Shown here: piece by piece, positions 1 through 64,000 of the stretch
Layout: every line of letters begins with the position of its first letter
How positions within the stretch are numbered: the stretch's first letter is position 1
NCBI GenBank assembly: GCA_003220495.1
Contig: QHSP01000016.1
Coordinates: forward strand, 87,831 to 151,830
Origin: Candidatus Rokuibacteriota bacterium
GTDB lineage: Bacteria; Methylomirabilota; Methylomirabilia; Rokubacteriales; CSP1-6
Length of the DNA stretch: 64,000 nt
Reading direction: 5' to 3'
Program-made: the position numbers and the translations under genes
Notes under the pieces: model-generated
The model's input: the letters and a program-made list of their open reading frames with translations, nothing else
What the model was told of the DNA's origin: nothing
Database searches by the model: none

Positions 1-1
1 C

Positions 2-193
2 GGCGGAGAACGCGCGGTCGCCCGCGCCGGTGACGACGACGACGCGCGCGTCACCGCCCCGCGCGAGCTCGCCGAAGCAGGCGGTGAGCTCCTCGCGCAT
101 GCGCTCGTTCATCGCGTTGTGGACGTTGGGCCGGTTGAGCGTGATCGTTGCGATGCCGTCGGCCAGCTCGGAGCGAATCGCCTCGTACGTCAT
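2..193 (-). CDS. Enoyl-CoA hydratase/isomerase family protein, N-terminal fragment (5' partial; the gene continues past the window start)
   Basis: The reverse complement of 1..193 translates to MTYEAIRSELADGIATITLNRPNVHNAMNERMREELTACFGELARGGDARVVVVTGAGDRAFSAG, a classic crotonase-fold N-terminus. ATG is at 191-193 (complement). Confidence 0.7.
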   Translation of the reverse strand, partial: MTYEAIRSELADGIATITLNRPNVHNAMNERMREELTACFGELARGGDARVVVVTGAGDRAFSA

Positions 194-227
194 CGGTCCG
201 ATGTCTCCCGCTCGGCTGTGGCGCGCT

Positions 228-1388
228 CTAGGTTTTCGCCCGGCGGCACACGCCGCGCGCGACGAGCCCGGTGATGTCCTCGTCGGTGTAGCCGAGCTCG
301 CGGAGTACGGCGTCGGTGTGCTGGCCCAACGTCGGCGGCGGGCCCGGGTCTTGCGTGGGCGTGCCGCGAAAGGCGATCGGCTGGCCCATCAGTCGCAGGC
401 GCCCGACTTCGGGATGATCGTACTCGTGGACCATGTCGTTGTGCTGCACCGACGGGTGCTGCATGAACTCCATCACGGTCTGGACCGGTGCCGCCGGGAT
501 GTCGTGCTTCGCGAGCAGGTCGAGCCAGTAGTCGCGCGCCCTCGACCGGAACTTGGCCTCGACGAGCGGCAGGAGCGCCTGGTTGTTCTCGAGCCGCGCG
601 AGCCACGAGGCAAAGCGCGGATCGTCGGCCAGGTGCTCGAGCTCGAGCGCCTTGCAGAGCTTCACCCAGAACGCCTGGTTGCCGACCGCGAGGAAGAACC
701 AGGCGTCGTCGCCCGCCTGATAGAGGCGATAGGTCGGGTTGTCGCGGATCAAGGTCGGCTTCGTCGGATAGTCGATGGCCACACCCGCCTGGAGCGCCAG
801 CGCCCCGCGCAAGAGCGAGGTCTCCACGCGCTGGCCGCGCCCCGTCCGCTCGCGCGCGAAGAGCGCCGAGAGAATTCCCTGAGTCGCAAGCGCGGCCGTG
901 TAGTAATCGGTCGGCGCGGTCCGGAGGTACACTGGCGGCCCCCCGAAGCCCTGCAACGTCATCAGGCCGCCCAGCGCCTGAAAGATCGGATCGAAGCCCG
1001 GCCGGTCGGAGTCCGGGCCGCTCGAGCCGAACGCCGTGACCGAGGAGTAGATCAGGCGTGGGTTGATCGCGCTCAATCGCTCATAGCCGACGCCCAGACG
1101 CTCGGCGACGCCCGGCCGCATGTTCTCCATGACCACGTCGGCGCGCGCGGCGAGCCTCTCGACGATCTCGCGGCCTTCCGGTGTCTTGAGATTCACGGCG
1201 AGCGAGCGCTTGCCGCGATTCCAGCCGAAGAAGCCGGGCAGCTCGCGGAACGAGTCACCCTCGAGGGCCTCGACCTTGATGACCGCCGCCCCGAGGTCGG
1301 CCAGCTGCATCGCGGCGTAGGAGCCGGCGATGTAGCTCGTCAGATCGACGACCTGGACACCGTCGAGCGGCGGCGGGGGCGTGGACAC
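228..1388 (-). CDS. CoA transferase family III (CaiB/BaiF)
   Basis: 386-aa ORF with a typical family-III CoA-transferase sequence (VVDLTSYIAGSYAAMQLADLGAAVIKVE...). The start codon is GTG (complement of cac at 1386-1388). Confidence 0.85.
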   Translation of the reverse strand: MSTPPPPLDGVQVVDLTSYIAGSYAAMQLADLGAAVIKVEALEGDSFRELPGFFGWNRGKRSLAVNLKTPEGREIVERLAARADVVMENMRPGVAERLGVGYERLSAINPRLIYSSVTAFGSSGPDSDRPGFDPIFQALGGLMTLQGFGGPPVYLRTAPTDYYTAALATQGILSALFARERTGRGQRVETSLLRGALALQAGVAIDYPTKPTLIRDNPTYRLYQAGDDAWFFLAVGNQAFWVKLCKALELEHLADDPRFASWLARLENNQALLPLVEAKFRSRARDYWLDLLAKHDIPAAPVQTVMEFMQHPSVQHNDMVHEYDHPEVGRLRLMGQPIAFRGTPTQDPGPPPTLGQHTDAVLRELGYTDEDITGLVARGVCRRAKT

Positions 1389-1407
1389 GGGGCGGTTGTC
1401 GCTCCAG

Positions 1408-2526
1408 CTACCTCGTGGCGCGCCGGACGATCTGCTCGCGGTGGTAGTCGACGTCGCCGTACATCGACTCGAGCGCCTTGGCGCGCTTGAAGTAGATGTG
1501 CAGGTCGTACTCCCACGTGAAGCCGATACCGCCGTGCACCTGGATCGCCTCGCCGCAGACCTTTCGAGACGCGTCGGCGACGTACGCCTTGGCGACCGAG
1601 GCCGCGACCTCGTGATCCTCCGCCTTCGCGTCGAGCGCCCACGCCGCGTAGTACACGGCCGAGTGTGAGTTCTCGACCTCGAGGAGCATCTCGGAGCACT
1701 TGTGGCGGATCGCCTGGAAGGAGCCGATCGGCTGGCCGAACTGCTCGCGCACCTTGGCGTAACCGACCGCCATGTCCAGGCAGCGGCGCGCGGCGCCCAG
1801 CATCTCCGCCGCGGCGCCGACCGCGCCCCGGCGGAGGAGGTCCGTGATCAGCGATGCGGCCTGGCCGGGCGCGCCGAGCACGGCATCGCCGGCCACCGGC
1901 ACCTTGTCCAACTCGAGATGGACCCAGCGCGTCGCCAGATCCATGCCCTGGACGGGCGAGAGCTTGAGCCCCGCCGCCGAGGGATCGACCAGGAACAGGG
2001 ACGGGCCTTCGGGCACGCGCGCCGGGATCAGCAGCACGTTCGCCACGTGGGCCCACGGCACGAAGCGCTTCGTCCCCGAGAGGGTCCAGCCCCTGGACGA
2101 CTTCTCCGCCCGTGTCGTCACCGCCGCCGGATCCCAGTCGAGATCGTTGTCGAGGAACGCCAGGGTCGCGCGCGCGTCGCCGGTCGCGATCGCCGAGAGC
2201 CAGCGCTTCCTCTGCGTGTCGGTGCCGGCCGCCTCGATGGCGGCGGCGGACAGGACGGTCGGCCAGTACGGGCCGGGATAGGCGGCGCGGCCGAGCTCCT
2301 CGAGCAGGATCGCGGTCTCGACCATGCCGAGGCCGCTGCCGCCGTACGCCTCGGGCAGGGAGAGGCCGTGCCAGCCGAGCTGCGCCATCTCCTTCCACAT
2401 CGACTCGCTCTCGCCGCGCGGATCGTCCCACAGGAGGCGAACCGTCGCCGGCTTGCAGTGCTCGTCGAGGAACGCGCGAGCCGAGTTTTTCAACAGTTGC
2501 TGGTCGGAGCTGAATGAAAAGTCCAT
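1408..2526 (-). CDS. Acyl-CoA dehydrogenase
   Basis: 372-aa ORF of the acyl-CoA dehydrogenase family (...YGGSGLGMVE..., C-terminal IQVHGGIGFTWEYDLHIYFKRA). True ATG at 2524-2526 (complement). Confidence 0.9.
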   Translation of the reverse strand: MDFSFSSDQQLLKNSARAFLDEHCKPATVRLLWDDPRGESESMWKEMAQLGWHGLSLPEAYGGSGLGMVETAILLEELGRAAYPGPYWPTVLSAAAIEAAGTDTQRKRWLSAIATGDARATLAFLDNDLDWDPAAVTTRAEKSSRGWTLSGTKRFVPWAHVANVLLIPARVPEGPSLFLVDPSAAGLKLSPVQGMDLATRWVHLELDKVPVAGDAVLGAPGQAASLITDLLRRGAVGAAAEMLGAARRCLDMAVGYAKVREQFGQPIGSFQAIRHKCSEMLLEVENSHSAVYYAAWALDAKAEDHEVAASVAKAYVADASRKVCGEAIQVHGGIGFTWEYDLHIYFKRAKALESMYGDVDYHREQIVRRATR

Positions 2527-2530
2527 GGCG

Positions 2531-3736
2531 TCAGGCCTTCAGGCGGTCGGCGCGCACTTCCTTCGGCAGGCCGAGCACGCGCTCTCCGATGATGTTCTTC
2601 TGGATCTCGGACGAGCCCGAGTAGATCGTGCCCGCGCGCGACCAGAGGAACGCGGTCGCGAAGGTGCCGGGCTCGCCGGAGGAGGTATCGACCTCCTCGA
2701 ACTCCTCGCGCGCGACCATGAGCTGGCCGAACGGGCCGAGGATCTCGAGCGCGAGCTCGTAGTAGCGCTTCTCGAACTCGGTATACGAAAGCTTCGTGAT
2801 CGACGAGGCGGCGCCCGGCGCATCGCCCTTTTGCAGGGCCGAGAGCACGCGCAGCGCGGCGTAGCGCTGCACCTCGAGATCGGCGTAGATGCGCCCCATC
2901 CGCGCGCGCACCGCCGGGTCCTCGATCAGCGGCCGGCCGCCGCGCTTGAGCTCCTTCGTGGCCTTCACCAGCTGGTTGAACGCGGTGACATACCGCGTGA
3001 CGCGCCCGAGCGCGTTCCCACCGCGCTCGAAGCCGAGCGTGGTCTGCGCGATCGCCCAGCCCTCGTTGATGTTGCCGATCAGGTCCGACTTCTCGGCGCG
3101 CGCGTTCGTCATGAAGACCTCGGAGAAGAGCGAGCTGCCCGTGATCTGCTTGAGCGGCCGCACCTCGACGCCGGGCTGGCGCATGTTGAGGAGCACGCAC
3201 GAGATACCGCGGTGCTTGGCCACCTTCGGATCGGTGCGAGCGAGTAGGATGCCCCAGTCGGCGATCGGGCCGCTCGAGGTCCAGATCTTCTGGCCGTTGA
3301 CGACGAAGTGCTCGCCCTGGTCCTCGGCCCGCGTCTTGAGACTCGCGAGGTCCGATCCGGCGTTCGGCTCGGAGTAGAGCTGGCACCAGATCTCCTCGGC
3401 GGTCAGCATCTTCTTCAGATAGCGCTGCTTCTGCGCCTCGGTGCCGTGGACGATGATCGTCGGGCCGATGAACCCGATGCCGAGACCGTTGATGGCCGGC
3501 GGTGCGCTCACGCGCGCCATCTCGTCCTGCACGATCGCCTGCTGCATCGGCGTGGCGCCCCAGCCCCCGTACTCATTGGGCCACAGCATCCCGACGTAGC
3601 CCGCTTCGTAGAGCTTCCGATGCCACGCCTTGCGCTCGTCGAGCGTCTTGAGATCCTGCTTGGGAACATTGGCCTCGAGCCAGCGGCGCGTCGAGGCGCG
3701 GAATTCGCGGTCTTCAGGCGAGTAGTTCAGGTCCAT
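2531..3736 (-). CDS. Acyl-CoA dehydrogenase
   Basis: Acyl-CoA dehydrogenase family (MDLNYSPEDREF...YGGWGATPMQQAIVQDEM...IWTSS). The listed ORF start at 3841 is an in-frame extension; the start was placed at ATG 3734-3736 (complement), which has GGAGG 8 nt upstream. Confidence 0.88.
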   Translation of the reverse strand: MDLNYSPEDREFRASTRRWLEANVPKQDLKTLDERKAWHRKLYEAGYVGMLWPNEYGGWGATPMQQAIVQDEMARVSAPPAINGLGIGFIGPTIIVHGTEAQKQRYLKKMLTAEEIWCQLYSEPNAGSDLASLKTRAEDQGEHFVVNGQKIWTSSGPIADWGILLARTDPKVAKHRGISCVLLNMRQPGVEVRPLKQITGSSLFSEVFMTNARAEKSDLIGNINEGWAIAQTTLGFERGGNALGRVTRYVTAFNQLVKATKELKRGGRPLIEDPAVRARMGRIYADLEVQRYAALRVLSALQKGDAPGAASSITKLSYTEFEKRYYELALEILGPFGQLMVAREEFEEVDTSSGEPGTFATAFLWSRAGTIYSGSSEIQKNIIGERVLGLPKEVRADRLKA

Positions 3737-3752
3737 CGGGTCGGCCTCCGCA

Positions 3753-3804
3753 GTGCGCGCCGCAGGCCGTCGCGGGGCTGGGGCCCCGCCGGCCGAGGCG
3801 CGGC
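3753..3804. repeat. GC-rich palindromic intergenic repeat, copy A (REP-like)
   Basis: gtgcgcgccgcaggccgtcgcggggctggggccccgccggccgaggcgcgg. Near-identical copies at 15357, 31772 (reverse complement) and 48155. Imperfect 40-bp palindrome centred on GGGGCCCC. Confidence 0.5.
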
Positions 3805-3844
3805 TATGACGAATGCACGTTTCTAGCACGCCGGCCAGCACGAA

Positions 3845-4696
3845 TCAACGCGCGGGGGCCGGCAGCCGGTAGATCGCGGTGTGGAGCACGTGGGCGATCG
3901 GGCGGCGCTCGCCGGCGACCAGGACCAGGTCCGCCTCCACGAACTCGCGGCCCTTCTTCTCGAAGAGCGAGCGCACCTTGCCGCGGGTCGACAACGTCTC
4001 GCCGACCTTCGCGCCGCCGAGGTGGCGCACGACGCTTCCGGCGTGGATCCACGGGCTCATGCGGACGTTCTGCGAGAGCGCCTTGTTGGCCTGGTCGAGG
4101 AAGAACCCGGGATGGACCCAGCCGCGCGCGCCGCGATAGATCGAGAGACCGTCGCTGACGCGCTCGAGATATTCGGCGGCGCGCTCGTCGTCGTACGGAT
4201 TGATGGGCGTGCCGAGCGCGCTGAGGCCGGCGAGGTGGTCGCGCGTCGCGAGCGGGCGGTCGGCCGGTAGCGGCGCCGCCGGGTACCGGGCCAGGTTCAC
4301 CGGGACCGGCGAGCCGGCCGGCAGGGTGGCGATCAACGTCGCGCACTCGCCGCCGACGGCGGTCGTTGCCGTGACCGTCGCGGTGAGACCCTTGCGGTCG
4401 CGCGAGGTCACCACACCGGCCAGCCGAACCTCTTCGCCGTCGTGGATGGGCTTGCGGAATCGGGCGTTCGCGGTCCCGCGCTCGAGCCAGGCGGCGCCGA
4501 ACGCCTCGACCAGCGGATGGGTCAGGTACGCGTAGACGGTCACGCCGGGCACGAGCGCGCCGCGAAAGCCGTACTGACGCGCGATCTGCTCGTCGTGGAT
4601 CTTGTTCTCGGAGCTCGAGGACGTGTTGCGAGCCTTGACGTGATACTCGGGCAGGCGCTCCTGGCTATCCGTATCGGCCTCCTTCGTCGACGGCAC
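3845..4696 (-). CDS. MaoC-like (R)-specific enoyl-CoA hydratase/dehydratase, double hotdog fold
   Basis: 283-aa ORF containing a MaoC/hotdog dehydratase region (GALVPGVTVYAYLTHPLVEAFG...). GTG start. The N-terminal ~40 aa are low complexity, so the true start may lie further in. Confidence 0.78.
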   Translation of the reverse strand: MPSTKEADTDSQERLPEYHVKARNTSSSSENKIHDEQIARQYGFRGALVPGVTVYAYLTHPLVEAFGAAWLERGTANARFRKPIHDGEEVRLAGVVTSRDRKGLTATVTATTAVGGECATLIATLPAGSPVPVNLARYPAAPLPADRPLATRDHLAGLSALGTPINPYDDERAAEYLERVSDGLSIYRGARGWVHPGFFLDQANKALSQNVRMSPWIHAGSVVRHLGGAKVGETLSTRGKVRSLFEKKGREFVEADLVLVAGERRPIAHVLHTAIYRLPAPAR

Positions 4697-4720
4697 GGCC
4701 GCCGCCCCAGGTCCGGCAAG

Positions 4721-4728
4721 TATATAAT
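4721..4728 (+). promoter_or_regulatory. Candidate -10 element (TATATAAT) for lemA
   Basis: A perfect TATAAT at 4723-4728 in an otherwise GC-rich spacer, about 10 nt upstream of the lemA ATG. No good -35. It implies a very short leader. Confidence 0.3.
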
Positions 4729-4738
4729 CAACGCGGTC

Positions 4739-5335
4739 ATGTCGCGCGGGCTCCTCATCCCCTTGGTCGTAATCGCCCTACTGGTCATCGGCGTCGGCGC
4801 GTGGGCAGTCTCGATCAACAACCAGCTGGTCGTCCTCGACCAGAACGTCGGCGAGAAGTGGGCGCAGGTGCAGAACGTCTATCAGCGCCGCGCCGACCTC
4901 ATTCCGAATCTCGTCGAGACGGTGAAGGGCTTTGCGGCGCAGGAGCGCACGGTGCTGGAGGAGGTCACGCGCGCGCGGGCGAGCGCCTCCTCGATCCAGC
5001 TCACGCCCGAGGCGCTCAACGACCCCAAGGCGCTCGAGCGGTTCCAGGCCGCGCAGAACCAGCTCTCGGGCGCGCTCTCGCGGCTGCTGGTCACGGTCGA
5101 ACGCTACCCCGAGCTCAAGTCGAACCAGAACTTCCTGGCGCTGCAGAGCCAGCTCGAAGGCACCGAGAACCGGATCACCGTCGAGCGCCGTAACTTCAAT
5201 CAGGCGGTCCGCGACTACAACACGCGCCTGCGGCTCTTCCCGGGCTCGGCGGTCGCGCGCTTCTCGGGCTATCAACCCAAGGCGTTCTTCGAGGCGGCGC
5301 CCGACGCGGCGACCGTCCCCAAGGTGAAGTTCTAG
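4739..5335 (+). CDS. lemA: LemA family protein
   Basis: MSRGLLIPLVVIALLVIGVGAWAVSINNQLVVLDQNVGEKWAQVQNVYQRRADLIPNLV... Single N-terminal transmembrane helix followed by a LemA domain. ATG at 4739. Confidence 0.88.
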   Translation: MSRGLLIPLVVIALLVIGVGAWAVSINNQLVVLDQNVGEKWAQVQNVYQRRADLIPNLVETVKGFAAQERTVLEEVTRARASASSIQLTPEALNDPKALERFQAAQNQLSGALSRLLVTVERYPELKSNQNFLALQSQLEGTENRITVERRNFNQAVRDYNTRLRLFPGSAVARFSGYQPKAFFEAAPDAATVPKVKF

Positions 5336-5336
5336 T

Positions 5337-6089
5337 CTGCTTCTCGCCGCTGTCCTCGCCGTCGCCCTCGTCCTGCCGCCAGCGCCGACCGCCCGGCTGA
5401 ACGACTACGCCGGTCTTCTGACGCCGGCCGAGCGCGAGCGGATCGAGGCCCTCCTGACCGAGCGCGAGCGGACCACCGGAACCCAGATGGCGATCGCCGT
5501 GTTCAAGTCGCTCGACGGCGAGAGCCTGGAGGACGTCGCGAACCGGCTCTTCCAGCAATGGCGTCTCGGCCAGAAGAAGCTCGACAACGGCGTGCTACTC
5601 GTCGTGTTCGTCGAGGATCGAAAGCTTCGCCTCGAGGTCGGGTACGGGCTCGAAGGGGTGCTGCCCGACGCCGAGGCCGCGCAGATCATCCGCGGCGCGA
5701 TCGCGCCGCGCTTTCGAGAGCAGCGTTACGCGGCGGGGCTCGAGGCCGCCACGATCGCCGCCTACGAGCGCATCAAGCCGGGCTCGACGCCGCCCGAGGA
5801 GCTGAAGCGGTGGGCGCCGCAACGGCGGCGGGACAACACGAGCCCGAATCTCTACCTGCTCATTCTTCTCGCGTTCGTCGCGCTGACCGTCGGCGGGCTG
5901 GCGTGGGAAGCCTCGCACCAGCGCGGCTACACCGCGGGTCGGCGAGGCTGGACATCGTCGGGGGGCGGCTGGTATGGCGGAGGACGGGGCGGCGGCGGCT
6001 ACTCGGGCGGCGGCGGCTTTTCCGATGGTGGTGGCTTCTCGGGTGGCGGGGGGAGCTCCGGTGGCGGCGGTGCGAGCGGGAGCTGGTAA
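5337..6089 (+). CDS. TPM domain-containing protein (YgcG-like) with a transmembrane helix and a Gly-rich C-terminal tail; start codon uncertain
   Basis: A TPM-domain N-terminus (LNDYAGLLTPAERERIEALLTERERTTGTQMAIAVFKSLDGESLEDVA) is encoded upstream of the first ATG (5487). The frame opens at 5328 after a TGA, with no ATG, GTG or TTG before 5487. CTG at 5337 is the only plausible initiator. The C-terminus carries a transmembrane helix and a GGGWYGGGRGGGGYSGGGG tail. Confidence 0.7.
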   Translation: MLLAAVLAVALVLPPAPTARLNDYAGLLTPAERERIEALLTERERTTGTQMAIAVFKSLDGESLEDVANRLFQQWRLGQKKLDNGVLLVVFVEDRKLRLEVGYGLEGVLPDAEAAQIIRGAIAPRFREQRYAAGLEAATIAAYERIKPGSTPPEELKRWAPQRRRDNTSPNLYLLILLAFVALTVGGLAWEASHQRGYTAGRRGWTSSGGGWYGGGRGGGGYSGGGGFSDGGGFSGGGGSSGGGGASGSW

Positions 6090-6562
6090 TGGCGAAGCAT
6101 CCGAGCTGGACCCGGCAGTTTCTGAGCGAGGCGGACTTCGACGCGATCACGCGCGCGATCAAGACCGCCGAGTCGCGGACCTCCGCGGAGATCCGGGTGC
6201 ATCTCGAGCGCCGCGTGCCGCGGCGGCTCATGCTCGGCCGCGCGCCGGACGTCATGACGCGAGCCCGCCACGTGTTCCGGCGCCTCGGCATGCACCGGAC
6301 CGCCGAGCGCCACGGCGTGCTGGTCTACCTCGCCGTCGAGGACCGGCGTCTGGCGGTCGTCGGCGACGAGGGCATCCACGGGCGCGTCGGGGATCCGCAC
6401 TGGCACCGCGTGCGCGACCTGATGCTGGAGCGGCTGCGGTCGAACGCCCCGCGCGAGGCGATCGAGCGCGCGGTCGAAGAGCTCGGTCGTGCGCTCGCCG
6501 AGCACTATCCGCGCCGGCCCGACGATCTGAACGAGCTGAGCGACGAGGTCAGCGTGTCGTGA
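6089..6562 (+). CDS. TPM domain-containing protein
   Basis: MAKHPSWTRQFLSEADFDAITRAIKTAESRTSAEIRVHLE... The ATG overlaps the upstream TAA (TAATG). The gene order lemA, TPM, TPM is the typical arrangement. Confidence 0.78.
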   Translation: MAKHPSWTRQFLSEADFDAITRAIKTAESRTSAEIRVHLERRVPRRLMLGRAPDVMTRARHVFRRLGMHRTAERHGVLVYLAVEDRRLAVVGDEGIHGRVGDPHWHRVRDLMLERLRSNAPREAIERAVEELGRALAEHYPRRPDDLNELSDEVSVS

Positions 6563-6563
6563 G

Positions 6564-6908
6564 ATGCGGCGTCGGGTGTACTGTACGGGCATGGTCGCGC
6601 GCGTCGCGATGGTTGGACTCCTCTCGACAACGCTGGTCCTGTCGGCGGCGAGCGCTCAGGAAGCTCGGTCCGGCGAGGCCCCGGCGCCTCTCGAGCTCAA
6701 GCGCGAGGCGAAGCCGGCGCGGCCGATCGCGCGCCCCGAGAGCGACCGCGGCCAGGCGAGCCGTGACGCTGCGCGCGCCGCGGCCGAGTACGAGCAGCGG
6801 CAGCGAGACGACCAGCTGGTGCGCGAGCAGACGCGCCCGGCGCTCCGGCGCCCGGATCTCGGCTACGAGGTGACCGGGGGTATCCAGCAGCGCAACCTGC
6901 GCCGATGA
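6564..6908 (+). CDS. Hypothetical secreted protein (signal peptide, charged low-complexity)
   Basis: MRRRVYCTGMVARVAMVGLLSTTLVLSAASA... The N-terminus is signal-peptide-like. The ATG lies 2 nt after the TPM stop, and the stop overlaps the next gene (ATGA). Confidence 0.5.
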   Translation: MRRRVYCTGMVARVAMVGLLSTTLVLSAASAQEARSGEAPAPLELKREAKPARPIARPESDRGQASRDAARAAAEYEQRQRDDQLVREQTRPALRRPDLGYEVTGGIQQRNLRR

Positions 6909-8005
6909 CCCGCGACGACATTCCAACGCCTGCGCTGCTGCTCGACCTCGACCGCTTCGAGCGTAACCTCCGCCGGATGGCGGCGCACGCGCGCGCCACC
7001 GGCAAGAACCTCCGGCCTCACGCGAAGACGCATCGCTGCCCCGAGATCGCCCGCCGCCAGGTGAGCGCGGGCGCGCTCGGCGTGGCCTGCGCGAAGCTCG
7101 GCGAGGCGGAGGTGATGGCGCGGGCCGGCGTGCGTGGTCTTCTCATCACGACCGAAGTCGTCGCCCACGCCGCGATCCGGCGGCTCATGCGGCTCGTCTC
7201 GGCGGCGCCGGACACGCTCGTCGTGATCGACAATCCCGCCAACGTGGCCGATCTCGGCCGCGAGGCGTCCGCCGACGGCGTGACGGTCAACGTGCTGGTC
7301 GACGTCGACGTGGGCACCCGGCGCACCGGCATCGCCCCCGGCGAGCCGGCGCTGGCGCTGGCCCGCGCCGCGGTCGCGCAGCCGTCGCTCCGTTTTCGTG
7401 GGCTCCAGGGCTACGCGGGCCACTGCGCGCACGTCATGGGCTGGGAGGCGCGGCGCGAGGCCTCGCACGCGGCGTTGAAGCCGCTGATGGAGACGCGCGA
7501 GCTGATCGAGCGAGCCGGGCTGCCGGTCGAGATCGTCGCCGGCGGCTCGACCGGCACGTGGGACATCGACATCGAGCTGCCCGGGCTCACCGAGCTGCAG
7601 GCGGGCTCCTACTGCGTGATGGACATCGACTATCGGCGGATCGGCGCTCGGGCCGGCGCGGTGAACGGCGACTTCGAGATGGCGCTGACGGTGATCACCA
7701 CCGTGGTCAGCGTGCCGACGACCGAGCGCGCGATGGTCGACGGCGGGCTCAAGGCCTTCTCGACCGACAAGCCGTTTCCGCCCGAATCGGTGGAGCGCCC
7801 GGGTGTCGAGTTCAGCTTCGCGGGCGACGAGCACGGGCGATTGACCGTGACGGATCCGTCGCGCGCGCCGCGGCTCGGCGAGCGCATCGAGTTCTTCCCG
7901 CCCCACTGCGATCCGACGATCAACCTCTACGATCGGATCTACGCGATGCGCGGCGACAAGGTCGAGGCGGTCTGGGACATCGCTGCGCGCGGCCGGAGCG
8001 ATTAG
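6905..8005 (+). CDS. DSD1/alanine-racemase-N-domain family PLP enzyme (D-serine deaminase-like or D-threonine aldolase-like)
   Basis: 366 aa; ...NLRPHAKTHRCPEIARRQ... carries the PLP-lysine motif (PH.K.H.C) of the DSD1 family, plus the C-terminal beta-domain. Confidence 0.85.
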   Translation: MTRDDIPTPALLLDLDRFERNLRRMAAHARATGKNLRPHAKTHRCPEIARRQVSAGALGVACAKLGEAEVMARAGVRGLLITTEVVAHAAIRRLMRLVSAAPDTLVVIDNPANVADLGREASADGVTVNVLVDVDVGTRRTGIAPGEPALALARAAVAQPSLRFRGLQGYAGHCAHVMGWEARREASHAALKPLMETRELIERAGLPVEIVAGGSTGTWDIDIELPGLTELQAGSYCVMDIDYRRIGARAGAVNGDFEMALTVITTVVSVPTTERAMVDGGLKAFSTDKPFPPESVERPGVEFSFAGDEHGRLTVTDPSRAPRLGERIEFFPPHCDPTINLYDRIYAMRGDKVEAVWDIAARGRSD

Positions 8006-8038
8006 CTCCATATTCGGACTGCGCGCGGGCTGGTCGGC

Positions 8039-8488
8039 TCAGGCGGCCGGACGATACGCGATCAGGTAGCGGTGCTCGCCCTCGAGCACGACCTCGCCGC
8101 GCTGGTTCTTCAGCGCGACGCGCAGCGTGAGGAGCCCGGCCGACCGCTTGCGCTCCAGCGCGACCACCTCGTGCTCGGGAGAGATCGTGTCGCCGATGAG
8201 CGCCGGCCCGCGGAAGCGCGTGGTCTGCTCGACGAAGGCCACGATGGAGTCCTCGATCGACGGCGCGAGGGTCGAGGCGCCGACCGCGGTGAGCGACGCG
8301 AGGAGCAGACCGTGGGCGAGTCGTCCGCCGTAGCGCGTCTTCTTTCCGTACTCTTCGTCGTAGTGGATCGGGTGGTTATCGCCCGTCATGCCCGCGAAGA
8401 ACATGAAGTGCGCGTCGGTCAAGGTGCGCGACGGGCTCTTGAACCGATCGCCGACGGTGAAGTCCTCGAAGTAGCGCTGCGCCGTCAC
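8039..8488 (-). CDS. MaoC family dehydratase (single hotdog)
   Basis: VTAQRYFEDFTVGDRFKSPSRTLTDAHFMFFAGMTGDNHPIHYDEEY... GTG at 8488 overlaps the dus stop (GTGA). The 424-aa ORF listed in the track is an artefactual upstream extension. Confidence 0.8.
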   Translation of the reverse strand: MTAQRYFEDFTVGDRFKSPSRTLTDAHFMFFAGMTGDNHPIHYDEEYGKKTRYGGRLAHGLLLASLTAVGASTLAPSIEDSIVAFVEQTTRFRGPALIGDTISPEHEVVALERKRSAGLLTLRVALKNQRGEVVLEGEHRYLIAYRPAA

Positions 8489-9393
8489 CAGGCGCTCCAG
8501 AAGACCTCGCGTGCCTCCGCGGCGTCCTGGGCTCGGAACAGCTCCACGCGCAGGCGCGCGGCGCCCGGAAAGCCGCTCGCGTACCAGGCCAGGTGTTTCT
8601 TCAGCTGAATGGCCGCCGTCCGCGGCGGCAGGAGCGCCTCGATCAGCGCGTCGTGGCGGCGGATGATCCGCGCGCGATCTTCTCGCGGCACCTGAGACCC
8701 GCGGAAGATCCACGGCGCGCCGAGCGCGCCGCGGCCGACCATGACGGCCGCGCACCGGGTGGCGGCCACCATCGCCTCGGCGTCGGCGGGGCTCTGCACG
8801 TCGCCGTTGCCGATCACCGGGATCGCGACCGCGTCGACGACGCCGGCGATGATCTCCCACGGCGCGCGGCCGCTGTACTGCTGCGAGCGTGTGCGCGGAT
8901 GGACGGTGATCGCGTCGACGCCCTCGCTCTCCGCGATGCGGGCGATCTCCACGGCGTTCACCGTGCGGTCGTCCCAGCCGCCGCGGATCTTGATCGTCAA
9001 GTCGACGCCGATCGCCTTGCGCATCGTACGCAACACGACGGCCGCGCCGAGCGGATCGCGCATCAGCGCGGAGCCCTGGCCCTTCGCGACGATCTTGGCC
9101 ACCGGGCAGCCCATGTTGAGATCGATCGCGTCGGCGCCGGCGGCCTCGAGCCGCCGGGCGGCCTCGGCCAGCACGTCCGGATCGGCGCCCAGGAGCTGGA
9201 GCGCGATCGGGTGCTCCTCGGGCAGGAAGCTCGCGAGCTCGGCCGTGCGCGCGCTGCCCTCGACGAGCCCGCGGGCGTCGATCTCCTCGCTGGTGAGCCG
9301 GCCGGCGCCGCATTCACGGGCGATCAGCCTGAAGGGCGTATTGGTCACCGCCGCCATCGGCGCCAGACGCAGGTCGATCATGCCGTCCAGCAT
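8485..9393 (-). CDS. dus: tRNA-dihydrouridine synthase
   Basis: 302 aa; ...APMAAVTNTPFRLIARECGAG...DLNMGCPVAKIVAKGQGSALM... carries the Dus family motifs. ATG at 9391-9393 (complement). Confidence 0.88.
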   Translation of the reverse strand: MLDGMIDLRLAPMAAVTNTPFRLIARECGAGRLTSEEIDARGLVEGSARTAELASFLPEEHPIALQLLGADPDVLAEAARRLEAAGADAIDLNMGCPVAKIVAKGQGSALMRDPLGAAVVLRTMRKAIGVDLTIKIRGGWDDRTVNAVEIARIAESEGVDAITVHPRTRSQQYSGRAPWEIIAGVVDAVAIPVIGNGDVQSPADAEAMVAATRCAAVMVGRGALGAPWIFRGSQVPREDRARIIRRHDALIEALLPPRTAAIQLKKHLAWYASGFPGAARLRVELFRAQDAAEAREVFWSAW

Positions 9394-9411
9394 CTCACGG
9401 AAGGGCCGGGG

Positions 9412-10089
9412 CTACTCCACGAGCGCGATGGCGCGCACCGGTGAGCCGTCCGCGCCTTCGAGCTTCAGCGGCAGCGCCATGAACCGGCAGCGCGCGGCGC
9501 CGATCTGGTCGAGGTTGGTCAGGTACTCGATCACGGTGATCCCGACCGGGAAGAAGATCGCGTGGGTCGTGTACTCCGAGCGGCCCGGACGCCGTCGCGG
9601 CTCGGCGATCGTGTCGCGGATGCAGTGGTCGGGCGGATAGTCGTAGCCGACGGCCTTGGCGCCTCTTGTGACGAGCCACTCGCAGGCGCTCGGGCCGGTC
9701 CACGGAGCGTCCTTCCAGAACTGCTCCTTGTCGACGCCCATGCGCCGGGGCCAGTCGGTGCGCAGCAGCACGATGTCGCCACGCCGCACGTGCGCGGCGT
9801 GGCGCTCGAGGTCCGCGGCCGTGACCTCGCCGTTGGCGCCGAGGTGCGTGAGATCGACCACGGCCGCGTCACCCACCCACTGATCCACCGGCATCGAAGC
9901 CATGTCGCGCCCGTCGACCAGGTAGTGGAGCGGCGCATCGACGTGCGTGTAGGCGTGGCAGCTGATCGTCAGCACCGTGCTCTGCAGCGGATGGCCGGTG
10001 GTGTGCGCGGCCACGAGCTCGGGCGCGACCTTCCAGCGAAAGTGCGGCCGGATCGGGAAGCTCAGGTCGACGAGGCGCACGACCGTCAC
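9412..10089 (-). CDS. Cyclase family protein (kynurenine formamidase-like metal hydrolase fold)
   Basis: VTVVRLVDLSFPIRPHFRWKVAPELVAAHTTGHPLQSTVLTISCHAYTHVDAPLHY... GTG at 10089 overlaps the methyltransferase stop (GTGA). The 375-aa ORF listed in the track is an extension. Confidence 0.75.
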   Translation of the reverse strand: MTVVRLVDLSFPIRPHFRWKVAPELVAAHTTGHPLQSTVLTISCHAYTHVDAPLHYLVDGRDMASMPVDQWVGDAAVVDLTHLGANGEVTAADLERHAAHVRRGDIVLLRTDWPRRMGVDKEQFWKDAPWTGPSACEWLVTRGAKAVGYDYPPDHCIRDTIAEPRRRPGRSEYTTHAIFFPVGITVIEYLTNLDQIGAARCRFMALPLKLEGADGSPVRAIALVE

Positions 10090-10862
10090 CGCGCCGCGAC
10101 GAGCACCGAGACCGGGAAGCCGTAGCGGAGCTGCCCGTTCTCGAGCCTCGGCTGGATGTCGAGCGCGTCGTCGGCGAGCGCGGCGCGGAAGATCTCGCGG
10201 ATCTTCTCGTCGTCGCCGGGGTGGGGGAACGACCGCCCGATCAGCGACTCGAGCTCGCCCTCGAGCCGATACGACGTCACGCGCGGCTCGGCCAGGCCGA
10301 TCGTGGCGTAGAGCTGACGGTGCTCGTCGACGGGTAGGGAGCGCACGTGCGAGGGGTCGCGCAGGCGCTCCATCCGATTGAACGCGTCGGCGCGCCTGGG
10401 CTCCGGCGTGCTGTCGACGACGACGACCCGACCGCCGGGCGCGGCGACGCGCTTCATCTCGCGCAGCACCGCCAGGGGATCGAGAAAGTGGTGGAAGGCG
10501 AAGCGCGAGGTCACGATCGAGAACGACGCATCGGGCCACGGCAGCGGGAGCACGTCGCCCTGGCGCCAGGTCACGTTCGTCAGGGCGAGCTCAGCGGCGT
10601 GAGCGCGCGCGCGCTCGAGCATGGCCGGCGTGATGTCGATGCCGGTCGCATGGCGAACGACGCGCGCGAACGCGGCGACGACGAGGCCGGGCCCGCACGC
10701 CACGTCCAGCACGGTGTCCTCGGGGCCGGCGCCGCTGCACTCGACGATCAGCCGTAGCGCCGCCTCGTCGCGGATGCCCGGCGCGGTGGCGAATGGGGTC
10801 GCCTGGCGCGTGAACTGGTCGAGGATCTCGTGCTGGTGCTCAGAGGGTCTGCTTGTAGGCAT
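10086..10862 (-). CDS. Class I SAM-dependent methyltransferase
   Basis: 258 aa; VLDVACGPGLVVAAF is the motif-I glycine-rich loop, with the Methyltransf_11-type fold following. Confidence 0.85.
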   Translation of the reverse strand: MPTSRPSEHQHEILDQFTRQATPFATAPGIRDEAALRLIVECSGAGPEDTVLDVACGPGLVVAAFARVVRHATGIDITPAMLERARAHAAELALTNVTWRQGDVLPLPWPDASFSIVTSRFAFHHFLDPLAVLREMKRVAAPGGRVVVVDSTPEPRRADAFNRMERLRDPSHVRSLPVDEHRQLYATIGLAEPRVTSYRLEGELESLIGRSFPHPGDDEKIREIFRAALADDALDIQPRLENGQLRYGFPVSVLVAAR

Positions 10863-12075
10863 GACCGCCTTTCATGATCAGCTTCAGGTTCTCCTGCGTC
10901 TGGAACACCCGAAGATTCCGGAGCGGGTCGCCGGCGACGACGATCAGGTCCGCGTACTTGCCCGGCTCGACGGTGCCGATCCGGTCCGACATGCGGAAGA
11001 GCGCGGCGTTGACCTGGGTGGCCGACAGCAGCACCTCCATCGGCTTCATCACCTGCGCCTTCAGCTCGAACTCGACCGCCCGCTGCACCATCATGTCGCC
11101 CAGGAGATCGGAGCCGGAGCCGATCTGACAACCGGCCCGGTAGGCGTAGGTCAGGCCCTGGACGGATTGCTCGCGCGCCAGATTGATCTTCTGGATCTGG
11201 TGATCGCCGATGCCGTAGCGCTTGCCCTCGCGGTAGATCATCTCGTAGGTGATCATCGTCGGCACCAGGAACGCGCCCGCGTCCTTGATCGCCTTCGCGG
11301 CGGCCTCGCGGATGAGGTTGCCGTGCTCGATCGAGCGCACGCCCGCCTCGATCGCGTTGCGCACCGCGGTGTCCGAATAGGCGTGGGCCAGGACGTATTT
11401 GCCGACGGCGCGCGCTTCCTCGGCGGCCGCGCGCATCTCGCCGATCGTGAATTGCGTCGTATCGAGCTCGTCGGCCGGCGACATCGCGCCGCCGGAGGCC
11501 ATGATCTTGATCTGGTCGACGTCGCGCCGCAGCTGCTCGCGAACCGCCTTGCGCACCTCGGCCTCGCCGTCGGCGATCGAGCCGATCATGCCGATGCAGC
11601 AATCGATCGGCGCGACCCACTCCGAGCGCCGGCGCTTGTCGCCGTGGCCCCCGGTTTGAGAAATGTAGTTGCCCGACACGAGCATCCGCGGCCCGGGGTA
11701 GATTCCCTCGTTGATAGCTTCGCGGAATCCGTAGTCGGCGCCGCCGGCGTCGCGCACCGTCGTGAACCCCTGCATGAGGCACTCTTCGGCCCGGCGGAGC
11801 GCCTTCGCGGCCAGGAGGCTCGGCGGCAGATAGCGATGCTGGTCGGTGATGTTGCCCTCGACCGCGCAGATGTGCACGTGGGCGTCGGTGAGCCCGGGCA
11901 TCAAGGTCGCGCCCCGGCAGTCGAGGGTCGTCACGGGCCCGGGGAGCGGGCCGACCTTTCCCTTCGGCAGGACGTCCTTGATGCGCTCGTCCTCGACGAC
12001 GACCGCGGCACCCGGCATCGGCTCCGCGCCCGTGCAGTCGATCAGAACCGCGTTCGTGAACACCGTCAGGCTCAT
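10840..12075 (-). CDS. Amidohydrolase family protein (metal-dependent hydrolase)
   Basis: MSLTVFTNAVLIDCTGAEP...LMPGLTDAHVHI... is the amidohydrolase fold (HxH metal site). ATG at 12073-12075 overlaps the yfbR stop (ATGA). The 611-aa ORF in the track is an extension. Confidence 0.85.
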   Translation of the reverse strand: MSLTVFTNAVLIDCTGAEPMPGAAVVVEDERIKDVLPKGKVGPLPGPVTTLDCRGATLMPGLTDAHVHICAVEGNITDQHRYLPPSLLAAKALRRAEECLMQGFTTVRDAGGADYGFREAINEGIYPGPRMLVSGNYISQTGGHGDKRRRSEWVAPIDCCIGMIGSIADGEAEVRKAVREQLRRDVDQIKIMASGGAMSPADELDTTQFTIGEMRAAAEEARAVGKYVLAHAYSDTAVRNAIEAGVRSIEHGNLIREAAAKAIKDAGAFLVPTMITYEMIYREGKRYGIGDHQIQKINLAREQSVQGLTYAYRAGCQIGSGSDLLGDMMVQRAVEFELKAQVMKPMEVLLSATQVNAALFRMSDRIGTVEPGKYADLIVVAGDPLRNLRVFQTQENLKLIMKGGHAYKQTL

Positions 12076-12659
12076 CAGTTGAGCTCGTCCAGGGTGAGCC
12101 GGAAGCTCGGGACGAACGTGTCCAGGAAATAGCGCACCTCCGGAAGGTCGAGCCCCTCGACGCTCGCCCGCAGACTCTTCTCCGCCTGCGCGAACTCCGG
12201 GTTGCCCGCCCCGGTCTCCTCGAGGCACTTGAGGTACGCGCAAAGCTTGTCGGCCGCTCGCACCAGCATGCGATGCGTGTGATCGCGCGGGTCGGGTCGG
12301 AAGAACGGCTCGTAGCCCGGCTTCAGCGGATCCGGGATCAGTCCGAAGAGCTTCTCCTTCGACGCCGCCTCGAGCGCGTGGTAGGCGCGATGGATCTCGG
12401 GGTTGAACTCCTTGACCGGCGACGGAAGATCGCCGGTCAACACCTCGCTCGTGTCGTGGTAGAGCGCCAGGGTCGCCGCGCGCTCGGGGCTCAGGTCGCC
12501 GCCGAAGAGCCGGTTGCGGATGATCGCGAGGGCGTGGGCGATCTGCGCCACGCGCAGGCTGTGCTCCTGGATGTTCTCGGGATACGTGCTGTGCATGAGG
12601 CCCCAGCGGCGGATGAACTTCATCCGCGAGAGATACGCGAAGAAATGGCTCGTGGACAT
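12075..12659 (-). CDS. yfbR: 5'-deoxynucleotidase YfbR (HD domain)
   Basis: MSTSHFFAYLSRMKFIRRWGLMHSTYPENIQEHSLRVAQIAHALAII...YHDTSEVLTGDLP...ADKLCAYLKCLEE is co-linear with E. coli YfbR. Confidence 0.85.
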   Translation of the reverse strand: MSTSHFFAYLSRMKFIRRWGLMHSTYPENIQEHSLRVAQIAHALAIIRNRLFGGDLSPERAATLALYHDTSEVLTGDLPSPVKEFNPEIHRAYHALEAASKEKLFGLIPDPLKPGYEPFFRPDPRDHTHRMLVRAADKLCAYLKCLEETGAGNPEFAQAEKSLRASVEGLDLPEVRYFLDTFVPSFRLTLDELN

Positions 12660-12714
12660 CGCCGCGAGCATACACGACCCGGCGAGGGCTGTGCTATGCG
12701 AGCGGGTACACCCG

Positions 12715-13239
12715 CTAGCAGGCGCGCTCGGGAACCCAGTAGGGCTGGTAGTAACCCCAGGTGTACCCGCGCGGCTCGTAGTGCCCCTCGACCCACAGGG
12801 CGTCGTAGTTGTAGTAGCCCGGGACCCACACGTTCGAGACGTAGCTCTGAGGCACCCAGGCGTAGGCCCAATAGCCGGGGACGACACAGATCTGCGGCGC
12901 GGCGAGATACACCGGCTGCGTGATCACGACGACCGGCACCGGTGAACGGTGGACGATGTTCGGCTGCTGCCGCGGGTCGAGATTCTGCTGTCGTCGGTCG
13001 AGATTCTGCTGCCGTGGGTCGGGATACTGCTGCCGTGGGTCGGGATACTGCTGCCGCGGATCGGGATACTGCTGCCGCGGGTCGCGCGCGATGTCGCCCC
13101 GGAACATCGCGTTCTGCGGGAACTGGCCCGGCGGGATGTCGCCGCCGCTATTGACCGTGATCTTCACACCGGTTGCGCCGGCGCCGCCCGGAATTCCGGC
13201 AACCAGGACGGCCAGCAGCAGGACGGCTACGCTCTTCAC
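12715..13239 (-). CDS. Secreted repeat protein: signal peptide, DPRQQYP heptad tandem repeats, and a C-terminal aromatic WVPGYY-type (YXWGXW-like) repeat region
   Basis: VKSVAVLLLAVLVAGIPGGAGA is a signal peptide. This is followed by PRQQYPD three times and PRQQNLD twice, then ...YWAYAWVPQSYVSNVWVPGYYNYDALWVEGHYEPRGYTWGYYQPYWVPERAC. GTG start. Confidence 0.7.
   Translation of the reverse strand: MKSVAVLLLAVLVAGIPGGAGATGVKITVNSGGDIPPGQFPQNAMFRGDIARDPRQQYPDPRQQYPDPRQQYPDPRQQNLDRRQQNLDPRQQPNIVHRSPVPVVVITQPVYLAAPQICVVPGYWAYAWVPQSYVSNVWVPGYYNYDALWVEGHYEPRGYTWGYYQPYWVPERAC
12955..13084. repeat. 21-bp tandem repeat, about 6 copies, in-frame coding
   Basis: The units gtcgagattctgctgtcgtcg, gtcgagattctgctgccgtgg, gtcgggatactgctgccgtgg, gtcgggatactgctgccgcgg and atcgggatactgctgccgcgg encode the DPRQQYP repeats on the minus strand. 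Confidence 0.85.
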
Positions 13240-13295
13240 GTCGACGACTCCTCTCTACACTCTATACGGTTCGACTCGCGGGGACGGGTTTCCAT

Positions 13296-14018
13296 TTACC
13301 TCGAGGCGATGCGCGCCTGGATTTGGGCCCACACGAGCTCGGCCCACCGAGCATAGCCGACATCGGATGGATGATAGCCATCGGCCCCGATGAGCTCCGG
13401 TCTGACCGGAACCTCGCGCTGGCTGGCGCCGTAGAGATCGACCAGTTCGGCGCCGTGGGCTCGGCTCCGCCGTTCGAGCGCCTCGTTGAAGAGCACGGTT
13501 TGCCGGCCGACCGTCTCTCGCTCGCGATGCGAGCGGAAGCGCGGGGTCACCACCAGGTCGGGAATCAAGTTCACGACCGCGACCGCCGGCGTCTCGTCCC
13601 GGAGGCGCGCGAGAATCGTGTCCAGATTCCGCTCGTACGTCGTGAGCGGGACGCGCGTGGTGATGTCGTTTGGCCCGATCGAGAGCGTCACCAGGTGAGG
13701 ACGTAATTCAATCGCGCGGTCGAGCTGGCGCCGGAGCACGTCGGTGGACGTCGCGCCGCCCGCGCCCAGATTGACGACGCGCGCCGTCGGATAGACGACC
13801 CGCAGCCGCTCGTGCAGCTGGCTGACGTAGTTGTGGTCGGGGCTCGAGGCCCCGACGCCTTCGACCGTGCTGTCGCCGAGGGCGACGTACCGGACCGGGG
13901 CGTCGCGGTCGGCGGGCAGTGTCCGAGCTCCGTCGGCGGGCAGTGTCCGAGCGTGTTGCGGTCGATCGGTCGCGCACGCCGTCGCGAGCAGCACGGCGAG
14001 CACGGTGACGCGCGTCAC
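13296..14018 (-). CDS. SGNH/GDSL hydrolase family lipoprotein
   Basis: VTRVTVLAVLLATAC is a lipobox. ...RYVALGDSTVEGVGAS... is the GDS block, and DGYHP is block V. GTG at 14018 overlaps the upstream stop (GTGA). Confidence 0.8.
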   Translation of the reverse strand: MTRVTVLAVLLATACATDRPQHARTLPADGARTLPADRDAPVRYVALGDSTVEGVGASSPDHNYVSQLHERLRVVYPTARVVNLGAGGATSTDVLRRQLDRAIELRPHLVTLSIGPNDITTRVPLTTYERNLDTILARLRDETPAVAVVNLIPDLVVTPRFRSHRERETVGRQTVLFNEALERRSRAHGAELVDLYGASQREVPVRPELIGADGYHPSDVGYARWAELVWAQIQARIASR

Positions 14019-14974
14019 CAGTGCGCGGCTTCCTCGAGGGTGCGGCGATACCACGGCGCGTCGGGGACGGTGATTGGACGGATCGCGGGCAGGGTCACCC
14101 CGGCCTCGCGATACGCGCCGACGAAGGCCTGTCCGGCGGCGGGCTTGCCGACGGCGCCGACCGCGCGCGTCAGCCCCTCCGCCACTTCGCCGTTCCGGTC
14201 GAAGGCCGCGAGCTCCTTGCCGAGGCCGCTCGCCTCGAGCATGGCGCGATAGAACGGTAAGGTGAGATAGCGCGCGAGCTCTCCGCGGAACGCGGCGAGG
14301 GCGCCGGGCGTATCGTCCGAGATCGCCAGCGGCACCGCCGCGACGATCTCGAACCCAGCCAGGGTCTTGCCGGCCCGCGCGCGGCCCCGGCCGAGCGCCG
14401 GCACCGCGACGTCTCGGACGTAGTCGGGCGAGCAGAGCCAGAGGACCGCGCCGTCCGCGATCTCGCCGGCCAGCTCCAGCATCTTCCTGGACAACGCGGC
14501 GAGATAGATCGGCGGCGTCGGGGGGCGCTCGGGAATCGCGAGGGTCCAGTTGACCTTGTAGTGCCGGCCGTCGAACGCGGCGGTTCCGCCGAGGGCGCCA
14601 CGCAGGACGGCGACGTACTCCCGTGTCACGGCGAGCGGCTCGCGCAGGGTCAGACCGAGCGAGGCTTCCATGCTGACCCGGTGGCTGACGCCGATGCCGA
14701 GCCTGAACCGCCCGCCGCTCAGCTCCGAAAGCGTGAGCGCCGCCTGGGCCATCGCGACCGGGTGCCGCGGGTAGATCGGGACGACTCCGTTGCCGAGCCC
14801 GAGCCGCGTCGTCGCGGCGCCGTAGGCGGCGAGCACGACGAACGAATCGCGCCCGGAGCCGTGCGTCACCCACACGCTGTCATAGCCCAGCGCTTCGGCG
14901 CGGCGCGCGAGGTCGACACCGCCCGCGAGGTCGCGCCCGGGATTCAGAAAGGCCGCGCGCCGGAGCGTCGCCAT
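14015..14974 (-). CDS. LLM class flavin-dependent oxidoreductase (luciferase-like, F420/FMN-dependent)
   Basis: 319 aa; ...LGYDSVWVTHG...GRFRLGIGVSH... is the luciferase-like monooxygenase fold. Confidence 0.85.
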   Translation of the reverse strand: MATLRRAAFLNPGRDLAGGVDLARRAEALGYDSVWVTHGSGRDSFVVLAAYGAATTRLGLGNGVVPIYPRHPVAMAQAALTLSELSGGRFRLGIGVSHRVSMEASLGLTLREPLAVTREYVAVLRGALGGTAAFDGRHYKVNWTLAIPERPPTPPIYLAALSRKMLELAGEIADGAVLWLCSPDYVRDVAVPALGRGRARAGKTLAGFEIVAAVPLAISDDTPGALAAFRGELARYLTLPFYRAMLEASGLGKELAAFDRNGEVAEGLTRAVGAVGKPAAGQAFVGAYREAGVTLPAIRPITVPDAPWYRRTLEEAAHW

Positions 14975-14975
14975 G

Positions 14976-15248
14976 TCAGTCCCGGATCCACGACTCGGCG
15001 AGCGGGATCGGCGCCCGGCGCGTCCGGGCGCGGAGCGGGATCACGTTCGCGGTTCGCGCCCCGCTGGGCGCCAGCCGCAGGAGCCCTTCGACTTCCGCCC
15101 GACGGTAGAGCCGCTGGCGCTTGATGCCCTGGCGGTAGCTCCGGAGCACCCCACGGCTCACGTAGGCATAGAGCGTTGCCGGCTTCACGCCGAGCAGGCG
15201 CGTCGCCTCCTTGACCGTCAGGTACTCCTCACCGTTCACGCTGATCAC
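14976..15248 (-). CDS. Helix-turn-helix DNA-binding protein (excisionase/MerR-type HTH_17)
   Basis: 90 aa; EEYLTVKEATRLLGVKPATLYAYVSRGVL is a canonical HTH. GTG start. Divergent from the citrate synthase gene. Confidence 0.7.
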   Translation of the reverse strand: MISVNGEEYLTVKEATRLLGVKPATLYAYVSRGVLRSYRQGIKRQRLYRRAEVEGLLRLAPSGARTANVIPLRARTRRAPIPLAESWIRD

Positions 15249-15310
15249 GGCTCGTAGGCCTCCGACGCTAGCAGGACCGGCCGGTCTCGTCCAGGGTGGT
15301 TGGCCGAGTC

Positions 15311-15345
15311 AATCTAAATCAAGTATAATCAATATTGATCAACTG
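15311..15345. promoter_or_regulatory. AT-rich island with overlapping palindromes and ATCAA direct repeats; candidate promoter or operator
   Basis: aatctaaatcaagtataatcaatattgatcaactg. TATAAT lies at 15324-15329. Perfect palindromes ATCAATATTGAT (15328-15339) and TTGATCAA (15335-15342), and four ATCAA repeats. It lies between the divergent HTH gene and citrate synthase. Confidence 0.45.
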
Positions 15346-15356
15346 ACGCAGTGGTC

Positions 15357-15408
15357 GTGCGCGCTGCAGGCCGTCGCGGGGCCGGGGCCCCGCCGGCCGA
15401 GGCGCGCT
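15357..15408. repeat. GC-rich palindromic intergenic repeat, copy B
   Basis: gtgcgcgctgcaggccgtcgcggggccggggccccgccggccgaggcgcgc. It directly precedes the citrate synthase ribosome-binding site (aaggagg). Confidence 0.5.
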
Positions 15409-15426
15409 CCAATCAAGGAGGCGACG

Positions 15427-16620
15427 ATGGAGACGGCGTGGAAGGCGGGGCTCGAGGACGTCATCGCGGCGCGGTCGGGGATCTGTCAGGTCGATGGCGA
15501 GCGCGGGAGGCTCTACTACCGGGGCTACGAGATCGCCGAGCTCGCCGGCGCGCTCTCGTTCGAGGACGTGACGGCGCTCCTCTGGCGCGGCGAGCTACCC
15601 TCCGCCGCCGAGTCCGCGGCGTTCGTCTCGCGGCTCGAGGCGGCGCGCGGGCTCCCTCCGGCCGTCGGCGACCTGCTCCAGACCCTGCCGCGCGACGCGC
15701 ACCCGCTCGACGCCCTTCGCACCGCTGTCTCGCTCGCCGCGACGCGTGATCCAGACGTGCGCTCGAACGAGCCCGAGGCCAATCTGCGCAAGGCGGTTCG
15801 CCTCATGACCCTGGTGCCGGAGACGGTGGCCGCCTGGCAGCGGATCCGCACCGGCCGGGCGCCCGTGACGGCGCCGGGCGCCGCATCGCACGCGGCCTAC
15901 TTCCTGGAGCTCCTGGAGGGAAGGGCGCCGTCGCGCGAGGTCGCACGGGTTCTGGACCTGGTGCTGACCCTGCACGCCGACCACGAGCTCAACGCCTCGA
16001 CGTTCGCGGTGCGGGTCGGCGTCGCGACCCTCACCGACCTGCACGCGGCCATCGCGGCGGCGGTCGCGACCCTGAAAGGGCCGCGCCACGGCGGCGCCAA
16101 CGAGGACGTGCTGGCAATGCTCCTCGAGATCGGCGAGCCCGCGCGCGCCGAGAGCTACGTCGAGGCGCGCCTCGGGGCGCGGTCCGGGCTGTCCAAGCAC
16201 GAGCGTAGCGACCCGCGCGTGCGGGTGCCCGGCTTCGGTCATCGCGTCTACAAGGTGGACGACGCGCGGGCGCGCGTGCTTCGCGGCATGGCCAAGTCGA
16301 TGGCGGAAGCGACCGGCCGGCAGAAGCTCTTCGAGGTGGCCGAGCGCGTCTACGACGCGATGCGCGCCCGGACGGCCTTGCCGGTGAACGTCGACTTCTT
16401 CTCGGCCGTGGTCTACGACGCGCTCGGCATCCCGCCGGATTTCTGCACCTCGATCTTCGCGGTCGGACGGGTCGCGGGCTGGTGCGCCCACGCGCTCGAG
16501 CAGTACGCCGACAATCGACTCATCAGGCCGCGCGCCGACTACATCGGCGCGGCGCCCCGGCCGCTCGTCGATCAGCGGCGGAGGATGGAGACCTCCATGG
16601 CGTCGTCGCCGAAGTCGTAG
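15427..16620 (+). CDS. Citrate synthase family protein (citrate or 2-methylcitrate synthase)
   Basis: METAWKAGLEDVIAARSGICQVDGERGRLYYRGYEIAEL...GPRHGGANE...HRVYK... carries the citrate synthase catalytic motifs. AAGGAGG ribosome-binding site 6 nt upstream of the ATG. Confidence 0.88.
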   Translation: METAWKAGLEDVIAARSGICQVDGERGRLYYRGYEIAELAGALSFEDVTALLWRGELPSAAESAAFVSRLEAARGLPPAVGDLLQTLPRDAHPLDALRTAVSLAATRDPDVRSNEPEANLRKAVRLMTLVPETVAAWQRIRTGRAPVTAPGAASHAAYFLELLEGRAPSREVARVLDLVLTLHADHELNASTFAVRVGVATLTDLHAAIAAAVATLKGPRHGGANEDVLAMLLEIGEPARAESYVEARLGARSGLSKHERSDPRVRVPGFGHRVYKVDDARARVLRGMAKSMAEATGRQKLFEVAERVYDAMRARTALPVNVDFFSAVVYDALGIPPDFCTSIFAVGRVAGWCAHALEQYADNRLIRPRADYIGAAPRPLVDQRRRMETSMASSPKS

Positions 16621-17129
16621 TCGCGGCTGTCGTAGCGGCCGCCGGTCCGCACGTATTCGAGATACGGCGCCACCTCGCGGCGCGCGATGCCGGTGTTGTC
16701 GGCGACGACGACCGCCCCGGGGACCAGCTTGGGCTCGAGCTGCCGGAGGTAGTCGAGGTAGTCCTCCTTCTCGGCGTCGATGAACGCGAAGTCGAAGCGG
16801 CCGGGAAGGAGCGGGATCACGCGCAGCGCGTCGCCGGCGATCACTTTCACACGGCGGGCCAGGCCGGCTTCGGCGGCGTTCGCCCGAACGAGGTAGGCCA
16901 GGAAGGGATTCGCCTCGATACAGGTGAGCCGCCCCCGCGGCGGCATCGAGCCGGCGATCAGGATCGCCGAGTAGCCGAGCAGCGAGCCGAGCTCGAGCGC
17001 GCGCGTGGGCCGATGGCGATCGAGGAGCCGGCGGAGGACACGGCCCTTGGCCCGTCCGACGATCGGGATGTGCCAATAGGTCGTGGCGCGATCCATCAGC
17101 GCCAGCATCCGGCGCGCCTGCTTCGTCAC
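16572..17129 (-). CDS. Class I SAM-dependent O-methyltransferase (family-3 OMT-like)
   Basis: ...ALELGSLLGYSAILIAG...VKVIAGDALRVIP...FDFAFIDAEKEDY... GTG at 17129 overlaps the HMG-CoA lyase stop (GTGA). An alternative ATG lies at 17108. There is a 49-nt convergent overlap with citrate synthase. Confidence 0.72.
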   Translation of the reverse strand: MTKQARRMLALMDRATTYWHIPIVGRAKGRVLRRLLDRHRPTRALELGSLLGYSAILIAGSMPPRGRLTCIEANPFLAYLVRANAAEAGLARRVKVIAGDALRVIPLLPGRFDFAFIDAEKEDYLDYLRQLEPKLVPGAVVVADNTGIARREVAPYLEYVRTGGRYDSRDYDFGDDAMEVSILRR

Positions 17130-18079
17130 GCGCGCGCGACTGGGACGCGCCCGGCGACGGTGTCCGGCACCGGATAGCGTCGCGTGGATTTTCCCGCCTT
17201 CACGATCTGCCCGGGCAGCGTACGGCCGACGATCTCCTGGACCCGCCGCGAGACCGCGATCAGCCGGTCGAGGTCGATCCCGGTCTCGACCCCCATCGCG
17301 GCGAGACAGTGCACCAGATCCTCGCTGCAGACGTTGCCCGAGGCGCCCGGCGCGAACGGGCAGCCACCCAGGCCGCCGATCGAGCCGTCGAGGTTCGCGA
17401 CGCCGTACTCCATGGCGGCCAGGATGTTCGGAATCGCCATCGCACGCGTGTCGTGCGTGTGCAGCGTCCACTCGACCCCCGGGAACTTCGGCGCGAGGTG
17501 CTCGAGCGCGCGCGCGACCTGACGGGGGTTCGCCATCCCCGTGGTGTCGGCCAGGCCGACGGCGCGCGCGCCCATGTCGGTCAGACGTCGCACCACGCTT
17601 TCGAGCTGGGCGAGCGGAACGTCGCCCTCGAAGGGACAGCCGAACGACGTGGAGATCCCGCAGCTCACCGGCACCTTCGCGCGCTCGGCCACCTGCATGA
17701 CGGCCCGCAGCTTCTCCATCGACTCGGCGATGGTCATGTTCACGTTGGCGAGGTTGTGGCTCTCGCTAGCCGAGACGACCGTGTGGATGGCGTCGACGCC
17801 GGCGTCGACCGCGCGCACCGCGCCCTTGTCGTTGGGCACGAGCGCGGCGTAGCGCGTGCCCGGACGGCGCGCGATGCGCGCCATGACCTGCTCGGCGTCG
17901 CGCAGCTGCGGGACGACCTTCGGGTGCACGAACGAGGTCACCTCGATCCGGGGAACACCCGCCTCCGACAGGAGATTCACCACCTCGATCTTCTGCTCGG
18001 TGGGAATGAAGTCGGGCTCGATCTGGAACCCGTCCCGGGTCCCCACTTCACAAATCGTGACACGCGCCGGCAGCTTCAT
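17126..18079 (-). CDS. Hydroxymethylglutaryl-CoA lyase family protein
   Basis: MKLPARVTICEVGTRDGFQIEPDFIPTEQKIEVVNLLSEAGVPRIEVTSFVHPKVVPQ... is the HMGL-like TIM barrel. GGAGG 6 nt upstream of ATG 18077-18079 (complement). The 383-aa ORF in the track is an extension. Confidence 0.85.
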   Translation of the reverse strand: MKLPARVTICEVGTRDGFQIEPDFIPTEQKIEVVNLLSEAGVPRIEVTSFVHPKVVPQLRDAEQVMARIARRPGTRYAALVPNDKGAVRAVDAGVDAIHTVVSASESHNLANVNMTIAESMEKLRAVMQVAERAKVPVSCGISTSFGCPFEGDVPLAQLESVVRRLTDMGARAVGLADTTGMANPRQVARALEHLAPKFPGVEWTLHTHDTRAMAIPNILAAMEYGVANLDGSIGGLGGCPFAPGASGNVCSEDLVHCLAAMGVETGIDLDRLIAVSRRVQEIVGRTLPGQIVKAGKSTRRYPVPDTVAGRVPVARA

Positions 18080-18173
18080 GGCATCCTCCAGGCCTCCGGG
18101 GTGTGCAAACTGTAGCACGGCGCACGGCGAACCGATCGAGCCGCGGCCGGCATCGTAGAGAGAGGAGGTCCCG

Positions 18174-18662
18174 ATGAATCCCAATCTCGGCATCAACGAC
18201 GAAGACCGCGCCGGCGTGGTCAAGATCCTGAACACACTGCTCGCCGACGAGTACGTGCTGTACACGAAGACCCGCAACTACCACTGGAACGTCGTGGGTC
18301 CTCAGTTCAACGACCTGCACAAGTTCTTCGCCGAGCAGTACGAGGCGATCGACGACTTCGTCGACGACGTCGCCGAGCGCGCGCGCACGCTGGGCGGCCA
18401 CTCCGTGGCGACCCTCGCGGAGTTCGTGGAGGCGGCGCGGCTCAAGGAGCACCCCGGCCAGTACCCGAGCGCGGACGATATGCTCGAAAATCTATTGAGC
18501 GACCACGAGACGATCATCCGTCAGCTCCGCGCCGACGCCGACGCGGCGGCGAGCAAGTTTCACGACATGGGCACGAACGACTTCCTGACGGGCCTGATGG
18601 AGGAGCACGAGAAGATGGCCTGGATGCTCCGCTCCTTCCAGGAAGGAAAGCGCTCCCGCTAG
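18174..18662 (+). CDS. dps: Dps (DNA starvation/stationary phase protection protein, ferritin-like)
   Basis: ...VLYTKTRNYHWNVVGPQFNDLHKFFAEQYEAIDDFVDDVAERARTLGG... carries the Dps ferroxidase-centre residues. AGAGGAGG ribosome-binding site. Confidence 0.9.
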   Translation: MNPNLGINDEDRAGVVKILNTLLADEYVLYTKTRNYHWNVVGPQFNDLHKFFAEQYEAIDDFVDDVAERARTLGGHSVATLAEFVEAARLKEHPGQYPSADDMLENLLSDHETIIRQLRADADAAASKFHDMGTNDFLTGLMEEHEKMAWMLRSFQEGKRSR

Positions 18663-18757
18663 CTGGCTGCGGAAAAAAGCCCATCTGAGCCTTTTTGCGC
18701 TGCCTGCGCGCGCCTCGCTCTAGAGCTAGTCCGCGGACCGCGTACGTCGCCGTTCGA

Positions 18758-18776
18758 GCGCCGGCTTTGCCGGCGC
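18758..18776 (+). terminator. Candidate hairpin terminator downstream of dps
   Basis: gcgccgg-ctttg-ccggcgc (7-bp GC stem) followed by aatcgaattgatcattg (A/T-enriched). Confidence 0.3.
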
Positions 18777-18824
18777 AATCGAATTGATCATTGTCCGCCG
18801 GCGGGGAGCCGGTGGGGGGTCATC

Positions 18825-18848
18825 GGGGGGAGAGGCGGCGCTCCCCCC
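18825..18848. terminator. G-run/C-run hairpin in the convergent gap (candidate bidirectional terminator)
   Basis: ggggggag-aggcggcg-ctcccccc. 8-bp stem, 7 nt below the acyl-CoA dehydrogenase stop (18856). No U-tract. Confidence 0.35.
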
Positions 18849-18855
18849 GAATGTC

Positions 18856-20028
18856 CTAATAACTGCGCGGCATCCCCAGCACGTGCTCGCCGACGTATGC
18901 GAGCACGAGGTTGTTGTTGACCGGCGCCGTCTTGTAGAGCCGGCACTCGCGGAACTTCCGCTCGACGTCGTACTCCTCGGCGTAGCCGTAGCCGCCGTGG
19001 CAGTCGATGCACGCGTTGCCGGCCTCCCACGCCGCCTCCGCGCCGAGGTACTTCGCCATGTTGGCCTCGCCGCCGCACGGCTGACCGCTGTCGAAGAGCG
19101 CGGCCGCCTTGTCGCGCATGAGCTGCGCGGCGTCGGTCGAGACGTGGGCCTTGGCGATCGCGAACTGCACGCCCTGGTTTGCGCCGATGGGCCGGCCGAA
19201 GATCACGCGCTGGTTCGAGTACGCCACGGCCTTCTCGGTGAACCAGCGCGCGTCGCCGAGCGAGTCCGAGGCGACCAAGATCCGCTCGGCGTTCATCCCG
19301 TCCAGGATGTAGGAGAACCCCTTGCCTTCCTGCCCGATCAGGCTCGTGGCCGGGATCTCGACGTTGTCGAAGAAGAGCGCGTTCGTCGAGTGGTTCATCA
19401 TCATCCGGAGCGGCCGCACCTCGAAGCCCTTGAGGCCCCGGATATCGATCAGGAAGACCGATAGCCCATCGGTCTTTCGCTGTACGCGCTCCACCGGCGT
19501 CGTGCGCGCGAGCAGCAGCATGAGGTCGGACTGGAGCACGCGCGAGATGAAGATCTTCTGGCCGTTGACCACGTAGCGATCGCCGTTGCGGATCGCCGTG
19601 GTCTGGAGCTTCGTGGTATCCGAGCCCGAGTTCGGCTCGGTCACGCCGAAGGCTTGCAGCCGCAAGGCGCCGGTCGCGATCTTCGGTAAGTACTCGCGCT
19701 TCTGCGCCTCGGAGCCGTGCCGCAGCACGGTGCCCATGATGTACATCTGGGCGTGGCACGCCCCGGCGTTGCCGCCCGAGTAATTGATCGTCTCGAGGAT
19801 CAGGCCGCCTTCGCGGATGCCGAGCCCGGCGCCGCCGTATTCCTGAGGGATCAGCGCCGCGAGATAGCCCGCCTCGGTCAGCTCCGTGACGAACTTGTCC
19901 GGATACTCCCGGCGCGTGTCGAGGTCGCGCCAGTACTCGCCGGGGTACCGCTTGCAGATCTCCAGCACGCCCGCGCGGAGCGCGCGCTGCTCTTCGGTGA
20001 GGGAGAGCTCGATCGACGCCATCGTCAC
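18856..20028 (-). CDS. Acyl-CoA dehydrogenase
   Basis: 390 aa; ...YGGAGLGIREGGLILETI...VNGQKIFIS...YVGEHVLGMPRSY. GTG at 20028 overlaps the upstream stop (GTGA). An alternative ATG lies at 20022. Confidence 0.9.
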   Translation of the reverse strand: MTMASIELSLTEEQRALRAGVLEICKRYPGEYWRDLDTRREYPDKFVTELTEAGYLAALIPQEYGGAGLGIREGGLILETINYSGGNAGACHAQMYIMGTVLRHGSEAQKREYLPKIATGALRLQAFGVTEPNSGSDTTKLQTTAIRNGDRYVVNGQKIFISRVLQSDLMLLLARTTPVERVQRKTDGLSVFLIDIRGLKGFEVRPLRMMMNHSTNALFFDNVEIPATSLIGQEGKGFSYILDGMNAERILVASDSLGDARWFTEKAVAYSNQRVIFGRPIGANQGVQFAIAKAHVSTDAAQLMRDKAAALFDSGQPCGGEANMAKYLGAEAAWEAGNACIDCHGGYGYAEEYDVERKFRECRLYKTAPVNNNLVLAYVGEHVLGMPRSY

Positions 20029-20822
20029 TTCCCCTTGAACTCAGGCTTTCGCTTCTCGTTAAAGGCGCGGACACCCTCGAGGCGATCCTCGGTCACGACC
20101 GTCGCATTATAGGCCTCGATCGCGAGGATCATCGCGGTGTCGAGGTCCGTCTCGGCGCCATAGGCGATGGCTTTCTTCGCCTGACGGACGGCGATCGGGC
20201 CGTTCTTCGCGATCGTCGTCGCGATCTGGATCGCGGTGGGGCGCGCCTGACCGGGGCCAACCAGGTGATTGACGAGGCCCGCCGCCTTGGCCTCGTCCGC
20301 CTTCATCCGCCGCCCCGTGAAGATCAGCTCCTTCGCGAGCGGAGCGCCGACGATCCGCGGCAGGAGCTGCGTGCCGCCGATCCCCGGAAAGATGCCGAGC
20401 GTGGTCTCCGGCACGCCGAAGACCGCCGTTTCACTGGCGACGATGAAGTCCGACAGGATCGCGAGCTCACAGCCGCCCGCCAGCGCGAAGCCTTCCACCG
20501 CCGCGATCACCGGCACCGGGCACCGGAGCACGCGGAACGCCGCCTGCTCGAAGATGACGTGCTGAGCGCGCCACGCCTCGTCGGTCATGGCGTTGCGCTC
20601 CTTGAGGTCGCCCCCCGCGCAGAAGGCCTTGTCGCCGGCCCCGGTGAACACGACCACGCGGACATCCGGGTCGCGCTGGAATCCGTCGAAGCAGGCGAGC
20701 AGGTCCTCGCCCATCGCGGTGTTCATCGCGTTCATGTGCTCGGGCCGGTTCAGGGTCACCGTGACGACTCGCGCATCGTCCGAGCGCGTGACGAGAAGAT
20801 GGCGGTAGGTCGCGACGCTCAC
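20025..20822 (-). CDS. Enoyl-CoA hydratase/isomerase
   Basis: VSVATYRHLLVTRSDDARVVTVTLNRPEHMNAMN...FCAGGDLKE...GGCELAILSDF... is the crotonase fold. GTG at 20822 overlaps the CoA-transferase stop (GTGA). Confidence 0.85.
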   Translation of the reverse strand: MSVATYRHLLVTRSDDARVVTVTLNRPEHMNAMNTAMGEDLLACFDGFQRDPDVRVVVFTGAGDKAFCAGGDLKERNAMTDEAWRAQHVIFEQAAFRVLRCPVPVIAAVEGFALAGGCELAILSDFIVASETAVFGVPETTLGIFPGIGGTQLLPRIVGAPLAKELIFTGRRMKADEAKAAGLVNHLVGPGQARPTAIQIATTIAKNGPIAVRQAKKAIAYGAETDLDTAMILAIEAYNATVVTEDRLEGVRAFNEKRKPEFKGK

Positions 20823-22009
20823 TGGATGACGCCCTTGCCCTTGAGGCTCCGCACGTCGTCGAGCGTGTAACCGAGCCAGGTGAGGACGTCGCCGCTGTGC
20901 TCCCCGAGGAGTGGCGGCACACGGCGCACGGCCGGCCGGACGCCGTCCCAGGTGAGCGGCAGGGCGATGCTCCGGTAGTCGGGCAAGCGCGGGTGGGCGG
21001 CGCCGACGAGCACGCCACTCTCGCGGGTCTGCGGCTCCTGCAGCATCTGGTCCACGCTCAGGATCGGGGACGCGGGCACTCCGGCGATACGAAGCGTCTC
21101 GACGAGCTCGGCCGACTTGCGCTGCCGCGTCCGGGCGGAGAGCGCCTCGACGAGCGCAGCCTTGTTGGTCACACGGGAAGGATTGTCCTTGAACCGCGCG
21201 TCGTCGACCAGCTCGGGGCAGCCGAGCGCCGCCGTCAGCCTCGTGAAGAGCGCGTCCGACGCGGCGCCGATCATCGCGAAGCCGTCGGCCGTGGGAAAGG
21301 CCTGATAGGGCGCGATCATCGCGGTGCCCGAGCCCTGCGCCTGAGGCACGGCGCCCGACGCGAGGTATCCCATGGCGTGGTAGGACATCCACATCAAGGC
21401 CGTTTCGAAGAGCGCCGTCGTGACTTCGATGGCGCGTCCCGTCGCGTCACGCTGACGGAGCGCGGCGACGATACCCAGCGCCGCCCACATGCCGGTGCCC
21501 ATGTCGACGATCGACGTGCCGACGCGCGCCGGCTCCTGATCGGGATGGCCGTTGACCGACATCAAACCGCTGTACGCCTGCATCAACGGATCGTATCCGG
21601 GCAGATGGCTGAGCGGTCCCCGCGCTCCGAACGCGGTGATCGAGCAGTACACGATCCTCGGGTTGATCCGCGAGGCGCCCGCGAAGTCGAGTCCGAGCTC
21701 GTCGATGGCTCCCGGCCTTAGGCTCTGCACGAACACGTCGGCCCGGCCGACCAGGCGGTGCAGGACCTCGAGCCCACCGGGCGACTTGAGGTCGAGGGCG
21801 AGGCTCTTCTTGTTGCGATTCAACGAGATGAAGGTGGCGCTCTCCCGGCCCCAATAGGGTGGCGCCCACGCCCTCGCGTCGTCGCCGCGCCCGGGCCGCT
21901 CGATCTTGACGACCTCGGCTCCCATGTCTCCCAGGGTCTGAGTGCAGAACGGCCCAGCGACGTTCTGGGTCAGATCGGCAACGACGATACCCTCCAAAGG
22001 ATGCGCCAC
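20819..22009 (-). CDS. CoA transferase family III (CaiB/BaiF)
   Basis: 396 aa; GIVVADLTQNVAGPFCTQTLGDMGAEVVKIERPGRGDDAR... GTG start at 22009. Confidence 0.88.
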   Translation of the reverse strand: MAHPLEGIVVADLTQNVAGPFCTQTLGDMGAEVVKIERPGRGDDARAWAPPYWGRESATFISLNRNKKSLALDLKSPGGLEVLHRLVGRADVFVQSLRPGAIDELGLDFAGASRINPRIVYCSITAFGARGPLSHLPGYDPLMQAYSGLMSVNGHPDQEPARVGTSIVDMGTGMWAALGIVAALRQRDATGRAIEVTTALFETALMWMSYHAMGYLASGAVPQAQGSGTAMIAPYQAFPTADGFAMIGAASDALFTRLTAALGCPELVDDARFKDNPSRVTNKAALVEALSARTRQRKSAELVETLRIAGVPASPILSVDQMLQEPQTRESGVLVGAAHPRLPDYRSIALPLTWDGVRPAVRRVPPLLGEHSGDVLTWLGYTLDDVRSLKGKGVIQ

Positions 22010-22081
22010 GCCAGGAGTCTACCATCGCGGAAGGGCCCCCAAAGGGGCCCTGTCCCGTGATTTCTGGAGCGTCCGGACTGT

Positions 22082-22113
22082 TTGACACGTCTGGGGGAGC
22101 GCCGCGATAGAAT
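22082..22113 (+). promoter_or_regulatory. Candidate sigma-70-like promoter for the 604-aa orphan gene
   Basis: A perfect TTGACA (22082-22087) and TAGAAT (22108-22113). The 20-nt spacer is sub-optimal. The ATG at 22126 has no obvious Shine-Dalgarno sequence. Confidence 0.25.
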
Positions 22114-22125
22114 CGAATTCACTCC

Positions 22126-23940
22126 ATGGCTCCGAACGCTGAAGACTTGGCCAAGCGCCTGGCAGCACTGAGCGAACGATTCACGACTCTCGCGGCAACG
22201 CTCGCTCAGGCCACTCAACAGGTCCAGGCCGGGACCGTCCCGTCCGAGACCGTCATCGACGAAATCACCAAGATACGCACAGACTTCGTCGAGGTCCGCC
22301 AACGCGTGCTGGAGGCGGCTCGCTCGCTCTCGATCACCGTGCCGGCAATCTCGGAAGTCGACAGTGTCCGGGCGCTCGAGCCAATGCTCGAGACCGTCAT
22401 GCAGGCCGTGGCGAACCAGGAGAAGAGGGCGGCCCTGGCGGAAGCGCGCACCCGGGTCATGGCGCTGCTGGACCGGATACTGACGGTCACACACTCCGAC
22501 GGTCCGAACTTCGCCGCGCTGGTCCAGTGTCTGATCAAGGCCAGGGATATACGGCAGGCAGCCCAGGATCCCAAGGCGTTTGATTCTGAGGACGCCCCGG
22601 CCTTTCTCAACAGCATTCCGGCGTTTGCCGCCTTGCTCTCGATCATCGAGGGGCGCGACGCCCTCGACGACGACAAGTTCGCTGTCCTGGACGAGCAGGT
22701 GACCCAAGCCTTCGGAAGGACCCTGGCCGTCGCGGCGGCTCGCGGCAAGCTCACCGTCGGCGCAGGCTCCGCGCCGGTGGTGGACCGGACGGCCCCGCCC
22801 GCACCGAAGGAGCCGGTAGCTCGGACCGCGGCGGCTGCGGCGGCGCGCGCTCCGGCGCCGGTGCTCACGCCCAACCCGGCTCCCGTCGCGCCGGCGGCTC
22901 CCTCGCGAAACATCATCATCACGGAGCCGCGCGAGCCCGTCCAGCCCCGCGAGCCTGCCCAGCCGCGTGAGCCCGTTCTGGTGCCCGAGACCGCCCCGCC
23001 ACGCGAAGCCGCGCCGCCACGCGAAGCCGCCCAGCCACGCGAAGCCGCCCAGCCGGCCGACCAGGGAACTCAAGACGAGGCGGCGCAGTGGTGGGTTTCG
23101 GCGTGGGCGCGCTGGACGCAGTGGAAGGGCACGCTCGCCTTCAACGACGCCGTGAAGGAAGAGCTCGGCAAGTACAACTACGTCCTCAGCGTGCCGATCC
23201 AGCGGAGCACGGACTACGAGGAAGGCCTTCTCTCGTACGGCTACTCGATCCTCCTCGATCACATCGAGCACCGGTTCTCCGGCTTCGTCAACAAGGCGCT
23301 GAACAGCCTCAAGACGTTCCAGCCGGGCGCCGCGGGCGCGCAGAAGTCGGTCGGCGCCCACCTCTACAACGTCCTCGTGAGCGAGGGGCGGCTGCAGGAG
23401 ATCTATCCCGAGTTCGTCAAGAGCGTGCTCCTCGCTGCCGTGCCCGAGCCCGGGCTCTGGACCCACGCGCGGATTCTGGAGTCGACCACCGAGACGCGGA
23501 TCTTCACGCATCCGAGCAATCGCATCGGCGATCCCGAGCACAATTCGCAGCGGCTCACCCAGGAGCGGCAGCGGTTCGCCGACCATCGCTTCCCGGTTGT
23601 CGTGGCGCCGATCACCGCTCGCTTCTTCGCGATCGCCGCCGACTTGCGTGAGCCGCGGTCCATCGACGTGAAGCTCGTGGACGGGCGCAGCGACTCCGAT
23701 CACGCATGGCTCTTGACGATGCCGCCCGTCGGACGAGCCGACCTGAAGTCCGAGGTGCTGCGGCTCTTCCCGGAGGGAACCTCGGTGCCGGGGCTGGGAC
23801 GGGACTACGCGACCTTGTGGGTGGCGGTGTTCAACCCGGATCCGAGCGTGGAGAAGAAGTACGAGCTGACCTTGAGCCTCAAGCAGTCGGCCGCGACCAA
23901 GCAATCAGCCGGGACCTTCCGCTCGGCGCGGAGCGCCTGA
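22126..23940 (+). CDS. Large hypothetical protein (604 aa): helical N-terminal region, Ala/Pro-rich linker with PREP(V/A)Q tandem repeats, C-terminal Trp-rich domain of about 300 aa; no recognisable family
   Basis: Long ORF. The antisense frame is an obvious high-GC artefact (R/G-rich). The protein has a balanced composition outside the linker. I found no similarity to any family I know. Confidence 0.75.
   Translation: MAPNAEDLAKRLAALSERFTTLAATLAQATQQVQAGTVPSETVIDEITKIRTDFVEVRQRVLEAARSLSITVPAISEVDSVRALEPMLETVMQAVANQEKRAALAEARTRVMALLDRILTVTHSDGPNFAALVQCLIKARDIRQAAQDPKAFDSEDAPAFLNSIPAFAALLSIIEGRDALDDDKFAVLDEQVTQAFGRTLAVAAARGKLTVGAGSAPVVDRTAPPAPKEPVARTAAAAAARAPAPVLTPNPAPVAPAAPSRNIIITEPREPVQPREPAQPREPVLVPETAPPREAAPPREAAQPREAAQPADQGTQDEAAQWWVSAWARWTQWKGTLAFNDAVKEELGKYNYVLSVPIQRSTDYEEGLLSYGYSILLDHIEHRFSGFVNKALNSLKTFQPGAAGAQKSVGAHLYNVLVSEGRLQEIYPEFVKSVLLAAVPEPGLWTHARILESTTETRIFTHPSNRIGDPEHNSQRLTQERQRFADHRFPVVVAPITARFFAIAADLREPRSIDVKLVDGRSDSDHAWLLTMPPVGRADLKSEVLRLFPEGTSVPGLGRDYATLWVAVFNPDPSVEKKYELTLSLKQSAATKQSAGTFRSARSA
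22924..23060. repeat. 18-bp tandem repeats encoding PREPVQ/PREPAQ/PREAAP/PREAAQ
   Basis: ccacgcgaagccgcccag occurs twice in perfect tandem. It is preceded by ccacgcgaagccgcgccg and by diverged units ccccgcgagcctgcccag and ccgcgtgagcccgttctg. Confidence 0.7.
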
Positions 23941-23943
23941 GAT

Positions 23944-24357
23944 CTAGGACTTCGCGGGGTCGGCCGCCTTCGGCTGCTCTGCGACCTTCGCCGATTCGGG
24001 GGCCCTGGCGTGGTCGGGCGGGCGCGGGGGCTCCCCGGGCCCGGATCGTTCGAAGGGGCTGCGGCGCGGGGTGATACCGAGCTTCGCCGCGATCTGTCCC
24101 ATCGCCTGGGCGATCTCATCCTTCTCGAGCCGGAGCAGGTGATTCTCCCGCTTCAGGTCCTCGATGTCCTTGTGAAGCTTGTCCACTTCCTTCTGCGCTG
24201 CAGCGCCCGCGTGGTGGTCGCCCGCGATGAGCTCGGGCAAGAGACCGAAGATCTGCCGCGTCTCCTCGATCCACTTCGCGATTCGCTCTCGCGCTTCAGC
24301 AGCGGATGTAGGGTCCATGGCCATCCTCGTCTGCTCCGGGGCGCGGTCCGTCGCCAT
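23944..24357 (-). CDS. Hypothetical small coiled-coil protein
   Basis: 137 aa; ...AQKEVDKLHKDIEDLKRENHLLRLEKDEIAQAMGQIAAKL... has heptad-like spacing. It is convergent with the 604-aa gene, only 3 nt tail-to-tail. Coding status is not certain. Confidence 0.45.
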   Translation of the reverse strand: MATDRAPEQTRMAMDPTSAAEARERIAKWIEETRQIFGLLPELIAGDHHAGAAAQKEVDKLHKDIEDLKRENHLLRLEKDEIAQAMGQIAAKLGITPRRSPFERSGPGEPPRPPDHARAPESAKVAEQPKAADPAKS

Positions 24358-24473
24358 ATGTCATTGGCCGGAAGGCCGACGGCAGCCTGCTAGCCCGTGG
24401 AGTTGCTACATTCGTAGAATAGCAGCGTAGCATCCGCGTTCCGAAATTAGCAATCCGGCCCCGGGAAGATCGG

Positions 24474-25046
24474 TCAGGGCGTCGCGGGCGCGGCCAGGAC
24501 GGCCTCGATAAACTGGCGTCCTTTCGGACTATCCCACGGTCTCGGCCCCGCGGCCCGCCCGACCAGCCGACCCTGGCGGTCGACGATGTACACGGTCGGC
24601 GGACCCCAGACGCCGTACACCTTGCCGGTCACATCCCCGCTTTCGTCGAGCAGCACCGGTGCGATGTAGCGGCGCTCCTTGACGGCTTGCCGGACCTTGT
24701 CGGCATCTTCCCTGAAATCGATGAGGAGTACTTCGAGGCCCTTACCGCGAAAGTCCTGGTAGACCTTCTGGACGGGAGGCAACTCCTCCCGGCACGTGCT
24801 TCACCACGTGGCCCAGAAGAAAAGCATCACGACTTTACCGCGTAAGTCGGCGAGGCTGACCGTCTTGCCGCCCAGATCCGGCAGCGAGAAGTCCGGCGCC
24901 GCCTTCGGCGGCGTGTACGGCTGCATCTGCACGCTGGCGAAGTCCGGCGGAGCGACCGCCCCCGGTGTGAGCGTCGCCGAGGCGACCAGCGCCGCGGTCA
25001 GGACTACGACGGGCACGAGTGATCTCATAAGCGCAGGGTATCGCAT
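24474..25046 (-). CDS. Selenocysteine-containing TlpA/ResA-like thiol:disulfide oxidoreductase (thioredoxin fold, signal peptide); in-frame TGA at 24801-24803 (complement)
   Basis: ORFs 24801..25046 and 24474..24782 are in the same frame. Joined, they read ...[30 protein letters not shown]..., which matches the TlpA/ResA active site FWATWCxPC with Sec replacing the first Cys. The second ORF piece begins with TTG, not a real start. Confidence 0.7.
24773..24791 (-). other. SECIS-like hairpin 9 nt downstream of the UGA
   Basis: On the mRNA: UGA agcacgugc CGGGAGG-aguug-CCUCCCG. 7-bp GC stem with a GU-containing apical loop, at the distance expected for a bacterial SECIS. Confidence 0.45.
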
Positions 25047-25061
25047 GACGCCAGCCCGCGG

Positions 25062-27410
25062 CTATCTCTGCCGGAGTGCCCGCACGACGCGCTCCGGGGT
25101 GATCGGCTGGTCGCTGAGCATCACGCCGAGCGGCGCCAACGCGTCGTTGACGGCGTTCAGGATTGCGGCGGGCGCCCCCGTCACCCCCGCTTCGCCGGCG
25201 CCCTTGAAGCCGCCGGCGAGTCCCGGGGCCGGCGACTCGAGGTGATACATCTCGATCGGTGGGAGGTCGGCGCAGGTCGGTACCGCGTAGTCCATCAGAG
25301 TCGTCGAAAGAAGCTGCCCCGTATCGTCGTAGACACAGTGCTCCATCAGCGCGCCGCCGAGCCCCTGGGCGACCCCGCCCGCGATCTGGCCCTCGACGAG
25401 CGCGGGATTGATGATGCGCCCGCAGTCGTCGACGGCGACGTATCTCAGGATACGCACCCGGCCCGTGTCGGTGTCGACCTCGACGACGGCGAGGTGGGCG
25501 CCGTTGGTGAAGGTCCACGCGCCCGGGTTCGTATAGTGCACGGTCGCCTCGAGGCTCGGCTCGACACCCCGGAGCTCGTTCGACCGGAAGTGCGCGGCGC
25601 GCGCGAGCTCGGCGTAGCTCAGGCCCCGCTCTGGGCTCCCGCGGACCGCGGCGCGGCTGCCGCCGAGCTCGATGTCGGCGGCGTGCGCCTCCAGAAGCGC
25701 CGCCGCGACCGTCCGGATGCGCTCTCCGAGCGCCCGTGCGGCGAGCAAGGTCGCGCTTCCGCCGATCGGCATGCCGCGGCTCGCCCAGGTGCCTCCGCCA
25801 TAGGGCACCACGGCGGTGTCGCCGGAGAGCACCGCGACGTCGTCGAGGGGAACGTCGAGCACGTCGGCGATGATCTGCGCGAGCGCCGTGTGAGTCCCCT
25901 GGCCCTGATTGGTGACGCCGACGAGCGCCGTGACCGCGCCGCCGGGCTCGAGGCGTACGGTCGTTCCTTCCTGGCCCGAGATCGGCGCGCCCCCGACGCC
26001 GTAGAACTGCGCGCCCGGGCCGGTGAGCTCGACGAAGCACGCGAGCCCGATTCCCACGTGACGTCCCGCGGCGCGAGCCGCCCCCTGCTCCCTCCGTAGC
26101 CGGTCGTAGTCGGCAGCCTCCAGGAGACGCGCCAGCGCGGCCTGATAGCTGCCGCTGTCGAAGACGTTGCCCGCCGCCGAGGTGTAGGGAAGATCCTCGG
26201 GCCGCACCAGATTGCGCCGCCGCGCCTCCGCGGGGTCGAGTCCGAGGTCGCGCGCGACGAGATCGATCATGCTCTCGGTCACGGCGGTGGCGATCGGATG
26301 TCCGACGGCGCGGTACTGCGAGGTGATCACCTTGTTCTGTGCCACGACGCGCAGGGCCGCGTCGTAGTTCCGCACGCGATAGGGTCCCGGGAGCAAACGA
26401 AGCACCTGGCCACCCTCGACGACGCTCGAACGCGGATATGCGGAGTACGGTCCGACCGCGGCGGTGATGCTCGCCCGCATCGCGGTCAGGATTCCCTCGC
26501 CGTCGGCCGCGACCTCGACGCGGATCGTCTGCTCGCGCGCGTGGATGTCGGACAGAAAGGATTCGCGCCGGCTCGCGACGAACTTGACGGGCCGGCCGAG
26601 CGTCAGCGCGAGCGCGCAGGCCGCCATGTCGTCCTGGTAGACGTGGATCTTGATGCCGAAGCTGCCGCCGACGTCGGGGGCGATGACCCGAACGCGCTGC
26701 TCGCGCAGGCCGAAGAGCTCCGCGAGCACGGCTTGCATCATGTGCGGGACCTGGGTCGAGATCCACACCGTGAGCGCGCGCGTGGCGGGCTCGTAGTCGG
26801 CGATCAGGCTTCGCGGCTCGAGCGGCACGCCCGTGTGACGGCCCGTCGTGAACGTGCGCACCCACACGCGCCCGGCGTCGGCGAAGGCGCGCTCGACGTC
26901 CCCGGCGGTGAGTCGCGTCTCGTAGAGGACGTTGTCGCCGAGCTCGGGATGGATCAGGGGCGCGCCGGCCGCCACCGCGCTCTCCGGCGCGAGCACCGCG
27001 GGCAGCGGCTCGTACTCCACCTCGATCAGCGCCGCCGCGTCGTCGGCCGCCGCCCGGCTCTCGGCGGCGACCGCAACGATCGGCTCGCCGACGTAGCGCA
27101 CGCGATCGACGGCGAGCGGGCGCATGGCGCCCGTCTTCATGCCCTTGTAGTGGAGGAGGACGCCGCGATAGGGCTTGCACAGCGTGGCGACGGCGTCGCC
27201 GGTCAGCACGCCGACGACCCCGGGCGCCCGGCGCGCGCGGTCGAGCTCGACGTGGACGAGCCGCGCGTGGGCGTGGACGCTCCGAACGAAGGCGGCGTGG
27301 ACCATCCGAGGCAACGTCACGTCGTCGACGTAACGGCCGCGGCCGGTCAGCAGGCGGGGGTCGTCGCCGCGTTTGACGCGCGCTCCGATTCGGCCCGCCG
27401 GCGACGACAC
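25062..27410 (-). CDS. Xanthine dehydrogenase family protein, molybdopterin-binding (large) subunit
   Basis: 782 aa; Ald_Xan_dh_C and C2 domain organisation (...GGSFGIK..., ...QGQGTHTALAQI..., ...GEAGVTGAPAAILNAVNDAL...). The form-I CO-dehydrogenase VAYRCSFR loop is absent. No adjacent FeS or FAD subunit genes. Confidence 0.9.
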   Translation of the reverse strand: MSSPAGRIGARVKRGDDPRLLTGRGRYVDDVTLPRMVHAAFVRSVHAHARLVHVELDRARRAPGVVGVLTGDAVATLCKPYRGVLLHYKGMKTGAMRPLAVDRVRYVGEPIVAVAAESRAAADDAAALIEVEYEPLPAVLAPESAVAAGAPLIHPELGDNVLYETRLTAGDVERAFADAGRVWVRTFTTGRHTGVPLEPRSLIADYEPATRALTVWISTQVPHMMQAVLAELFGLREQRVRVIAPDVGGSFGIKIHVYQDDMAACALALTLGRPVKFVASRRESFLSDIHAREQTIRVEVAADGEGILTAMRASITAAVGPYSAYPRSSVVEGGQVLRLLPGPYRVRNYDAALRVVAQNKVITSQYRAVGHPIATAVTESMIDLVARDLGLDPAEARRRNLVRPEDLPYTSAAGNVFDSGSYQAALARLLEAADYDRLRREQGAARAAGRHVGIGLACFVELTGPGAQFYGVGGAPISGQEGTTVRLEPGGAVTALVGVTNQGQGTHTALAQIIADVLDVPLDDVAVLSGDTAVVPYGGGTWASRGMPIGGSATLLAARALGERIRTVAAALLEAHAADIELGGSRAAVRGSPERGLSYAELARAAHFRSNELRGVEPSLEATVHYTNPGAWTFTNGAHLAVVEVDTDTGRVRILRYVAVDDCGRIINPALVEGQIAGGVAQGLGGALMEHCVYDDTGQLLSTTLMDYAVPTCADLPPIEMYHLESPAPGLAGGFKGAGEAGVTGAPAAILNAVNDALAPLGVMLSDQPITPERVVRALRQR

Positions 27411-27428
27411 GGCGGGAATCTATCACGA

Positions 27429-27458
27429 TTGACACTCGCTGACCGGCCCCCCTATCAT
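27429..27458 (+). promoter_or_regulatory. Candidate sigma-70 promoter for the first ABC-transporter operon
   Basis: TTGACA (27429-27434), an 18-nt spacer, then TATCAT (27453-27458). About 47 nt upstream of the substrate-binding-protein ATG, which has a GGAGGG ribosome-binding site. Confidence 0.4.
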
Positions 27459-27505
27459 CGGCGCCACTCGAGCACCTCAGACCTCACGGACCCACGGAGG
27501 GAGCC

Positions 27506-28723
27506 ATGCATCGACGCCAGTTCCTGACGACTGCAACGACCGGGGCGACCATCCTGGCCTTCCCCGCCGTGCTTCGGGCACAGAGCAAAGATCCGATCCG
27601 CATCGGCTTCCCCCTTCCGTTGACCGGCACGTTCGCCGCGATCGCCGCCGACATGCATCGGGGCGCCCAGCTCGCGATGGAGGAGCTGAACGCCAAGGGC
27701 GGCATCATGGGGCGCAAGGTCGACGTGATGTTCCGCGACGACGAGCTGAAGCCGGCCGTCGGAGCCCAGCGGACGAAGGAGCTCATCGAGAACCAGAAGG
27801 TCGACTTCGTCGTCGGCGGTCTCGCCGCGCACGTGCAGATGGCCATCAACGAGCAGACCAAGGCCGCCGGCAAGCTCTACATCTCGGTGAGCCAGTCCGA
27901 CGAGATCAGCGCCAAGCCCGACACGAGCCCGCTGACCTTCCACGAGGCGCTGAACCCGACGATCACCAGCCGGGCCGTCGCCACCTTCGGCGTCAAGGAA
28001 CTCGGCAAGAAGTGGTGGATCGTCTACGCCGACTACGCGTTCGGCAAACAGAACACCGCCGTCTTCACCGCGATCGCGCCCAAGCTCGGTGGCACCCTGC
28101 TCGGCAGCACGCCGTATCCGCTCGGCAAGCCCGAGTTCTCGGCGCACCTGCCGAAGATCCAGGCCGCCAAGCCCGACGTGATCTACGCCGTCACCCCGGG
28201 CGCCGACGCCGTCCCGTTCCTGAAGCAGGCGATCAGCTTCGGCCTGAAGAAGGACGCGAAGATCGTCGTGCCCCTGCACTTCCTCGACTACACCAAGGAG
28301 GGCGGCGCCGAGGTGTGGCAGGACATCTTCGGGGCGACCCACTTCTGCCACGAGCTGGCCGAGACCGTGCCGCAGGCCAAGCGCTACGTCGACGCCTACA
28401 CGAAGAAGTTCAACCGGCCGCCCGACTCGTACTCCGGCTATGGCTACAGCGGCATCATGGAAGTCGCCCGGGGCGTCGAGCTGGCGAAGTCGACCGACTC
28501 CAACGCGGTGGCCAACGCGCTCCGCAAGAACCGTGAGTACGACCACTACAAGGGCAAGCAGTGGTGGCGCGCCTGCGACAACAAGTCCTTCCAGGATCTC
28601 TGGATCCTCAAGGTCCGCTCGCCGCAGCAGGTGAAAGGCGAGTGGGGCTTCTTCGACATCGTCGGCAAAGTCGCGGCGAACGAAGAGCTCGACCGCACCT
28701 GCGCCGAAAAGGGATTCGCCTAG
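27506..28723 (+). CDS. ABC transporter substrate-binding protein (LivJ/branched-chain amino acid type, Tat signal)
   Basis: MHRRQFLTTATTGATILAFPAVLRA has an RRxFL Tat motif, followed by a Peripla_BP_6 fold. Confidence 0.88.
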   Translation: MHRRQFLTTATTGATILAFPAVLRAQSKDPIRIGFPLPLTGTFAAIAADMHRGAQLAMEELNAKGGIMGRKVDVMFRDDELKPAVGAQRTKELIENQKVDFVVGGLAAHVQMAINEQTKAAGKLYISVSQSDEISAKPDTSPLTFHEALNPTITSRAVATFGVKELGKKWWIVYADYAFGKQNTAVFTAIAPKLGGTLLGSTPYPLGKPEFSAHLPKIQAAKPDVIYAVTPGADAVPFLKQAISFGLKKDAKIVVPLHFLDYTKEGGAEVWQDIFGATHFCHELAETVPQAKRYVDAYTKKFNRPPDSYSGYGYSGIMEVARGVELAKSTDSNAVANALRKNREYDHYKGKQWWRACDNKSFQDLWILKVRSPQQVKGEWGFFDIVGKVAANEELDRTCAEKGFA

Positions 28724-28727
28724 CCGC

Positions 28728-29612
28728 GTGTTCGACATCCCGTTGTCCGCGCTCGCCGCCCAGGCCTTCACCGGCCTCGTGCTGGGCGGGATCTTCGTCC
28801 TGATGGCCATCGGGCTCAGCCTGATCTTCGGGCTGATGACGGTGGTCAACTTCGCCCACGGATCGTTCTACATGCTGGGCGCGTACGTTGCCTTCTCGCT
28901 GATGGGGCTGACGAAGAGCTTCTGGGCGGCCCTGGTGCTGGCGCCGCTAGTCGTCGGAGCTCTCGGCTTCCTCGTCGAGCGCTTCCTCATCCGGCGGCTC
29001 TACGGGCGCAGCCCGGACGATCCGCTGTTGCTGACGTTCGGTCTGTCGCTGGCGATGGTCGAAGGCGCCAAGCTGATATGGGGAAAGATCGGTCTCCAGG
29101 TCGACCCACCCAAGCAGCTGGCGGCCGCCGTCAACCTGGGCTTCATGAATTTCCCGGTCTACCGGCTGTTCGTCATCGCCGTGACGGCCGCCGTGCTCGT
29201 GTCGCTCTGGCTCTTCCTCGAGAAGACCAGCATCGGGCTCATCATCCGTGCGGGCTCCCGGGACGCGCTGATGGTGCGGGCGCTGGGCGTGGATCTCAAT
29301 CGGGTCTGGCTGCTCGTCTTCGGGCTCGGCATCGCCATGGCCGGCCTGGCGGGAGTCCTCGCCGGCCCGATGCGCGGTGTCTACGCCGAGATGGGCGTCG
29401 AGATCATCATCGATTCCTTCGTGATCGTGGTCGTCGGTGGCATGGGAAGCCTGGCCGGGGCGATCATCGCCGGTCTGCTCATGGGGGAGATCGTCAGCCT
29501 CACGACGTTCTTCGCGCCCAAGCTCGCCGAGCTGATCATCTTCATCGTGATGGCGATCGTGCTGCTCGTCCGGCCGAGCGGACTCTTCGGCGAGGCGGGG
29601 TTGGCCGAGTGA
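28728..29612 (+). CDS. Branched-chain amino acid ABC transporter permease (LivH type)
   Basis: VFDIPLSALAAQAFTGLVLGGIFVLMAIGLSLIFGLMTVVNFAHGSFYMLGAY... GTG start. Confidence 0.85.
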   Translation: MFDIPLSALAAQAFTGLVLGGIFVLMAIGLSLIFGLMTVVNFAHGSFYMLGAYVAFSLMGLTKSFWAALVLAPLVVGALGFLVERFLIRRLYGRSPDDPLLLTFGLSLAMVEGAKLIWGKIGLQVDPPKQLAAAVNLGFMNFPVYRLFVIAVTAAVLVSLWLFLEKTSIGLIIRAGSRDALMVRALGVDLNRVWLLVFGLGIAMAGLAGVLAGPMRGVYAEMGVEIIIDSFVIVVVGGMGSLAGAIIAGLLMGEIVSLTTFFAPKLAELIIFIVMAIVLLVRPSGLFGEAGLAE

Positions 29613-30577
29613 TCCGGGCGGCCGCGTTCCGTCCGATCACGGCATGGGTGTCGGCCCATCCCGTGGCGTCCTTCGTCGTCTTCTTCGCCGCGTTCCCGTT
29701 TCTCGTGCCGTACCAGTCGCTCGCCACGCAGGTGTTGATCTTCGGCCTGTTCGCGCTGGGGTTCAATCTCCTCTACGGCTACACCGGGCTCCTCTCGTTC
29801 GGCCACGCCGCCTACTACGGGCTCGGCGCATACGGCGCGGGTATCGCGCTGGCCAAGGTCAAGGTGACCTCGCTGTGGCTCGCGCTCGGCATGGGCCTCA
29901 CGGCGGCGGTCATCGGCGGCGCGCTGGTCGGGTTCTTCTGCCTGCGGCGGCGCGGCATCTACTTCGCCATGCTGACCTTGGCCTTTGCGCAGATGCTCTA
30001 CTTCATCGCCTTCCACGCCGCGGACCTGACCGGCGGCGACGACGGGCTGCGGGGCATCCCGCTGCACCCCCTCGGACTGGCCGGCTGGTCCGTGTCGCTC
30101 CGCACCCCGCTGGCCTTCTACTTCTTCGCCTACGCGCTCGTCGTGCTCGCGGTCGCCGCGCTCAAGCGGATCCTGGATTCGCCGTTCGGCGCGGTGCTGC
30201 AGGCGATCCGCGAGAACAGCGATCGAGCCGTGGCGTGCGGCTACGACATCAACCGGATCAAGCTCCTCTCGTTCGTCTTCTCGGCGCTCTTCACCGGGCT
30301 CGCTGGGGCGCTCGACGCGCTTCGGCTCACGGTCGTGCCCGTCGACTCGCTGTACTGGACGACCTCGGGCCAGGTGGTGATCATGACCTTGCTCGGCGGC
30401 GCGGGGACGTTCTTCGGACCGTTCGTGGGTGCGGCCACCTTCCTGATCCTCGCCGACCGTCTGAGCCTCGTCATCGAGGCCTGGCCGCTCGTGATCGGCG
30501 TCATTTTCATGGCGTTCGTCCTGTTCCTCCCGCGCGGGATATGGGGCACGCTGGTGGCTCGCGGGGTCGAGCGATGA
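29609..30577 (+). CDS. Branched-chain amino acid ABC transporter permease (LivM type)
   Basis: ...LIFGLFALGFNLLYGYTGLLSFGHAAYYGLGAY... GTG at 29609 overlaps the livH-type stop (GTGA). The 499-aa ORF in the track is an extension. Confidence 0.85.
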   Translation: MIRAAAFRPITAWVSAHPVASFVVFFAAFPFLVPYQSLATQVLIFGLFALGFNLLYGYTGLLSFGHAAYYGLGAYGAGIALAKVKVTSLWLALGMGLTAAVIGGALVGFFCLRRRGIYFAMLTLAFAQMLYFIAFHAADLTGGDDGLRGIPLHPLGLAGWSVSLRTPLAFYFFAYALVVLAVAALKRILDSPFGAVLQAIRENSDRAVACGYDINRIKLLSFVFSALFTGLAGALDALRLTVVPVDSLYWTTSGQVVIMTLLGGAGTFFGPFVGAATFLILADRLSLVIEAWPLVIGVIFMAFVLFLPRGIWGTLVARGVER

Positions 30578-31761
30578 AGGAGGTCCAGCGCGCGGTCGTC
30601 GAGCGCGCCGAGCGGCTGACGCGCGAGCGCATCGCGCCACGGGCCGGCGAGTACGACGCCGCCGCGGCCAATCCGGTCGAGAGCTGGCGCGACCTCTGGC
30701 GCGAGGGGCTCCTCGCCGGCGCGATCCCCGAGAGCGAGGGCGGTCTCGGGCTCGACATGGCGACGTACATCGCGGTCATTCGCACGATCGCCCGCGGCTG
30801 TGCCAGCACCGCGATGACCGTCCACATGCACTCGACGGTCATGCGATTCATCGATGCGGTCGGCAGCCCGGCGCAGAAGCGGCGCTACTTCGACGAGGTC
30901 GTGCGCCACGGCAAGCTCTTCGGTAGCTGGGGCAGCGAGCCCGCGGTGAGCCTGTCGCGCACCCTGCTCATGGAGACGGTGATCCGCCACGACGGCCGAG
31001 GCTTCGTGATCGATGGCGTCAAGCACTTCTGCACCATGGCCCTCGGCGCCTCGCACTACATGGTCTGGTGCGCGCTCGACGGCGGCACCGACATGGCGAA
31101 GTCGCTCCAGCTGGCGCTGGTGCCGGCGGACTCGCCGGGAATCACGACCGACGCCAGGTGGGACACGCTCGGAATGCGCGCGACCTTCAGTCCGTCCGTG
31201 ACGTTCGCCGGTGTCCGCGTACCGGAAGACGGGATGCTCGGCGATCCCGGCGTCGCGGTTCAGGTCGGCGTGATCGAGAGCTTCGCGCTCGGCTATGCCG
31301 CCGTCTACCTGGGCATCGCGGAGTCGGCGCTGGCCTTCGCGCTCGACTACGCGAAGAAGCGGATCGTGAAGCCCGAGAACATCGCGGTCGCGGCGGACCC
31401 GACCGTCCAGCGCCACGTGGGCGAGCTGGCGGCGCATCTCGACGCCGCCGGGCTCGTGCTGATCGACTCGGCGGCGCGCTGGGACGGCGCCGACCTCGCC
31501 GAGCTCGGCCCCCTCGCCAATCGGGCCAAGTATCTGGCCACGGAAGTCGGCCTGCACGTCACTTCGAAAGTCATCCAGGTCGTGGGTGGCCGCGGCGCCT
31601 ACAAGGACTTTCCCGCCGAGCGCGCCTTCCGCGATCTGAGGACCTGCACCTTGATGCCGCCGACCGTCGATCGCATGCTCGAGGCCATCGGCAAGAGTGC
31701 CTTGGGTCTCGACACGGCGATGTTCAACGTCTCCGGACGCAAGCCCGCCGCCGGACGCTGA
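30574..31761 (+). CDS. Acyl-CoA dehydrogenase family protein
   Basis: MKEVQRAVVERAERLTRERIAPRAGEYD...GGLGLDMATYIAVIRTIARGC... ATGA overlap with the livM-type stop. Confidence 0.85.
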   Translation: MKEVQRAVVERAERLTRERIAPRAGEYDAAAANPVESWRDLWREGLLAGAIPESEGGLGLDMATYIAVIRTIARGCASTAMTVHMHSTVMRFIDAVGSPAQKRRYFDEVVRHGKLFGSWGSEPAVSLSRTLLMETVIRHDGRGFVIDGVKHFCTMALGASHYMVWCALDGGTDMAKSLQLALVPADSPGITTDARWDTLGMRATFSPSVTFAGVRVPEDGMLGDPGVAVQVGVIESFALGYAAVYLGIAESALAFALDYAKKRIVKPENIAVAADPTVQRHVGELAAHLDAAGLVLIDSAARWDGADLAELGPLANRAKYLATEVGLHVTSKVIQVVGGRGAYKDFPAERAFRDLRTCTLMPPTVDRMLEAIGKSALGLDTAMFNVSGRKPAAGR

Positions 31762-31771
31762 TCCCGTTCAG

Positions 31772-31825
31772 AGGCGCACCTCGGCCGGCGGGGCCCCAGC
31801 CCCGCGACGGCCTGCCGTGCGCGCC
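31772..31825. repeat. GC-rich palindromic intergenic repeat, copy C (opposite orientation)
   Basis: aggcgcacctcggccggcggggccccagccccgcgacggcctgccgtgcgcgcc is the reverse complement of copy A (about 90% identity). Confidence 0.5.
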
Positions 31826-31911
31826 GCCGCCCTCCGAAACAATTCGGTCGCCGGGTCCGTCCAATTGGCCAGAGGGGAAGGAGCGGTTGGCCCCCTCAGG
31901 AGGGACCGACA

Positions 31912-32313
31912 ATGAAAAAGACCATTATTTTCGCGAGCTTGTTGGCGCTACTCATCCCCGGCACTGCGTTCGCGGGTTCTTCGACCGACGCGGCGCTCGG
32001 GCTCGGCGCCTTCGCCGTCTTCAACCAGATCATCTCCGGGACCGGCGTCTTCGGCGTGTTCGCGCCGGCGCCTCGACCGGTCTACCTGCCGGCACCTCCG
32101 CCGCCCGTGGCGCCGCCGGTGGTCGTGCAGCCGCAGTACTACCCGGTCTACGTGCCGGCGCCGGTCTACCACGCGCCGGTTCACTATCGGCCCGTCTACC
32201 GCGCGCCGGCGCGCGTGGTCGTGATCGAGAAGCGCGTCGTCGTCGCACCGCGCCACGGCTTCATCCCGCCCGGCCACACCCGTAACGGCCACCCGGGCCG
32301 CGGCTGGCGTTAG
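31912..32313 (+). CDS. Small secreted Pro/Val/Tyr/His-rich protein (signal peptide)
   Basis: MKKTIIFASLLALLIPGTAFA is a textbook signal peptide. GGAGGG ribosome-binding site. The mature part contains PVY/PAP repeats and several His residues. Confidence 0.7.
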   Translation: MKKTIIFASLLALLIPGTAFAGSSTDAALGLGAFAVFNQIISGTGVFGVFAPAPRPVYLPAPPPPVAPPVVVQPQYYPVYVPAPVYHAPVHYRPVYRAPARVVVIEKRVVVAPRHGFIPPGHTRNGHPGRGWR

Positions 32314-32344
32314 GTCTTCGACTTCGTCCGCCGGGACGCCGACC

Positions 32345-33055
32345 TCAGATTTCGAGGAAGCGCTGCTGAATGGTCGGGTCCCGGCGGAGCTGTTCGGGAG
32401 TGCCCTCGAACTGGATCTGCCCCTGATCCATCACGTACACGCGGTGCGACAGAGCGAGCGCGACTTCGAGGGTCTGCTCGACCAGCAGGATCGTCGTGCC
32501 CCGCTTGTTGATCGCGGACAGGATTTCCGTGAGGTTCTGCACGAGGAGCGGCGCGAGCCCTTCGGTCGGCTCGTCCACGAGCATGACGGCCGGGTGGCTC
32601 ACGAGCCCCCGCGCGATCGCGAGCATCTGCTGCTCGCCGCCCGAGAGGAACCGGCCGCGGTGCGCGATGCGCTCGCGGAGCCGCGGAAAGTAGCCGAAGA
32701 CTTCCTCCAGCGCGTCGGTGCCGTCACGGTGCGTCGGGCCGCCGAGCATGCCGAGCCGGAGATTCTCCAGCACGGTGAGGTTCGGCAGCACGCGACGCTC
32801 CTCGGGAATCCACGCGATGCCCCGACGCGCGATCTCGTGGGTGCCGAGCCCCGTGATGTCTTCGCCGCGCAGCCGGACGTGGCCGCGCCGGGCCCGCACG
32901 ATGCCCATGATCGACCGCAAGGTCGTCGTCTTGCCGGCGCCGTTGCGTCCGATGAGCGTGACGACCTCGCGCTCGCCGACCGTCAGCGACACGCCTTGCA
33001 AGATGTGGGCTTCGCCGTAGTAGGTGTGGACGTCGTCGAGGGTGAGCAGGCTCAC
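32345..33055 (-). CDS. ABC transporter ATP-binding protein (LivF type)
   Basis: 236 aa; Walker A GRNGAGKTT, signature LSGGEQQ, Walker B LVDEP. GTG overlaps the upstream stop (GTGA). Confidence 0.88.
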   Translation of the reverse strand: MSLLTLDDVHTYYGEAHILQGVSLTVGEREVVTLIGRNGAGKTTTLRSIMGIVRARRGHVRLRGEDITGLGTHEIARRGIAWIPEERRVLPNLTVLENLRLGMLGGPTHRDGTDALEEVFGYFPRLRERIAHRGRFLSGGEQQMLAIARGLVSHPAVMLVDEPTEGLAPLLVQNLTEILSAINKRGTTILLVEQTLEVALALSHRVYVMDQGQIQFEGTPEQLRRDPTIQQRFLEI

Positions 33056-33801
33056 CGGGTGGCTCCCAGATAGGTCTGCTGCACCCGGGTATTGGTGCGA
33101 ATCTCCTCCGGCGTTCCATCCGCGAGCACCTGGCCCTGGTGGAGCACGGTGATCCGGTCGGAGATCCCCATCACCACCTTCATCTTGTGCTCGACCAGCA
33201 CCACCGTGCGCCCGGTCGCGAGCTCGCGAATGAGCCGCATCGTGGCGTCGGTCTCCTCCGGGCTCATGCCCGCGGTCGGCTCGTCGAGCAATAACAAGAT
33301 CGGATCGGACGCGAGCGCGATGCCGAGCTCGAGATGTCGCTTCTCGCCGTGCGAGAGGTGCGCGGCGAGCAAGTTGGTCTTGGTCCCGAGCCCGACGGAC
33401 GTCAGGATGGCGACCGCACGGTCCCTCACCTCCGTGAGGTGATCGGCGCGCGACCAGAAGTTGAAGGACCGCGCGTAGCCCTGCACCGCGACGCGCACGT
33501 TCTCGAGCACGCTCAGATGCGGGAAGACGTTCGTGATCTGATACGACTTGGCGATGCCGAGCCGCGCAGTCGCGTGCTGCGGCACCCCCGTGATGTCGGC
33601 GCCGTTGAACCAGATGCGGCCCGAGGTCGGCATCGTCTCGCCGGAGATCAGGCGAAAGAAGGTGGTCTTGCCGGCGCCGTTGGGCCCGATGATCGAGCGC
33701 AGCTCGCCGCGCTGGACGCTCACGTCCACGTCCGACACCGCCAGCAAGCTGCCGTACGCGCGCGTGAGGCGCTCGGTGCGCAGCAGGACGGCGTCGGGCA
33801 T
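33052..33801 (-). CDS. ABC transporter ATP-binding protein (LivG type)
   Basis: [47 protein letters not shown]... The start was chosen at the internal ATG (33799-33801 complement); the ORF in the track extends 23 codons further upstream. Confidence 0.82.
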
Positions 33802-33868
33802 AGCGCGAGATAGCACGCGGGCTTTTGCCGTGTCAAGGCGCCGAGCTGTGCTATCGTGCCGCGCGGAC

Positions 33869-34825
33869 ATGACCCCTCACGTGGTGCCGCAGCGCTGGAA
33901 GAGCGGGATGATCGAAATCGGAGCCAAGATCTTTGCCTACGTGCAGGCCTCGGGGATCGATCCGACCGGGGACACCGGCGTCGCCAACTCCGGGTTGATC
34001 ATCGGGCCTTCGGCGGCGGTCGCGGTGGACGCGTTGATGGTTCCGTCGATGACGAAACGGCTCGTGACGGCCATCAAGAAGACGACGCGCAAGCCGGTCG
34101 CCCAGCTCATCAACACGCACCATCACCTCGACCACACCGGCGGCAACCGGTTCTTCCGCGGCGCGACGATCGTCGCGACCGAGAAGTGCCGCGCGGCGCT
34201 CGCTCCGGGGTTTCCGCCGGTGGATCTGCTGCAGCGGTTCATGCCCAAGTTCGCCGCGGAGTTCCCGAAGCTCCGGGTGGCCCTGCCGACGGTGACCTTC
34301 GAGGACCGGATGGTCCTGTACGACGGCGAGCGAGAGATCCAGCTCTGGCACCCGGGCTTCGCCGCGCACACCGTCGGAGACGCCACCGCCTACCTGCCGA
34401 AAGAACGGATCCTGTTCGCGGGTGACATCGCGTTCCTCTACGTCACGCCCCTGGCCTTTCAGGGCCACGTCGGCAACTGGATCAAGGCCGCCGACCGTCT
34501 GCTGCGCTTCGACGCCGACGTGATCGTGCCGGGCCACGGACCCATCGGCACCAAGAAAGACTTGAAGCACATGCGCGACTACCTCGCGCTGGTGCGCCGC
34601 GAGGCAAAGCAGCGGTTCGACGCCGGCATGCCGGCGGAGGCGGCGGCCGCCGACATCAAGCTCGGCGTGTACGCGTCGTGGAGCGACCCCGAGCGGATCT
34701 TGCCGAACGTGATGCGCTGCTACCAGGAATTCCGCGACGAGCTGGATCGGCCGATGGATCTGCCGCGGATGCTCGCGGGGATGGAACGGCTGCGCGGGGC
34801 GGCGTCGCCCCACGCGTGCGTCTAG
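33869..34825 (+). CDS. MBL fold metallo-hydrolase
   Basis: ...AQLINTHHHLDHTGGN... is the HxHxDH motif; GDIAFLY and VPGHGP lie downstream. Confidence 0.85.
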   Translation: MTPHVVPQRWKSGMIEIGAKIFAYVQASGIDPTGDTGVANSGLIIGPSAAVAVDALMVPSMTKRLVTAIKKTTRKPVAQLINTHHHLDHTGGNRFFRGATIVATEKCRAALAPGFPPVDLLQRFMPKFAAEFPKLRVALPTVTFEDRMVLYDGEREIQLWHPGFAAHTVGDATAYLPKERILFAGDIAFLYVTPLAFQGHVGNWIKAADRLLRFDADVIVPGHGPIGTKKDLKHMRDYLALVRREAKQRFDAGMPAEAAAADIKLGVYASWSDPERILPNVMRCYQEFRDELDRPMDLPRMLAGMERLRGAASPHACV

Positions 34826-35847
34826 CGCCGGCCGGACAGCTCCTTGCGCACCAGCGCGGCGCCGGCGGCCAGCGCCGCGAGCTTCTGGTTACACATGTAG
34901 CGGGGCGACCAGCCGAAGCCGCAGTCGGGATTCACGGTCAGCTTCTCCGCGGGGCACACCTGGAGCACGCGCCGGATCCGCGACGCCACCTCGTCGACGG
35001 TGTCCTGGTTGAACCCTTTCACGTCGATCACGCCCGCGCCGAGCTCGCGTCCCTCGCCGTAGCGCTTCCAGAGATCGACCTCGCTGAGCTCGCGGCCGGC
35101 GAACTCGAGCACGAACTGGTCGGCGTGCGCCTTGAGGAGCCCGGGGAAGTACGCCTCGTACGAGCGGCTGAAGCGCGAGCGGCCGAAACGATTGCCGAAG
35201 CAGATGTGGAAGGCGAGCTTCACGTTGATGCCCGAGGTCGCCAGATTGAAGAGTCGGGCCATCTCTTCGCCGGAGACGTTGCCGCGGGCGGGCTCATCCA
35301 GCTGGATGAAGTCCGCGCCGGCCGCGACGAGCCCCCGGAGCTCGGCGTTGATGACCTCGGCGAAGCGCTCCGCGACGTCGACGACGCCCTTGTAGATCGT
35401 GCCCGGATGAATTCGCGAGCCGAATGTCAGCGGGCCGGCGCAGGTCGCCTTGGTGTGGCTCGCCGTATGCGATCGGAGGTACTCGAACTCCTTGACGATG
35501 CCGAGCCCTCCGCTCGGCGTCTCGATGCGGCCGACCGCCTCGTAGCGCGTCTGCTGATCGTAGCCCCACGGACCGGCCTTGCGGCGGACGGGCAGGGGCT
35601 CGATACCCTTGATGATCGCGTAGTACGAGTCGACGTACCCGTCCAGCCGGCGGACCTCGCCGTCGGTGATGATGTCGATGCCCGCCCTTTCCATGTCCCG
35701 GATGGCGGTGTTGGCGGCGTCGTCGAACATCTCCTCCATGTCGCCCGGGCCGAAGTCGCCCTGCTCGAGCGCCTTGACGGAGGCGAACCACCAGCTCGGT
35801 TTTCCGTGGGAGCCGACGACCGCGGTCGGGATCAAGGGCAGCGTCAT
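34822..35847 (-). CDS. Cobalamin-independent methionine synthase (MetE C-terminal domain)-like protein, URO-D/CIMS superfamily
   Basis: 341 aa; ...TDGEVRR...FIQLDEPA...HICFGN...PDCGFG... are MetE catalytic-domain hallmarks. ATGA overlap with the upstream livF-type gene. Confidence 0.8.
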   Translation of the reverse strand: MTLPLIPTAVVGSHGKPSWWFASVKALEQGDFGPGDMEEMFDDAANTAIRDMERAGIDIITDGEVRRLDGYVDSYYAIIKGIEPLPVRRKAGPWGYDQQTRYEAVGRIETPSGGLGIVKEFEYLRSHTASHTKATCAGPLTFGSRIHPGTIYKGVVDVAERFAEVINAELRGLVAAGADFIQLDEPARGNVSGEEMARLFNLATSGINVKLAFHICFGNRFGRSRFSRSYEAYFPGLLKAHADQFVLEFAGRELSEVDLWKRYGEGRELGAGVIDVKGFNQDTVDEVASRIRRVLQVCPAEKLTVNPDCGFGWSPRYMCNQKLAALAAGAALVRKELSGRR

Positions 35848-36554
35848 CGTGAACGTCCTCCGATTATCCGCGAAACGCTCGCGTCACGCCAGGCATCCTC
35901 CGGCCGGCCGCCGAAGATGATCTCGCCGCGCTCGATGACGTAGAGCCGGGTCGTGTATTCGGGCACGTGGTGGATGTTGGACTCGGCGATGAGGATCGCG
36001 CGGCCCAGGCCGGTGATCGTCGCGATGCCGGCGCTCACCGCGGGAATGATCGCGGGCGACAGGCCCTCGAACGGCTCGTCGAGGAGCAGCATCTCCGGGT
36101 CGAGCGCCAGCGCGCGCGCGATCGAGAGCATCTTGCGCTCGCCGCCGCTCATCTCGGGGCCCTTGCGCGCGGCGTAGCGGCGGAGCGCCGGAAAGACGTC
36201 GTACGCTTGCGCGATGCGCTCGGCGGCTGACCGGCCGCCCGGCCGCGTCCACGTCGCAATCTCGATGTTCTCGGCGACGGTGAGGTCCGAGAAGATGCCG
36301 GAGTCTTCCGGCGCCCAGCCGAGCCCCAGCCGGGCGATCTCGTGTGTGCGCCGACGGTGAATGGGTCGGCCGTGGAACTCGACCGCGCCGGCCCGCGGAC
36401 TGAGGTAGCCCATGACCGTCCTGAGGGTCGTCGTCTTGCCCGAGCCGTTGCGCCCCACGAGGCAGACCACCTCGCGCGCGCCGACCTCGAGTGACACGCC
36501 GCGCAGGATCTGACTGGTCTGGATGAAGACGTCGACCCCGGCCAGGCTCAGCAC
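35844..36554 (-). CDS. ABC transporter ATP-binding protein (LivF type)
   Basis: GRNGSGKTT, LSGGERKML, LLLDEP. Confidence 0.88.
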   Translation of the reverse strand: MLSLAGVDVFIQTSQILRGVSLEVGAREVVCLVGRNGSGKTTTLRTVMGYLSPRAGAVEFHGRPIHRRRTHEIARLGLGWAPEDSGIFSDLTVAENIEIATWTRPGGRSAAERIAQAYDVFPALRRYAARKGPEMSGGERKMLSIARALALDPEMLLLDEPFEGLSPAIIPAVSAGIATITGLGRAILIAESNIHHVPEYTTRLYVIERGEIIFGGRPEDAWRDASVSRIIGGRSR

Positions 36555-37321
36555 GAGGGCGTCCCCGGCGCGACGGCCTTGCGGCCGATGACGGTGTCCA
36601 TCACGCGCTGGTCAGCCAGGATCGTCGCCGGCGGCCCGTCGGCCAGGACCTTCCCCTGATGCAGCGCGATGATGCGGTCCGAGTACGCGAACACGATGTC
36701 CATGTCGTGCTCGACCTGGACGATGGCGCGAAGCCCGATTCGCCGCGACGCCGTCACCAGGGTGTCCATGATCGCGGTCTTGTCCGCCGTGCTCACTCCC
36801 GACGTCGGCTCGTCGAGCAGGATGATCTCCGGCCTCAGCGCGAACGCGGAGGCGATGTCCAGGAGCTTCTTGTCTCCCTGCGGCAGCTGCCGGGCCGGAG
36901 TGTGCCGCTTGTCGCCGAGCCCGAACAGTTCGGCGACCTCCAGCGCGTCCGACTGCACCTCGCGGTCCCGCGCGAGCGATGCGAAGAGCCGCGTCGCGCG
37001 TCCGAGCCGCGCCACGACGGCGGCCTGCAGGGTCTCGAGGACCGTGAGATCGGGAAAGACCTGGACGAGCTGAAACGAGCGGGCCATGCCGAGCCGGGCC
37101 AGGCGCACCGGGCCGGCGCCGCCGACCTCGCGGTCCTTGAACCGGACCTTGCCGGCGCTCGGCCGCGTGACGCCGGTGAGGATGTTGATCAGGGTCGACT
37201 TGCCGGCGCCGTTGGGCCCGACGATCGAGACGAACTCACCCGTGTCGACCGCGAGGCTCACGCCGTCGAGCGCGCAGAACTCTCCGTAGAGCTTCCGGAG
37301 CCCGTCGGCCTGGAGGATCAC
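36548..37321 (-). CDS. ABC transporter ATP-binding protein (LivG type)
   Basis: VILQADGLRKLYGEFCALDGVSLAVDTGEFVSIVGPNGAGKST... GTG at 37321 overlaps the livM-type stop (GTGA). The 398-aa ORF in the track is an extension. Confidence 0.85.
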   Translation of the reverse strand: MILQADGLRKLYGEFCALDGVSLAVDTGEFVSIVGPNGAGKSTLINILTGVTRPSAGKVRFKDREVGGAGPVRLARLGMARSFQLVQVFPDLTVLETLQAAVVARLGRATRLFASLARDREVQSDALEVAELFGLGDKRHTPARQLPQGDKKLLDIASAFALRPEIILLDEPTSGVSTADKTAIMDTLVTASRRIGLRAIVQVEHDMDIVFAYSDRIIALHQGKVLADGPPATILADQRVMDTVIGRKAVAPGTPSC

Positions 37322-38274
37322 GCGCGCCCCGCCGGCGCCGGCCGGCGGCGGGTCACGAGTCCGACGAGCCCGTCCGGCGCGAAGATCACGATCACGGCGA
37401 GCATCGCGCCGAAGACCAGCCGCCAGTAGGGCACGACGGACATCACCCAGCTCTGCAGATAGATGAACACGAAGGCCCCCACGACCGGACCGAAGAAGCT
37501 GGTGAACCCGCCGAGCAGGGTCATGAACACGATGTTGCCGGAGTGCGTCCAGTAGGCGAGGGTCGGATCGACGTTTCCAGTCGGCGGGCCCAGAAGGACG
37601 CCGCCGACGGCGGCGTAGATCGCGGAGATGACGAAGGCGTAAAAGCGATGGCGCGTGACCCCGATGCCGAGTGTCTCGGCCTTCGTGGGGTTGTCGCGAA
37701 TCGTCTTCAGGCAGAGACCGAACGGCGAGTGGACGATGCGCCACATGCCGAGCGCGGCGAGGCCGAGCACGGCCAGCGAGTAGTAGTAGTAGGGCCCGAC
37801 GAGGTAGTCGATCTTCGGCATGGCATCGAGGCTTCGCCCGAGCAGCGACGGCCGCAGGAAGGGCGTGCCCTCGTCGCCGCCGGTCAGGCGATAGAACTTC
37901 AGGACGAATGTGTAGAAGACCATCCCAAACGCCAGGGTGAGCATGCCAAAGTAGATCTTCACGTAGCGCACGCAGAGCGCCGCGACCGGTATCGCCACCA
38001 GCGCGCCCAGCACCGCGGCCGCGAGCAGGATCACCTCGAGCGAGCGGATCTTGGCGTGCGTCGTCAGGAACGCGCCGGTGTACGCGCCGAGCCCGATGAA
38101 GAGGGCGTGGCCGAACGAGACGAGGCCCGTGTACCCGAACAGGAGGTTGAGCCCGAGCAGCACGACCGCGTAGGCCATGAACGGGAGCATGAGGAGCACG
38201 TGATAGGTCGAGGCGACGAGGGGCGCTGCGGCGATGGCCGCGGCCCCCAGCGCGACCGCCAGGCCGCCCTTCAC
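37318..38274 (-). CDS. Branched-chain amino acid ABC transporter permease (LivM type)
   Basis: 318 aa; ...LLGLNLLFGYTGLVSFGHALFIGLGAY... Confidence 0.85.
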   Translation of the reverse strand: MKGGLAVALGAAAIAAAPLVASTYHVLLMLPFMAYAVVLLGLNLLFGYTGLVSFGHALFIGLGAYTGAFLTTHAKIRSLEVILLAAAVLGALVAIPVAALCVRYVKIYFGMLTLAFGMVFYTFVLKFYRLTGGDEGTPFLRPSLLGRSLDAMPKIDYLVGPYYYYSLAVLGLAALGMWRIVHSPFGLCLKTIRDNPTKAETLGIGVTRHRFYAFVISAIYAAVGGVLLGPPTGNVDPTLAYWTHSGNIVFMTLLGGFTSFFGPVVGAFVFIYLQSWVMSVVPYWRLVFGAMLAVIVIFAPDGLVGLVTRRRPAPAGRA

Positions 38275-39065
38275 GCCGTGGCCCCGCCGAAGAGGCCGCG
38301 CGGCCGCGCCACCAGCACCGCGATCACGATGAGGTAGATCAGCAGCATCTCGAGCTCCGGATACACGGAGATCGCGATCGAGCGGAGGACGCCGACGACG
38401 AGCGCGCCGACGAAGGCCCCCCGCATCGAGCCCAACCCGCCGATCACGACGACCGCGAAGGCCTCGACGATCAGCTCGATGCCCATCTCGCTCATCGCCG
38501 CCGTCGCGGGAATCACGAGGGCTCCGCCGAGAGTGCCGAGCGCCGTGCCGAGCGTGAAGACCTTCGCGTACACCCGGCGCATGTCCACGCCGAGCGCCTC
38601 GGCCATCTCGCGATTGTCGGCGGTCGCGCGGATGATGCGGCCGAACGCGGTGCGGGTCAGCAGCCAGCCGATCGCCAGCGCGATGGCGAGGCTCGCCGCG
38701 ATGACGATCAGGTTGTAGACCGGCACGGTCGCGCCGAAGAGGCGGACCTGCCCGTAGACGAGATAGAGGCCGGCGGTCGAGCGGGGCGCCGTGCCCCAGG
38801 TCAGGCGGATCGCGTCCTCCATCATGAGGACGATCGCGAACGTCATGAGGAGCTGGAACGTCTCATCGCGGTCGTAGACGAAGCGGAGGAGCCCTCGCTC
38901 GACCACGACCCCCACCGCGCCCACCGCGAGGCCCGCCAGGGCCAGCGGCACGATGAACAGCGCGGGTGGGCCGCCGGCGTCCACGTACCAGCCCACGGCC
39001 GAGACGCCGACGTAGGCGCCGAGCGCGTAGAACGAGCCGCACGCGAGGTTGAAGATCTTCTGCAC
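38271..39065 (-). CDS. Branched-chain amino acid ABC transporter permease (LivH type); the N-terminus very likely extends to about 39155 without a canonical start codon
   Basis: Annotated from GTG 39065 (VQKIFNLACGSFYALGAY...). The 30 codons upstream, running in-frame up to the substrate-binding-protein TAG, encode PIAHAVNVLLSGLFHASVLFLVAAGLQVVFG, which is clearly the LivH first transmembrane helix. Confidence 0.75.
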   Translation of the reverse strand: MQKIFNLACGSFYALGAYVGVSAVGWYVDAGGPPALFIVPLALAGLAVGAVGVVVERGLLRFVYDRDETFQLLMTFAIVLMMEDAIRLTWGTAPRSTAGLYLVYGQVRLFGATVPVYNLIVIAASLAIALAIGWLLTRTAFGRIIRATADNREMAEALGVDMRRVYAKVFTLGTALGTLGGALVIPATAAMSEMGIELIVEAFAVVVIGGLGSMRGAFVGALVVGVLRSIAISVYPELEMLLIYLIVIAVLVARPRGLFGGATA

Positions 39066-39158
39066 GCCGAAGACAACTTGTAAACCGGCGGCGACGAGGA
39101 ACAGGACCGACGCGTGAAAGAGCCCGCTCAGAAGGACGTTGACGGCGTGCGCGATCGG

Positions 39159-40439
39159 CTAGACCTTCCAGCCGTTGATCCACTCGAAGAGCTTCGAGCC
39201 GGCCGGCTTCATCGCCTGCTTGGTGGACACGACCTCGATGGGGCTGATCGTCACGAAGTCGTACCCGTTCTTGTGCGTCGTGATCCCCTGATAGAAATTG
39301 CACATCTGGACGTGATCCTCTCGCCAGCTGCGCTTGCCGGAGAGCGATTCGATCTCGAGACCCTCGAGCGCCCGGACCACCTGCGCCTTGTCCGGCCATT
39401 TCTTCGCCGGCCCCGCGGCCTTCTCGACCGCCACCTTGTAGGACTCGGCGTTGAAGAAGGCGTGGTCGCACTCGTAGGGCGGATACTCGTTGTACTTTGC
39501 CTTGTACTCGCGGACGAACTGCTTGAGGAGCGCGCTGGCCTTGGGGTCGTCGAAGTACATCGTGTTGTAGCCGAGCAGCAACCCTTCGGGCGTGAACTCT
39601 TTCTTCAGGGAGTCGTGGACGCCGCCCCCGGTCGTGAAGACGCCCTTCATCGTCTTGAACAGGCCGACCGCGGCGGCCTGCTTCATGATGATCGTCGCGT
39701 CGCCCGACCAGAACGAGCACATCAAGAGGTCCGCCTTCGACTGCTGGATCGCCGCGATGTGCGAGGTGAAGTCGGTGACGCCGAGCTTGGGAAAGAGCTC
39801 GAGCACGAACTTCACGTCCGGGACGTAGCGTCGGAGCACGGCCTGGTAGGACTCCCAGCAGTCGTGGCCGTAGGAGTAGTCGTTGCCGATGCCGGCGACG
39901 GTCTTGATGCTCTTGAAGTACTTCGGCGTCAGGATGCCGGCGACGATCGCCTCGACCTCGTTGTCGACGCTCTTGAACGCCCACTTCGGATTCGGCATCG
40001 TCTCTTCGATGCCCTTCTGGGTCGTGCCGTCCCAGGAAAGCCACGGCGTGCCGAGATCCTCCGCCACCGGGCCGAGCGCGAGCGTCACGCCGGTCGAGAT
40101 ACCGCCCAGGACGACCTCGACCTTGTCTTGAAGAACCAGCTTGCGATAGCGCTCGACCGTGTCCTTCGGATTTGACTCCTCCTCGACGATGAGCTGCACC
40201 GGCCGCCCGAGGATCCCGCCGGCGTTGTTCACGCGCTCTGCCCACCATTCGGTGGCGCGCAGCCCGGCAGCGCCGACCGGCGCCGCGACGCCGGCGCGGA
40301 TGGTGAGGACCCCGATCTTCACGGGGCCGGTCGCCTGAGCGGAGGCGGACGGCCCGTCGAGCCGGGTCGCCGCGGCCGCGCCGGCCCCGGCGCCCAGGAG
40401 CTTGAGGAATTGCCGTCGCGAGGCTTGGGTGGGCGTCAT
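39159..40439 (-). CDS. ABC transporter substrate-binding protein (LivJ type, Tat signal)
   Basis: MTPTQASRRQFLKLLGAGAGAAAA has a Tat motif, followed by a Peripla_BP_6 fold. ATG at 40437-40439 (complement). The 542-aa ORF in the track is an extension. Confidence 0.85.
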   Translation of the reverse strand: MTPTQASRRQFLKLLGAGAGAAAATRLDGPSASAQATGPVKIGVLTIRAGVAAPVGAAGLRATEWWAERVNNAGGILGRPVQLIVEEESNPKDTVERYRKLVLQDKVEVVLGGISTGVTLALGPVAEDLGTPWLSWDGTTQKGIEETMPNPKWAFKSVDNEVEAIVAGILTPKYFKSIKTVAGIGNDYSYGHDCWESYQAVLRRYVPDVKFVLELFPKLGVTDFTSHIAAIQQSKADLLMCSFWSGDATIIMKQAAAVGLFKTMKGVFTTGGGVHDSLKKEFTPEGLLLGYNTMYFDDPKASALLKQFVREYKAKYNEYPPYECDHAFFNAESYKVAVEKAAGPAKKWPDKAQVVRALEGLEIESLSGKRSWREDHVQMCNFYQGITTHKNGYDFVTISPIEVVSTKQAMKPAGSKLFEWINGWKV

Positions 40440-40486
40440 GGTCGGGTTCCTCGTGTCATGGCCGCGTCGAGGGTGGCCAGGCCCGT

Positions 40487-41524
40487 CTAGGTCAGCCCCA
40501 GCCGCGTGCGGGCGAGCCGCGTGCCGGCGACGAGGCGCTTGAGCTTCTCGAAGGCGACCCAGCGCGGCACCGGAAAGAACCCGCAGTCGGGCACGGCCGA
40601 CAGCCGCTCGACCGGGATGAACTTGGCGCAGAGCTCGAGACGCGCGGCGACGTCCTCCGGGCTCTCCATGTAGAACGACTTCACGTCCACGACTCCACAC
40701 GCCACGTCGCGGTCGACGCCGATCTCCTTCCAGTGCTCGATCTCGGCCATCTCGCGATTCGCGTACTCGAAGACGAACTGGTGGCACCGGGTGTCGAGCA
40801 GCGCCGGAAACATCCAGCGATAGGAGCGCTTGCCGCGCGGGCGCGACAGAAGGTTGCCGAAGCAGACGTGGTAGGCGATCCGCGCGCGCACGCCCTCGAC
40901 GCAGGCGTTGAACATCTTCACGTACTCGTCGATCTGCCCGGGCACGATCGCCGCCGACGGCTCGTCGATCTGGATGTAGTCCGCGCCCACCTCGACGAGG
41001 GCGCGCAGCTCGGCGTTGATGGCCGGGACGAAGTCCCAGCAGAGGGCGAGGCGATCGTTGCCGTAGGCGTCGCCGGGCCGGAGCTGGACGTGGATCGAGA
41101 GCGTGACCGGCCCGGGGCAGGTGGCCTTCACGGGCTTCTCGGTCTGGGATTTCAGGTACTGAAACTCCTCGACCACGCCGAGCCCGCGCGGCACCGTGAC
41201 GCGCTGCCGTGGCCTGTATCGCGGCGTCGAGTCGTAGGCGTAGAGCCCGGTCTTGCGCAGCGGCTCGACCGGCTCGAGGCCGTCCATCTTCGAGTAGAAC
41301 GTCTGCACGAAGAAGTAGCGGCGCATCTCGCCGTCGCAGACGATATCGAGGCCGGCGCGCTCCTGGTCGCGGATCGCGAGCTGGGTCGCGTCGTCGAACG
41401 TCTCCTTCTGGTCCGTCTGGCCGTAGTCGCCCGCCTTGATCCGGTCGAGCGCGGTCCAGAACCAGCCCGGGAAGCCGTGGCTCCCCATCACGTGCGTCGG
41501 AATCCGGGGCAGGGCGGCGGTCAC
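40487..41524 (-). CDS. Cobalamin-independent methionine synthase (MetE C-terminal domain)-like protein, paralog 2
   Basis: VTAALPRIPTHVMGSHGFPGWFW... is co-linear with the paralog at 34822..35847 (about 40% identity by eye; DEPS, HVCFGN, PDCGFF motifs). GTG at 41524, or ATG at 41488. Confidence 0.78.
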   Translation of the reverse strand: MTAALPRIPTHVMGSHGFPGWFWTALDRIKAGDYGQTDQKETFDDATQLAIRDQERAGLDIVCDGEMRRYFFVQTFYSKMDGLEPVEPLRKTGLYAYDSTPRYRPRQRVTVPRGLGVVEEFQYLKSQTEKPVKATCPGPVTLSIHVQLRPGDAYGNDRLALCWDFVPAINAELRALVEVGADYIQIDEPSAAIVPGQIDEYVKMFNACVEGVRARIAYHVCFGNLLSRPRGKRSYRWMFPALLDTRCHQFVFEYANREMAEIEHWKEIGVDRDVACGVVDVKSFYMESPEDVAARLELCAKFIPVERLSAVPDCGFFPVPRWVAFEKLKRLVAGTRLARTRLGLT

Positions 41525-41690
41525 GCGCTGTTGTTTATCAGAGGGCCCGGCGCTTGGCAATGGCGGCGGCGGCGTGCGGGGTCCCGGAGCGCGCCTGGAC
41601 TCAAGTCCGGGAGTCCTCCCCCCTTCCGACGGCATCGGTGAACCGAGACCGCCGGAATTTGTTGAAGAAATCCGCCGCGGCCGACACGAT

Positions 41691-43946
41691 ATGATAAGAC
41701 TATCCGCCATGCAGGTGCGCTTTTGGGGAACGCGTGGATCGATCGCTGCGCCCGGGCCGAGCACCGCGCGCTTTGGAGGTAACACCTCCTGCGTCGAGGT
41801 GCGAGCTTCCGACGGGACCGTGATCATCCTCGACTGCGGCACCGGCGCCCGCGAGCTCGGGCTCCACCTGGCGCAGACGATGCCCCAACCGATTCGGCTG
41901 CACCTCTTCATCGGCCACACCCACTGGGATCACATCCAGGGCTTTCCGTTCTTCGTCCCCGCGTTTCTGCCCGGCTCCGAGCTGAACATCTACGCGCCGC
42001 TCGGCTTCCAGCGGGGTCTCGAAGAGGCGATGGCCGGTCAGATGGAGTACTCGTACTTCCCGGTCAAGATGCGCGACCTCCGCTCGCGGATCCACTTCAC
42101 GGAGCTGGACGAAGGGTTCTTCCGCGTCGGCGGCGTGCTCGTCGAGACGCAATTCCTCAATCACACCGCGCCCACCATCGCGTACCGCATGACCAGCGAC
42201 GGCGCGACGATCGCCTACGCGACGGATCACGAGCCCTTCTGGAACGCCTCGGGCCGGGTCTCCCAGCATCCGGGCGACGAGCGCCACATCGCCTTCCTCA
42301 AGGGCGCGAATCTGGTGATCCACGACGCCCAGTACACCGACGCGGAGTACCGCGACAAGGTCGGCTGGGGCCACAGCAGCATCGACTACGCGGTCGACGT
42401 CGCCCTGGCCGCGGGGGTCGAGCGCCTCGTGCTCTTCCACCACGACCCGGCGCACGACGACGCGATGATGGAGCGGATGGAAGCGATGGCGCGGGCCCAC
42501 GTCGGCCAGCGAGGCCAGGCGCTGGACGTGCTCGCGGCTCGCGAAGGCCTCGAGCTGGAGGTGCGGGGCAGCAGCGCCGCACCGGACATGGCCGAGGCCT
42601 CGGCCCTCCAGCATCGCCAGATCGTCGGCGGCCGTGTGCTCCTGGTCAGCGCCAACGAGCCGGAGGTGGCCGAGATCGAAGAAGTCCTCAACGGCGACGG
42701 TCTGATCTTCCTGCGCGAGTCGGACGTCCGCGCGGCGCTCTCGCGAGGTCCCGAGCTCACGCCCGATATCGCGATCATCGACCGCGAGCTGCTGGACGGC
42801 GACTCGGTCCTCGACGTGTTGCGGGACCGCCTGGGCCGGCGCAATTTCCCGATCGTCGTCCTCGCCGACAGCTCCATTCCCTCCGATGCCGTGTACCGCG
42901 GCGAAGCCTCGTGGACCGACTATCTGCCCAAGCCCTTCAGCCCGCCCATGCTGCGCACCCGCGTGCGGGCGTGGCTCGCTCGGACCTTGCTCGTCTTCGA
43001 TCCGGTCGAGCGTGTGGCGCTGCGCGGCGAGCGCGTGACGGGCCCGGACGACAGCCGGGCTCGCTGCGCGAGCCTCCTCGCCACCGTGCCGCTGTTCCGC
43101 CCGCTGACCGCCGAGCAGCGCGATCTCCTGCTCGACAGCGCGACCGAGCAGAGCTTCACGGCCGGCCACGTGCTGATCCGTGAGAGCGATCCGCCCGACC
43201 GTCTCTTCGTCATTCTCTCCGGCCGCGTGCGCGTGCTGGAGGTCGCGTCCGACTCTCCGGTGGAGCTCATCGTGGGCGAGCTCGGCGTGGGCGAGATCCT
43301 CGGCGAGCTGAGCGTGCTGCGAAACCAGCCGCGGTCGGCGACGGTCGTCGCGATCGAGCGGACGCACTGCCTGGTCATCCCCCAAACCGAGTTCCTGAAG
43401 GTGCTGCAGAGCTCAGCGGAGCTGTCGGTCTCCCTGCTGCGGATGCTCGCCGGCCGCCTCTACGAGACCGACCGCCGTCTGTCTCGGTTCGCGCCAGATC
43501 CCGTCACGGGCCTGGCGGGCCGCCGGGCCTTCCACGAGCAATATCGTCGGCTCGCCGCCGTCGCGCGCCGGCGCAAGACGGGCGCGCTCCTGCTCGTCGT
43601 CGACGTCCTGAAGCTCAGGTCGATCAACGACCGCTTCGGCTATGGCGTGGGCGACGACGTGCTGAGGACCGTGGCCGACGCGCTCGTCGAGGCCACGCGG
43701 ACCACGGATCTGATCGTTCGCCACGGCGGCGACGAGTTCGTCGTGTTCTTCCCGGACGCGGGGGTGGGTGACATCGACACCGTCATCGCGAGGGTCAACG
43801 AGACGATCAAGGGCCTCTCGGGTAAGCGCGGCATCCCCGTCCCGATCACCTGCAACTTCGGCATCGCCTACGCGCTGGCGCCCCCGGAGAGCGCGGACGA
43901 TCTCCTGCGCGAGGCCGATCAGGATATGCTGCGCCGCAAGCGGTAA
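41691..43946 (+). CDS. Multidomain signalling protein: MBL-fold domain, receiver-like domain, cyclic-nucleotide-binding (CAP-like) domain, GGDEF diguanylate cyclase
   Basis: N-terminus FWGTRGS...HTHWDHIQGFPF (MBL fold). ...RVLLVSANEPEVAEI...IVVLADS (receiver-like). ...FTAGHVLIRESDPPDRLFVILSGRVRV...GELSVL...RSATVVA (cNMP-binding). ...RHGGDEFVVFF (GGDEF). The start is ATG at 41691 or 41709. Confidence 0.85.
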   Translation: MIRLSAMQVRFWGTRGSIAAPGPSTARFGGNTSCVEVRASDGTVIILDCGTGARELGLHLAQTMPQPIRLHLFIGHTHWDHIQGFPFFVPAFLPGSELNIYAPLGFQRGLEEAMAGQMEYSYFPVKMRDLRSRIHFTELDEGFFRVGGVLVETQFLNHTAPTIAYRMTSDGATIAYATDHEPFWNASGRVSQHPGDERHIAFLKGANLVIHDAQYTDAEYRDKVGWGHSSIDYAVDVALAAGVERLVLFHHDPAHDDAMMERMEAMARAHVGQRGQALDVLAAREGLELEVRGSSAAPDMAEASALQHRQIVGGRVLLVSANEPEVAEIEEVLNGDGLIFLRESDVRAALSRGPELTPDIAIIDRELLDGDSVLDVLRDRLGRRNFPIVVLADSSIPSDAVYRGEASWTDYLPKPFSPPMLRTRVRAWLARTLLVFDPVERVALRGERVTGPDDSRARCASLLATVPLFRPLTAEQRDLLLDSATEQSFTAGHVLIRESDPPDRLFVILSGRVRVLEVASDSPVELIVGELGVGEILGELSVLRNQPRSATVVAIERTHCLVIPQTEFLKVLQSSAELSVSLLRMLAGRLYETDRRLSRFAPDPVTGLAGRRAFHEQYRRLAAVARRRKTGALLLVVDVLKLRSINDRFGYGVGDDVLRTVADALVEATRTTDLIVRHGGDEFVVFFPDAGVGDIDTVIARVNETIKGLSGKRGIPVPITCNFGIAYALAPPESADDLLREADQDMLRRKR

Positions 43947-43948
43947 GG

Positions 43949-44704
43949 CTACCGCTTCTTCCGGCTCGCGAACTCGCGGATTCTCTCCCGCGCCGCCGGG
44001 CTCGTCCTCAGCGCGGCAGCGTAGCCCTCGGCCTCCCGACCCGATCCGCCCGCGCGGATCGCCGCGACGATGTTCTTCGTGGCCTCGAGTCCGCCGCGGG
44101 GCGAGCGGGCGATCTCCACGGCGAGCGTCGCGACGCTCGCGTCGAGGGTGGGCGGAGCGACCACCCGGTTGACGAGACCGATGCGGAGCGCCTCCGTCGC
44201 GTGAATAGTCCGGCCGGTGAGGAGCAGATCGCGGGCGTGGCCGCCGGCGACGACGTCCAGCAAGCGCGCGATCCCGTAGGCCGGCGGAAAGCCGAGCGTG
44301 ACCTCCGGGAGCCCGAAGCGCGCTCGGTCGGACGCGACGCGCAGATCCTGGGCGATCGCGAGCATCAGCCCGCCGCCCAAGGCGAAGCCGTCCACCGCGG
44401 CGATCGTCACCTGCGGCAAGGTCGTGAAGCGGCTCATGATCGCCGCGTGGCGGCGGGCGAGGGTCTCGGCCTCGTCGGGCGTGACCGTCTCCATCTCTTT
44501 GATGTCGTTGCCGGCGCAGAAGGCGCGGCCGCGCCCGGCCACCACGAGCACGCGGACATCGTCCATCGCGGCCACGCGCTCGAGCGCATCCTCGAGCGCG
44601 ATCGTCAGTCGGCGATTGAGCGCGTTGAGGGCATCCGGGCGATTGAGCCGAAGCCAGGCGACGCCGTCTTGCGCGTCAAGCTCGACGATCGGGACTTCCG
44701 CCAT
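43949..44704 (-). CDS. Enoyl-CoA hydratase/isomerase
   Basis: 251 aa; ...GRGRAFCAGNDIKE...DGFALGGGLMLA... Confidence 0.85.
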   Translation of the reverse strand: MAEVPIVELDAQDGVAWLRLNRPDALNALNRRLTIALEDALERVAAMDDVRVLVVAGRGRAFCAGNDIKEMETVTPDEAETLARRHAAIMSRFTTLPQVTIAAVDGFALGGGLMLAIAQDLRVASDRARFGLPEVTLGFPPAYGIARLLDVVAGGHARDLLLTGRTIHATEALRIGLVNRVVAPPTLDASVATLAVEIARSPRGGLEATKNIVAAIRAGGSGREAEGYAAALRTSPAARERIREFASRKKR

Positions 44705-45623
44705 CCGTCCGGGTCCGGCCGAGAGCGGTGAGGGTCAGACACGCCGCCACGCCGAGCGCGATGCCCGCCGCCGCGGTGGCGGGCATGGGCCAGAAGTCCG
44801 TCCTGAAGAACGGAAGGACGAAGAACGGCGAGCGGCCGGCGCGCGGAGCCACGCGACCGTCGAGGAGGCCCTCGACGAGGTCCATCGTCTCGGCCATCAG
44901 GACCTCGGAGACCGCCTTGGCGAACGCCGGGTCGGCCAGCGCCGGGTGGCCGACGTAGCCCTGACCGCCGTTGCGGAGCGGAAAATTCGGCACGGCGCGC
45001 TCGGGGAGGGAATAGCGCGCCGGCGGAAGCGAGCGATAGGACGGATCGACCAGATCGGGCCGGATCATCAGCATGAGCGACGTCTCCCACCAGCCTCCAT
45101 GCGCGTCCTCGGAGAACGCCCGACGCTCGTCATCCGAGAGCGGGCGTCCGAGCGCGGTCGCGATCTTGTCGACGTAGCGGCCGCGCAGGAACTGCCAGGC
45201 GAGATGACCCGAGACCGAAGCCATCATCACGCGGTGTCGGCGCGAGACGATCGCGGAGGCTTCTTCGAGCGCCGTGAGGTGCCCCGGCCCGCCGTGACCG
45301 TTGGCGACGAGGATGTAGCGGAAGCCGGCCCGCGCCAGCGAGCGGCCGTAGTCGACCACCGCGTCGCGCACGACGCGCTGACGGACGCTCACGGTGCCGA
45401 CGGCGTCGAACGTGAACGAGCCGAGCGGGAGCGTCGGGGCCAGCAGGGCGGTCCAGCCGGGCCGCGCGGCGGTGAGGCGCTCGGCGAGGGCCTCGGCGAA
45501 GTGGCGCGCGGCGATCGCGTCGACGCCGACCGGCAAGTGCGGCCCGTGCTCCTCGAGGGGGCTCACCGTCAGGACGACGACGGTGCGCGCGCGGTCGAGC
45601 GCGACGAGCGCCGGGGTCGACAT
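44676..45623 (-). CDS. Creatininase (creatinine amidohydrolase) family protein
   Basis: MSTPALVALDRARTVVVLTVSPLEEHGPHLPVGVDA...ANGHGG...GGWWETS... ATG at 45621-45623 (complement). The hydrophobic C-terminal tail overlaps the downstream gene by 29 nt. Confidence 0.78.
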   Translation of the reverse strand: MSTPALVALDRARTVVVLTVSPLEEHGPHLPVGVDAIAARHFAEALAERLTAARPGWTALLAPTLPLGSFTFDAVGTVSVRQRVVRDAVVDYGRSLARAGFRYILVANGHGGPGHLTALEEASAIVSRRHRVMMASVSGHLAWQFLRGRYVDKIATALGRPLSDDERRAFSEDAHGGWWETSLMLMIRPDLVDPSYRSLPPARYSLPERAVPNFPLRNGGQGYVGHPALADPAFAKAVSEVLMAETMDLVEGLLDGRVAPRAGRSPFFVLPFFRTDFWPMPATAAAGIALGVAACLTLTALGRTRTDGGSPDRRA

Positions 45624-45643
45624 TTCCTCGAACCGGCGCACGC

Positions 45644-47011
45644 TCAAAACGAGCTCCCTTTCGTCGCGGTCAGGTAGTCGTTCTTGGCCCGCTCGAGCTC
45701 GGCGATCAGCGCCTGGCGCTCGGTCGTCAGGCGGCGGACCGCATACTCGCGGGTCAGCGCGAGCGCGCCGAAGCGCAGCCGGCTCCGGAGCCGTCCAGCG
45801 CCGACCCAGTAGCGGTACGCGAGCACGCCAGCGAGCGGCAACGAGAGCGCGAAGACCAGCGCGGCGGCGGGGCCGGCGAGCCGCGCGACGATCCAGGTCT
45901 CGAGCGCCCAGAAGAGCGGAGTCGCGAGCATCGCGGTGAGGAACCGCCACGTCGCGTAGTCGGTCTCCTTGTGCGACATGCGTCGCGCCACCCAGCGCGG
46001 GATCCAGTAGGGCAGGAAGTTCACCGTCGCGCCGTACAGGAACAACGGAAACCCGACGATCGCCTCCCAGCCGCGGCGGATACGCTGGCGCGGTCGCCGC
46101 CGCTCGAGCCGCGCGCGTACGGCCTCGTCCTTCACGCGGTACTCGGCCAGCAGCGCCCGGTAGCTCTGGATGCTTTGCCAGATCCGCTCGACCCGCTCGG
46201 GATCGTGCCGCTTGAAGTAATTGGTCGAGTCCACGATCGCCCGCGACAGACGGACCAGGTCGATCTGCCGCTCCGCGAGCCCGCGCTCCTCGCGGAGCTC
46301 ACGCACCAGCTGGTCGCGGTAGAGCTCCTGGACGGCGGTCACGAGCCGACTCTCGTCGATGCGCTCGACGTGCACCACCTCGGCTTCGATGCCCCACTGG
46401 ATCGCGTCGGTGAGGGCCTCGACCGTCTTGACCGGATCTCTCCGATACGCCTCCAGATAGGGCGTGACCGGGATCAGCGGGCCGAAGGAAACGAGGACGC
46501 GGCCGCGGAAGGATTTCCGCGCGTCGAAGTTGAGCCCGACCGGGACCACCCGGAGGGCTCCCGGCCGCTCGGCCTCGTAGCCGAGCGCCAGCCGCGCGGC
46601 GCCGGTCTTGATGCGCTGCACGCGCACCTCGGCGTGCGTCGTGCCCTCGGGGTAGATCGCGACGAGCCGGCCTTCGCCGAAGGCCTTGAAGCACGCCTCG
46701 AACGTGCCGGCGTTGCGCTCCATTTTGTCGGGATCATCTTGTTTCCTGTAGACGGGGATCGCGCCGCACGCGCGAAGGAAGCGCGCGACGACGCGATTCC
46801 TGAACAGGGCGGCGGTCGCGAGGTAGTGGACCTTTCGCGGAATCGCGCCGCCGACCAGCAGCGAGTCGATGAAGTTGTTGGGATGGTTGATGCAGAGGAG
46901 CACCGGCCCGCCGGCCGGCACGCGCTCCGGATGTCGGATGTCGACCGATCGGAAGAAGAACCAGAGCCAGAAGCGCCCGACGGCGCGCACGGCGCGATAG
47001 AAGCCGTCCAT
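45644..47011 (-). CDS. Lysophospholipid acyltransferase (PlsC/LPLAT family) with a C-terminal membrane extension
   Basis: MDGFYRAVRAVGRFWLWFFFRSVDIRHPERVPAGGPVLLCINHPNNFIDSLL has the HX4D motif; ...IYPEGT...; C-terminal transmembrane helices. ATG at 47009-47011 (complement). Confidence 0.8.
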   Translation of the reverse strand: MDGFYRAVRAVGRFWLWFFFRSVDIRHPERVPAGGPVLLCINHPNNFIDSLLVGGAIPRKVHYLATAALFRNRVVARFLRACGAIPVYRKQDDPDKMERNAGTFEACFKAFGEGRLVAIYPEGTTHAEVRVQRIKTGAARLALGYEAERPGALRVVPVGLNFDARKSFRGRVLVSFGPLIPVTPYLEAYRRDPVKTVEALTDAIQWGIEAEVVHVERIDESRLVTAVQELYRDQLVRELREERGLAERQIDLVRLSRAIVDSTNYFKRHDPERVERIWQSIQSYRALLAEYRVKDEAVRARLERRRPRQRIRRGWEAIVGFPLFLYGATVNFLPYWIPRWVARRMSHKETDYATWRFLTAMLATPLFWALETWIVARLAGPAAALVFALSLPLAGVLAYRYWVGAGRLRSRLRFGALALTREYAVRRLTTERQALIAELERAKNDYLTATKGSSF

Positions 47012-47046
47012 CGTGTCGCGCCGCGCGCCGGTGTCGACGCTCGCGC

Positions 47047-48144
47047 TCACGGAATGCGCGCGAAGCCTTCCATCAGCCGGCGCGCCGTCCGATACACGGT
47101 GACGCGCTCGGCCCACGCGGCGCCGTCGCGCCGGCGCACCGCGGCGTCGATCGGCAGCACCCCGGACGGGTGGCCCAGCCGGATATCGTGCGCACCGTCG
47201 CCGACGCACTCGCGCACGACCGTACCGTCCACTCGCGCCGCCACCCCGAGGCACATCGCCACGGTGAGCGCGACCGCGCGGTGGCAGTTGCCCATCGAGA
47301 TCACGCGCGTCACCAGATCGACGCCGCCGGCGGGATGCCGGACGCCGTCGAGCGCCGTGAACGCGGTCGCCGGCGCGACCATCGCGATCTTCGGCACCGC
47401 GGCGCTGCCCTGGATGCCCATCCGCCGTGCCGCCTCGACGCGGATCGACTCGAGCCGCGCCGAGAGCGCGCGGTCGGCGTCGATCGCCTGCGGCGTCTCG
47501 GTGCCGGCGAGGCCCACGTCCTTCGCGCGGACGAAGACGACCGGATTCGTCGCGTCCACGAGCGAGGCGTCGATGCCGTCGATCGTCTCGCGCGCCGCGC
47601 CCGTCGGCAGCAGACGTCCGGTGCCGGCGCCGCCGGGATCCAAGAAGTCGAGCGCGATGCGCGCGCCGCGACCGGCCACGCCGGCCAGCTCGAAGTCGCC
47701 GTCGACCGCCGCCTCACCGTCGTGGACGGGCACGTGGGCGACGATGAGCTTCTTCGTGTTGGTGTTGTGGATACGGACGACCGTCTCGCCCTCGACCGCC
47801 TTCACCAGGCCTTCGTCGATCGCGAAGGGTCCAACGGACGACGAACAATTGCCACAGTTGCCCTTGTAGTCCACGATCGCCTTCGCCACCTCGACCTGCG
47901 CGAACGTGTAGTCGACGTCGGCGTCCGGGTGCGAAGGGGCGCCGATGATGCACGCCTTCGACAGCGACGAGATCCCGCCGCCCATGCCGTCGAGCTGGCG
48001 GCCGTAGGGGTCGGGGCTTCCGAGCGCCGCGAGCAGGACCCGATCGCGCGCGGCGCCGGCCGGTGGAAGATCCGCGTGGTGGAAGACGAGACAGCGGCTC
48101 GTGCCGCCCCGCATGTAGACCGCCCGGATCTTCTTCTGGCTCAT
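47047..48144 (-). CDS. prpF: PrpF family protein (2-methylaconitate cis-trans isomerase-like)
   Basis: MSQKKIRAVYMRGGTSRCLVFHHADLP... and the C-terminal ...MGNCHRAVALTVAMC... are co-linear with PrpF/AcnD-accessory proteins. GGGAGGA ribosome-binding site. Confidence 0.85.
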   Translation of the reverse strand: MSQKKIRAVYMRGGTSRCLVFHHADLPPAGAARDRVLLAALGSPDPYGRQLDGMGGGISSLSKACIIGAPSHPDADVDYTFAQVEVAKAIVDYKGNCGNCSSSVGPFAIDEGLVKAVEGETVVRIHNTNTKKLIVAHVPVHDGEAAVDGDFELAGVAGRGARIALDFLDPGGAGTGRLLPTGAARETIDGIDASLVDATNPVVFVRAKDVGLAGTETPQAIDADRALSARLESIRVEAARRMGIQGSAAVPKIAMVAPATAFTALDGVRHPAGGVDLVTRVISMGNCHRAVALTVAMCLGVAARVDGTVVRECVGDGAHDIRLGHPSGVLPIDAAVRRRDGAAWAERVTVYRTARRLMEGFARIP

Positions 48145-48154
48145 GGCTCCTCCC

Positions 48155-48208
48155 GAGGCGCGCCCCGGCCGGCGGGGCCCCAGCCCCGCGACGTCCGGCA
48201 GCGCGCAC
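48155..48208. repeat. GC-rich palindromic intergenic repeat, copy D
   Basis: gaggcgcgccccggccggcggggccccagccccgcgacgtccggcagcgcgcac fills the 69-nt gap between the aconitase-family stop and the prpF ribosome-binding site. Confidence 0.5.
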
Positions 48209-48213
48209 GTCCG

Positions 48214-50133
48214 TTACGCTCGCCCGGCCTTCGTGTGCGCCAGGATGCCGCCGGCCAGGAGAATCTCGCGCTCGCGCGCCGTCAGCACGCACGAGGCGGT
48301 GAACACGGCGCCCGTCCGGGCATTCTCCACGCGCACCCCCTCGCCGGCCTCCAGCGCGGCGCGGAGACCCGGCAGGCGCAGGCGGTCGTCTCGCTCGATG
48401 CCGCCGAAATCATCGGGATTGTCGAAAGCCAGCGGCACCACGCCCCAGTTGATCAGGTTCGTCCGGTGGATCCGCGCGAACGACTTCACGATGACGGCGC
48501 GGATGCCGAGGTACATCGGTCCGGTCGCGGCCGCCTCGCGCGACGATCCCTGACCATAGGTCTCACCCCCGACGATGATGCCGCGCCCGGCGGCCTTGGC
48601 GCGCGCCACGAAATCGGGGTCGACGTATTTGAAGCAGAACTCCGAGATCGCCGGGATGTTCGAGCGGAAGACCAGCACCGCGGAGCCGGCCGGGGAGATG
48701 TCGTCGGTCGACACCTTGTCGCCGAGCTTGATCACCACCGGCGCCTCGAGCGCCTCCGCCACCGGCTCGCCGAGCGGCACCGGCTTGATGTTCGGCCCAC
48801 GCGGAATCTCGCCGGTGCCGTCGGGCTCGACGAATCCCACCGTCGAGGTCGCGAAGCGTGCCGGCAAGGTGACCGGCGCCGGCGCGCCCAGGGTACGCGG
48901 ATCGGTGATGACGCCGGTGAGCGCCGAGGCCGCCGCGACGGTCGACGAGCAGAGATAGACGGAGTCGTCCTTCACGCCGCTCCGCCCGGGGAAGTTGCGG
49001 TTGAAGGCGCGGAGGCTCTTGGCGCCGGCGGCCGGAACGTGGCCGATACCGGCGCAGGCCCCGCAGCTCGACTCGGAGACCGTGGCGCCCGCGGCGATGA
49101 GGTCGGTGAGCACGCCTTCGCGCGCCATCGTCTCGAGAATCTTGTGGCTGCCCGGGAACAGCACGAAGGACACCGACGAATGCACGCGTCGGCCGCGCAC
49201 GATGTCGGCGACCGACGCCATGTCGTGCCACGAGCCGTTGGTGCACGAGCCGACCATCACCTGCTCGATCGCGGTCCCCGCGACCTCTTCGACGGGCACG
49301 ACGCGGTCGGGCGAGCCCGGCAGCGCCACGAGCGGCGTGAGCGCCGCGAGGTCGAGCTGGATCTCGTCGTCGTACGTTGCGTCGGCGTCGGGCGCGGCCG
49401 GCCGCCAGTCGTCGCCGCGGCCTAGCCGCGTCATGAACGAGCGCGTGACGTCATCGCTGGGAAAGACGCTGGTCGTCAATCCGAGCTCGGCTCCCATGTT
49501 GGCGATCGTCATGCGCTGGGTGGCCAGCAGGCTGCGAAGCCCGGGCCCGCCATACTCGAAGATCTTGCCCGTGCCGCCCCTGACGGTGAGCCGGCGCAGC
49601 AGCTCGAGGATCACGTCCTTCGCGGTCACCCACGGCTGGAGCGCGCCCGTGAGGTGAATGCGGACGACCTGCGGCATCTGGAAGAAGTACGGCCCGCCGC
49701 CGAGCGCGACCGCGACGTCGAGCCCACCGGCGCCGATCGCGAGCATGCCCGCCGCGCCGCAGAGCGGCGTGTGGCTGTCGGTGCCGAGCAGGGTCTGGCC
49801 CGGGATGGAAAAGCTCTCCATGTGCACCTGATGGCAGATGCCGTTGCCAGGCTTGGAGAAGACGGCCCCGTACTTGCGCGAGACGGCCTGCATGTAACGA
49901 TGGTCGTCGGAGTTCCGCGAGTCGACCTGGTAGACGTTGTGGTCGGCGTAGCTCACGATGCGGGCGGGCACGGCGCGCGGGAAGCCCATCGCCTCGAACT
50001 GGAGCCAGGACATCGTACCGTTGGTGTCGGTGAGGAGGACTTGATCGACCGAGATGCCGATCTCTTCGCCGGCGACTGCTTTGCCGGCGACGAGATGGCT
50101 GGTGATGAGCTTTTGCGTGAGGTTCTTGGGCAT
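48214..50133 (-). CDS. Aconitase family protein (aconitate or 2-methylcitrate dehydratase candidate)
   Basis: 639 aa; three Cys ligand regions (...GSCTNGS..., ...CGACAG...) and the C-terminal swivel domain. Confidence 0.88.
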   Translation of the reverse strand: MPKNLTQKLITSHLVAGKAVAGEEIGISVDQVLLTDTNGTMSWLQFEAMGFPRAVPARIVSYADHNVYQVDSRNSDDHRYMQAVSRKYGAVFSKPGNGICHQVHMESFSIPGQTLLGTDSHTPLCGAAGMLAIGAGGLDVAVALGGGPYFFQMPQVVRIHLTGALQPWVTAKDVILELLRRLTVRGGTGKIFEYGGPGLRSLLATQRMTIANMGAELGLTTSVFPSDDVTRSFMTRLGRGDDWRPAAPDADATYDDEIQLDLAALTPLVALPGSPDRVVPVEEVAGTAIEQVMVGSCTNGSWHDMASVADIVRGRRVHSSVSFVLFPGSHKILETMAREGVLTDLIAAGATVSESSCGACAGIGHVPAAGAKSLRAFNRNFPGRSGVKDDSVYLCSSTVAAASALTGVITDPRTLGAPAPVTLPARFATSTVGFVEPDGTGEIPRGPNIKPVPLGEPVAEALEAPVVIKLGDKVSTDDISPAGSAVLVFRSNIPAISEFCFKYVDPDFVARAKAAGRGIIVGGETYGQGSSREAAATGPMYLGIRAVIVKSFARIHRTNLINWGVVPLAFDNPDDFGGIERDDRLRLPGLRAALEAGEGVRVENARTGAVFTASCVLTAREREILLAGGILAHTKAGRA

Positions 50134-50147
50134 TTAGTTGGACTGGG

Positions 50148-50175
50148 GGGGAGCGAGCGCCGCTCCTCCCCCAGA
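50148..50175. other. G-run/C-run hairpin in the prpC-to-aconitase intergenic region
   Basis: gggggggagcg-agcgc-cgctcctccccc. About 11-bp stem with one bulge. Same architecture as the hairpin at 18825. Confidence 0.25.
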
Positions 50176-50305
50176 CCCCCCCATCGTTTCGAACCCGGTT
50201 GGCGGCGATGTCGGTGTCGGCGATGACGTCATTGGGGCTTGGCGCCGCTCAATACTTTTGAGCGGCCGGTTCGCAGGTGGTCTCGTCATCGCTTGGTTGT
50301 GTGTT

Positions 50306-51439
50306 TCAGCGCTTGTCCAGCGACGTGAAGGCGCGGCGAGAGGGGCCGATGTAGTCGCCTCGGGGACGGATCAGGCGGTTGTCGTCGCACTGCTCGATGA
50401 TGTTCGCGGTCCAGCCCGCGATGCGGCCGGCCGCGATCACCGGCGTGAAGAGATCCACGGGGATGCCGAGCGAGTAGAAGAGCGGCGCCGAGTAGAAGTC
50501 GACGTTGGGGATGAGCTTCTTGGCCTCGTTGATGCGCGCGTGGAGCTTGACGGCCATCTCGTACCACTTGAACTGGCCGGACTGGCGGCAGGCCTCTTCG
50601 GCCATCCCCTTGAGGATCGCGGCGCGCGGGTCGCCCGCCTTGTAGACGCGGTGCCCCATCCCCATGAATCGCCGCTTGTCCACCAGCGCCTTCTGGGTGA
50701 AGGCGTCCACGTTGGCGACCTCGCCGATCTCCATCAACGTCCGCATGACCGCCTCGCCGGCGCCGCCGTGGAGCGGCCCCTTCAGCGCGCCGACGCCCCC
50801 GGCCACCGCCGAGTGCATGTCGGACTGGGTCGAGACGATGCAACGGGTCGTGAAGGTCGACGCGTTGAGCTCGTGCTCGGCGTAGAGCGTCAGGCTCGCG
50901 TCGAACGCCTTCGCGACGACGCCGCTGGGTCGCTTGCCCGTCAGCATGTAGAGGAAGTTGGCGGCGTGCGAGAGATCGGAGGCCGGACGGATCGGCTCTT
51001 CGCCGCGCCGCACCCGATGGTGAGCGCAGATCGCCGTCGCCATCTGGCTCGTGAGCCGGATCGCCTTCCGGATATTCGCGGCGTGCGAGCTGTCGGTGGT
51101 GTCCCCGTCGCTCATGCCGAGGATCGCGACGGCGGCCTGGAGCACGCGCATCGGATCCGTCGCCTTCGGCATCAGCCTGAAGGCCTGGACGAGATCGGCC
51201 GGAATCTCGCGCGCCGCGATGAGCGCCAGGGTGGTCTTGTCGAGCTGCGACGCGTTCGGCAGATCGCCGTACCAGAGCAGGTGACACACGTCCTCGAAGC
51301 TCGCCCGGCGCGCCAGATCTTCGATGTCGTAGCCGCCGTAGGCCAGCCGGCCGTTCTTGCCGTCGAGATCACAGAGCTTGGTCTCGGCGGCGACGACGCC
51401 CTCGAGCCCCCGGATGAGCTGGCTGCCTTCCTTGTCCAT
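50306..51439 (-). CDS. Citrate synthase/2-methylcitrate synthase
   Basis: 377 aa; ...GPLHGGAGE...HRVYK...D.R... Confidence 0.88.
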   Translation of the reverse strand: MDKEGSQLIRGLEGVVAAETKLCDLDGKNGRLAYGGYDIEDLARRASFEDVCHLLWYGDLPNASQLDKTTLALIAAREIPADLVQAFRLMPKATDPMRVLQAAVAILGMSDGDTTDSSHAANIRKAIRLTSQMATAICAHHRVRRGEEPIRPASDLSHAANFLYMLTGKRPSGVVAKAFDASLTLYAEHELNASTFTTRCIVSTQSDMHSAVAGGVGALKGPLHGGAGEAVMRTLMEIGEVANVDAFTQKALVDKRRFMGMGHRVYKAGDPRAAILKGMAEEACRQSGQFKWYEMAVKLHARINEAKKLIPNVDFYSAPLFYSLGIPVDLFTPVIAAGRIAGWTANIIEQCDDNRLIRPRGDYIGPSRRAFTSLDKR

Positions 51440-51465
51440 GATCGGCTACCCCTCGAAGTTACGAT

Positions 51466-51545
51466 CACGCCCCGGCCGGCGGGGCCTGTCGTCTCGCTCG
51501 CCTCGGGCCCGGGGGCCCTAGCCCCCGGCTGGCCCTGCAGCTCGC
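51466..51545. repeat. Degenerate or composite copy E of the GC-rich palindromic repeat
   Basis: cacgccccggccggcggggcctg..., followed by the hairpin cccgggggccctagcccccgg and ctgcag...cttgcag inverted repeats. Confidence 0.3.
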
Positions 51546-51716
51546 ACAACGGCCCGGCGACGGCTTGCAGCGCGGACCACTCTCGATTGCCTGGATGGTA
51601 GCAGGAATCGATCGTGGGTGCCCCCTCGTGCCGACGGCAGTGGCGGTTGCAGAAGGGAGAGGGACGCGGCTCGGCGCCGGCGCCACGCGCCTGACGCTCG
51701 CGCAGCTCCAGGACCG

Positions 51717-53045
51717 TCAGATGGAGCGGCTCACCACTTCCGCGGCCGGCGTGTCACCCGCGTCAGGCGGCTGACTCGTGGCGAGGAGGCGCCGTGCGAG
51801 CGCCGGCCGCAGCCGCCGCGGCGTCACGCGCCTGAGCTCCACGTCGTCCCCGCCCACGAAGGTCGCGAGCGAGCTCAGCGCGCTCGCGACACCGGCGATC
51901 GCCTCGTCCAGATCCAGACGATCTGGCCCTCGCGGCGGTGTTCCAGCCGAGGCGAACCAGGGCTCGAAGTGAACGTGGCGGACCTCGAGTCTCCGCTCGG
52001 CGCGGTGCGACTTGGCGTCGACCCGGCCGATGAGATGGCCGTGATGGAGGATGGGAAGCGTGTAGTAGCCGTGCACGCGTCTGGGCCCGGGCGTGTAGAC
52101 CTCGATCCGGTAGTCGAACCCGAAGAGCCGCGCGACCCGGTCGCGGTGCCACATCAGCGAGTCGAATGGCGAGAGAAGCGTCGTCCCGTGCGATCCGGGC
52201 GCCCGCCCGGCGCGGGCCAGCGCCGGCAGGTCACTCGTGAGCGCGAGCCATCGACCCGCCGAACCCTCGAGCTCGATCTCGGTGACCTCGCCGCGCTCGA
52301 GCATCTCACGCAGCGCCGCGCGCCGGACGCCCGGCCGGAAGCGAGGGAAGGTGAGATAGCGCGCCAGATCGAGCTCGGTCGCCGCGCCCATGGCGCGCAG
52401 CGACCGCTCGAGGTGCCAGCGCTGGAACTGCACGGCCGTGACCGGCTCGACACCGAGCGCGCCGGGCATCGCGCGCTCGAGCAAGTCGTAGCGCTTCTGG
52501 AAGTGCTGGCGCGAGTGGATCGTGAGCGCGCCGGTCATCCACAGATGGTGAAGCGCGTGCTGCACCGGACGCCACGACCACCAGCCGCCTCCGCCCGCCG
52601 CTCGCCGCCCCTCGAAATCGCCGTTGCCCATCGGCCCGTTGGCCTGGACGGCTTCCTGAACCGTGCGCAGCATCTTCCCATTCCGCCGCAACCAGCCCGA
52701 CCATCCGGTGTGGCGGCTCCGATAGTCGAGCATCGCGCGGCGCCACCAGGGCAGGTCCGAGGCCGGCACGAGACAGGCGGCGTGGGCCCAGTACTCGAAG
52801 AGGAGCCGGCGGCGGTAGACCTGACGGTCGAGCCACCCCCGGTCGTACGGACCGAATCGACTCCACACGGTCAGGTAGTGGGCGCGGTCGAGGACATTGA
52901 TCGAGTCGAGCTGGATCCCGCCCACGTCCTCGACGAAGCGGCGCAGGCGGGGTGCGGTCAGCGTGGTCGCGCGCGGCTGGGCGAGGTGCTGGCGCTCGAG
53001 GAACAGCGCGGTGACGGCGCGCAACGTCACGCGGCGGCGCGGCAT
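51717..53045 (-). CDS. Winged-helix DNA-binding domain protein, YcaQ/AlkZ-like (DUF1006; crosslink-repair DNA glycosylase family)
   Basis: 442 aa; ...VGGIQLDSINVLDRAHYLTVWSRFGPYDRGWLD... is typical of the YcaQ/AlkZ family. Confidence 0.78.
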   Translation of the reverse strand: MPRRRVTLRAVTALFLERQHLAQPRATTLTAPRLRRFVEDVGGIQLDSINVLDRAHYLTVWSRFGPYDRGWLDRQVYRRRLLFEYWAHAACLVPASDLPWWRRAMLDYRSRHTGWSGWLRRNGKMLRTVQEAVQANGPMGNGDFEGRRAAGGGGWWSWRPVQHALHHLWMTGALTIHSRQHFQKRYDLLERAMPGALGVEPVTAVQFQRWHLERSLRAMGAATELDLARYLTFPRFRPGVRRAALREMLERGEVTEIELEGSAGRWLALTSDLPALARAGRAPGSHGTTLLSPFDSLMWHRDRVARLFGFDYRIEVYTPGPRRVHGYYTLPILHHGHLIGRVDAKSHRAERRLEVRHVHFEPWFASAGTPPRGPDRLDLDEAIAGVASALSSLATFVGGDDVELRRVTPRRLRPALARRLLATSQPPDAGDTPAAEVVSRSI

Positions 53046-53137
53046 GCGCAGGAGCTTATCATCGTTGTCATGGCGCGCTCGCCCGCTCGCTCGTGGCTGC
53101 CCTTACGGCTTCGTCAAGGGTGGTAGGCTACTGGCAC

Positions 53138-54790
53138 ATGGTCGACACGCTCCTGCCGCGCGGGGAGAGCTACGAAGACGTCTACGGACGCTTCCGCTGG
53201 ACGATCCCGCCGATCTACAACATCGCGATCGACGTCTGCGACCGCCACGCCCACGACCGCTCGCGCGTCGCGCTCGTGTACGAGGACGACGCGGGCTCGG
53301 TGAGCGAGCACACGTTCGCCGAGTTTCGCGCTCGCTCGAACCAGCTCGCGCGGGTCTTCACGAGCCTGGGAATCGAGCGGGGCGATCGCGTCGGAATCGT
53401 GCTGCCGCAGCGGCCCGAGACCGCAGTCGCCCACCTGGCCGCGTACAAGCTCGGCGCCGTCGCCCTGCCGTTGTCGACGCTCTTCGGCCCGGAAGCGCTC
53501 GAATACCGGCTGCGTGACGCCGGCGCGAAGATCATCGTGACGGACGGCGAGAATCTCGAGCGTGTGCTGGCCGTCGCCAAGGGCCTTCCGGCGCTTGCGC
53601 GGGTGATCTCGGTCGATCGTGCCGACGCCGACGGCGTGATCGAGTATGGCGCGGCCATCGCACGCATGCCCGATTCGCTCGAGCCCGTCGCCACGGCGGC
53701 GGAGGATCCGGCGATCCTCATCTACACCTCGGGAACGACCGGGCCGCCGAAGGGCGCGCTGCACGCGCATCGCGTGCTCCTCGGGCATCTGCCCGCGATC
53801 GAGTTCTATCACGAGTACTTTCCGAAGCCGGGCGACCGTCACTGGAGTCCCGCGGACTGGGCGTGGGCCGGCGGGCTGCTCGACGTGCTGCTGCCGAGCT
53901 GGCACTACGGCGTGCCGGTCGTCGCCCATCGCCCGAAGAAGTTCGACGCCGAGCGCGCCTTTGACGTGCTCGCGCGACACCGGGTCCGCAACACGTTCCT
54001 CGTGCCGACGATGCTGAAGATGATGCGCTCGGTCGGCGATCCGCGTGGGCGGTGGCGCATCGAGCTGCGCTCGATGTTCACGGGTGGCGAAGCCGTCGGC
54101 GAGGAGGTGATTCGCTGGGCGCGCGAGGCGCTCGGCGTCACCCCGCACGAGGGCTTCGGGCAGACCGAGGTGAACCTCGTGCTCGGCAACTGCTCGCTCC
54201 TGATGCCGGTGAAGCCCGGGTCGATGGGGCGGCCGATCCCTGGCCACGTCGTCGACGTCGTGGACGAGAAGGGCGCCGCGGTCCCGCCCGGCGAGATCGG
54301 CGAGGTAGCTGTGCGGCGGCCCGACCCGGTGATGTTCCTCCGGTACTGGAACAACGAGCAGGCCACCCACCAGAAGTTCGTCGGAGACTGGGCACTCACC
54401 GGCGATCTCGCCCGAACGGATGCCGACGGCTACTTCTGGTTCGTCGGCCGGAAAGACGACCTGATCTCGAGCGGCGGCTACCGGATCGGGCCGAGCGAAA
54501 TCGAGGACTGCCTGCAGGGCCACCCGGCGGTCGCGCTGGCCGCCGCGATCGGCGCGCCCGATCCGGTTCGGGGCGAGGTGGTCAAGGCGTTCGTTCAGCT
54601 CCACCCCGGAGGCGCCGGGACACCCGAGCTGGCCCGCGAGCTCCAGGCCTGGGTGCGCACACGCCTTTCGGCGCACGAGTACCCACGTGAGATAGAATTT
54701 ATCGAGGCGATCCCGGTGACGACGACGGGCAAGGTGCGACGCGCCGATCTCAGGCAGCTCGAGCGGCGGCGGCGTGGACTGGAGATCTGA
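53138..54790 (+). CDS. AMP-dependent synthetase/ligase (acyl-CoA synthetase)
   Basis: ...ILIYTSGTTGPPKGA... is the AMP-binding motif; ...GYRIGPSEIE... and ...TTGKVRRADL... are the C-terminal motifs. ATG at 53138 was preferred over the track's GTG at 53093. Confidence 0.85.
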   Translation: MVDTLLPRGESYEDVYGRFRWTIPPIYNIAIDVCDRHAHDRSRVALVYEDDAGSVSEHTFAEFRARSNQLARVFTSLGIERGDRVGIVLPQRPETAVAHLAAYKLGAVALPLSTLFGPEALEYRLRDAGAKIIVTDGENLERVLAVAKGLPALARVISVDRADADGVIEYGAAIARMPDSLEPVATAAEDPAILIYTSGTTGPPKGALHAHRVLLGHLPAIEFYHEYFPKPGDRHWSPADWAWAGGLLDVLLPSWHYGVPVVAHRPKKFDAERAFDVLARHRVRNTFLVPTMLKMMRSVGDPRGRWRIELRSMFTGGEAVGEEVIRWAREALGVTPHEGFGQTEVNLVLGNCSLLMPVKPGSMGRPIPGHVVDVVDEKGAAVPPGEIGEVAVRRPDPVMFLRYWNNEQATHQKFVGDWALTGDLARTDADGYFWFVGRKDDLISSGGYRIGPSEIEDCLQGHPAVALAAAIGAPDPVRGEVVKAFVQLHPGGAGTPELARELQAWVRTRLSAHEYPREIEFIEAIPVTTTGKVRRADLRQLERRRRGLEI

Positions 54791-54791
54791 G

Positions 54792-55778
54792 ATGGCCTAC
54801 GACTACAAGAAGCACTTCGGCGAGATCACCTTGACGCAGGATCTGACGACCTTGCCCGAGGAGCGGACGTGGCGTCTGCAGGCGCCCGAGCGGGACACCG
54901 AGCCGCACCAGATCGTGCTCTACCTCGGTTGCAACGTCCTGCGCACCTCGCACATGATCCGCACCGTCACCGCGATCTTCGACCGGCTGGGGCTCGACTA
55001 CGTCGCCGTCGGTGGCCCGACGTACTGCTGCGGCATCGTCCACCACCGAAACGGCGACACCGCGGCGTCGGGCGGCATGAACAAGCGCACCGTCGAGCTC
55101 TTCCAGCGTTACAAGCCCGAAGAGGTCGTGATGTGGTGTCCGTCGTGCATGTTCTTCTACGACGAGATCCAGAAGTTCCAGTGGCCGTTCCCGGTCCGGC
55201 ACACGACGGAGTTCCTGGCCGATCGCCTGCCCTCGATCGAGTTCACGCGTCGCGTCGACGAGGCCGTCGCGCTCCACTATCACAGTCAGAGCGAGCCGCG
55301 CCGCCGCGAGGGGGCCGCGTGCCGTCGCCTGCTGGGAGCGGTGCCGGGCCTGCGCTTCGTCGAGGTCGAGCCCGAGCCGCGCTTCGGTCGCCTCTGCACG
55401 GTGGACGTCCAGGCTCAGCTCGGTCAACAAACATGGGACGCGCTGATCCTCGACGAGATCGACCGGGCGCGCGCCGGCGGCGCGGCGACCCTCGCGACGA
55501 TCTATCACGGCTGCCAGCGACTCATGTGCGGCTTCGAGACCGAGCGCCCGATCGCGATCGAGCACTACCTCTCGGTGTTCGCGCGAGGCCTCGGGATCGA
55601 GTTCGAGGATCGCTACAAGACGTTCCGCCTCTGGCAGGATCCGGAGCGCGTCCTGGAGGAATCGACGCCGTGTCAGACGGCCAATCACGTCGATCCAGCC
55701 CGGGCGCGTCAGCTCGTCGACAAGACGTTCGGCCGCATCAGCACCGGTTCGGACCTCAAGAGTCCGGCGGCATCATAA
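54792..55778 (+). CDS. CCG-domain Fe-S protein (HdrB/GlpC/SdhC-like heterodisulfide reductase subunit B family)
   Basis: MAYDYKKHFGEI...LGCNVLRTSHM...GGPTYCCGIVHH... and ...YHGCQRLMCG... are two Cys-rich CCG motifs. GGAG ribosome-binding site. The ATG lies 1 nt after the acyl-CoA synthetase stop. Confidence 0.8.
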   Translation: MAYDYKKHFGEITLTQDLTTLPEERTWRLQAPERDTEPHQIVLYLGCNVLRTSHMIRTVTAIFDRLGLDYVAVGGPTYCCGIVHHRNGDTAASGGMNKRTVELFQRYKPEEVVMWCPSCMFFYDEIQKFQWPFPVRHTTEFLADRLPSIEFTRRVDEAVALHYHSQSEPRRREGAACRRLLGAVPGLRFVEVEPEPRFGRLCTVDVQAQLGQQTWDALILDEIDRARAGGAATLATIYHGCQRLMCGFETERPIAIEHYLSVFARGLGIEFEDRYKTFRLWQDPERVLEESTPCQTANHVDPARARQLVDKTFGRISTGSDLKSPAAS

Positions 55779-55808
55779 GCGGCCGGACGCTCGCCCGCTA
55801 GCAAACCA

Positions 55809-56828
55809 GTGGAGATCGGGCTCTTCACCGAGTTCGAGTGGCGTCCCGGTGTCGACGAGGCGCAGGCCTTCGACGACTCGTTGAACCAGGTGACGGTCGC
55901 CGAGGACCTCGGCTACGACGCCGTGTGGCTGGCCGAGCTGCACTTCCAGAAGGAGCGCTCGGTCCTGTCCTCACCCCTCGTCGTCGGCGCGACGATCGCC
56001 GGAAGGACCAAGCGCGTCAAGATCGGCTTCGCCGTTCAGGTCCTGCCGCTCATCCATCCCCTGCGCCTCGCCGAGGACGTCGCGACGCTCGATCAGGTGA
56101 GCAAGGGACGACTCGACTTCGGTGTGGGCCGCAGCGGGCTGCCCGGTCACTACACGGGCTTCAACATCCCGTACGAAGAAAGCCAGGAGCGGTTCGACGA
56201 GACGCTCGAGATTCTCCTGAAGGCGTGGACCGAGGAGCGGTTCACGTTCGAGGGCAAGTACTTCCAGTTCCACGACGTCTGCGCGGTCCCCAAACCGTTC
56301 CAGAAGCCGCATCCGCCGCTGCGCGTCGCGGCGACGTCCGAGGAGTCGTATGCGGCCGTCGGGCGCCGGGGGCTGCCGATCTTCCTGGCGGTGCGGACCT
56401 CCAGCATCAGCGAGCTCGAGCGTTACGTCGGCGCGTACCACGCCGCCTGGCGCGACGCCGGCCACCCCGGCCGCGGCGAGGTCGCCGCGATCCTGCCCGT
56501 CTACGTCGCCGACACGGATCGCCGCGCGCGAGAGGAGACCGAGGCCAGTGCGATGCACTTCTATCGCTCGGTCGGCGCGGCGCTCAGCGCCGGGCCACGA
56601 GCGGAGGTGGGTGAGCGCCTGCGGCGGCTGAGCTTCGACCAGGTCTTGAAAGACTTCGCCGTCTACGGCACGCCCGAGCGCGTCGCGGAGCGGCTCGAAG
56701 ACCTGCGCGGGGCCATCGGTTTCACGAAGCTCGCGGCGTGGATGAACGTCGGCTCGCGCGTCCCGCCCGAGCGTGTGCTCGGCTCGATGCGGCTCTTCGC
56801 CGAGCGCGTGACCCCGCGGCTCAGATAG
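55809..56828 (+). CDS. LLM class flavin-dependent oxidoreductase
   Basis: VEIGLFTEFEW...LGYDAVWLAELHF... is the luciferase-like fold. GTG start. Confidence 0.85.
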   Translation: MEIGLFTEFEWRPGVDEAQAFDDSLNQVTVAEDLGYDAVWLAELHFQKERSVLSSPLVVGATIAGRTKRVKIGFAVQVLPLIHPLRLAEDVATLDQVSKGRLDFGVGRSGLPGHYTGFNIPYEESQERFDETLEILLKAWTEERFTFEGKYFQFHDVCAVPKPFQKPHPPLRVAATSEESYAAVGRRGLPIFLAVRTSSISELERYVGAYHAAWRDAGHPGRGEVAAILPVYVADTDRRAREETEASAMHFYRSVGAALSAGPRAEVGERLRRLSFDQVLKDFAVYGTPERVAERLEDLRGAIGFTKLAAWMNVGSRVPPERVLGSMRLFAERVTPRLR

Positions 56829-58488
56829 CCGGGTCGATCCTCACGTCGACCAGGTGTGGTCCGCCGCTCGCCAGCGCACGGCTGACCGCCGGGCCGACGT
56901 CCGGCGCCTTCTCGACCTTCGTGCCAGGAACGCCGAGTGACCGGGCCAGGCCGACGAAGTCGATCTCCGGCCGATCCAGATCCATCGCGACATAGCGATC
57001 GTCCTCGGCCGAGAATCCCTTCAACGCTTTCGTCCGCTGCTTCAGGATCCGGTACGACGTGTTGTTGAAGATGACGTACACGACCGCGAGCGACTCCCGC
57101 GCCGCGGTCCAGAGGGCCTGGTTCGTGTACATCGAGCTGCCGTCGCCGACCAGCGCGAGCACCGGCCGATTCGGCAGCGCGAGCTTCACGCCGAGCGCCG
57201 CCGGTAACCCCCAGCCGATACCGCCGCCGCGCAGCCCGAAGAAGCCCTTCGAGTCGGCGCACTTGAAGAAGTGGCGGATGCCCTGCGAGGACGAGATCGC
57301 CTCGTCGACGATGACCGCGTCGGCCGGCGTCACCTTGGAGACCTCGTGCATGAGGGTCAAGGGAGAGATCGGTACGCGCGAGGCCTCGGCCTCGGCGCGC
57401 TTGGTCAGCTCCGCGCGCTCGGCCGCGAAGGCGGCGGCGACCCCCTCCTTCCGCGTGGCGGCCTGCGGATGGCCGTGCTGGCCGGTGTTGCGGCGGATCG
57501 CTTCCGCCAGCTCGGGCAGGGTCGCCTTGGGCTCGCCGAAGATCGCGACCTCGGCCGGGTAGTTCTTGCCGAGCTCCCACGGATTCACGTCGAGGTGCAC
57601 GACCTTGAGCCCGGGCGGCATCGGGTCGACGTCGTCGGGCAGCGAGAGCGTGAAGATATCGCCGCCGACCGAGAAGAGCAGGTCGTGGCGCATCAGGAGC
57701 GCACGGATCGGCGGGCCGATGCGCGGCATCGAGCCGGCGTGGAGCGGGTGGGTGAACGGGAACGAGCACGTGCTCGCCACCCCCTCGGTGATCACCGGCG
57801 CCCCGATCAGCTCCGCCACCTCGGCGAGCTCGGCGAGCGCGTCGCCGTGGGCGACCGCGTCACCGGCGATGATCACCGGGTTCTGGGCCTTCGCCAGCAG
57901 CTCGGCGGCGCGCGCGACCGCCGCGCGATCACCGACGATGCGCGGCGCGACGCGCGTCGGCGCGCCGAGATCCAGATCGCGCTCGGCGTTCAGGACGTCC
58001 ACCGGCAAGGAGAGGAAGACCGGTCCGCTCGGGTGGGAGAACGCGGTCTTGACCGCGCGGTGCACGATCCGCGGCAGGTCCTCGAGCCGGCGCGCCTCGG
58101 TCGACCACTTCACGAGCGGCGCGGCCATCGGCGGCAGATCCGACCAGAGGATCGGCTCGGTCACGTTGAATCCCTGGTCGTGCTGGCCCGCGGTGAGCAG
58201 CATCGGCGCTCCGGATTTGCTCGCGTCGTAGAGCATGCCCATCGCGTTGCCGAGCCCGGGGGAGACGTGCACGTTCACGGCCGCGAGGCCGCCACTGGCC
58301 TGCGCGTAGGCGTCCGCCATCGCGATGGCGACCGCCTCCTGCAGCGCGAGCACGTAGTGGATGCCGGGCTCGCGCGCGAGCCCGTCCATGAGCGGCAGCT
58401 CCGTGGTGCCGGGATTGCCGAACATGATCGAGACGCCTTCCTGCTTGAGGATCTGGAGGAATGCTTGCTTGCCGGTGATGTAGGCCAT
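56821..58488 (-). CDS. Thiamine pyrophosphate-binding enzyme (acetolactate synthase large subunit/benzoylformate decarboxylase family)
   Basis: MAYITGKQAFLQILKQEGVSIMFGNPGTTELPLMDGL... is the TPP_enzyme_N domain; ...GDGSSMYTNQALWTA... is the TPP-binding motif. ATG at 58486-58488 (complement). Confidence 0.85.
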   Translation of the reverse strand: MAYITGKQAFLQILKQEGVSIMFGNPGTTELPLMDGLAREPGIHYVLALQEAVAIAMADAYAQASGGLAAVNVHVSPGLGNAMGMLYDASKSGAPMLLTAGQHDQGFNVTEPILWSDLPPMAAPLVKWSTEARRLEDLPRIVHRAVKTAFSHPSGPVFLSLPVDVLNAERDLDLGAPTRVAPRIVGDRAAVARAAELLAKAQNPVIIAGDAVAHGDALAELAEVAELIGAPVITEGVASTCSFPFTHPLHAGSMPRIGPPIRALLMRHDLLFSVGGDIFTLSLPDDVDPMPPGLKVVHLDVNPWELGKNYPAEVAIFGEPKATLPELAEAIRRNTGQHGHPQAATRKEGVAAAFAAERAELTKRAEAEASRVPISPLTLMHEVSKVTPADAVIVDEAISSSQGIRHFFKCADSKGFFGLRGGGIGWGLPAALGVKLALPNRPVLALVGDGSSMYTNQALWTAARESLAVVYVIFNNTSYRILKQRTKALKGFSAEDDRYVAMDLDRPEIDFVGLARSLGVPGTKVEKAPDVGPAVSRALASGGPHLVDVRIDPAI

Positions 58489-58550
58489 GGTGGGCGAGAT
58501 GATAATCTCGCCGTCGCTCGGAAGGAAGTGCCTCTGATAAGCTTTCCTTC

Positions 58551-59588
58551 GTGTCACGCCCAGACGCACCGCTCCTCCGCGCCGCCCGCCGCCAGCCGAC
58601 GTCGTACACGCCGGTGTGGCTCATGCGCCAGGCCGGCCGCTACATGCCGGAGTACCGCGCGATGCGCGAGCGCTACGGCTTTCTCGAGCTCGCCCGAAAT
58701 CCGGAGGCGGCCGCCGAGGTCACGCTGCAGCCCGTCGCCCGTCTGGGCGTCGATGCGGCGATCCTCTTCGCCGACATTCTGTTGATCGTCGAGCCGCTCG
58801 GCGTCGGGCTCGAGTTCGCCAAGGGCGAGGGCCCGGTCATCCATCGGCCGGTGCGCAGCGAGGCGGCGATCGCGCGGCTTCCGCGCGTCGACGTCGAGTC
58901 GTCGGTCCCCTTCGTGTTCGAGGCCGTGCGCCGCGTGAAGCAGGCGCTCGCCGGCCAGGTGCCGCTGATCGGCTTCGCCGGCGCGCCCTTCACGGTCGCG
59001 TCGTACGTCGTCGAGGGGGGGCCGTCGCGCGACTACCTGCACACCAAGCGGCTCATGTACGAGGAGCCCGAGGGCTGGGGCCGCCTCATGGGAATCCTCG
59101 TCGACGCGACCGCGCGATATCTCAACGGCCAGATCGCGGCGGGCGCCGAGGCCGTCCAGATCTTCGACTCCTGGGTCGGCGTGCTGGCGCCCGAGGACTA
59201 CCGCACGTTCGTGCTGCCGCACACGCGCGCGCTGATCCGCGCGCTCACGCCGGGGATCCCGGTGATCCACTTCGGAACGGGCACCGCGTCGCTGCTGCCG
59301 TCGATGCGCGCGGCCGGCGGCGACGTGATCGGACTGGACTGGCGGGTGGATCTCGACGCCGGCTGGACGGCCGTCGGCCACGACGTCGCGGTGCAGGGCA
59401 ACCTCGACCCGGTGGTCCTCCTCTCGAAGCCCGCCTACATCCGCCAGCGCGTGAAGGACATCCTCGAGCGTGCCGGCGGCCGCGCGGGGCACATCTTCAA
59501 TCTCGGTCACGGCATTCTCCCGCAGACGCCGGTCGAGCACGCCCACGCGCTGGTCGAGATGGTGCACGAGCTCTCCGATCGGCGATGA
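58551..59588 (+). CDS. hemE: Uroporphyrinogen decarboxylase
   Basis: ...PVWLMRQAGRYMPEYRAMRERYGFLE... GTG start. Confidence 0.9.
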   Translation: MSRPDAPLLRAARRQPTSYTPVWLMRQAGRYMPEYRAMRERYGFLELARNPEAAAEVTLQPVARLGVDAAILFADILLIVEPLGVGLEFAKGEGPVIHRPVRSEAAIARLPRVDVESSVPFVFEAVRRVKQALAGQVPLIGFAGAPFTVASYVVEGGPSRDYLHTKRLMYEEPEGWGRLMGILVDATARYLNGQIAAGAEAVQIFDSWVGVLAPEDYRTFVLPHTRALIRALTPGIPVIHFGTGTASLLPSMRAAGGDVIGLDWRVDLDAGWTAVGHDVAVQGNLDPVVLLSKPAYIRQRVKDILERAGGRAGHIFNLGHGILPQTPVEHAHALVEMVHELSDRR

Positions 59589-60526
59589 GCACCGTCGATT
59601 CCGTCCTGCTCGTCGCCTTCGGCGGGCCGACGGCGCCTCACGAGATCCGACCCTTTCTCGAGATCGTCACACGCGGGCGCGGAATTCCCCCCGCGCGGCT
59701 GGAGGAGGTCGCGCACCACTACGAGCAGATGCCAGGCGGCCGCTCGCCGCTCGCCGAGCTCACGTTCGCGCAGGCGCGCGGGCTCCAGCAGACGCTCGCC
59801 CAGGCCGGGCCCGCGCTGCCGGTGTTCGTCGGAATGCGCAACTGGCATCCGTTCTTACACGAGACGCTCGCCGAGATGGCGGGCAAGGGGGCGCGGCGGA
59901 CGCTCGCCGTCATCCTCTCGCCGCTCCGCGCCGAGGCCTCGTGGGACCGCTACATGCACGACGTCGCCGAGGCGCGGGCGCGCGTGTCCGAGGCGCCCGA
60001 GGTCGGCTTCGCGCCGGCCTGGTTCGAGCACTCACGTTTCGTGGCGGCGGTCGCCGACCGCGCGCGCGCGGCGCTCGGCGAAGTGCCGACGGCTGCGCGT
60101 ACGGAGACGCCGCTGGTGTTCACGGCGCACAGCATTCCGACCGCGATGGCCGCCCTCTCGCCGTACGTGTCGGACTTGACGGCGGCGGCCCGCGCTGTCG
60201 CGAGGCGCCTGGGCCACGCGCGGTGGTCGATCGCCTATCAGAGCCGGAGCGGGAGCCCCCGGCAGCCGTGGCTCGAGCCGGACATCGCCGACGTCCTGCG
60301 ACGGCTGGCGGCGGACGGCGAGCGCCACGCCGTCGTCGTGCCGATCGGTTTCGTGTGCGATCACGTGGAGGTGCTGTACGACCTCGACGTCGAGGCGCGC
60401 CGGGTGGCCGACGGTGTCGGGCTCGCGCTTCATCGCGCCGCCGCCGTGAACGACCATCCGGAGTTCGTCGCGATGCTGGCCGATCTCGTTCGCGGCGCCC
60501 ACGGCGGCGCCCGGGGCTCCCGATGA
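59585..60526 (+). CDS. hemH: Ferrochelatase
   Basis: MSTVDSVLLVAFGGPTAPHEIRPFLEIV... is the ferrochelatase fold. ATGA overlap with the hemE stop. Confidence 0.9.
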   Translation: MSTVDSVLLVAFGGPTAPHEIRPFLEIVTRGRGIPPARLEEVAHHYEQMPGGRSPLAELTFAQARGLQQTLAQAGPALPVFVGMRNWHPFLHETLAEMAGKGARRTLAVILSPLRAEASWDRYMHDVAEARARVSEAPEVGFAPAWFEHSRFVAAVADRARAALGEVPTAARTETPLVFTAHSIPTAMAALSPYVSDLTAAARAVARRLGHARWSIAYQSRSGSPRQPWLEPDIADVLRRLAADGERHAVVVPIGFVCDHVEVLYDLDVEARRVADGVGLALHRAAAVNDHPEFVAMLADLVRGAHGGARGSR

Positions 60527-60548
60527 GGTCGGGCGATGGTGACGTGAG

Positions 60549-61991
60549 ATGACTCGACTGAAGCTCGTCGTCGTCGGCGCCGGGATCACCGGACTCGCGG
60601 CGGCCCATCGCGCCGTCGAGCTCGCGCGCGAGCGCTCGGCCGAGCTCGATCTGACGCTCGTCGATTCACGCGACCGGCTCGGCGGCATCGTCGCGACCGA
60701 GCGCGCCGGCGGATTCCTCGTCGAGGCAGGCCCCGATTCGTTCCTTTCGGAGAAGCCGTGGGCGCTGGCACTCTGCCGGAGGCTCGGCGTCGAGCACCGG
60801 CTCGTGCGCACCGACGATCGGTTCAGAAAGGTCTTCGTCTGGCGCGCCGGGCGTCTCCACGCGCTGCCCGACGGCTTCCAGCTCCTGGCGCCGACGAAGC
60901 TCGGGCCGTTCGTCAAGTCCGGTCTGTTTTCGTGGCGCGGCAAGCTGCGCATGGCCTTCGATCTCGTCCTGCCGCGGGGTACCAGTGACGACGAGAGCCT
61001 CGGGGCCTTCGTGCGCCGCCGACTGGGACGCGAGGCGCTCGAGCGCGTCGCTCAGCCGCTCGTCGCCGGGATCTACACGGCCGATCCCGACGATCTCTCG
61101 CTCTCGGCCACGATGCCGCGGTTCGGCGAGCTCGAGCGGCGCGAGCGGTCCGTCATTCTCGGACTCTGGCGCGCGAGCCGCCGGGCGCCGCAGACAGGGA
61201 CGAGCGGAGCGCGCTGGAGCCTCTTCGTGACCTTCCAGAACGGCATGGAGGAGATGGTCACGACGATCGCCTCGCGCCTGCCGCCGGGCTCGGTGCTCCT
61301 CAAGCATCGTGTGGACGGAATCGAGCGACGTGGTCGAGGCTGGCGCGTGGTCGGCGGCCTGGGCCCCGCGCTCGAAGCGGACCAGGTCATCGTCGCGACC
61401 GAGTCGTACACCGCGAGCCGACTCCTGCGCTACGTCGATCCGGCGCTCGCGACCCTGCTCGGCGAGATTCCGTATGCGTCCTCGGCGACGGTGACGTTCG
61501 GCCTGCGCCGCGCCGACGTTCCGCATCCCCTCGACGGCTTCGGCTTCATCGTTCCGCGCGCCGAGCGGCGCTCGGTGCTCGCGTGCACGTTCTCGAGCGT
61601 GAAGTATCCGGGCCGCGCGCCCGCGGGCCACGTGCTGCTTCGCTGCTTCGTGGGCGGCGCGCTGAACGAAGGCATTCTCGCGTCGGACGATACAGCGTTG
61701 ATCGCGGCAGCGCGAGACGAGCTGCGCGAGGCGCTCGGAATCACCGCCGAGCCCGCGCTCACGCGGGTGGCGCGCTGGACGAAGGCGATGCCCCAGTATC
61801 ACGTCGGCCACCCGGGCCGCGTCGAGACGATCGAGCACTGTGCCGCGGCGGTGCCGGGCTTGCATCTGGCCGGCGGCGCGTATCGGGGCGTCGGGATCGC
61901 CGACTGCGTCAGATCCGGCGAAACGGCTGCCGAGCGAGTCTTCGGTGCGTCGCCGGCGTCAGACCGCGGCGATCGTTCCCAGCTTGAGTAG
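60549..61991 (+). CDS. hemY: Protoporphyrinogen/coproporphyrinogen III oxidase, FAD-dependent (HemY/PPOX type)
   Basis: MTRLKLVVVGAGITGLAAAH is the FAD-binding GxGxxG motif; ...GPDSFLSEKP... follows. 480 aa. Confidence 0.85.
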   Translation: MTRLKLVVVGAGITGLAAAHRAVELARERSAELDLTLVDSRDRLGGIVATERAGGFLVEAGPDSFLSEKPWALALCRRLGVEHRLVRTDDRFRKVFVWRAGRLHALPDGFQLLAPTKLGPFVKSGLFSWRGKLRMAFDLVLPRGTSDDESLGAFVRRRLGREALERVAQPLVAGIYTADPDDLSLSATMPRFGELERRERSVILGLWRASRRAPQTGTSGARWSLFVTFQNGMEEMVTTIASRLPPGSVLLKHRVDGIERRGRGWRVVGGLGPALEADQVIVATESYTASRLLRYVDPALATLLGEIPYASSATVTFGLRRADVPHPLDGFGFIVPRAERRSVLACTFSSVKYPGRAPAGHVLLRCFVGGALNEGILASDDTALIAAARDELREALGITAEPALTRVARWTKAMPQYHVGHPGRVETIEHCAAAVPGLHLAGGAYRGVGIADCVRSGETAAERVFGASPASDRGDRSQLE

Positions 61992-63170
61992 CTCCTCGAT
62001 CCGCTCCCGCGAATAGCCCAGCACCTCGCCGAGCACCACGCGCGTGTGCTCGCCGACCCGATAGGGCGCGCCGCCGCGCGGCTTCACCGGCCGACTGTCG
62101 ACGTGAAACGGCACGGCCGTGATGCGCACGGTGCCCCGCCCGGGATGCTCGATCTCCGGAAACGCCTGCCGCTCCGCCAGGTGGGGATGGGCCACGACCT
62201 CGGCGGGCGAGAGGACGGCGGAGGCGGGAATCCGCGCGGCCGTGAGCGTCTTCACGGCTTCCTGGACCGTCTTGAATCGGTCGAGCCACGTGCAAATGAT
62301 CGGGTGCAGCTCGGCCCAGTGCTCGCGGCGCCCCGCCGGGGTGGCGAAGCGCGCGTCCGACGCGAGGTCGGGCCGATCCATCATGGCCACCAGCCGCGCC
62401 CAGAGCTGTGGCGCTCCGACCGTTTGCATCGCCACGTGACGGCCGCCGAGTCCGTGGACGATCATGCCCGGCCGTGGGCCCGGATACTCCGGCCCGGCGT
62501 TGAGGATGCCCCCGTAGTGGATATCCTCCGCGCCCACCATGCACTCGAGCATCGAGACGTCGAGGTAGGCGCCGCGGCCCGTCCGCGTGCGCCGCCAGAG
62601 GGCGGCCAGGATCGCTCCGAAGGCGTGGGTGCCGGCGAGCACGTCGGCCGCCTGGAGATAGCCGGGCCGCGGCGCCGGATCGGTCTGCTGCTCGAGGTGC
62701 ATGATGCCCGACATCGCGTTGACGATGTGATGGAAGGCCGGCTGCAGACGCAGCGGGCCGCTCTGGCCGAAGCCGGAGATGGAGCAGTACACGAGATCGG
62801 GCTTCACCGCCGACAGCGCCGCGTAGTCACAGCCGAGCTTCGCGACGACGCCGGGCAGGAAGTTCTCGACCACGACGTCGGCGGCTCGCGCCAGGTCCGC
62901 GACGACCTCGCGGGCCTTCGGGTGCGAGAGGTCGAGCGCCAGGCTCGACTTGCCCGCGTTGATCCTGATGAAGTACGTGCCCTGATCGGCGCGGCCGGCT
63001 TCGATCTGGGTGTGGCCGCGCCGGGTGTCGTCGCCCTCGCCCGGGCGCTCGATCTTGATCACGCGCGCGCCGAGATCCGAGAGCAGGCGCGTGCAGTAGG
63101 GGCCGGCCAGCACGCGCGTGAAATCGAGAACGGTGAGACCGGCGAGAAGCGGTTCGTCAGAGCCGGGCAT
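61959..63170 (-). CDS. CoA transferase family III (CaiB/BaiF)
   Basis: 403 aa; LAGLTVLDFTRVLAGPYCTRLLSDLGARVIKIERPGEGDDTR... There is a 33-nt convergent overlap with hemY. Confidence 0.88.
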   Translation of the reverse strand: MPGSDEPLLAGLTVLDFTRVLAGPYCTRLLSDLGARVIKIERPGEGDDTRRGHTQIEAGRADQGTYFIRINAGKSSLALDLSHPKAREVVADLARAADVVVENFLPGVVAKLGCDYAALSAVKPDLVYCSISGFGQSGPLRLQPAFHHIVNAMSGIMHLEQQTDPAPRPGYLQAADVLAGTHAFGAILAALWRRTRTGRGAYLDVSMLECMVGAEDIHYGGILNAGPEYPGPRPGMIVHGLGGRHVAMQTVGAPQLWARLVAMMDRPDLASDARFATPAGRREHWAELHPIICTWLDRFKTVQEAVKTLTAARIPASAVLSPAEVVAHPHLAERQAFPEIEHPGRGTVRITAVPFHVDSRPVKPRGGAPYRVGEHTRVVLGEVLGYSRERIEELLKLGTIAAV

Positions 63171-63289
63171 GGGCGGTCTCCTCGACGTGATTTCTGAGCA
63201 TCAGCGCGCGGATCTTTTGGGCCTCGCCTTCGCGCATTCGGTCCATTAGTCTAGCAGGGCGTTCGATCGGAACCCCCGGGAGGACACGC

Positions 63290-64000
63290 ATGCGGATGGT
63301 CGATGTCGAGACACTCGAACGGATCACGCGGGACATCTTCGTCGCCTGGAAGGCGCCCCGCGAGGACGCCTCCTGGATCGCGTCCTTGCTCGTGCGCGCG
63401 AATCTGCGCGGTCACGACTCGCACGGCGTGATCCGCATCCCGCACTACGTCCACGCGCTCAAGGCCGGAGAGGTCAACCCGACGCCGTCGATCAAGACCG
63501 AGATGGAGACGCCGACGATCGCGCGCATCGACGGCGACAAGGGGTTCGGCCAGGTCGTCGCGCGGCACGGCATCACGCTGGCGATCACGAAGGCCCGGGC
63601 TCAGGGCCTGTCGGCGGTCACGCTTCGGCGCACGAACCACGTGGGCCGGCTCGCGGACTATGCGGAGATGGCCGCAGTCCAGGGGCTGATCGGTATGCTC
63701 TGGGTCAACGCGCCGACGGCGCTGAACGTCGCGCCGTGGGGCGGCGCCGCGCGGCGCCTCGGGACCAACCCGCACGCGGTGGCGGTGCCGGGCCCCAACG
63801 CGAGCGTCGCGATGTCGCACGACTTCGCCACCAGCGTCGTCGCCGAGGGCAAGCTGAAGGTGAAGTTCAACCGCGGCGAGAAGGTGGCGCCCGGCATCAT
63901 GCGGAACGGCCGAGGCGAGCCGTCGACCGATCCGCGCGAGTACTACACCGACCCGCCCGGCTCGTTGATCACCGCGGGGGAGCACAAGGGATACGGCCTC
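63290..64000 (+). CDS. Ldh family oxidoreductase (malate/L-lactate dehydrogenase family 2), 3' partial at the window end
   Basis: MRMVDVETLERITRDIFVAWKAPREDASWIASLLVRANLRGHDSHGVIRIPHYVHALKAGEVNP... is typical of the Ldh_2 family. GGGAGG ribosome-binding site. It is not in the ORF track because no stop codon falls inside the window. Confidence 0.75.
   Translation, partial: MRMVDVETLERITRDIFVAWKAPREDASWIASLLVRANLRGHDSHGVIRIPHYVHALKAGEVNPTPSIKTEMETPTIARIDGDKGFGQVVARHGITLAITKARAQGLSAVTLRRTNHVGRLADYAEMAAVQGLIGMLWVNAPTALNVAPWGGAARRLGTNPHAVAVPGPNASVAMSHDFATSVVAEGKLKVKFNRGEKVAPGIMRNGRGEPSTDPREYYTDPPGSLITAGEHKGYGL

Follow-up and report, generated by a model that had tools for sequence, protein, structure and literature searches.

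The closest described systems to the repeat analysed here are the REPs of Enterobacteria, Pseudomonas and Stenotrophomonas (GTAG-tagged REPs and SMAG, which RAYT/TnpAREP mobilises or processes), for which the definition and the TnpAREP determinants were taken from two sources (PMC8266576, PMC3733652). Classical REPs are found after ORFs, where the spacer is unidirectional or convergent, and most of them are paired as inverted dimers (PMC3733652). The repeat of the current study comes from the Rokubacteria, abundant uncultured soil bacteria with large genomes, 8–17% of which is predicted to be non-coding (PMC5712423). We found no description of Rokubacteria repeats in the searchable literature.

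Other families are also comparable in part. The MIRUs of Mycobacterium form direct head-to-tail arrays of 40–100 bp units in operons, oriented with the flanking genes and touching stop/start signals, and a long perfect hairpin is not their defining feature. The Correia/NEMIS elements of Neisseria measure 100–150 bp, end in inverted repeats and duplicate a TA at the target; together with other transcribed MITE-like hairpins, they are co-transcribed, can be processed, and can alter the expression of the downstream gene. Integron attC sites resemble the present repeat in being imperfect palindromes that are strand-specific folded single strands between co-directional ORFs.

The window, that is, the whole 64,000-nt stretch of DNA that was analysed, contains five copies, of which four (A–D) are near-identical and one (E) has diverged. 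A consensus-derived 33-mer matched, with 0–2 mismatches, at 3766–3798 (+), 15370–15402 (+), 31779–31811 (−) and 48163–48195 (−), where shuffles expect 0 matches; the near-identical palindromic copies reported in the preliminary description are thus real. A covariance model built from 137 family members and run over the window scored A–D at 60–82 bits and E at 38 bits, with nothing else above noise. The features are as follows.

3750–3810, plus strand: copy A, full unit with head GCAG, bulged T, hairpin at 3755–3803 and tail CTATGAC (82 bits)
15300–15329, plus strand: promoter-like site upstream of copy B, TTGGCC-18-TATAAT (1 found, 0.0 expected)
15354–15414, plus strand: copy B, hairpin at 15359–15407, degenerate tail TCCAATC (77 bits)
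31767–31827, minus strand: copy C, hairpin at 31774–31822 (71 bits)
48151–48211, minus strand: copy D, hairpin at 48158–48206 (60 bits)
51469–51486, no strand assigned: possible half-copy remnant CGGCCGGCGGGGCC, identical to one core arm, read directly from the sequence
51484–51553, minus strand: copy E, diverged, hairpin at about 51495–51545 (38 bits, E = 2.7e-8)

Gene identities at copies A–E were confirmed by Pfam, in agreement with the names given earlier (acyl-CoA dehydrogenase, citrate synthase, prpF). At copies A, C, D and E the genes on the two sides run in the same direction, and copy B lies 3′ of the promoter-like site. Copy D, in the sense orientation, fills the 69-nt spacer between the genes for an AcnD-like aconitase (stop 48214–48216) and prpF (ATG 48142–48144), whose Shine-Dalgarno sequence (SD) GGGAGGAG (48147–48154) overlaps the tail position of the copy; four independent contigs from the population of the window have kept it. 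Copy B is also sense and sits within the citrate synthase 5′ leader (SD 15417–15421, ATG 15427). The promoter-like site sits 28 nt 5′ of its hairpin, and a transcript from there would carry about 20 nt ahead of the hairpin. The −10 box shares bases with a 12-nt AT palindrome, ATCAATATTGAT (15328–15339). Copy E, sense again, separates an AlkZ-like gene from a PrpC-like citrate synthase gene (ATG 51437–51439). Copy C is antisense to its plus-strand neighbours, 10 nt past the stop of an acyl-CoA dehydrogenase gene (ends 31761) and 85 nt 5′ of the ATG (31912) of a small secreted Pro-rich ORF. Copy A, between a MaoC-like gene and an acyl-CoA dehydrogenase gene on the minus strand, is antisense to both; its head side is 3 nt from the SD GGAGG (3745–3749, minus) of the latter, which starts at 3734–3736, and the orthologous site in L084 (AR27 MAG) also carries the copy.

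Several details differ from the preliminary description. First, copies A, B and D were said to end 3–6 nt before GGAGG, a spacing that fails for B, whose hairpin ends 9 nt before it. Second, A is not oriented like B and D but is reversed relative to the downstream gene, so that its 5′ head abuts the SD. Third, the degenerate fifth copy exists but occupies 51484–51553 on the minus strand, not 51466–51545. Fourth, the proposed size of about 50 bp is too short for the full unit of about 61 nt, head and tail included.

This unit consists of a GNNG head, a bulged T, a 49-nt imperfect palindrome and a CTATRAA tail. It extends from the head, 3 nt 5′ of GTGCGCGC, to the tail (positions −3 to +57), beyond which the information content falls to background and so marks the boundaries; the consensus ends are GNNGTGCGCGC ... 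GCGCGCCTATRAA. The palindrome has three tiers, namely an outer helix (GCGCGCY/GGCGCGC) with the internal loop GCA/GA, a middle helix (GGCCG/CGGCC) followed by the bulge TC, and an inner helix (GCGGGGC/GCCCCGC) closed by the loop TGGG. Unpaired nucleotides (GCA, TC, TGGG, GA) are conserved equally to the paired ones, and the A/T-rich tail is conserved despite a genomic GC content of 69.5%. In the head, the Gs at −3 and 0 are each 91% conserved around two variable bases; the commonest tetranucleotides (n = 137) are GTAG (21), GCAG (20) and GAAG (10), the first two at about 15% each.

Predicted folds of the window hairpins reach about −37 to −44 kcal/mol, a gain of only 0.7–2.3 sd over dinucleotide-shuffled versions of these GC-rich sequences. 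The case for a hairpin therefore rests on dyad symmetry and paired variants, not on energy. Standard pairs fill 88.7% of the cells of the proposed structure, against 39–45% when the partners are slid. Among the variants, C3–G49 becomes T–A in 6 copies, A5 and A48 occur together in 18 copies to give a tandem G·A, and T at position 8 (57 copies) makes a G·U pair on the sense strand only; apart from position 8, there are 32 G·U pairs against 21 A·C pairs. The middle helix differs but stays complementary (GGCCG/CGGCC, GCACG/CGTGC, GGGCC/GGCCC), with the frame kept in two diverged members. Copy E keeps the outer frame GTGCGAGCTGCAG...CGAGGCGAGC and has compensatory middle (GGGCC/GGCCC) and inner (CCGGGGGC/GCCCCCGG) helices. 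Within the main family covariation is weak because the copies are nearly identical, and 24 core positions are fixed by the search pattern.

The family is not confined to the window. A 24-mer from the repeat core, searched against DNA blocks, matched at least 112 blocks in at least 22 genome assemblies, and among the matches listed nearly all assemblies are Candidatus Rokubacteria/Methylomirabilota MAGs, many from soil. All 147 copies located with nhmmer were analysed and none lies inside a gene, as the preliminary description had anticipated. With five copies in 64 kb, the repeat is therefore high-copy, dispersed and extragenic, as REPs are, and its 49-nt three-tier hairpin falls within the size of their small (20–50 nt) palindromes able to form a stem-loop. 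The genes 3′ of the repeats represent 119 Pfam families in 76 proteins, a heterogeneity on which we rejected a regulon or riboswitch. Against Rfam 15, the window had no hits at gathering thresholds, and the surroundings of copy B had none at E ≤ 1. A phage origin was also rejected, viral contigs being without a match.

The position relative to genes is strongly polar. After arrays and orthologues were collapsed, 123 independent sites remained, and at the 89 that were classified the 3′ tail points toward a start codon in 73 and toward a stop in 16 (p = 7e-10). In co-directional spacers the sense:antisense ratio is 34:6 (p = 8e-6). Convergent spacers are depleted, making up 7/98 REP-bearing spacers versus 89/518 (17%) of all spacers (p = 0.007); another 22 of the 98 are divergent. 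In 11/15 divergent spacers the repeat is closer to the gene it faces. Start codons peak 17–25 nt 3′ of the hairpin, which bears out the earlier statement that the repeat usually abuts a ribosome-binding site (RBS), and the upstream stop codon is often 1–25 nt 5′ of it. The repeat thus occupies the short spacer from a stop codon (or promoter) to the next SD. This does not agree with the "classic position for REP elements" suggested previously, since tails face starts 73:16, convergent spacers are depleted and arrays are head-to-tail only, whereas REPs are mostly found after an ORF, in a spacer of the unidirectional or convergent type (PMC3733652).

Two causes of this polarity were considered and rejected. 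Replication direction does not set the orientation, because opposite orientations occur inside single 8-kb blocks and track the local gene direction. RBS accessibility has a marginal effect, the unpaired probability in folding simulations being 0.51 with the repeat in sense, 0.47 with it inverted and 0.51 with it deleted; the proposed benefit at the RNA level alone would therefore not explain a polarity of 5:1. So strong a bias implies strand specificity either in the chemistry of insertion or in selection acting on the transcript.

Insertion polymorphism between related genomes, a property of REPs, is seen in about 10 filled/empty orthologous pairs. At the acnD–prpF junction, the window, L118 and contigs from the same population carry the repeat, and the closest other relatives (96% PrpF identity) lack it, as do about 70 more; of the roughly 70 orthologous junctions that could be read, 1 has it. 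Given how rarely this junction is filled, the repeat, judged from these alignments, is a gained-and-lost dispersed element rather than a conserved operon signal. In L019, it lies in the 3′ end of a gene that in L038 overlaps the next gene (TGATG), and the repeat-side sequence provides a new TAG stop. No consistent target-site duplication appears in the filled/empty alignments. Single cases hint at duplication of GGAG (L118) or GGTAR (L088/L037) and others do not, and the 5′ side of some filled sites carries 15–30 extra nt. The SD as an insertion target was rejected, since GGAG is missing from the common head tetranucleotides. Among 129 sites, 112 are single, 16 are dimers and 1 is a trimer, every array being head-to-tail with a period of 59–66 nt. 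Inverted pairs of the BIME/REPIN type, frequent among REPs, are absent from these 17 arrays and 129 sites; between copies on opposite strands there are at least 390 nt and ordinary genes.

Compared with the RAYT-associated REPs, the Rokubacteria repeat is likewise a short (20–50 nt) GC-rich imperfect palindrome with an irregular stem, a possible counterpart of their G-flanked tetranucleotide on its 5′ side and CT at its 3′ foot, and it has dispersed extragenic copies, in the hundreds, with presence/absence polymorphism (PMC8266576, PMC3733652). In both, a TAG beside the repeat, as in L019, can act as the stop of the upstream gene. Unlike those REPs, it has a head that is only GNNG, no REP/iREP pairs, BIMEs or REPINs (17/17 arrays head-to-tail) and a 3′ end turned toward start codons, and it is depleted in the convergent spacers that classical REPs favour. 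Its host is an uncultured phylum absent from the REP surveys consulted. Furthermore, phmmer with E. coli RayT (E ≤ 10) detected no RAYT/Y1 transposase in 1.46 Mb of sampled loci plus the window, where only about one would be expected if a genome is assumed to hold a few hundred copies and one REPtron, a RAYT gene with the repeats on its flanks, and a regular expression for the HUH/NPV motif found no RAYT in the same DNA. The lack of a RAYT in 1.46 Mb, the G-N-N-G head, the lack of inverted pairs and the gene-relative position opposite to that of classical REPs all count against a REP reading.

Like MIRU-type repeats, the Rokubacteria units are arranged head-to-tail, share the orientation of the genes and contact stop/start signals; unlike them, they are mostly single, are unrelated in sequence and have an array period (59–66 nt) that is no fixed multiple of three. 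With Correia/NEMIS, the repeat shares dispersed intergenic inverted repeats able to fold as a hairpin, and it differs in its 61-nt unit, polar orientation and lack of any target duplication seen. Its ends are without the R″/R′ core sites (RYYYAAC ... GTTRRRY) of attC, and its copies are scattered among ordinary metabolic operons with no cassette array.

On balance, the repeat is probably a lineage-specific REP-type family of Candidatus Rokubacteria (Methylomirabilota), transcribed as a stable hairpin just 5′ of RBSs, and we infer an effect on mRNA. Under this proposal, a non-autonomous repeat is, or once was, propagated as a folded single strand, like the REPs handled by HUH/Y1 transposases, a likeness suggested by the 5′ G-flanked tetranucleotide, the stem bulge and the 3′ CT, features of the kinds used by E. 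coli TnpAREP. Since genes are tightly packed, insertions would survive only between the stop codon and the SD. Co-transcription would then place a hairpin of about −40 kcal/mol directly 5′ of the RBS, where it could block 3′-exonuclease for the upstream cistron and serve the downstream cistron as a 5′ structure, while the A/U-rich tail would hold the SD single-stranded or give an endonuclease or ribosome standby site.

An alternative that we regard as unlikely is a domesticated module for expression punctuation, in which hairpin and A/U-rich tail are kept by selection as a general RNA element just 5′ of RBSs and mobility is secondary or extinct; in variants of this idea, the repeat could be bound or processed by an RNA-binding protein or RNase, stabilise the 5′ end, or insulate translation. 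Such selection would suit the strong polarity toward start codons, the conservation of unpaired nucleotides and of an A/T-rich tail at 69.5% GC, and the sense-only G·U pair at position 8 in 57 copies. It also fits the fact that the repeat is identical in at least 22 species-level assemblies, and at orthologous sites with flanks of only about 70–90% identity. Yet most orthologous junctions are without the repeat, the downstream genes have no common function, and tandem arrays and half-copy remnants resemble repeat dynamics rather than tuned regulation. In addition, predicted RBS accessibility is the same with the repeat deleted, and outside position 8 G·U pairs (32) barely exceed A·C pairs (21).

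The preliminary description also raised a role as partial terminator. An intrinsic or partial terminator or attenuator of the upstream gene, in a host that tolerates poor U-tracts, could draw on the stable GC-rich hairpin, the CUAURAA 3′ of the stem in the sense orientation and the upstream stop often 1–25 nt before the hairpin. Intrinsic terminators, though, are GC-rich stem-loops followed by a T/U run; the tail here is CTATRAA, there is no T-run, and a terminator scan found no terminator-like site at any of copies A–D. Moreover, convergent spacers, the very places that should hold terminators, are poor in the repeat, which does occur in divergent spacers and in 5′ leaders, where no upstream gene needs terminating, and also inside operons (acnD–prpF), immediately 5′ of the SD. 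We consider this explanation improbable. A terminator or sigma-70 promoter inside the repeat was rejected, as neither consensus was found, and so was the TATRAA tail as a −10 box, being too close to the SD and start codon. Finally, a double-stranded DNA site for a nucleoid-associated protein, gyrase, IHF (as at E. coli BIMEs) or a global regulator is very improbable, for although the palindrome is long, highly conserved including its non-paired positions, and near promoters and start sites, a symmetric site should be blind to orientation rather than biased 5:1, A5/A48 breaks the duplex dyad but keeps a tandem G·A in the folded single strand, subfamily helices change in a compensatory way and the downstream genes are unrelated.

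Returning to the lineage-specific REP-type family, its presence provides a sequence marker for the Rokubacteria lineage and adds a REP-type family to a phylum outside the REP surveys consulted. Start-codon polarity and head-to-tail arrays contradict the usual picture of REPs as downstream of genes and in inverted pairs. If the polarity stems from insertion chemistry, it holds new information on how such palindromes spread; if it stems from selection, the repeat is a natural portable insulator hairpin before RBSs. More speculatively, and we regard this as unlikely, the repeat might be more than selfish DNA, a phylum-specific, strand-polar punctuation module of hairpin and A/U-rich tail set immediately 5′ of RBSs in Rokubacteria, its folded single strand recognised by a dedicated protein (a new enzyme of the HUH type acting on DNA, or a factor that binds or processes mRNA) and uncoupling the stability and translation of neighbouring cistrons. 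Recognition of this kind, if true, would account for the 5:1 polarity as well as for a sequence that is identical in at least 22 species.

Diverged members are few in the DNA covered. The covariance model recovered only near-consensus copies from 0.75 Mb of REP-bearing blocks and one copy from 0.54 Mb of prpF neighbourhoods, and a regular expression for the frame located one further E-type member, in L090. In the window, the possible remnant CGGCCGGCGGGGCC, which lies between the prpC-like start and copy E, folds by itself into a small hairpin.

The element is a dispersed, extragenic hairpin repeat that is gained and lost, and it is strongly polar toward start codons. Four near-identical copies had been claimed for the window, and a consensus 33-mer recovers all of them, with no match in shuffled sequence. 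The repeat finder gives copies A-D a mutual identity of 88-96% across 49-60 nt. A covariance model trained on 137 family members scores these four at 60-82 bits, adds a diverged fifth and gave no further above-noise match in the rest of the window (G+C 69.5%).

Copies of the element in the window
3766-3798, plus strand: copy A, 33-mer match with 0-2 mismatches
15370-15402, plus strand: copy B, 33-mer match with 0-2 mismatches
31779-31811, minus strand: copy C, 33-mer match with 0-2 mismatches
48163-48195, minus strand: copy D, 33-mer match with 0-2 mismatches
51484-51553, minus strand: copy E, diverged member, covariance model 38 bits, E 2.7e-8

Pfam annotation places copy A between genes for a MaoC-like protein and an acyl-CoA dehydrogenase (both minus strand), copy B 5′ of a citrate synthase gene (plus strand), copy C 3′ of an acyl-CoA dehydrogenase gene (plus strand) and 5′ of a small secreted Pro-rich ORF, copy D between AcnD-like aconitase and PrpF genes (minus strand), and copy E between genes for an AlkZ-like protein and a PrpC-like citrate synthase (minus strand). 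B, D and E are sense, that is, on the strand of the flanking or downstream gene; A and C are antisense. A promoter-like site (TTGGCC-18-TATAAT) lies 28 nt upstream of copy B, which would therefore belong to the 5′ leader. Overlapping the -10 box is a perfect 12-nt AT palindrome, ATCAATATTGAT (15328-15339), which in a genome of 69.5% GC looks like a possible operator for a dimeric regulator. The two citrate-synthase-family paralogues, 15427-16620 (+) and 50306-51439 (-), share a 173-nt inverted match (74%), and each has a sense family member 5′ of it, the standard copy B and the diverged copy E, respectively. The small ORF beside copy C (31912-32313, +) has a clear signal peptide (MKKTIIFASLLALLIPGTAFA), a repetitive body rich in Pro/Val/Tyr and coding-like codon GC (0.70/0.52/0.88); it gave no Pfam match.

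In an alignment of 137 copies anchored on the invariant core, information content stays at background through -4, goes up at -3 and comes down again past +57; the unit is therefore ~61 nt long. Its consensus is G(-3)-N-N-G(0)-T-GCGCGC-Y-GCA-GGCCG-TC-GCGGGGC-TGGG-GCCCCGC-CGGCC-GA-GGCGCGC-C-TATRAA, with a head tetranucleotide G-N-N-G (most frequently GTAG, 21/137, and GCAG, 20/137) and CT at the 3′ foot of the hairpin (C 71%, T 69%). The predicted fold stacks three helices of 7 + 5 + 7 pairs, with energies of -37 to -44 kcal/mol. Because this beats same-composition shuffles by only 0.7-2.3 sd, energy by itself is weak proof of a hairpin. The proposed structure is supported by comparison between copies. 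First, 88.7% of its cells hold standard pairs, as opposed to 39-45% with the partners slid. Second, variants are linked: C3-G49 becomes T-A in 6 copies, and A5 and A48, which turn two G-C pairs into tandem G.A/A.G, co-occur in 18 copies and stand apart in only 4. Third, two diverged members, copy E and one in the related block L090, share the outer frame GTGCGAGCYGCAG...CGAGGCGAGC, and their middle helices, GGGCC/GGCCC and GCACG/CGTGC (standard GGCCG/CGGCC), are altered yet complementary.

An exact 24-mer core, searched in one genome per species, hit at least 112 blocks in at least 22 assemblies. Hosts among the matches listed are nearly all Candidatus Rokubacteria, Rokuibacteriota or Methylomirabilota, with a few bins labelled Binatia, Gaiellaceae or 'uncultured'; the viral contigs searched held no copy. 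Carriers include the long-read Rokubacteria MAGs CAWBMV01 (MFD02242.bin.2.34), whose contigs reach 1.27 Mb, and CAVRLO01; soil samples of the AR series were the source of the MAGs. The contig of MAG AR27 (L084), 87-89% identical to the window across 8 kb, keeps copy A in the same position. Fourteen soil-metagenome contigs encode a PrpF identical to the window's, and copy D is present in 4/4 of those read. The family is neither an assembly artefact nor a duplication local to the window.

Flank-to-flank comparison of the blocks yielded, among the matches listed, ~10 genome pairs in which an orthologous site is filled in one and empty in the other. In the clearest (L011/L015, L019/L038, L086/L070, L088/L037), the pre-existing Shine-Dalgarno sequence (SD) is retained directly 3′ of the tail. 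In L019 the element sits in the final codons of a gene which in L038 overlaps the next one (TGATG), and the new TAG stop comes from the inserted sequence. The 3′ boundary is sharp, right after CTATRAA; the 5′ side at times carries 15-30 additional bases, and no consistent target-site duplication was seen across the pairs. Two 'empty' sites, in L047 (~1454-1489) and L056 (~5085-5114), keep outer-arm and tail remnants (GCGCGCC/GGCGAGCCCCTGAAC; CGCGACTACGATGAAC). There the inside of the hairpin has apparently been lost, suggesting either an internal deletion mediated by the hairpin or an imprecise excision. A PrpF search of metagenome contigs gave 80 orthologous loci, ~70 with a readable acnD-prpF junction. 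Only L118 (93% PrpF identity) is filled, in the position that copy D has in the window, and the closest other relatives (96%) are empty, so the element does not belong to the conserved make-up of the prp operon.

Position was assessed with a codon-position GC gene caller on the 147 copies that nhmmer finds in the matches listed plus the window. The copies had been described as intergenic and close to ribosome-binding sites (RBSs), and both points hold in this set: 0/147 are intragenic, and start codons peak 17-25 nt 3′ of the hairpin, with upstream stop codons 1-25 nt 5′ of it. The copies form 129 sites, of which 112 are single, 16 are dimers and one is a trimer, every array being head-to-tail; merging orthologues leaves 123 independent sites. 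From the latter, the 3′ tail faces a same-strand gene start at 73 and an opposite-strand gene end at 16 (p = 7e-10). Co-directional spacers of the same set hold 34 sense and 6 antisense elements (p = 8e-6). Among the matches listed, convergent spacers are under-represented (7/98 element-bearing versus 89/518 overall, p = 0.007) and divergent ones are not (22/98 versus 90/518); in 11/15 of the divergent spacers the element is closer to the gene faced by its 3′ end.

The tight stop and start distances need no special cause, because the empty spacers in the filled/empty comparisons are just a few bases long. The polarity, unlike the distances, does call for explanation. In folding simulations RBS accessibility was 0.51 for sense, 0.47 for inverted and 0.51 for deleted elements. 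The predicted advantage of the sense orientation is thus marginal, which points to transcription-linked, strand-specific insertion chemistry or to selection on another RNA property. Replication direction is not the cause, since both orientations are found inside single 8-kb blocks, mostly matching the local gene. The genes 3′ of 76 sense copies, among the matches listed, fall into 119 Pfam families without a common theme, which excludes a riboswitch and a regulon operator. None of copies A-D matches a terminator (a T-run is absent) or the sigma-70 promoter consensus, and Rfam returned no match, either across the window at gathering thresholds or around copy B at E<=1.

We propose that, like repetitive extragenic palindromes (REPs), the element spreads or formerly spread in the form of a folded single strand, and that only insertions between stop codon and SD would survive, because the spacers are very short. 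In mRNA it would form a very stable hairpin immediately 5′ of the RBS, which could stop 3′ exonucleases and so protect the upstream cistron; the A/U-rich tail might offer a platform free of structure or a place for cleavage.

REPs are defined as 20-50 nt palindromes with a conserved tetranucleotide before them, high in copy number and mostly intergenic (PMC8266576), and by this definition the family is REP-type, with a head conserved only as G-N-N-G. The REP-like label of the preliminary description was thus right in kind; its 'classic REP position' was not, the placement relative to genes being reversed. Classical REPs are found mainly 3′ of ORFs, where spacers are unidirectional or convergent, and mostly form head-head/tail-tail dimers, head-to-tail ones being rare (PMC3733652), whereas the present element is reversed in gene position, dimer type and head-to-tail frequency. 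For the E. coli REP transposase TnpAREP, the tetranucleotide on the 5′ side and an irregular stem are required, and cleavage falls at CT beside the hairpin (PMC8266576); the present element has a tetranucleotide whose outer bases are G and whose middle bases vary, together with a bulged T, internal loops and a CT at its 3′ foot. A motif regex and phmmer with E. coli RayT found no such transposase in 1.46 Mb, where only ~1 would be expected if each genome carried one REPtron (the transposase gene flanked by REPs) along with a few hundred copies. The founding Rokubacteria paper reports 8-17% non-coding DNA and many transposases (PMC5712423) and mentions no such repeat; a full-text literature search combining Rokubacteria with REP terms found no description.

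Other repeats were also noticed. In more distant relatives the acnD-prpF junction holds different, unrelated ones, ~130 nt before the prpF start in L176, L184 and L192 and likewise in L145, L146, L151, L152, L165 and L168; one type is a palindrome, CCCTCTCCCC...GGGGAGAGGGTAGGGTGAGGGG, and in another the motif CAGGCCACCCACGG recurs. Various small repeats seem to have landed repeatedly at this junction. Within the window, 12964-13089 and 22925-23050 contain a tandem array of a 21-nt unit (CTGCTGCCGYGGGTCGRGATW, at least 5 copies) and an 18-nt repeat run, both of them probably coding repeats. Two paralogous ABC-transporter ATPase-like gene pairs (32345-33870 and 35844-37744, minus strand) make up the direct repeat families D1, D3 and D4, with 60-80% identity.

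Follow-up and report, generated by a model that had tools for sequence, protein, structure and literature searches.

The window (the whole stretch of 64,000 nucleotides that was analysed) carries a pair of adjacent genes that is a lineage-specific conserved module of Rokuibacteriota/Methylomirabilota. The larger gene codes for a protein which, judged by its sequence, is cytoplasmic and non-catalytic. Its C-domain corresponds to the helical sub-domain and the β-sandwich in the C-terminal part of secreted putative zinc metalloproteases, and the zinc ligands have been lost. That this protein and its small coiled-coil partner serve as a non-catalytic sensor or adaptor is, in our judgement, an evenly balanced proposition.

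Rokubacteria abound in soil and are uncultivated; the gene pair appears to be widespread in this phylum (43 loci in species-representative genomes), where it is entirely unannotated. The two domain families defined here are absent from Pfam and NCBIfam. The large protein appears as a clear example of how a secreted protease of the zincin type was reduced to its post-catalytic half and re-used intracellularly as a non-enzyme. The value of these results lies in annotation and in this example of a pseudo-enzyme; they overturn nothing.

Layout of the locus and promoter of the large gene

22082..22087, plus strand: -35-like hexamer TTGACA, read from the sequence
22108..22113, plus strand: -10-like hexamer TAGAAT, separated by 20 nt from TTGACA and by 12 nt from the ATG
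22126..23940, plus strand: large gene for the 604-aa two-domain protein, stop included (ORF listing)
23941..23943, no strand: gap of 3 nt between the convergent stop codons
23944..24318, minus strand: small coiled-coil partner gene in its probable true extent, 124 aa from MDPTS, stop included

The initial annotation had described two ORFs (22126..23940, plus strand, 604 aa; 23944..24357, minus strand, 137 aa), and both are present with exactly 3 nt between their stop codons. This gap is 1-3 nt in relatives; in the paralogous group described below, the two genes are either about 20 nt apart or overlap by 4 nt.

A reading of the sequence bears out that TTGACA occurs at 22082 and that the large gene has no Shine-Dalgarno sequence, as had been claimed. 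In eight of nine ortholog upstream regions, TTGACA or TTGGCA is found 19-20 nt before TAGAAT; the -35-like hexamer TTGACA is deleted in L001/L006. We infer a promoter role for TTGACA, with a spacer longer than canonical. TAGAAT is kept in all orthologs, and TAGAATC is invariant in the window, L001, L004 and L005. The paralogous group retains CTAGAATCG 22-27 nt upstream of its own ATG. As TAGAAT is located only 12 nt from the ATG, the leader would be very short and devoid of a Shine-Dalgarno sequence. It is because of the long spacer that a simple consensus scan overlooks this -10 element.

The large protein and its family

The proposed arrangement of a helical N-terminal region, an Ala/Pro linker and a Trp-rich C-terminal domain proved correct, both in the family alignment and in the models of the two domains. 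The protein is no orphan, as had been thought. There are at least 546 close homologs (among 8000 candidates scored) and 895 profile matches, and both domains recur in other architectures. Every named member with the two-domain architecture belongs to Rokuibacteriota/Methylomirabilota. Genomes contain several paralogs of the large gene, including a tandem pair in L027. Neither a signal peptide nor a lipobox is present in the large protein.

Searches with the large and the small protein against Pfam, NCBIfam, PADLOC and PHROGs gave nothing above threshold, and a literature search on Rokubacteria yielded nothing on the large-protein family. A confident match to a characterised family, which the initial annotation had named as the finding that would speak against it, did not turn up in profile or fold searches. 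The statement that no domain is recognisable thus holds for curated families, but not in general, as the C-domain is homologous to putative zinc metalloproteases.

The small gene and its pairing with the large gene

The small ORF exists, is conserved and is coding, but relatives do not conserve the 5′ part up to 24357 as coding sequence, so that the length of 137 aa could not be retained. The conserved start is either MDPTS at 24318 or MAMDPTS at 24324 and is preceded by a conserved GAGGA (24328-24324). The gene probably starts at 24318, which gives a protein of 124 aa. In the alignment of the small proteins, the N-terminal helix is conserved and the motif QIAxKLG[IV]T..SPFxR is shared. The coiled coil differs in length through insertions of between 7 and about 45 residues, whereas both ends of the protein are conserved. 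When compared to named coiled-coil families (ZapB, FtsL, YabA, TSC22 and others), the best scores are 11-16 bits against cut-offs of 24-134, which is only generic coiled-coil similarity.

For the large gene, dN/dS is 0.15-0.24 against seven orthologs, with 0.07-0.28 in its N- and C-domains. The small ORF has values of 0.11-0.36, and of 0.02-0.22 over residues 1-93. Both genes are thus under purifying selection.

A homolog of the small ORF is found directly downstream of the large gene at 27 of the 43 species-level loci; these 27 comprise 12 orthologous loci and 15 from a paralogous group. All neighbours are conserved among close orthologs, so that adjacency alone proves little there. The 15 paralogous loci are more informative. 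Their large proteins are 39-52% and their small proteins 31-37% identical to those of the window, and none of the six other neighbours of the window pair is present. The pair is therefore retained amid entirely different neighbours, which argues that the pairing is real and that a two-gene module had rightly been suspected when a check of co-occurrence was suggested. At L021, the two genes are co-directional. Among the 16 loci without a detectable homolog of the small ORF, one is at a contig end and the remainder are other paralogs. The genes flanking the window pair code for ordinary metabolism, and orthologs are syntenic among metabolic genes in many species. Convergent orientation excludes co-transcription, and it is thus only the conserved adjacency that argues for functional coupling.

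Long spurious ORFs are common in high-GC DNA and, together with the conserved surroundings of close orthologs, this could mean that in this GC-rich genome the small ORF on the opposite strand is a product of chance, and that the pair is an artefact of synteny. We reject this reading, which is hardly conceivable given the selection on residues 1-93, the conserved Shine-Dalgarno sequence and start, the conserved terminal motifs flanking coiled-coil insertions, the occurrence of at least 678 homologous clusters, and the 15 loci where the pair is kept between unrelated flanks. The initial annotation had named missing conservation or coding signal as a finding that would speak against the small gene; conservation and dN/dS contradict it.

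One paralog group adjoins a receiver-like ORF and two PilT/PilU-like T2SSE ATPases; this group has no small ORF.

Probable origin of the C-domain from a putative zinc metalloprotease

23074..23937, plus strand: C-domain, aa 317-604, zincin-derived pseudo-peptidase module (model and profile matches)
23068..23439, plus strand: helical sub-domain, aa 315-438 (DSSP: helices at model residues 6-129)
23089..23115, plus strand: WWVSAWARW, aa 322-330, a degenerate form of the "glutamate helix" that reads WWYEATAEW in HExxH-bearing relatives
23467..23886, plus strand: β-sandwich sub-domain, aa 448-587 (strands at model residues 139-278)

The C-domain is modelled with high confidence (pLDDT 92.8, pTM 0.89) and has a dN/dS of 0.07-0.14. 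Its profile matches proteins (E 1e-40 to 1e-69) that carry an HExxH motif immediately upstream of the aligned part. On this evidence from alignment, it is homologous to the post-HExxH region of secreted lipoprotein-type putative zinc metalloproteases. The likeness extends over about 270 residues, including the helical sub-domain and the β-sandwich, with the shared motifs WW..A.A.W, SVPIQ, YPDF and PLTxRFF.

In 14 relatives, HE[MLV]FH (e.g. HEMFHAVQD) is located 22-27 residues before WWYEATAEW, and the Glu of WWxE is kept in all 14 HExxH-bearing representatives. The N-termini of these relatives are mostly signal peptides or lipoboxes. In contrast, neither the N-terminal half with HE[ML]FH nor a signal peptide or lipobox is present in the window protein, which has the N-domain where the relatives have lectin-like, Sel1 or TPR modules. 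HExxH, the gluzincin motif, does not occur anywhere in its 604 residues. The Glu expected in the MA clan as third zinc ligand is a Ser in WWVSAWARW, and all three zinc ligands are thus gone. The same position is S, A, G, R, T or Q in 36 of the 37 scorable members without HExxH.

Homology to HExxH…E proteins, together with a single HxxH-like string (HIEH, aa 379-382), might still suggest an unusual active zinc metalloprotease. Such an activity is very improbable: the linker replaces the segment that carries HExxH in relatives, the N-terminal β-rich half of their catalytic domain is absent, and the ligand Glu is lost here as in nearly all scorable HExxH-less members. Based on the loss of these motifs, we rejected it.

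The HExxH-bearing relatives are themselves distant to NCBIfam family NF045524 (putative metalloproteases of the MXAN_6640 type). All four that were tested match it below threshold (22-24 bits, E 3e-5 to 1e-4; the curated cut-off is 140 bits), and the window protein has no match to it at E<=1. A literature search for "MXAN_6640" returned no papers. A sequence-profile search of the PDB with the C-domain alignment and with full HExxH relatives gave nothing meaningful.

In fold searches, the helical sub-domain had no match in the PDB. The β-sandwich was matched by Foldseek to PliG (E 8e-5), GOLD, CUB, C-CPE and the collagen-binding domain of ColG. Over the last ~140 residues, similarity to PPC, collagen-binding, PliG, GOLD and CUB sandwiches reaches E 8e-5 to 4e-3 with a target-normalised TM of 0.5-0.66, but with sequences just 8-16% identical and without a family match at sequence level, the resemblance is one of fold only.

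The N-domain is shared with giant regulators

22126..22761, plus strand: N-domain, aa 1-212 (AlphaFold2 model)

AlphaFold2 models the N-domain with high confidence (pLDDT 93.9, pTM 0.78) as an all-helical structure, in which three long helices (aa 5-118) are followed by a compact helical bundle (aa 121-211). It has no match in Pfam, and fold searches against the PDB and the viral BFVD gave no match (best E 1.3 and 0.57).

Elsewhere, the N-domain is fused to AAA_22/STAND NTPases, complete sigma-70 proteins, TPR_12 arrays, ChW repeats and Guanylate_cyc, and it also occurs as a stand-alone protein. Giant AAA_22/STAND NTPases carry it N-terminally, or with a complete sigma-70 ahead of it and the NTPase behind; it also follows TPR_12 arrays or comes directly behind class-III nucleotidyl cyclase domains. 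It follows Guanylate_cyc in three proteins (P0149, P0399, L036) and sigma-70 in P0229, P0263 and P0258. The sigma-70 fusions are cyanobacterial, and in the cyanobacterial giants the AAA_22 NTPase comes after the N-domain. In the Rokubacterial cyclase fusions, the pseudo-peptidase domain stands where the NTPase and repeat sensor would be. At L054, a stand-alone N-domain gene is found two genes from an rpoD-like gene. A metagenome scan with the N-domain alignment detected three loci only. The non-Rokubacterial loci L049-L052 have no recurrent partner and no homolog of the small ORF.

There are STAND-type multidomain regulators with an N-terminal output domain, such as class-III cyclase-NTPase-TPR proteins. 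The relatives of the N-domain likewise have an output domain (Guanylate_cyc, sigma-70) directly before it. The window protein differs in having neither output domain nor NTPase, and neither is encoded in the adjoining genes. Through the N-domain, the Rokubacterial proteins are connected with filamentous cyanobacteria and their STAND NTPases, sigma-70 fusions and cyclases, and characterisation of this domain would inform the wiring of giant regulators.

Such a distribution is also reminiscent of effector-associated domains (EADs; Kaur, Burroughs, Iyer and Aravind 2020, PMC7159879), which are likewise non-enzymatic terminal domains on NTPase/TPR cores and on variable proteins, in STAND/TPR/vWA-MoxR conflict systems where a dead peptidase may take the variable position as it does in the window protein. 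The N-domain is terminal, is found on STAND/AAA_22 or TPR_12 proteins and with variable C-terminal domains, and occurs in multiple paralogs per genome, once as a tandem pair. The large protein could thus be part of a conflict system (anti-phage or programmed death), in which its EAD-like N-domain would bring an inactive-peptidase "effector" or decoy to a STAND/TPR core elsewhere in the genome; EADs as a principle and effectors with an inactive peptidase have both been described (PMC7159879). However, the 64-kb window has only one N-domain, and a cognate core, i.e. an N-domain-bearing NTPase or TPR gene, is found neither in the adjacent genes nor in the remainder of the window nor at the Rokubacterial loci L006-L048. 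With ~212 aa the N-domain has twice the size of described EADs, and it has no Pfam match beyond noise at E<=1. There is no PHROG or Pfam EAD match, no PADLOC family (zero for either protein at E<=1) and no viral fold match. Unlike a patchy defence gene, the window gene has conserved, syntenic orthologs and evolves slowly, and metabolic synteny under strong purifying selection is atypical of defence islands. We regard a role in conflict as unlikely.

The linker and its PRE repeats

22762..23073, plus strand: Pro/Ala-rich variable linker, aa 213-316, gapped and variable in the family alignment
22925..23055, plus strand: 18-bp tandem repeat array (TRF: period 18, 7.3 copies, 71% matches)

Between the anchors RGKL and QWW, the disordered linker region spans 54-147 aa in 118 close homologs. 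The corresponding segment of the window protein has 111 aa, including 28 Ala and 25 Pro. The linker has a dN/dS of 0.20-0.56. The 18-bp tandem repeats are confirmed, but they encode six units (PREPVQ, PREPAQ, PREPVL, PREAAP, PREAAQ, PREAAQ) and not five. The suggested check for variation in copy number was positive, with 0-7 PRE units among close homologs.

A rigid-looking repeat spacer of variable length, a coiled-coil partner that also varies in length, and the long helices of the N-domain would be compatible with a scaffold of the envelope, pilus or division machinery. The N-terminal region and the partner would then form a filament or hub, with the linker as spacer and the C-domain as client anchor, and PilT/PilU-like T2SSE ATPases do occur beside one paralog group. 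That adjacency is limited to a single orthologous group which lacks the small ORF, and known cytoskeletal or division families give no match above threshold. As a scaffold would also leave the cyclase, sigma-70 and STAND NTPase fusions unexplained, we give this possibility little credence, as little as a role in conflict.

Proposed function of the gene pair

In the sensor or adaptor function that we favour, the dead protease domain would be re-used as a module that senses by binding a peptide or protein. A precedent is found in STAND/TPR systems, where inactive peptidase domains act as modules for binding (Kaur et al. 2020, PMC7159879). The N-domain may act as a transmitting, oligomerising or adaptor module, and the linker might set the reach between the two ends of the large protein. 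The small coiled-coil protein, encoded tail-to-tail, would be a binding partner or regulator of the large one.

A more specific version is speculative and, in our view, somewhat unlikely. The N-domain would be an undescribed adaptor that couples sigma-70 or cyclase outputs to sensors of the STAND, TPR or dead-protease type, and the Rokubacterial pair an enzyme-free signalling device. In this device, the zinc-less protease remnant would sense a peptide or protein ligand and signal via its dedicated coiled-coil partner, possibly towards transcription. The sigma-70 fusions hint at transcription as a target, as does the position of the stand-alone N-domain gene near the rpoD-like gene at L054.

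Upstream region of the small gene

24319..24473, minus strand: upstream region and leader of the small gene, aligned with 77% mean identity

No Rfam family was detected in a scan of the whole window. A structured RNA in the leader of the small gene was considered and rejected, as the predicted fold is no better than that of shuffled sequences (z = -0.35). The upstream region contains two conserved elements, TTGC(T/G)AATTTC and GATGCTACGCTGCTATTCTAC.

The two genes and the layout of the large protein

The locus lies in a window with a G+C content of about 69% and has the following features.

22082-22087: TTGACA, upstream of the large-gene ATG
22126..23940, plus strand: large ORF, 604 aa
22925..23055, in the large ORF: 18-bp tandem array (Tandem Repeats Finder: 7.3 copies, 71% matches)
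23944..24357, minus strand: small ORF as first read, 137 aa
Residues 1-212 of the large protein: N-region, conserved in the alignment of close homologs
Residues 213-316: linker, gapped and length-variable in this alignment
Residues 317-604: C-region, almost invariant

Both ORFs are present as the initial annotation had described them, with 3 nt between their stop codons, and so are the TTGACA near 22082 and the absence of a Shine-Dalgarno sequence before the large-gene ATG. The array was also found, but it codes for six PRE units (PREPVQ, PREPAQ, PREPVL, PREAAP, PREAAQ and PREAAQ) where five had been listed. Variation in repeat number had been predicted and does occur: among 118 close homologs, the linker has 0-7 PRE/PQE units and a length of 54-147 aa. 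The three-region layout of the alignment recurs in the selection measured against seven orthologs, with a dN/dS of 0.13-0.28 in the N-region, 0.20-0.56 in the linker and 0.07-0.14 in the C-region. AlphaFold2 models, computed with diverse alignments, are confident for both domains. The N-domain (pLDDT 93.9, pTM 0.78) has long helices at residues 5-34, 41-67 and 81-118 with a compact helical bundle after them, and the C-domain (pLDDT 92.8, pTM 0.89) has a helical sub-domain (residues ~315-438) and then a β-sandwich (residues ~448-587). The large protein is a conserved, cytoplasmic two-domain protein with a variable repeat linker. A second 18-bp repeat (23880..23916; 2.1 copies, 84% matches) codes for SAATKQSAGT, the C-terminal tail, which differs in length among relatives.

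The orthologs have in common the arrangement TTGACA, N19-20, TAGAAT, N12, ATG, and the paralogous group (15 loci pairing diverged large and small genes) retains CTAGAATCG 22-27 nt ahead of the ATG. The -10 box is so near the ATG that a leader of only about 5-6 nt would result, without a Shine-Dalgarno sequence. A consensus promoter scan, which allowed spacers of up to 18 nt, missed this promoter because its spacer is longer. The 3-nt gap is too short for a terminator, so the convergent transcripts may overlap.

Family size and distribution

The 604-aa protein had been labelled an orphan, which is incorrect. In a search of 5.8 billion proteins, at least 546 of the candidates scored are homologs; the top 120 share 67-89% identity over the full length, one being a named Candidatus Rokuibacteriota MAG protein. 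A profile built from 20 close homologs matched 895 of 1.84 billion cluster representatives at E<=1e-3, of which 144 reach E<=1e-30. Scanning one genome per species yielded 43 loci with the large gene. Their labels are nearly all Rokuibacteriota, Methylomirabilota or Methylomirabilia, the exceptions being one Binatia and a few given only as 'uncultured bacterium'. Several genomes carry two paralogs, and named two-domain members beyond the closest group are also from Methylomirabilota/Rokubacteria. In one locus (L027) two paralogs stand in tandem (3965..5671 and 6294..8345), split by a 135-aa, strongly hydrophobic ORF (5828..6235).

That no domain had been recognised agrees with the profile libraries: Pfam, NCBIfam, PADLOC and PHROG contain no model with an above-threshold match to either protein. 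The N-domain and C-domain families are absent from Pfam (2025 copy) and NCBIfam (release 20), and a literature search found no paper on the large-protein family.

The large gene is linked to a small coiled-coil gene

A two-gene module had been proposed, and by tblastn each of the 12 orthologous loci has a homolog of the small gene (66-93% identity) immediately downstream of the large one. The same holds for the 15 loci of the paralogous group (L017-L025, L028-L031, L033 and L044), where identities are 39-52% for the large and 31-37% for the small protein. These 15 loci have none of the six genes that flank the pair in the window; beside the pair they carry genes for a Calx-beta/SBBP giant, an isochorismatase, an RRM protein and an MFS transporter. 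The small gene of L021 runs in the same direction as the large gene instead of converging on it. The coiled-coil partner is thus genetically linked to the large gene, and preservation of the pair in two independent genomic contexts supports a functional link. Co-transcription is excluded because the genes are convergent, so the kind of coupling can only be inferred. For 16 of the 43 loci tblastn found no small-gene homolog. One of these (L032) is cut by the contig end, and the others are further paralogs of the large gene. In one such group of 12 loci (L034, 5922..8660, and its homologs) two MlaC genes lie upstream, with a receiver-domain-like ORF and a tandem pair of PilT/PilU-like T2SSE ATPases alongside.

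A family-III CoA-transferase gene adjoins an N-domain gene in three otherwise unrelated contexts:

Window 20819..22009, minus strand: beside the large gene
L025 2018..3208: paralog locus
L054 2105..3298: locus of a stand-alone N-domain, with an rpoD-like sigma-70 gene next (3418..4761)

This adjacency may be due to chance, as these genomes have a great many such transferases.

The small ORF is a real and conserved gene, but its start had been placed at 24357 and is more likely at 24318. Gene calls in relatives begin with M(A/V)MDPTS or MDPTS. In the upstream alignment GAGGA stands 5 nt ahead of the MDPTS ATG at 24318, and 24319-24357 behaves as leader and not as coding sequence. The product is likely to have 124-126 aa. 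In the family the N-terminal helix (RxRVx(K/R)WIEE…LLPEL) and the motif QIAxKLG[IV]T..SPFxR are conserved, the coiled coil differs in length through insertions of 7 to about 45 residues, and the tail is Pro-rich. With dN/dS at 0.11-0.36 overall and 0.02-0.22 over residues 1-93, selection and conservation rule out a spurious ORF. A profile search with the small protein returned at least 678 clusters (120-160 aa), automatically annotated only as generic coiled coils; all organism names given are from Methylomirabilota or Binatia. Upstream of the gene, in a conserved region, an inverted-repeat-like element (24404..24432; TGCTAC…GTAGCA / CTACGAATGTAG) could be an operator; the RNA fold of the upstream region is no better than that of shuffled sequence.

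The C-domain is a remnant of a putative protease, without the zinc site

The C-domain also matches proteins of 750-1480 aa which lack the N-domain and carry Sel1, TPR, F5/8-type-C, or Laminin_G_3, DUF642 and cohesin modules. In 14 such representatives HE[MLV]FH, usually as HEMFHAVQD, immediately precedes the region aligned to the C-domain and sits 22-27 residues (start to start) ahead of a WWYEATAEW helix. The arrangement HExxH…E characterises gluzincin metallopeptidases (MA clan). Most HExxH-bearing relatives open with a signal peptide or lipobox. All four that were tested have a sub-threshold match to NF045524 of NCBIfam ('MXAN_6640 family putative metalloprotease'; E 3e-5 to 1e-4, 22-24 bits), centred on the HExxH region. 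Weak Pfam matches (SprT-like in 6 of 11 relatives; Peptidase_M9, Tox-MPTase2 and DUF5700 in one each) point the same way.

The large protein has no signal peptide and no HExxH anywhere; its linker passes directly into DEAAQWWVSAWARW, and Ser stands at the position of the zinc-ligand Glu. The ligand is replaced by S/A/G/R/T/Q in 36 of 37 scorable HExxH-less representatives (one more, without the WW helix, was left out); the exception, P0197, keeps Glu beside a decayed RELFH. From these comparisons we conclude that the C-domain is the zinc-less remnant of a putative secreted zincin: its homology is to the post-catalytic part, and all three zinc ligands are gone. The lost motifs (HExxH and ligand Glu) rule out an active protease. 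We propose that the dead protease domain would bind a ligand, either a peptide or a protein.

The N-domain occurs in signal-transduction architectures

Separate searches of the two domains had been suggested. For the N-domain there is no significant match among PDB folds (best E 1.3) or viral structures (best E 0.57). Among profile matches, it exists as stand-alone proteins (about 200-250 aa), N-terminally on AAA_22/AAA_16 (STAND-type) NTPase proteins of 1800-1900 aa (e.g. P0236), C-terminally on TPR_12/TPR_10 arrays (P0205, P0225, P0269, P0218) and ahead of ChW repeats (P0252). In P0229 and P0263 it follows a complete sigma-70 (regions 1.2-4) and precedes an AAA_22 NTPase, and in P0258, a partial MAG protein, it lies directly behind sigma-70 regions. 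Sigma-70 and ChW fusions are from filamentous cyanobacteria (Oscillatoriales, Microcoleus, Nostocales). Three Rokubacterial relatives (P0149, P0399 and the L036 ORF, 3194..5251) have a class-III nucleotidyl cyclase (Guanylate_cyc, E 1e-18 to 1e-20) followed by the N-domain and the C-domain; in the L036 ORF the bundle half of the N-domain is kept and the cyclase substitutes for the coiled-coil half. The N-domain, being common to signal-transduction architectures, appears from these fusions to be a promiscuous signalling-type module, which would transmit, oligomerise or recruit, with the small protein as a putative partner or regulator of the large one.

This spread of architectures resembles the principle of effector-associated domains (EADs; Kaur et al. 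2020, PMC7159879) and would fit a component of an EAD-like conflict system. However, described EADs are half the size of the N-domain and no EAD model matches it; the surroundings of the Rokubacterial loci encode neither a core NTPase nor a cognate copy on an NTPase or TPR protein, and there are no defence-model matches. Conserved synteny and purifying selection also argue against such a role, which we consider unlikely. A structural scaffold, to which the coiled coils, the spacer linker and the PilT-adjacent paralog would be suited, seems equally improbable given the N-domain fusions to cyclase, sigma-70 and STAND proteins. We favour a ligand-binding and signal-transmitting protein. Pseudo-peptidase binding modules are already known, as are adaptor domains common to STAND and TPR proteins, and the large protein is therefore not categorically new. 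The pair is clearly delimited, extends across the phylum, lends itself to testing and has an instructive evolutionary past.

The cyanobacterial giants combining full sigma-70 (regions 1.2-4), N-domain and AAA_22/STAND-type NTPase (P0229, P0263, P0258/P0277, P0273; 1400-2450 aa) are annotated solely as 'sigma-70 family RNA polymerase sigma factor'. This composition would make them sigma factors under STAND control, an unusual and apparently unstudied type.

A neighbouring candidate selenoprotein

An AhpC/TSA gene (TlpA-like thioredoxin fold; 24474..25046, minus strand) is split into two ORFs (81 and 102 aa) in the window, as it is in the gene calls of relatives. Read-through of its in-frame TGA (24802..24800; …FFWATW-TGA-STC…) would place selenocysteine at the first Cys of CxxC. 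A GGGAGG-AGUUG-CCUCCC hairpin (about 24788..24772), 12 nt downstream of the TGA, is a candidate bacterial SECIS. Both TGA and hairpin are kept in 12 distinct orthologous sequences. The gene probably codes for a selenoprotein, and its division in two would be an error of gene calling.

Follow-up and report, generated by a model that had tools for sequence, protein, structure and literature searches.

Does the in-frame TGA at 24803..24801 on the minus strand end a short gene, or does it specify selenocysteine (Sec) within a longer one? The question arises in the 64-kb stretch of DNA analysed here (the window), in which a sequence-only reading had joined two ORFs across this codon into one TlpA/ResA-like protein containing Sec. 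The coordinates given in that reading and the split into two ORFs at the TGA were all verified from the sequence, as was its remark that the downstream ORF, 24474..24782, has TTG as its sole start. The minus strand from 25046 to 24474 is a single frame of 190 codons, and its translation places a signal peptide first, then FFWATW-UGA-STCREE, then the remainder of a TlpA/ResA-type thioredoxin fold. Joined as proposed, the two ORFs read FWATW-U-STCRE with a UxxC motif, and beyond the TGA the same frame simply runs on (11 residues, not shown). We propose that 25046..24474 is, very probably, one gene, and that it is predicted to encode an exported TlpA/ResA-like thiol-disulfide oxidoreductase with Sec as its active-site nucleophile (W-U-S-T-C). 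The features concerned are as follows.

24474..25046, minus strand: complete predicted selenoprotein gene of 189 residues plus stop, with Sec at codon 82; orthologues are collinear without gaps
24951..25046, minus strand: predicted N-terminal export signal, residues 1-32, from sequence reading, a similar layout in orthologues and the model of a Cys orthologue
25028..25026, minus strand: ATG, possible alternative start (Met7); matches to loci L004, L006 and L007 begin at query residue 7
24801..24803, minus strand: in-frame UGA, predicted Sec (U82), first residue of the UxxC motif W-U-S-T-C
24792..24794, minus strand: predicted resolving Cys of the UxxC motif (C85), invariant in the 42-sequence alignment and encoded by TGC or TGT in all orthologues

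The start is an ATG at 25046, with a further in-frame ATG at 25028, and the terminal stop is itself a TGA (24476..24474). The gene starts 15 nt after an XDH-family gene, with which it may be co-transcribed; a scan for promoters and terminators around the gene gave no signal above chance. The export signal comprises a basic n-region (MRYPALMRS), a hydrophobic core (13 residues, not shown) and AVA just ahead of PPDF, and in all orthologues the N-terminus likewise reads as hydrophobic, with A-x-A preceding PDF. The segment could serve as a signal peptide that is cleaved off or as an anchor in the membrane.

Conservation of the UGA and of the frame beyond it

TGA occupies the U82 column in all 27 aligned Rokubacteria orthologues, as well as in L027 and L028, and both the TGA and an open frame beyond it were found in 28/28 Rokubacteria/Methylomirabilota loci and in the 5/5 Chloroflexi loci fetched. 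The TGA, the frame and the hairpin described below are all kept in 28 independent related assemblies. In more distant homologues the same column holds TGC or TGT. The sequence-only reading had placed the codon where the catalytic Cys should be and suggested alignment to homologues as a check; in the alignment the TGA column fell on the first Cys of CxxC, both in TlpA/ResA homologues and in solved structures. Orthologues of both the Sec form and the Cys form, which it had also suggested seeking, were found, the latter 51-69% identical to the window protein. It had further named orthologues that end here as pseudogenes as evidence that would count against its proposal. None was found decaying in this way except L027, a frameshifted second copy whose hairpin has a mismatch too.

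Since substitutions downstream of the TGA fall mostly at third codon positions, that part of the frame is likely to be translated. Mean pairwise differences at codon positions 1/2/3 were 0.22/0.17/0.46 downstream (95 codons, 27 orthologues) and 0.21/0.16/0.45 upstream. Furthermore, the TGA, at codon 82, lies inside a single Pfam domain match (AhpC-TSA, E=3e-27, residues 48-161). When the six frames of the window were searched for in-frame TGAs with at least 40 open codons on either side, this TGA ranked first among 228 for coding signature on both sides.

A rival reading is that the gene is simply broken. The TGA would then stem from a nonsense mutation, or else from an error in sequencing or assembly (TGC/TGT to TGA), and what is left would be a stub of 81 residues with an untranslated remainder, or a pair of short genes. 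This might be suggested by the split made by gene callers and in public databases (the matches include P0017, P0018 and P0020, C-terminal fragments of 105-130 aa), by the possible TTG start of the downstream ORF and by the genuine frameshift in the related copy L027, but is already contradicted by the comparative sequence data: the same TGA recurs in 28 independent Rokubacteria and 5 Chloroflexi assemblies, third-position-dominated substitution is as strong after it as before it, the hairpin is constrained at the RNA level only where the TGA is present, and half a thioredoxin fold would, from knowledge of the fold, not be stable as a protein. We consider a broken gene extremely improbable, and the two truncated genes that the sequence-only reading had kept as its alternative are likewise contradicted by TGA conservation and downstream coding selection. 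Bacterial selenoproteins of this kind are routinely split by gene callers. That the UGA at 24803..24801 does not act as a stop is strongly supported.

A SECIS-type hairpin after the UGA

The sequence-only reading had described a potential hairpin beginning 9 nt past the UGA that resembles a bacterial SECIS element. The hairpin was verified at that distance and has the following parts.

24773..24791, minus strand: putative SECIS-type hairpin within the coding sequence (MFE -12.4 kcal/mol), from its pairing, its frozen synonymous sites and the contrast with Cys forms
24791..24785, minus strand: 5' stem, CGGGAGG
24784..24780, minus strand: loop, AGUUG
24779..24773, minus strand: 3' stem, CCUCCCG

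A published model of the bacterial element (bSECIS) calls for a loop of 3-9 nt, a stem of 4-16 bp and 16-37 nt from UGA to loop, together with a G within the first two loop positions and an MFE of -7.5 or lower (PMC13188914). With a 5-nt loop, a 7-bp stem, 16 nt from UGA to loop and the MFE given above, the window hairpin lies within all four constraints of the model, and it also covaries, as described below. The loop has G at position 2, then U, and departs from a refinement of the loop pattern, itself optional, in which "N1 and N2 pair". Local folding of the RNA gives z=-3.3, and none of 200 shuffles folded as well. Over 29 TGA-bearing loci (28 distinct sequences) the hairpin cells are 99% paired. 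Two pairs show compensatory changes, and pair 16-28 occurs as GC in 13 sequences, GU in 8 and AU in 7; none of 500 shuffles matched the observed pairing or covariation score, a comparison that ignores kinship.

Synonymous diversity in the hairpin codons is about 0, against 0.455 elsewhere in the gene, and third-position diversity at codons +4 to +10 is 0 to 0.14. Codon use is correspondingly frozen, with CGG in 27/27, TTG in 27/27 and CCT in 26/27 sequences. The Chloroflexi Sec forms have hairpins at an equal distance with unrelated sequence and G-first loops. A second, small hairpin enclosing the UGA itself (CACGUG-GUGAAG-CACGUG) is not kept in the orthologues and was dropped. Rfam searches returned no SECIS or other relevant family in the whole window at gathering thresholds, and only a chance livK match (E=9.5) in 24600-24950 at permissive thresholds; bacterial SECIS elements are thinly represented in Rfam.

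The Cys-form orthologues serve as a control. In all six that retain CREELPS the hairpin is broken, mostly through synonymous changes, and its MFE is -2.2 to -5.5 kcal/mol, compared with -9.5 to -12.4 kcal/mol for the TGA forms, the latter range covering the three stem variants that were folded. An intact hairpin was present in 28 of 30 TGA forms and in none of the 6 Cys forms (Fisher p=1.4e-5, kinship ignored), and in an approximate NJ tree Sec and Cys forms are intermingled. With identical amino acids encoded, the hairpin is thus frozen with the UGA and decays without it. We consider it strongly supported that this 19-nt hairpin behaves as a bacterial SECIS element.

Selenocysteine as the inserted residue

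The UGA could in principle be recoded through the hairpin to a residue other than Sec, either Cys, carried by a SelB-dependent non-canonical tRNA of the kind described for some bacteria, or Trp by near-cognate read-through. Sequence cannot decide which residue is inserted, Cys serves at this position in the Cys-form orthologues interleaved with the Sec forms, and no Sec machinery was seen in the 64 kb of this genome that the window covers. The four genes that the sequence-only reading had named for a search (selA, selB, selD and tRNA-Sec) are not in the window, as judged by ARAGORN, Rfam and inspection of its proteins by eye; ARAGORN found no tRNA in the window or in loci L001-L034. Against such recoding, a UGA kept with a constrained hairpin across dozens of species would be hard to explain if its product were the same as that of TGC. 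Ordinary Sec use is also the better fit to a second gene in the lineage, since the neighbouring peroxiredoxin (Prx) of 13 related loci has TGA at its peroxidatic Cys column, and to the large selenoproteome predictions published for Methylomirabilota, among them a MAG with 63 predicted selenoprotein genes (PMC13188914). Sec-type hydrogenases have also been described in that phylum (PMC13582414). Genome-wide reassignment of TGA is excluded, since roughly half of the genes in the window end in TGA: in this window of 69.5% GC it is the normal stop of 27 of the 52 high-GC3 ORFs, and it closes this gene too. Insertion of a residue other than Sec is accordingly very unlikely. Literature searches on Rokubacteria and selenocysteine found nothing specific to this protein.

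Selenocysteine at U82 remains the preferred reading, and the proposal of the sequence-only reading is upheld by TGA conservation, by coding selection downstream and by the constrained hairpin. By analogy with the established bacterial mechanism, and assuming the Sec machinery, the hairpin would bind SelB with GTP and Sec-tRNA(Sec), and SelB would bring Sec to the ribosome, competing there with release factor 2. Once complete, the protein would be exported via its N-terminal signal to act as a disulfide reductase outside the cytoplasm, where U82 would attack a substrate disulfide (or sulfenate) and C85 would resolve the Se-S intermediate.

One other arrangement in the window, the minus-strand ORFs 3845-4777 and 2531-3844, which share a frame with a TGA between them, was rejected as a Sec candidate: in translation, a MaoC-like dehydratase ends normally and an acyl-CoA dehydrogenase starts about 35 codons later. 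A systematic scan of in-frame TGAs in the window gave no further selenoprotein candidate.

Fold, family and possible partners

Two further features bear on the fold.

24564..24905, minus strand: predicted TlpA/ResA-type thioredoxin-fold domain, residues 48-161, from Pfam, PDB matches and the AF2 model of an orthologue
24597..24599, minus strand: conserved Pro150 of a GPPT motif, an invariant column at the cis-proline position of thioredoxin folds

The sequence-only reading had proposed a TlpA/ResA-like fold, and Pfam, PDB relatives and the AF2 model of a Cys orthologue agree on it. Pfam matches above the cut-offs were AhpC-TSA (PF00578, 3e-27), Redoxin (9e-23) and Thioredoxin_8 (3e-12), with a weak match to PF13098 (E=1e-5) just under its cut-off. 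The best PDB match was 3kcm (E=3e-27), whose WCPPCREE aligned on W-U-STCREE, followed by ResA and TlpA. Columns W78, C82(U), C85 and P150 are invariant in the 42-sequence alignment, and the peptide bond at Pro150 is presumably cis, as in the family generally. The orthologue modelled, P0001, is 66-69% identical to the window protein; its model (pLDDT 94; TM 0.9 to 3kcm and ResA) places the Sec-equivalent Cys69 directly ahead of helix 70-86 and has at its N-terminus an isolated helix that leads into an unstructured linker. Of the NCBIfam models, the best matches were a ResA subfamily and a TlpA equivalog, and none reached its cut-off for the window protein, the strict ResA model (NF002854) scoring 95 bits against 170 and the strict TlpA model (NF047696) 79 bits against 230. 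By sequence the protein is a family relative of ResA/TlpA and not an equivalog. PF00578 homology combined with UxxC in place of TxxU also places it within the definition of Prx-like selenoproteins.

It is possible, if doubtful, that the protein is a genuine selenoprotein serving cytochrome-c or cytochrome-oxidase maturation, as a true ResA/CcmG or TlpA orthologue, and not a reductant of an exported peroxiredoxin or another antioxidant enzyme. The identity of the top NCBIfam matches, the presence of ResA and TlpA among the nearest solved folds and an ORF in the Chloroflexi locus L031, about 2 kb upstream of the gene and CcdA-like by eye with an NPC motif, would favour such a role; the scores far under the curated cut-offs, together with the lack of ccm, res, sco or cox genes in the window and inspected flanks, argue against it.

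In related loci, the neighbourhood of the gene points to a possible partner. The inspected flanks contain genes for CoA-transferase, an XDH-family subunit and ABC transporters; a Sec-containing Prx is present in 13 loci. In sister lineages this PrxQ-type peroxiredoxin, itself a selenoprotein, is encoded immediately upstream, whereas in the window's own clade it is not adjacent and the upstream gene encodes an XDH/CoxL-family subunit. We tentatively suggest, as a possibility well short of even chances, that the TlpA-like selenoprotein serves specifically to reduce the exported PrxQ-type selenoprotein, the two forming an all-selenium, evolutionarily labile relay for peroxide reduction in the envelope of this Rokubacteria/Methylomirabilota group. 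Speculatively, a membrane electron transporter of the CcdA/DsbD/ScsB type would recharge the TlpA-like protein, and the exported peroxiredoxin would be one of its substrates. The window contains no CcdA/DsbD homologue, and a tblastn search of the window and loci for a CcdA-like partner matched only the query itself, the ORF of L031. As to lability, several changes from Sec to Cys seem to have taken place in the TlpA partner, with "fossil" SECIS hairpins left behind to decay, although such reversion is considered rare. To our knowledge, no selenium-based counterpart of the TlpA-PprX pathway of Caulobacter (see below) has been described.

Significance

UxxC thioredoxin-fold and Prx-like selenoproteins have already been catalogued, so the window gene adds a member to a known kind, and the understanding of Sec decoding is unchanged. 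What is added is a UxxC selenoprotein, with predicted export, from a poorly known uncultured phylum, and a pointer to an envelope pair of Sec-Prx and Sec-TlpA. The set of Sec and Cys orthologues is a clean natural experiment that would be useful for training SECIS and selenoprotein predictors. Furthermore, the public gene calls sampled split, truncate or mistranslate the gene, giving C-terminal fragments, models that skip the active site or a "W" at the UGA. The NCBI-sourced P0018 is a C-terminal fragment and P0019 a model without the active site, which may be because no NCBIfam model captures this clade; such a model would allow records to be corrected in Rokubacteria/Methylomirabilota and Chloroflexi MAGs.

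Comparison with known systems

Bacillus ResA, Bradyrhizobium TlpA and Geobacter metallireducens 3kcm have the same fold as the Cys orthologue model (TM about 0.9, rmsd 1.2-1.6 Å), and share with it the position of the nucleophile before helix alpha-1, the conserved Pro and an N-terminal segment for export or anchoring. They are Cys enzymes, whereas the window protein is predicted to have Sec instead, and the window gene is not beside cytochrome maturation genes. NF041054 (WAxxUGC) and NF053656 (TUGYCR) likewise describe thioredoxin folds of the ResA-like type whose active site contains Sec, and WAxxU is shared with the former; however, the window protein falls far below their cut-offs (68 against 300 bits and 23 against 100 bits, respectively), and its spacing is U-S-T-C (UxxC) where that of NF041054 is U-G-C.

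The Prx-like 1 selenoprotein family (PF00578, UxxC; Kryukov, Zhang, Gladyshev) has in common with the window protein PF00578 as top Pfam match, a thioredoxin-like UxxC (true peroxiredoxins have TxxU), Cys homologues that are widespread, and a bSECIS just behind the UGA, a likeness drawn from the description of the family. Its reference members (e.g. WP_010940744.1) were described mainly from Deltaproteobacteria and marine metagenomes, whereas the window's clade comes from Rokubacteria/Methylomirabilota MAGs, several apparently of soil and groundwater, and is marked by an invariant FFWATW-U-xxCR signature and a hairpin of its own. With the TlpA-like UxxC selenoprotein family (Table 1 of PMC13188914) the fold, the UxxC and a predicted redox role are shared, but the Pfam family PF13098 is not the top-scoring one for the window protein.

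In Caulobacter, ScsB passes electrons to TlpA and TlpA to the exported PrxQ-type PprX (PMC3322552). That pathway combines a TlpA-like exported thioredoxin with an exported BCP/PrxQ-type Prx, and the same two types adjoin in the 13 sister-clade loci, where, in contrast to Caulobacter, one or both partners are predicted selenoproteins. At the window's locus the two are not paired, no ScsB/DsbD turned up in the vicinity, and the link is one of gene adjacency.

Finally, the SECIS elements of E. coli fdhF and fdnG have no sequence similarity to the window hairpin, which is a perfect 7-bp stem with an AGUUG loop and no bulged U. In E. coli the upper hairpin bound by SelB begins about 9-11 nt from the UGA. 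The likeness lies in the arrangement, since in both cases a stem-loop within the coding sequence follows right after the UGA, with G/U at the start of its loop.

A single frame across the in-frame TGA

The sequence-only reading had taken two neighbouring ORFs as the halves of one selenoprotein gene split at an in-frame TGA, and every coordinate that it gave proved correct against the sequence, its translation and the ORF listing. The minus-strand frame opening at ATG 25046 meets TGA at 24803..24801 (codon 82, U82) and runs on in the same frame to the terminal TGA at 24476..24474, so that the full-frame protein ends in AAPATP.

Features of the split gene
24801..25046, minus strand: upstream ORF piece, 81 aa
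24791..24773, minus strand: SECIS-type hairpin CGGGAGG-AGUUG-CCUCCCG, 9 nt after the UGA
24474..24782, minus strand: downstream ORF piece, 102 aa, TTG start

Two in-frame ATGs, 25046 and 25028, lie within window 25026-25046 (minus strand). Since the match starts at the position of the second ATG (Met7) in three orthologous loci (L004, L006 and L007), and several further orthologues have non-ATG codons where the first ATG stands, the true start may be 25028. In all orthologues the N-terminus combines a basic n-region with a hydrophobic core, and A-x-A stands ahead of PDF; this layout suggests that the protein is exported.

The proposed TlpA/ResA-like thioredoxin fold was borne out. When the stop was replaced by Cys, a single AhpC-TSA match in Pfam (E=3e-27) extended over residues 48-161 and spanned codon 82, with Redoxin and Thioredoxin_8 likewise above their cut-offs. 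The closest solved structure was 3kcm, a Geobacter metallireducens thioredoxin-family protein (E=3e-27) whose segment FWATWCPPCREEIP lines up on the active-site segment of the window protein, followed by Bacillus ResA and Bradyrhizobium TlpA. The AlphaFold model of P0001, a Cys orthologue 66-69% identical to the window protein, has a pLDDT of 94.2 and superposes on 3kcm, ResA and TlpA with target-normalised TM scores of 0.74-0.93. In this model Cys69, the Sec equivalent, directly precedes helix 70-86, which is the canonical position of the nucleophile.

Comparative evidence that the UGA is read through

The orthologue scan covered a single genome of each species and yielded 49 loci. The peptide MLFFWATW was among the retrieval patterns, and the flanking motif was therefore partly selected for, but the codon that follows it was not. 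At that codon TGA was found, with the frame continuing, in all 28 Rokubacteria/Methylomirabilota MAG loci, and 5 Chloroflexi loci also had TGA at the same column with an open frame behind it. At this column the other homologues, all more distant, show TGC or TGT within a WCxxC motif; thus the TGA does stand where the catalytic Cys is expected, and both Sec and Cys orthologues exist. When 27 collinear orthologues were compared pairwise, the mean differences at codon positions 1/2/3 came to 0.21/0.16/0.45 upstream of the TGA, leaving out the search-pattern codons, and to 0.22/0.17/0.46 on its downstream side. The downstream half is therefore under protein-coding selection equal to that on the upstream half.

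A reassigned genetic code is excluded, since TGA terminates 27 of the 52 high-GC3 ORF segments in the window, as well as this gene, and is an ordinary stop here. Among 228 in-frame TGAs (six frames, at least 40 open codons on each side), that of codon 82 ranked first for coding signature, and the scan yielded no other plausible Sec site in the window. A second split selenoprotein considered at TGA 3845-3847 (minus strand, window 2531-4777) was rejected as an ordinary stop between a MaoC-like dehydratase and an acyl-CoA dehydrogenase; the latter starts (MDLNY...) about 35 codons downstream of this TGA, and both ORFs are in the same frame.

Two loci depart from the intact gene. The MAG with the intact L024 also holds L027 (3001-3573), a second copy whose several frameshifts, together with an A-C mismatch in its hairpin, mark it as a probable decaying pseudogene. 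In L028 (3001-3451) the C-terminal half is frameshifted and the upstream peroxiredoxin (Prx) matches only piecewise across different frames; the frameshifts may reflect pseudogenisation or long-read assembly errors.

The hairpin as a SECIS element

In the local minimum-free-energy fold the hairpin is the dominant structure (z=-3.3, with 0 of 200 shuffles as stable). Published bacterial SECIS elements have a loop of 3-9 nt with G in the first two loop positions, an upper stem of 4-16 bp, a UGA-to-loop distance of 16-37 nt and an MFE of -7.5 kcal/mol or lower (PMC13188914). With its 5-nt AGUUG loop, 7-bp stem, 16-nt spacing and -12.4 kcal/mol, the window hairpin fits this consensus in loop, stem, spacing and energy, in keeping with the resemblance noted from sequence alone. 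Across 29 TGA-bearing loci, 99% of stem cells were paired, falling to 54-68% when the partners were slid along, and no shuffle reached the observed pairing or covariation score. Stem pair 16-28 occurs as G:C (13), G:U (8) or A:U (7), and pair 17-27 is G:C once. The compensatory change shows in the protein as REELPP (GGGAGG:CCUCCC) versus RKELPS (GGAAGG:CCUUCC).

Codon usage is similarly constrained. At codons +4 to +10 (CGG GAG GAG TTG CCT CCC GTC) third-position diversity lies between 0 and 0.14, compared with an average of 0.455 downstream; all 27 sequences encode Arg by CGG and Leu by TTG, and 26 of the 27 encode Pro by CCT. TTG ends in G and CCT in T, in a window whose GC content is 69.5% overall and about 90% at third positions. 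Hairpins also occur in the Chloroflexi Sec forms (GAGGGAUG-GUUC-CAUCCCUC and GGGCGAU-GGU-AUCGUCC), unrelated in sequence, at equal distance and with G-first loops.

Cys-form orthologues provided the control. A metagenome protein search found full-length Cys forms (WCPDC, 51-69% identity), and DNA was recovered for six of them.

Cys-form orthologues (WCPDC)
L050 416-949
L053 804-1340
L054 1001-1543
L055 1001-1528
L056 1001-1546
L057 193-735

The peptide C-R-E-E-L-P-S/A is kept in four of the six, and in all six 1-4 of the 7 stem pairs are mismatched, the underlying substitutions being mostly synonymous (CGG to CGA/CGC/CGT, CCT to CCA/CCG, TTG to TTA/CTG). Their hairpin energies were -2.2 to -5.5 kcal/mol, compared with -9.5 to -12.4 for the three TGA-form stem variants folded. 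The stem was intact in 28/30 TGA forms versus 0/6 Cys forms (Fisher p=1.4e-5, without phylogenetic correction), the imperfect TGA forms being L012, with one C-A pair at the stem base, and the frameshifted second copy L027. The constraint on the hairpin therefore follows the UGA and not the protein sequence. Taken together, the TGA column, the downstream coding selection and this tie between hairpin and UGA support the selenoprotein interpretation, and the window gene is very probably a genuine selenoprotein gene.

The Cys forms retain SECIS remnants, with 3-6 of 7 pairs formed (several with 5-6) and a loop of AGUUG or AGUUA in 4/6. In a rough NJ tree, constructed without support values, they are interleaved among Sec forms at no fewer than four places. 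Tentatively, this looks like repeated independent Sec-to-Cys replacement leaving fossil SECIS elements. Such replacement is called rare in the literature.

Gene neighbourhood, Sec use and proposed function

Gene order in the window clade
ABC substrate-binding protein, opposite strand, start of the conserved order
25062-27410: XDH/CoxL-family Mo-binding subunit, with the TlpA-like gene 15 nt downstream
23944-24357, minus strand: 137-aa protein, probably coiled-coil, no Pfam match
22126-23940, plus strand: 604-aa protein with a proline-rich repeat (PREPVQPREPAQPREP...PPREAAQPREAAQP), no Pfam match
Family III CoA-transferase, after the 604-aa gene, end of the conserved order

L001-L013 and L026 share this order. 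In a sister clade, a peroxiredoxin gene with TGA at the peroxidatic Cys column (Sec-Prx) replaces the XDH gene, and the CoA-transferase directly follows the TlpA-like gene. Elsewhere in the window (12715-13254, minus strand), ORF translation gave a small secreted-looking protein with DPRQQYP/DPRQQNL repeated in tandem about six times before a Tyr/Trp-rich C-terminus.

The Sec-Prx was found immediately upstream in 13 loci among the more divergent orthologues (L014-L025, L028) as an exported BCP/PrxQ-like protein (Pfam-scanned) reading YTFIQAFTGT-U-TKEIRGF, a TxxU motif. Of the six Cys-form TlpA genes with DNA recovered, four likewise have it upstream; at a fifth, L057, the upstream ORF is present as its C-terminal end only. 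Gene calls on the contig of protein entry P0004 show a likewise split Prx.

Sec-Prx genes upstream of the TlpA-like gene
L023 2393-2935
L024 2372-2926
L016 2450-2989
L018 2390-2932
also L014, L015, L017, L019-L022, L025, L028, L050, L053-L055

The window itself has no Sec-Prx by tblastn and no Rfam match, reading its approximately 45 ORFs by eye revealed no selA, selB or selD, and neither the window nor loci L001-L034 contain a tRNA. Indirect lines support the use of Sec in this lineage: the Sec-Prx lies beside both Sec and Cys forms, a recent review reports 63 predicted selenoprotein genes for one Methylomirabilota MAG (PMC13188914), and Sec-type [NiFe] hydrogenases are listed from Methylomirabilota (PMC13582414).

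The best-supported mechanism would be that of an extracytoplasmic disulfide reductase, with U82 as the nucleophile and C85 as the resolving residue. The gene pairs suggest an envelope Prx/TlpA system with selenocysteine in one partner or in both. That the TlpA-like protein serves the exported peroxiredoxin is possible but somewhat doubtful, and is proposed from the sister-clade adjacency together with the ScsB to TlpA to PprX pathway shown experimentally in Caulobacter (PMC3322552). No cytochrome-maturation, Sco or CcdA genes were nearby in the Rokubacteria loci inspected. In the Chloroflexi locus L031, an ORF (3-947) some 2 kb upstream of the TlpA-like Sec gene has an NPC motif and several hydrophobic stretches and, read by eye, looks like a CcdA/DsbD-type membrane protein and possible electron donor; tblastn found no counterpart in the Rokubacteria loci or the window.

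Annotation and comparison with known selenoproteins

The nearest NCBIfam models, ResA and TlpA, scored far under both cut-offs, as did the Sec-specific ResA-like families WAxxUGC and TUGYCR. Specific to this case is that no NCBIfam model captures the clade, which may be why its members are mis-annotated in public protein entries. P0017, P0018 and P0020 are C-terminal fragments, the active-site segment is missing entirely from P0009 and P0019, as though removed by splicing, and P0003 has W called where the DNA (L051 464-997) reads TGA. For P0012 the DNA itself (L052 235-765, on a contig of 1.9x coverage) reads GGA (Gly) at this codon, and the hairpin there is intact. P0010, seen as a protein entry only, has L at the Sec column. 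Together with the annotation, the main value of the case is that the Sec/Cys orthologue set constitutes a clean natural experiment on SECIS constraint.

Catalogues have listed UxxC selenoproteins of thioredoxin and Prx-like fold since 2004-2008. The present gene matches the definition of the Prx-like thiol:disulfide oxidoreductase selenoprotein family, PF00578 plus UxxC, and therefore belongs to an already known kind of selenoprotein. Specific to it are the clade itself, from Rokubacteria/Methylomirabilota MAGs, and the clade's invariant FFWATW-U-xxCR signature and hairpin.
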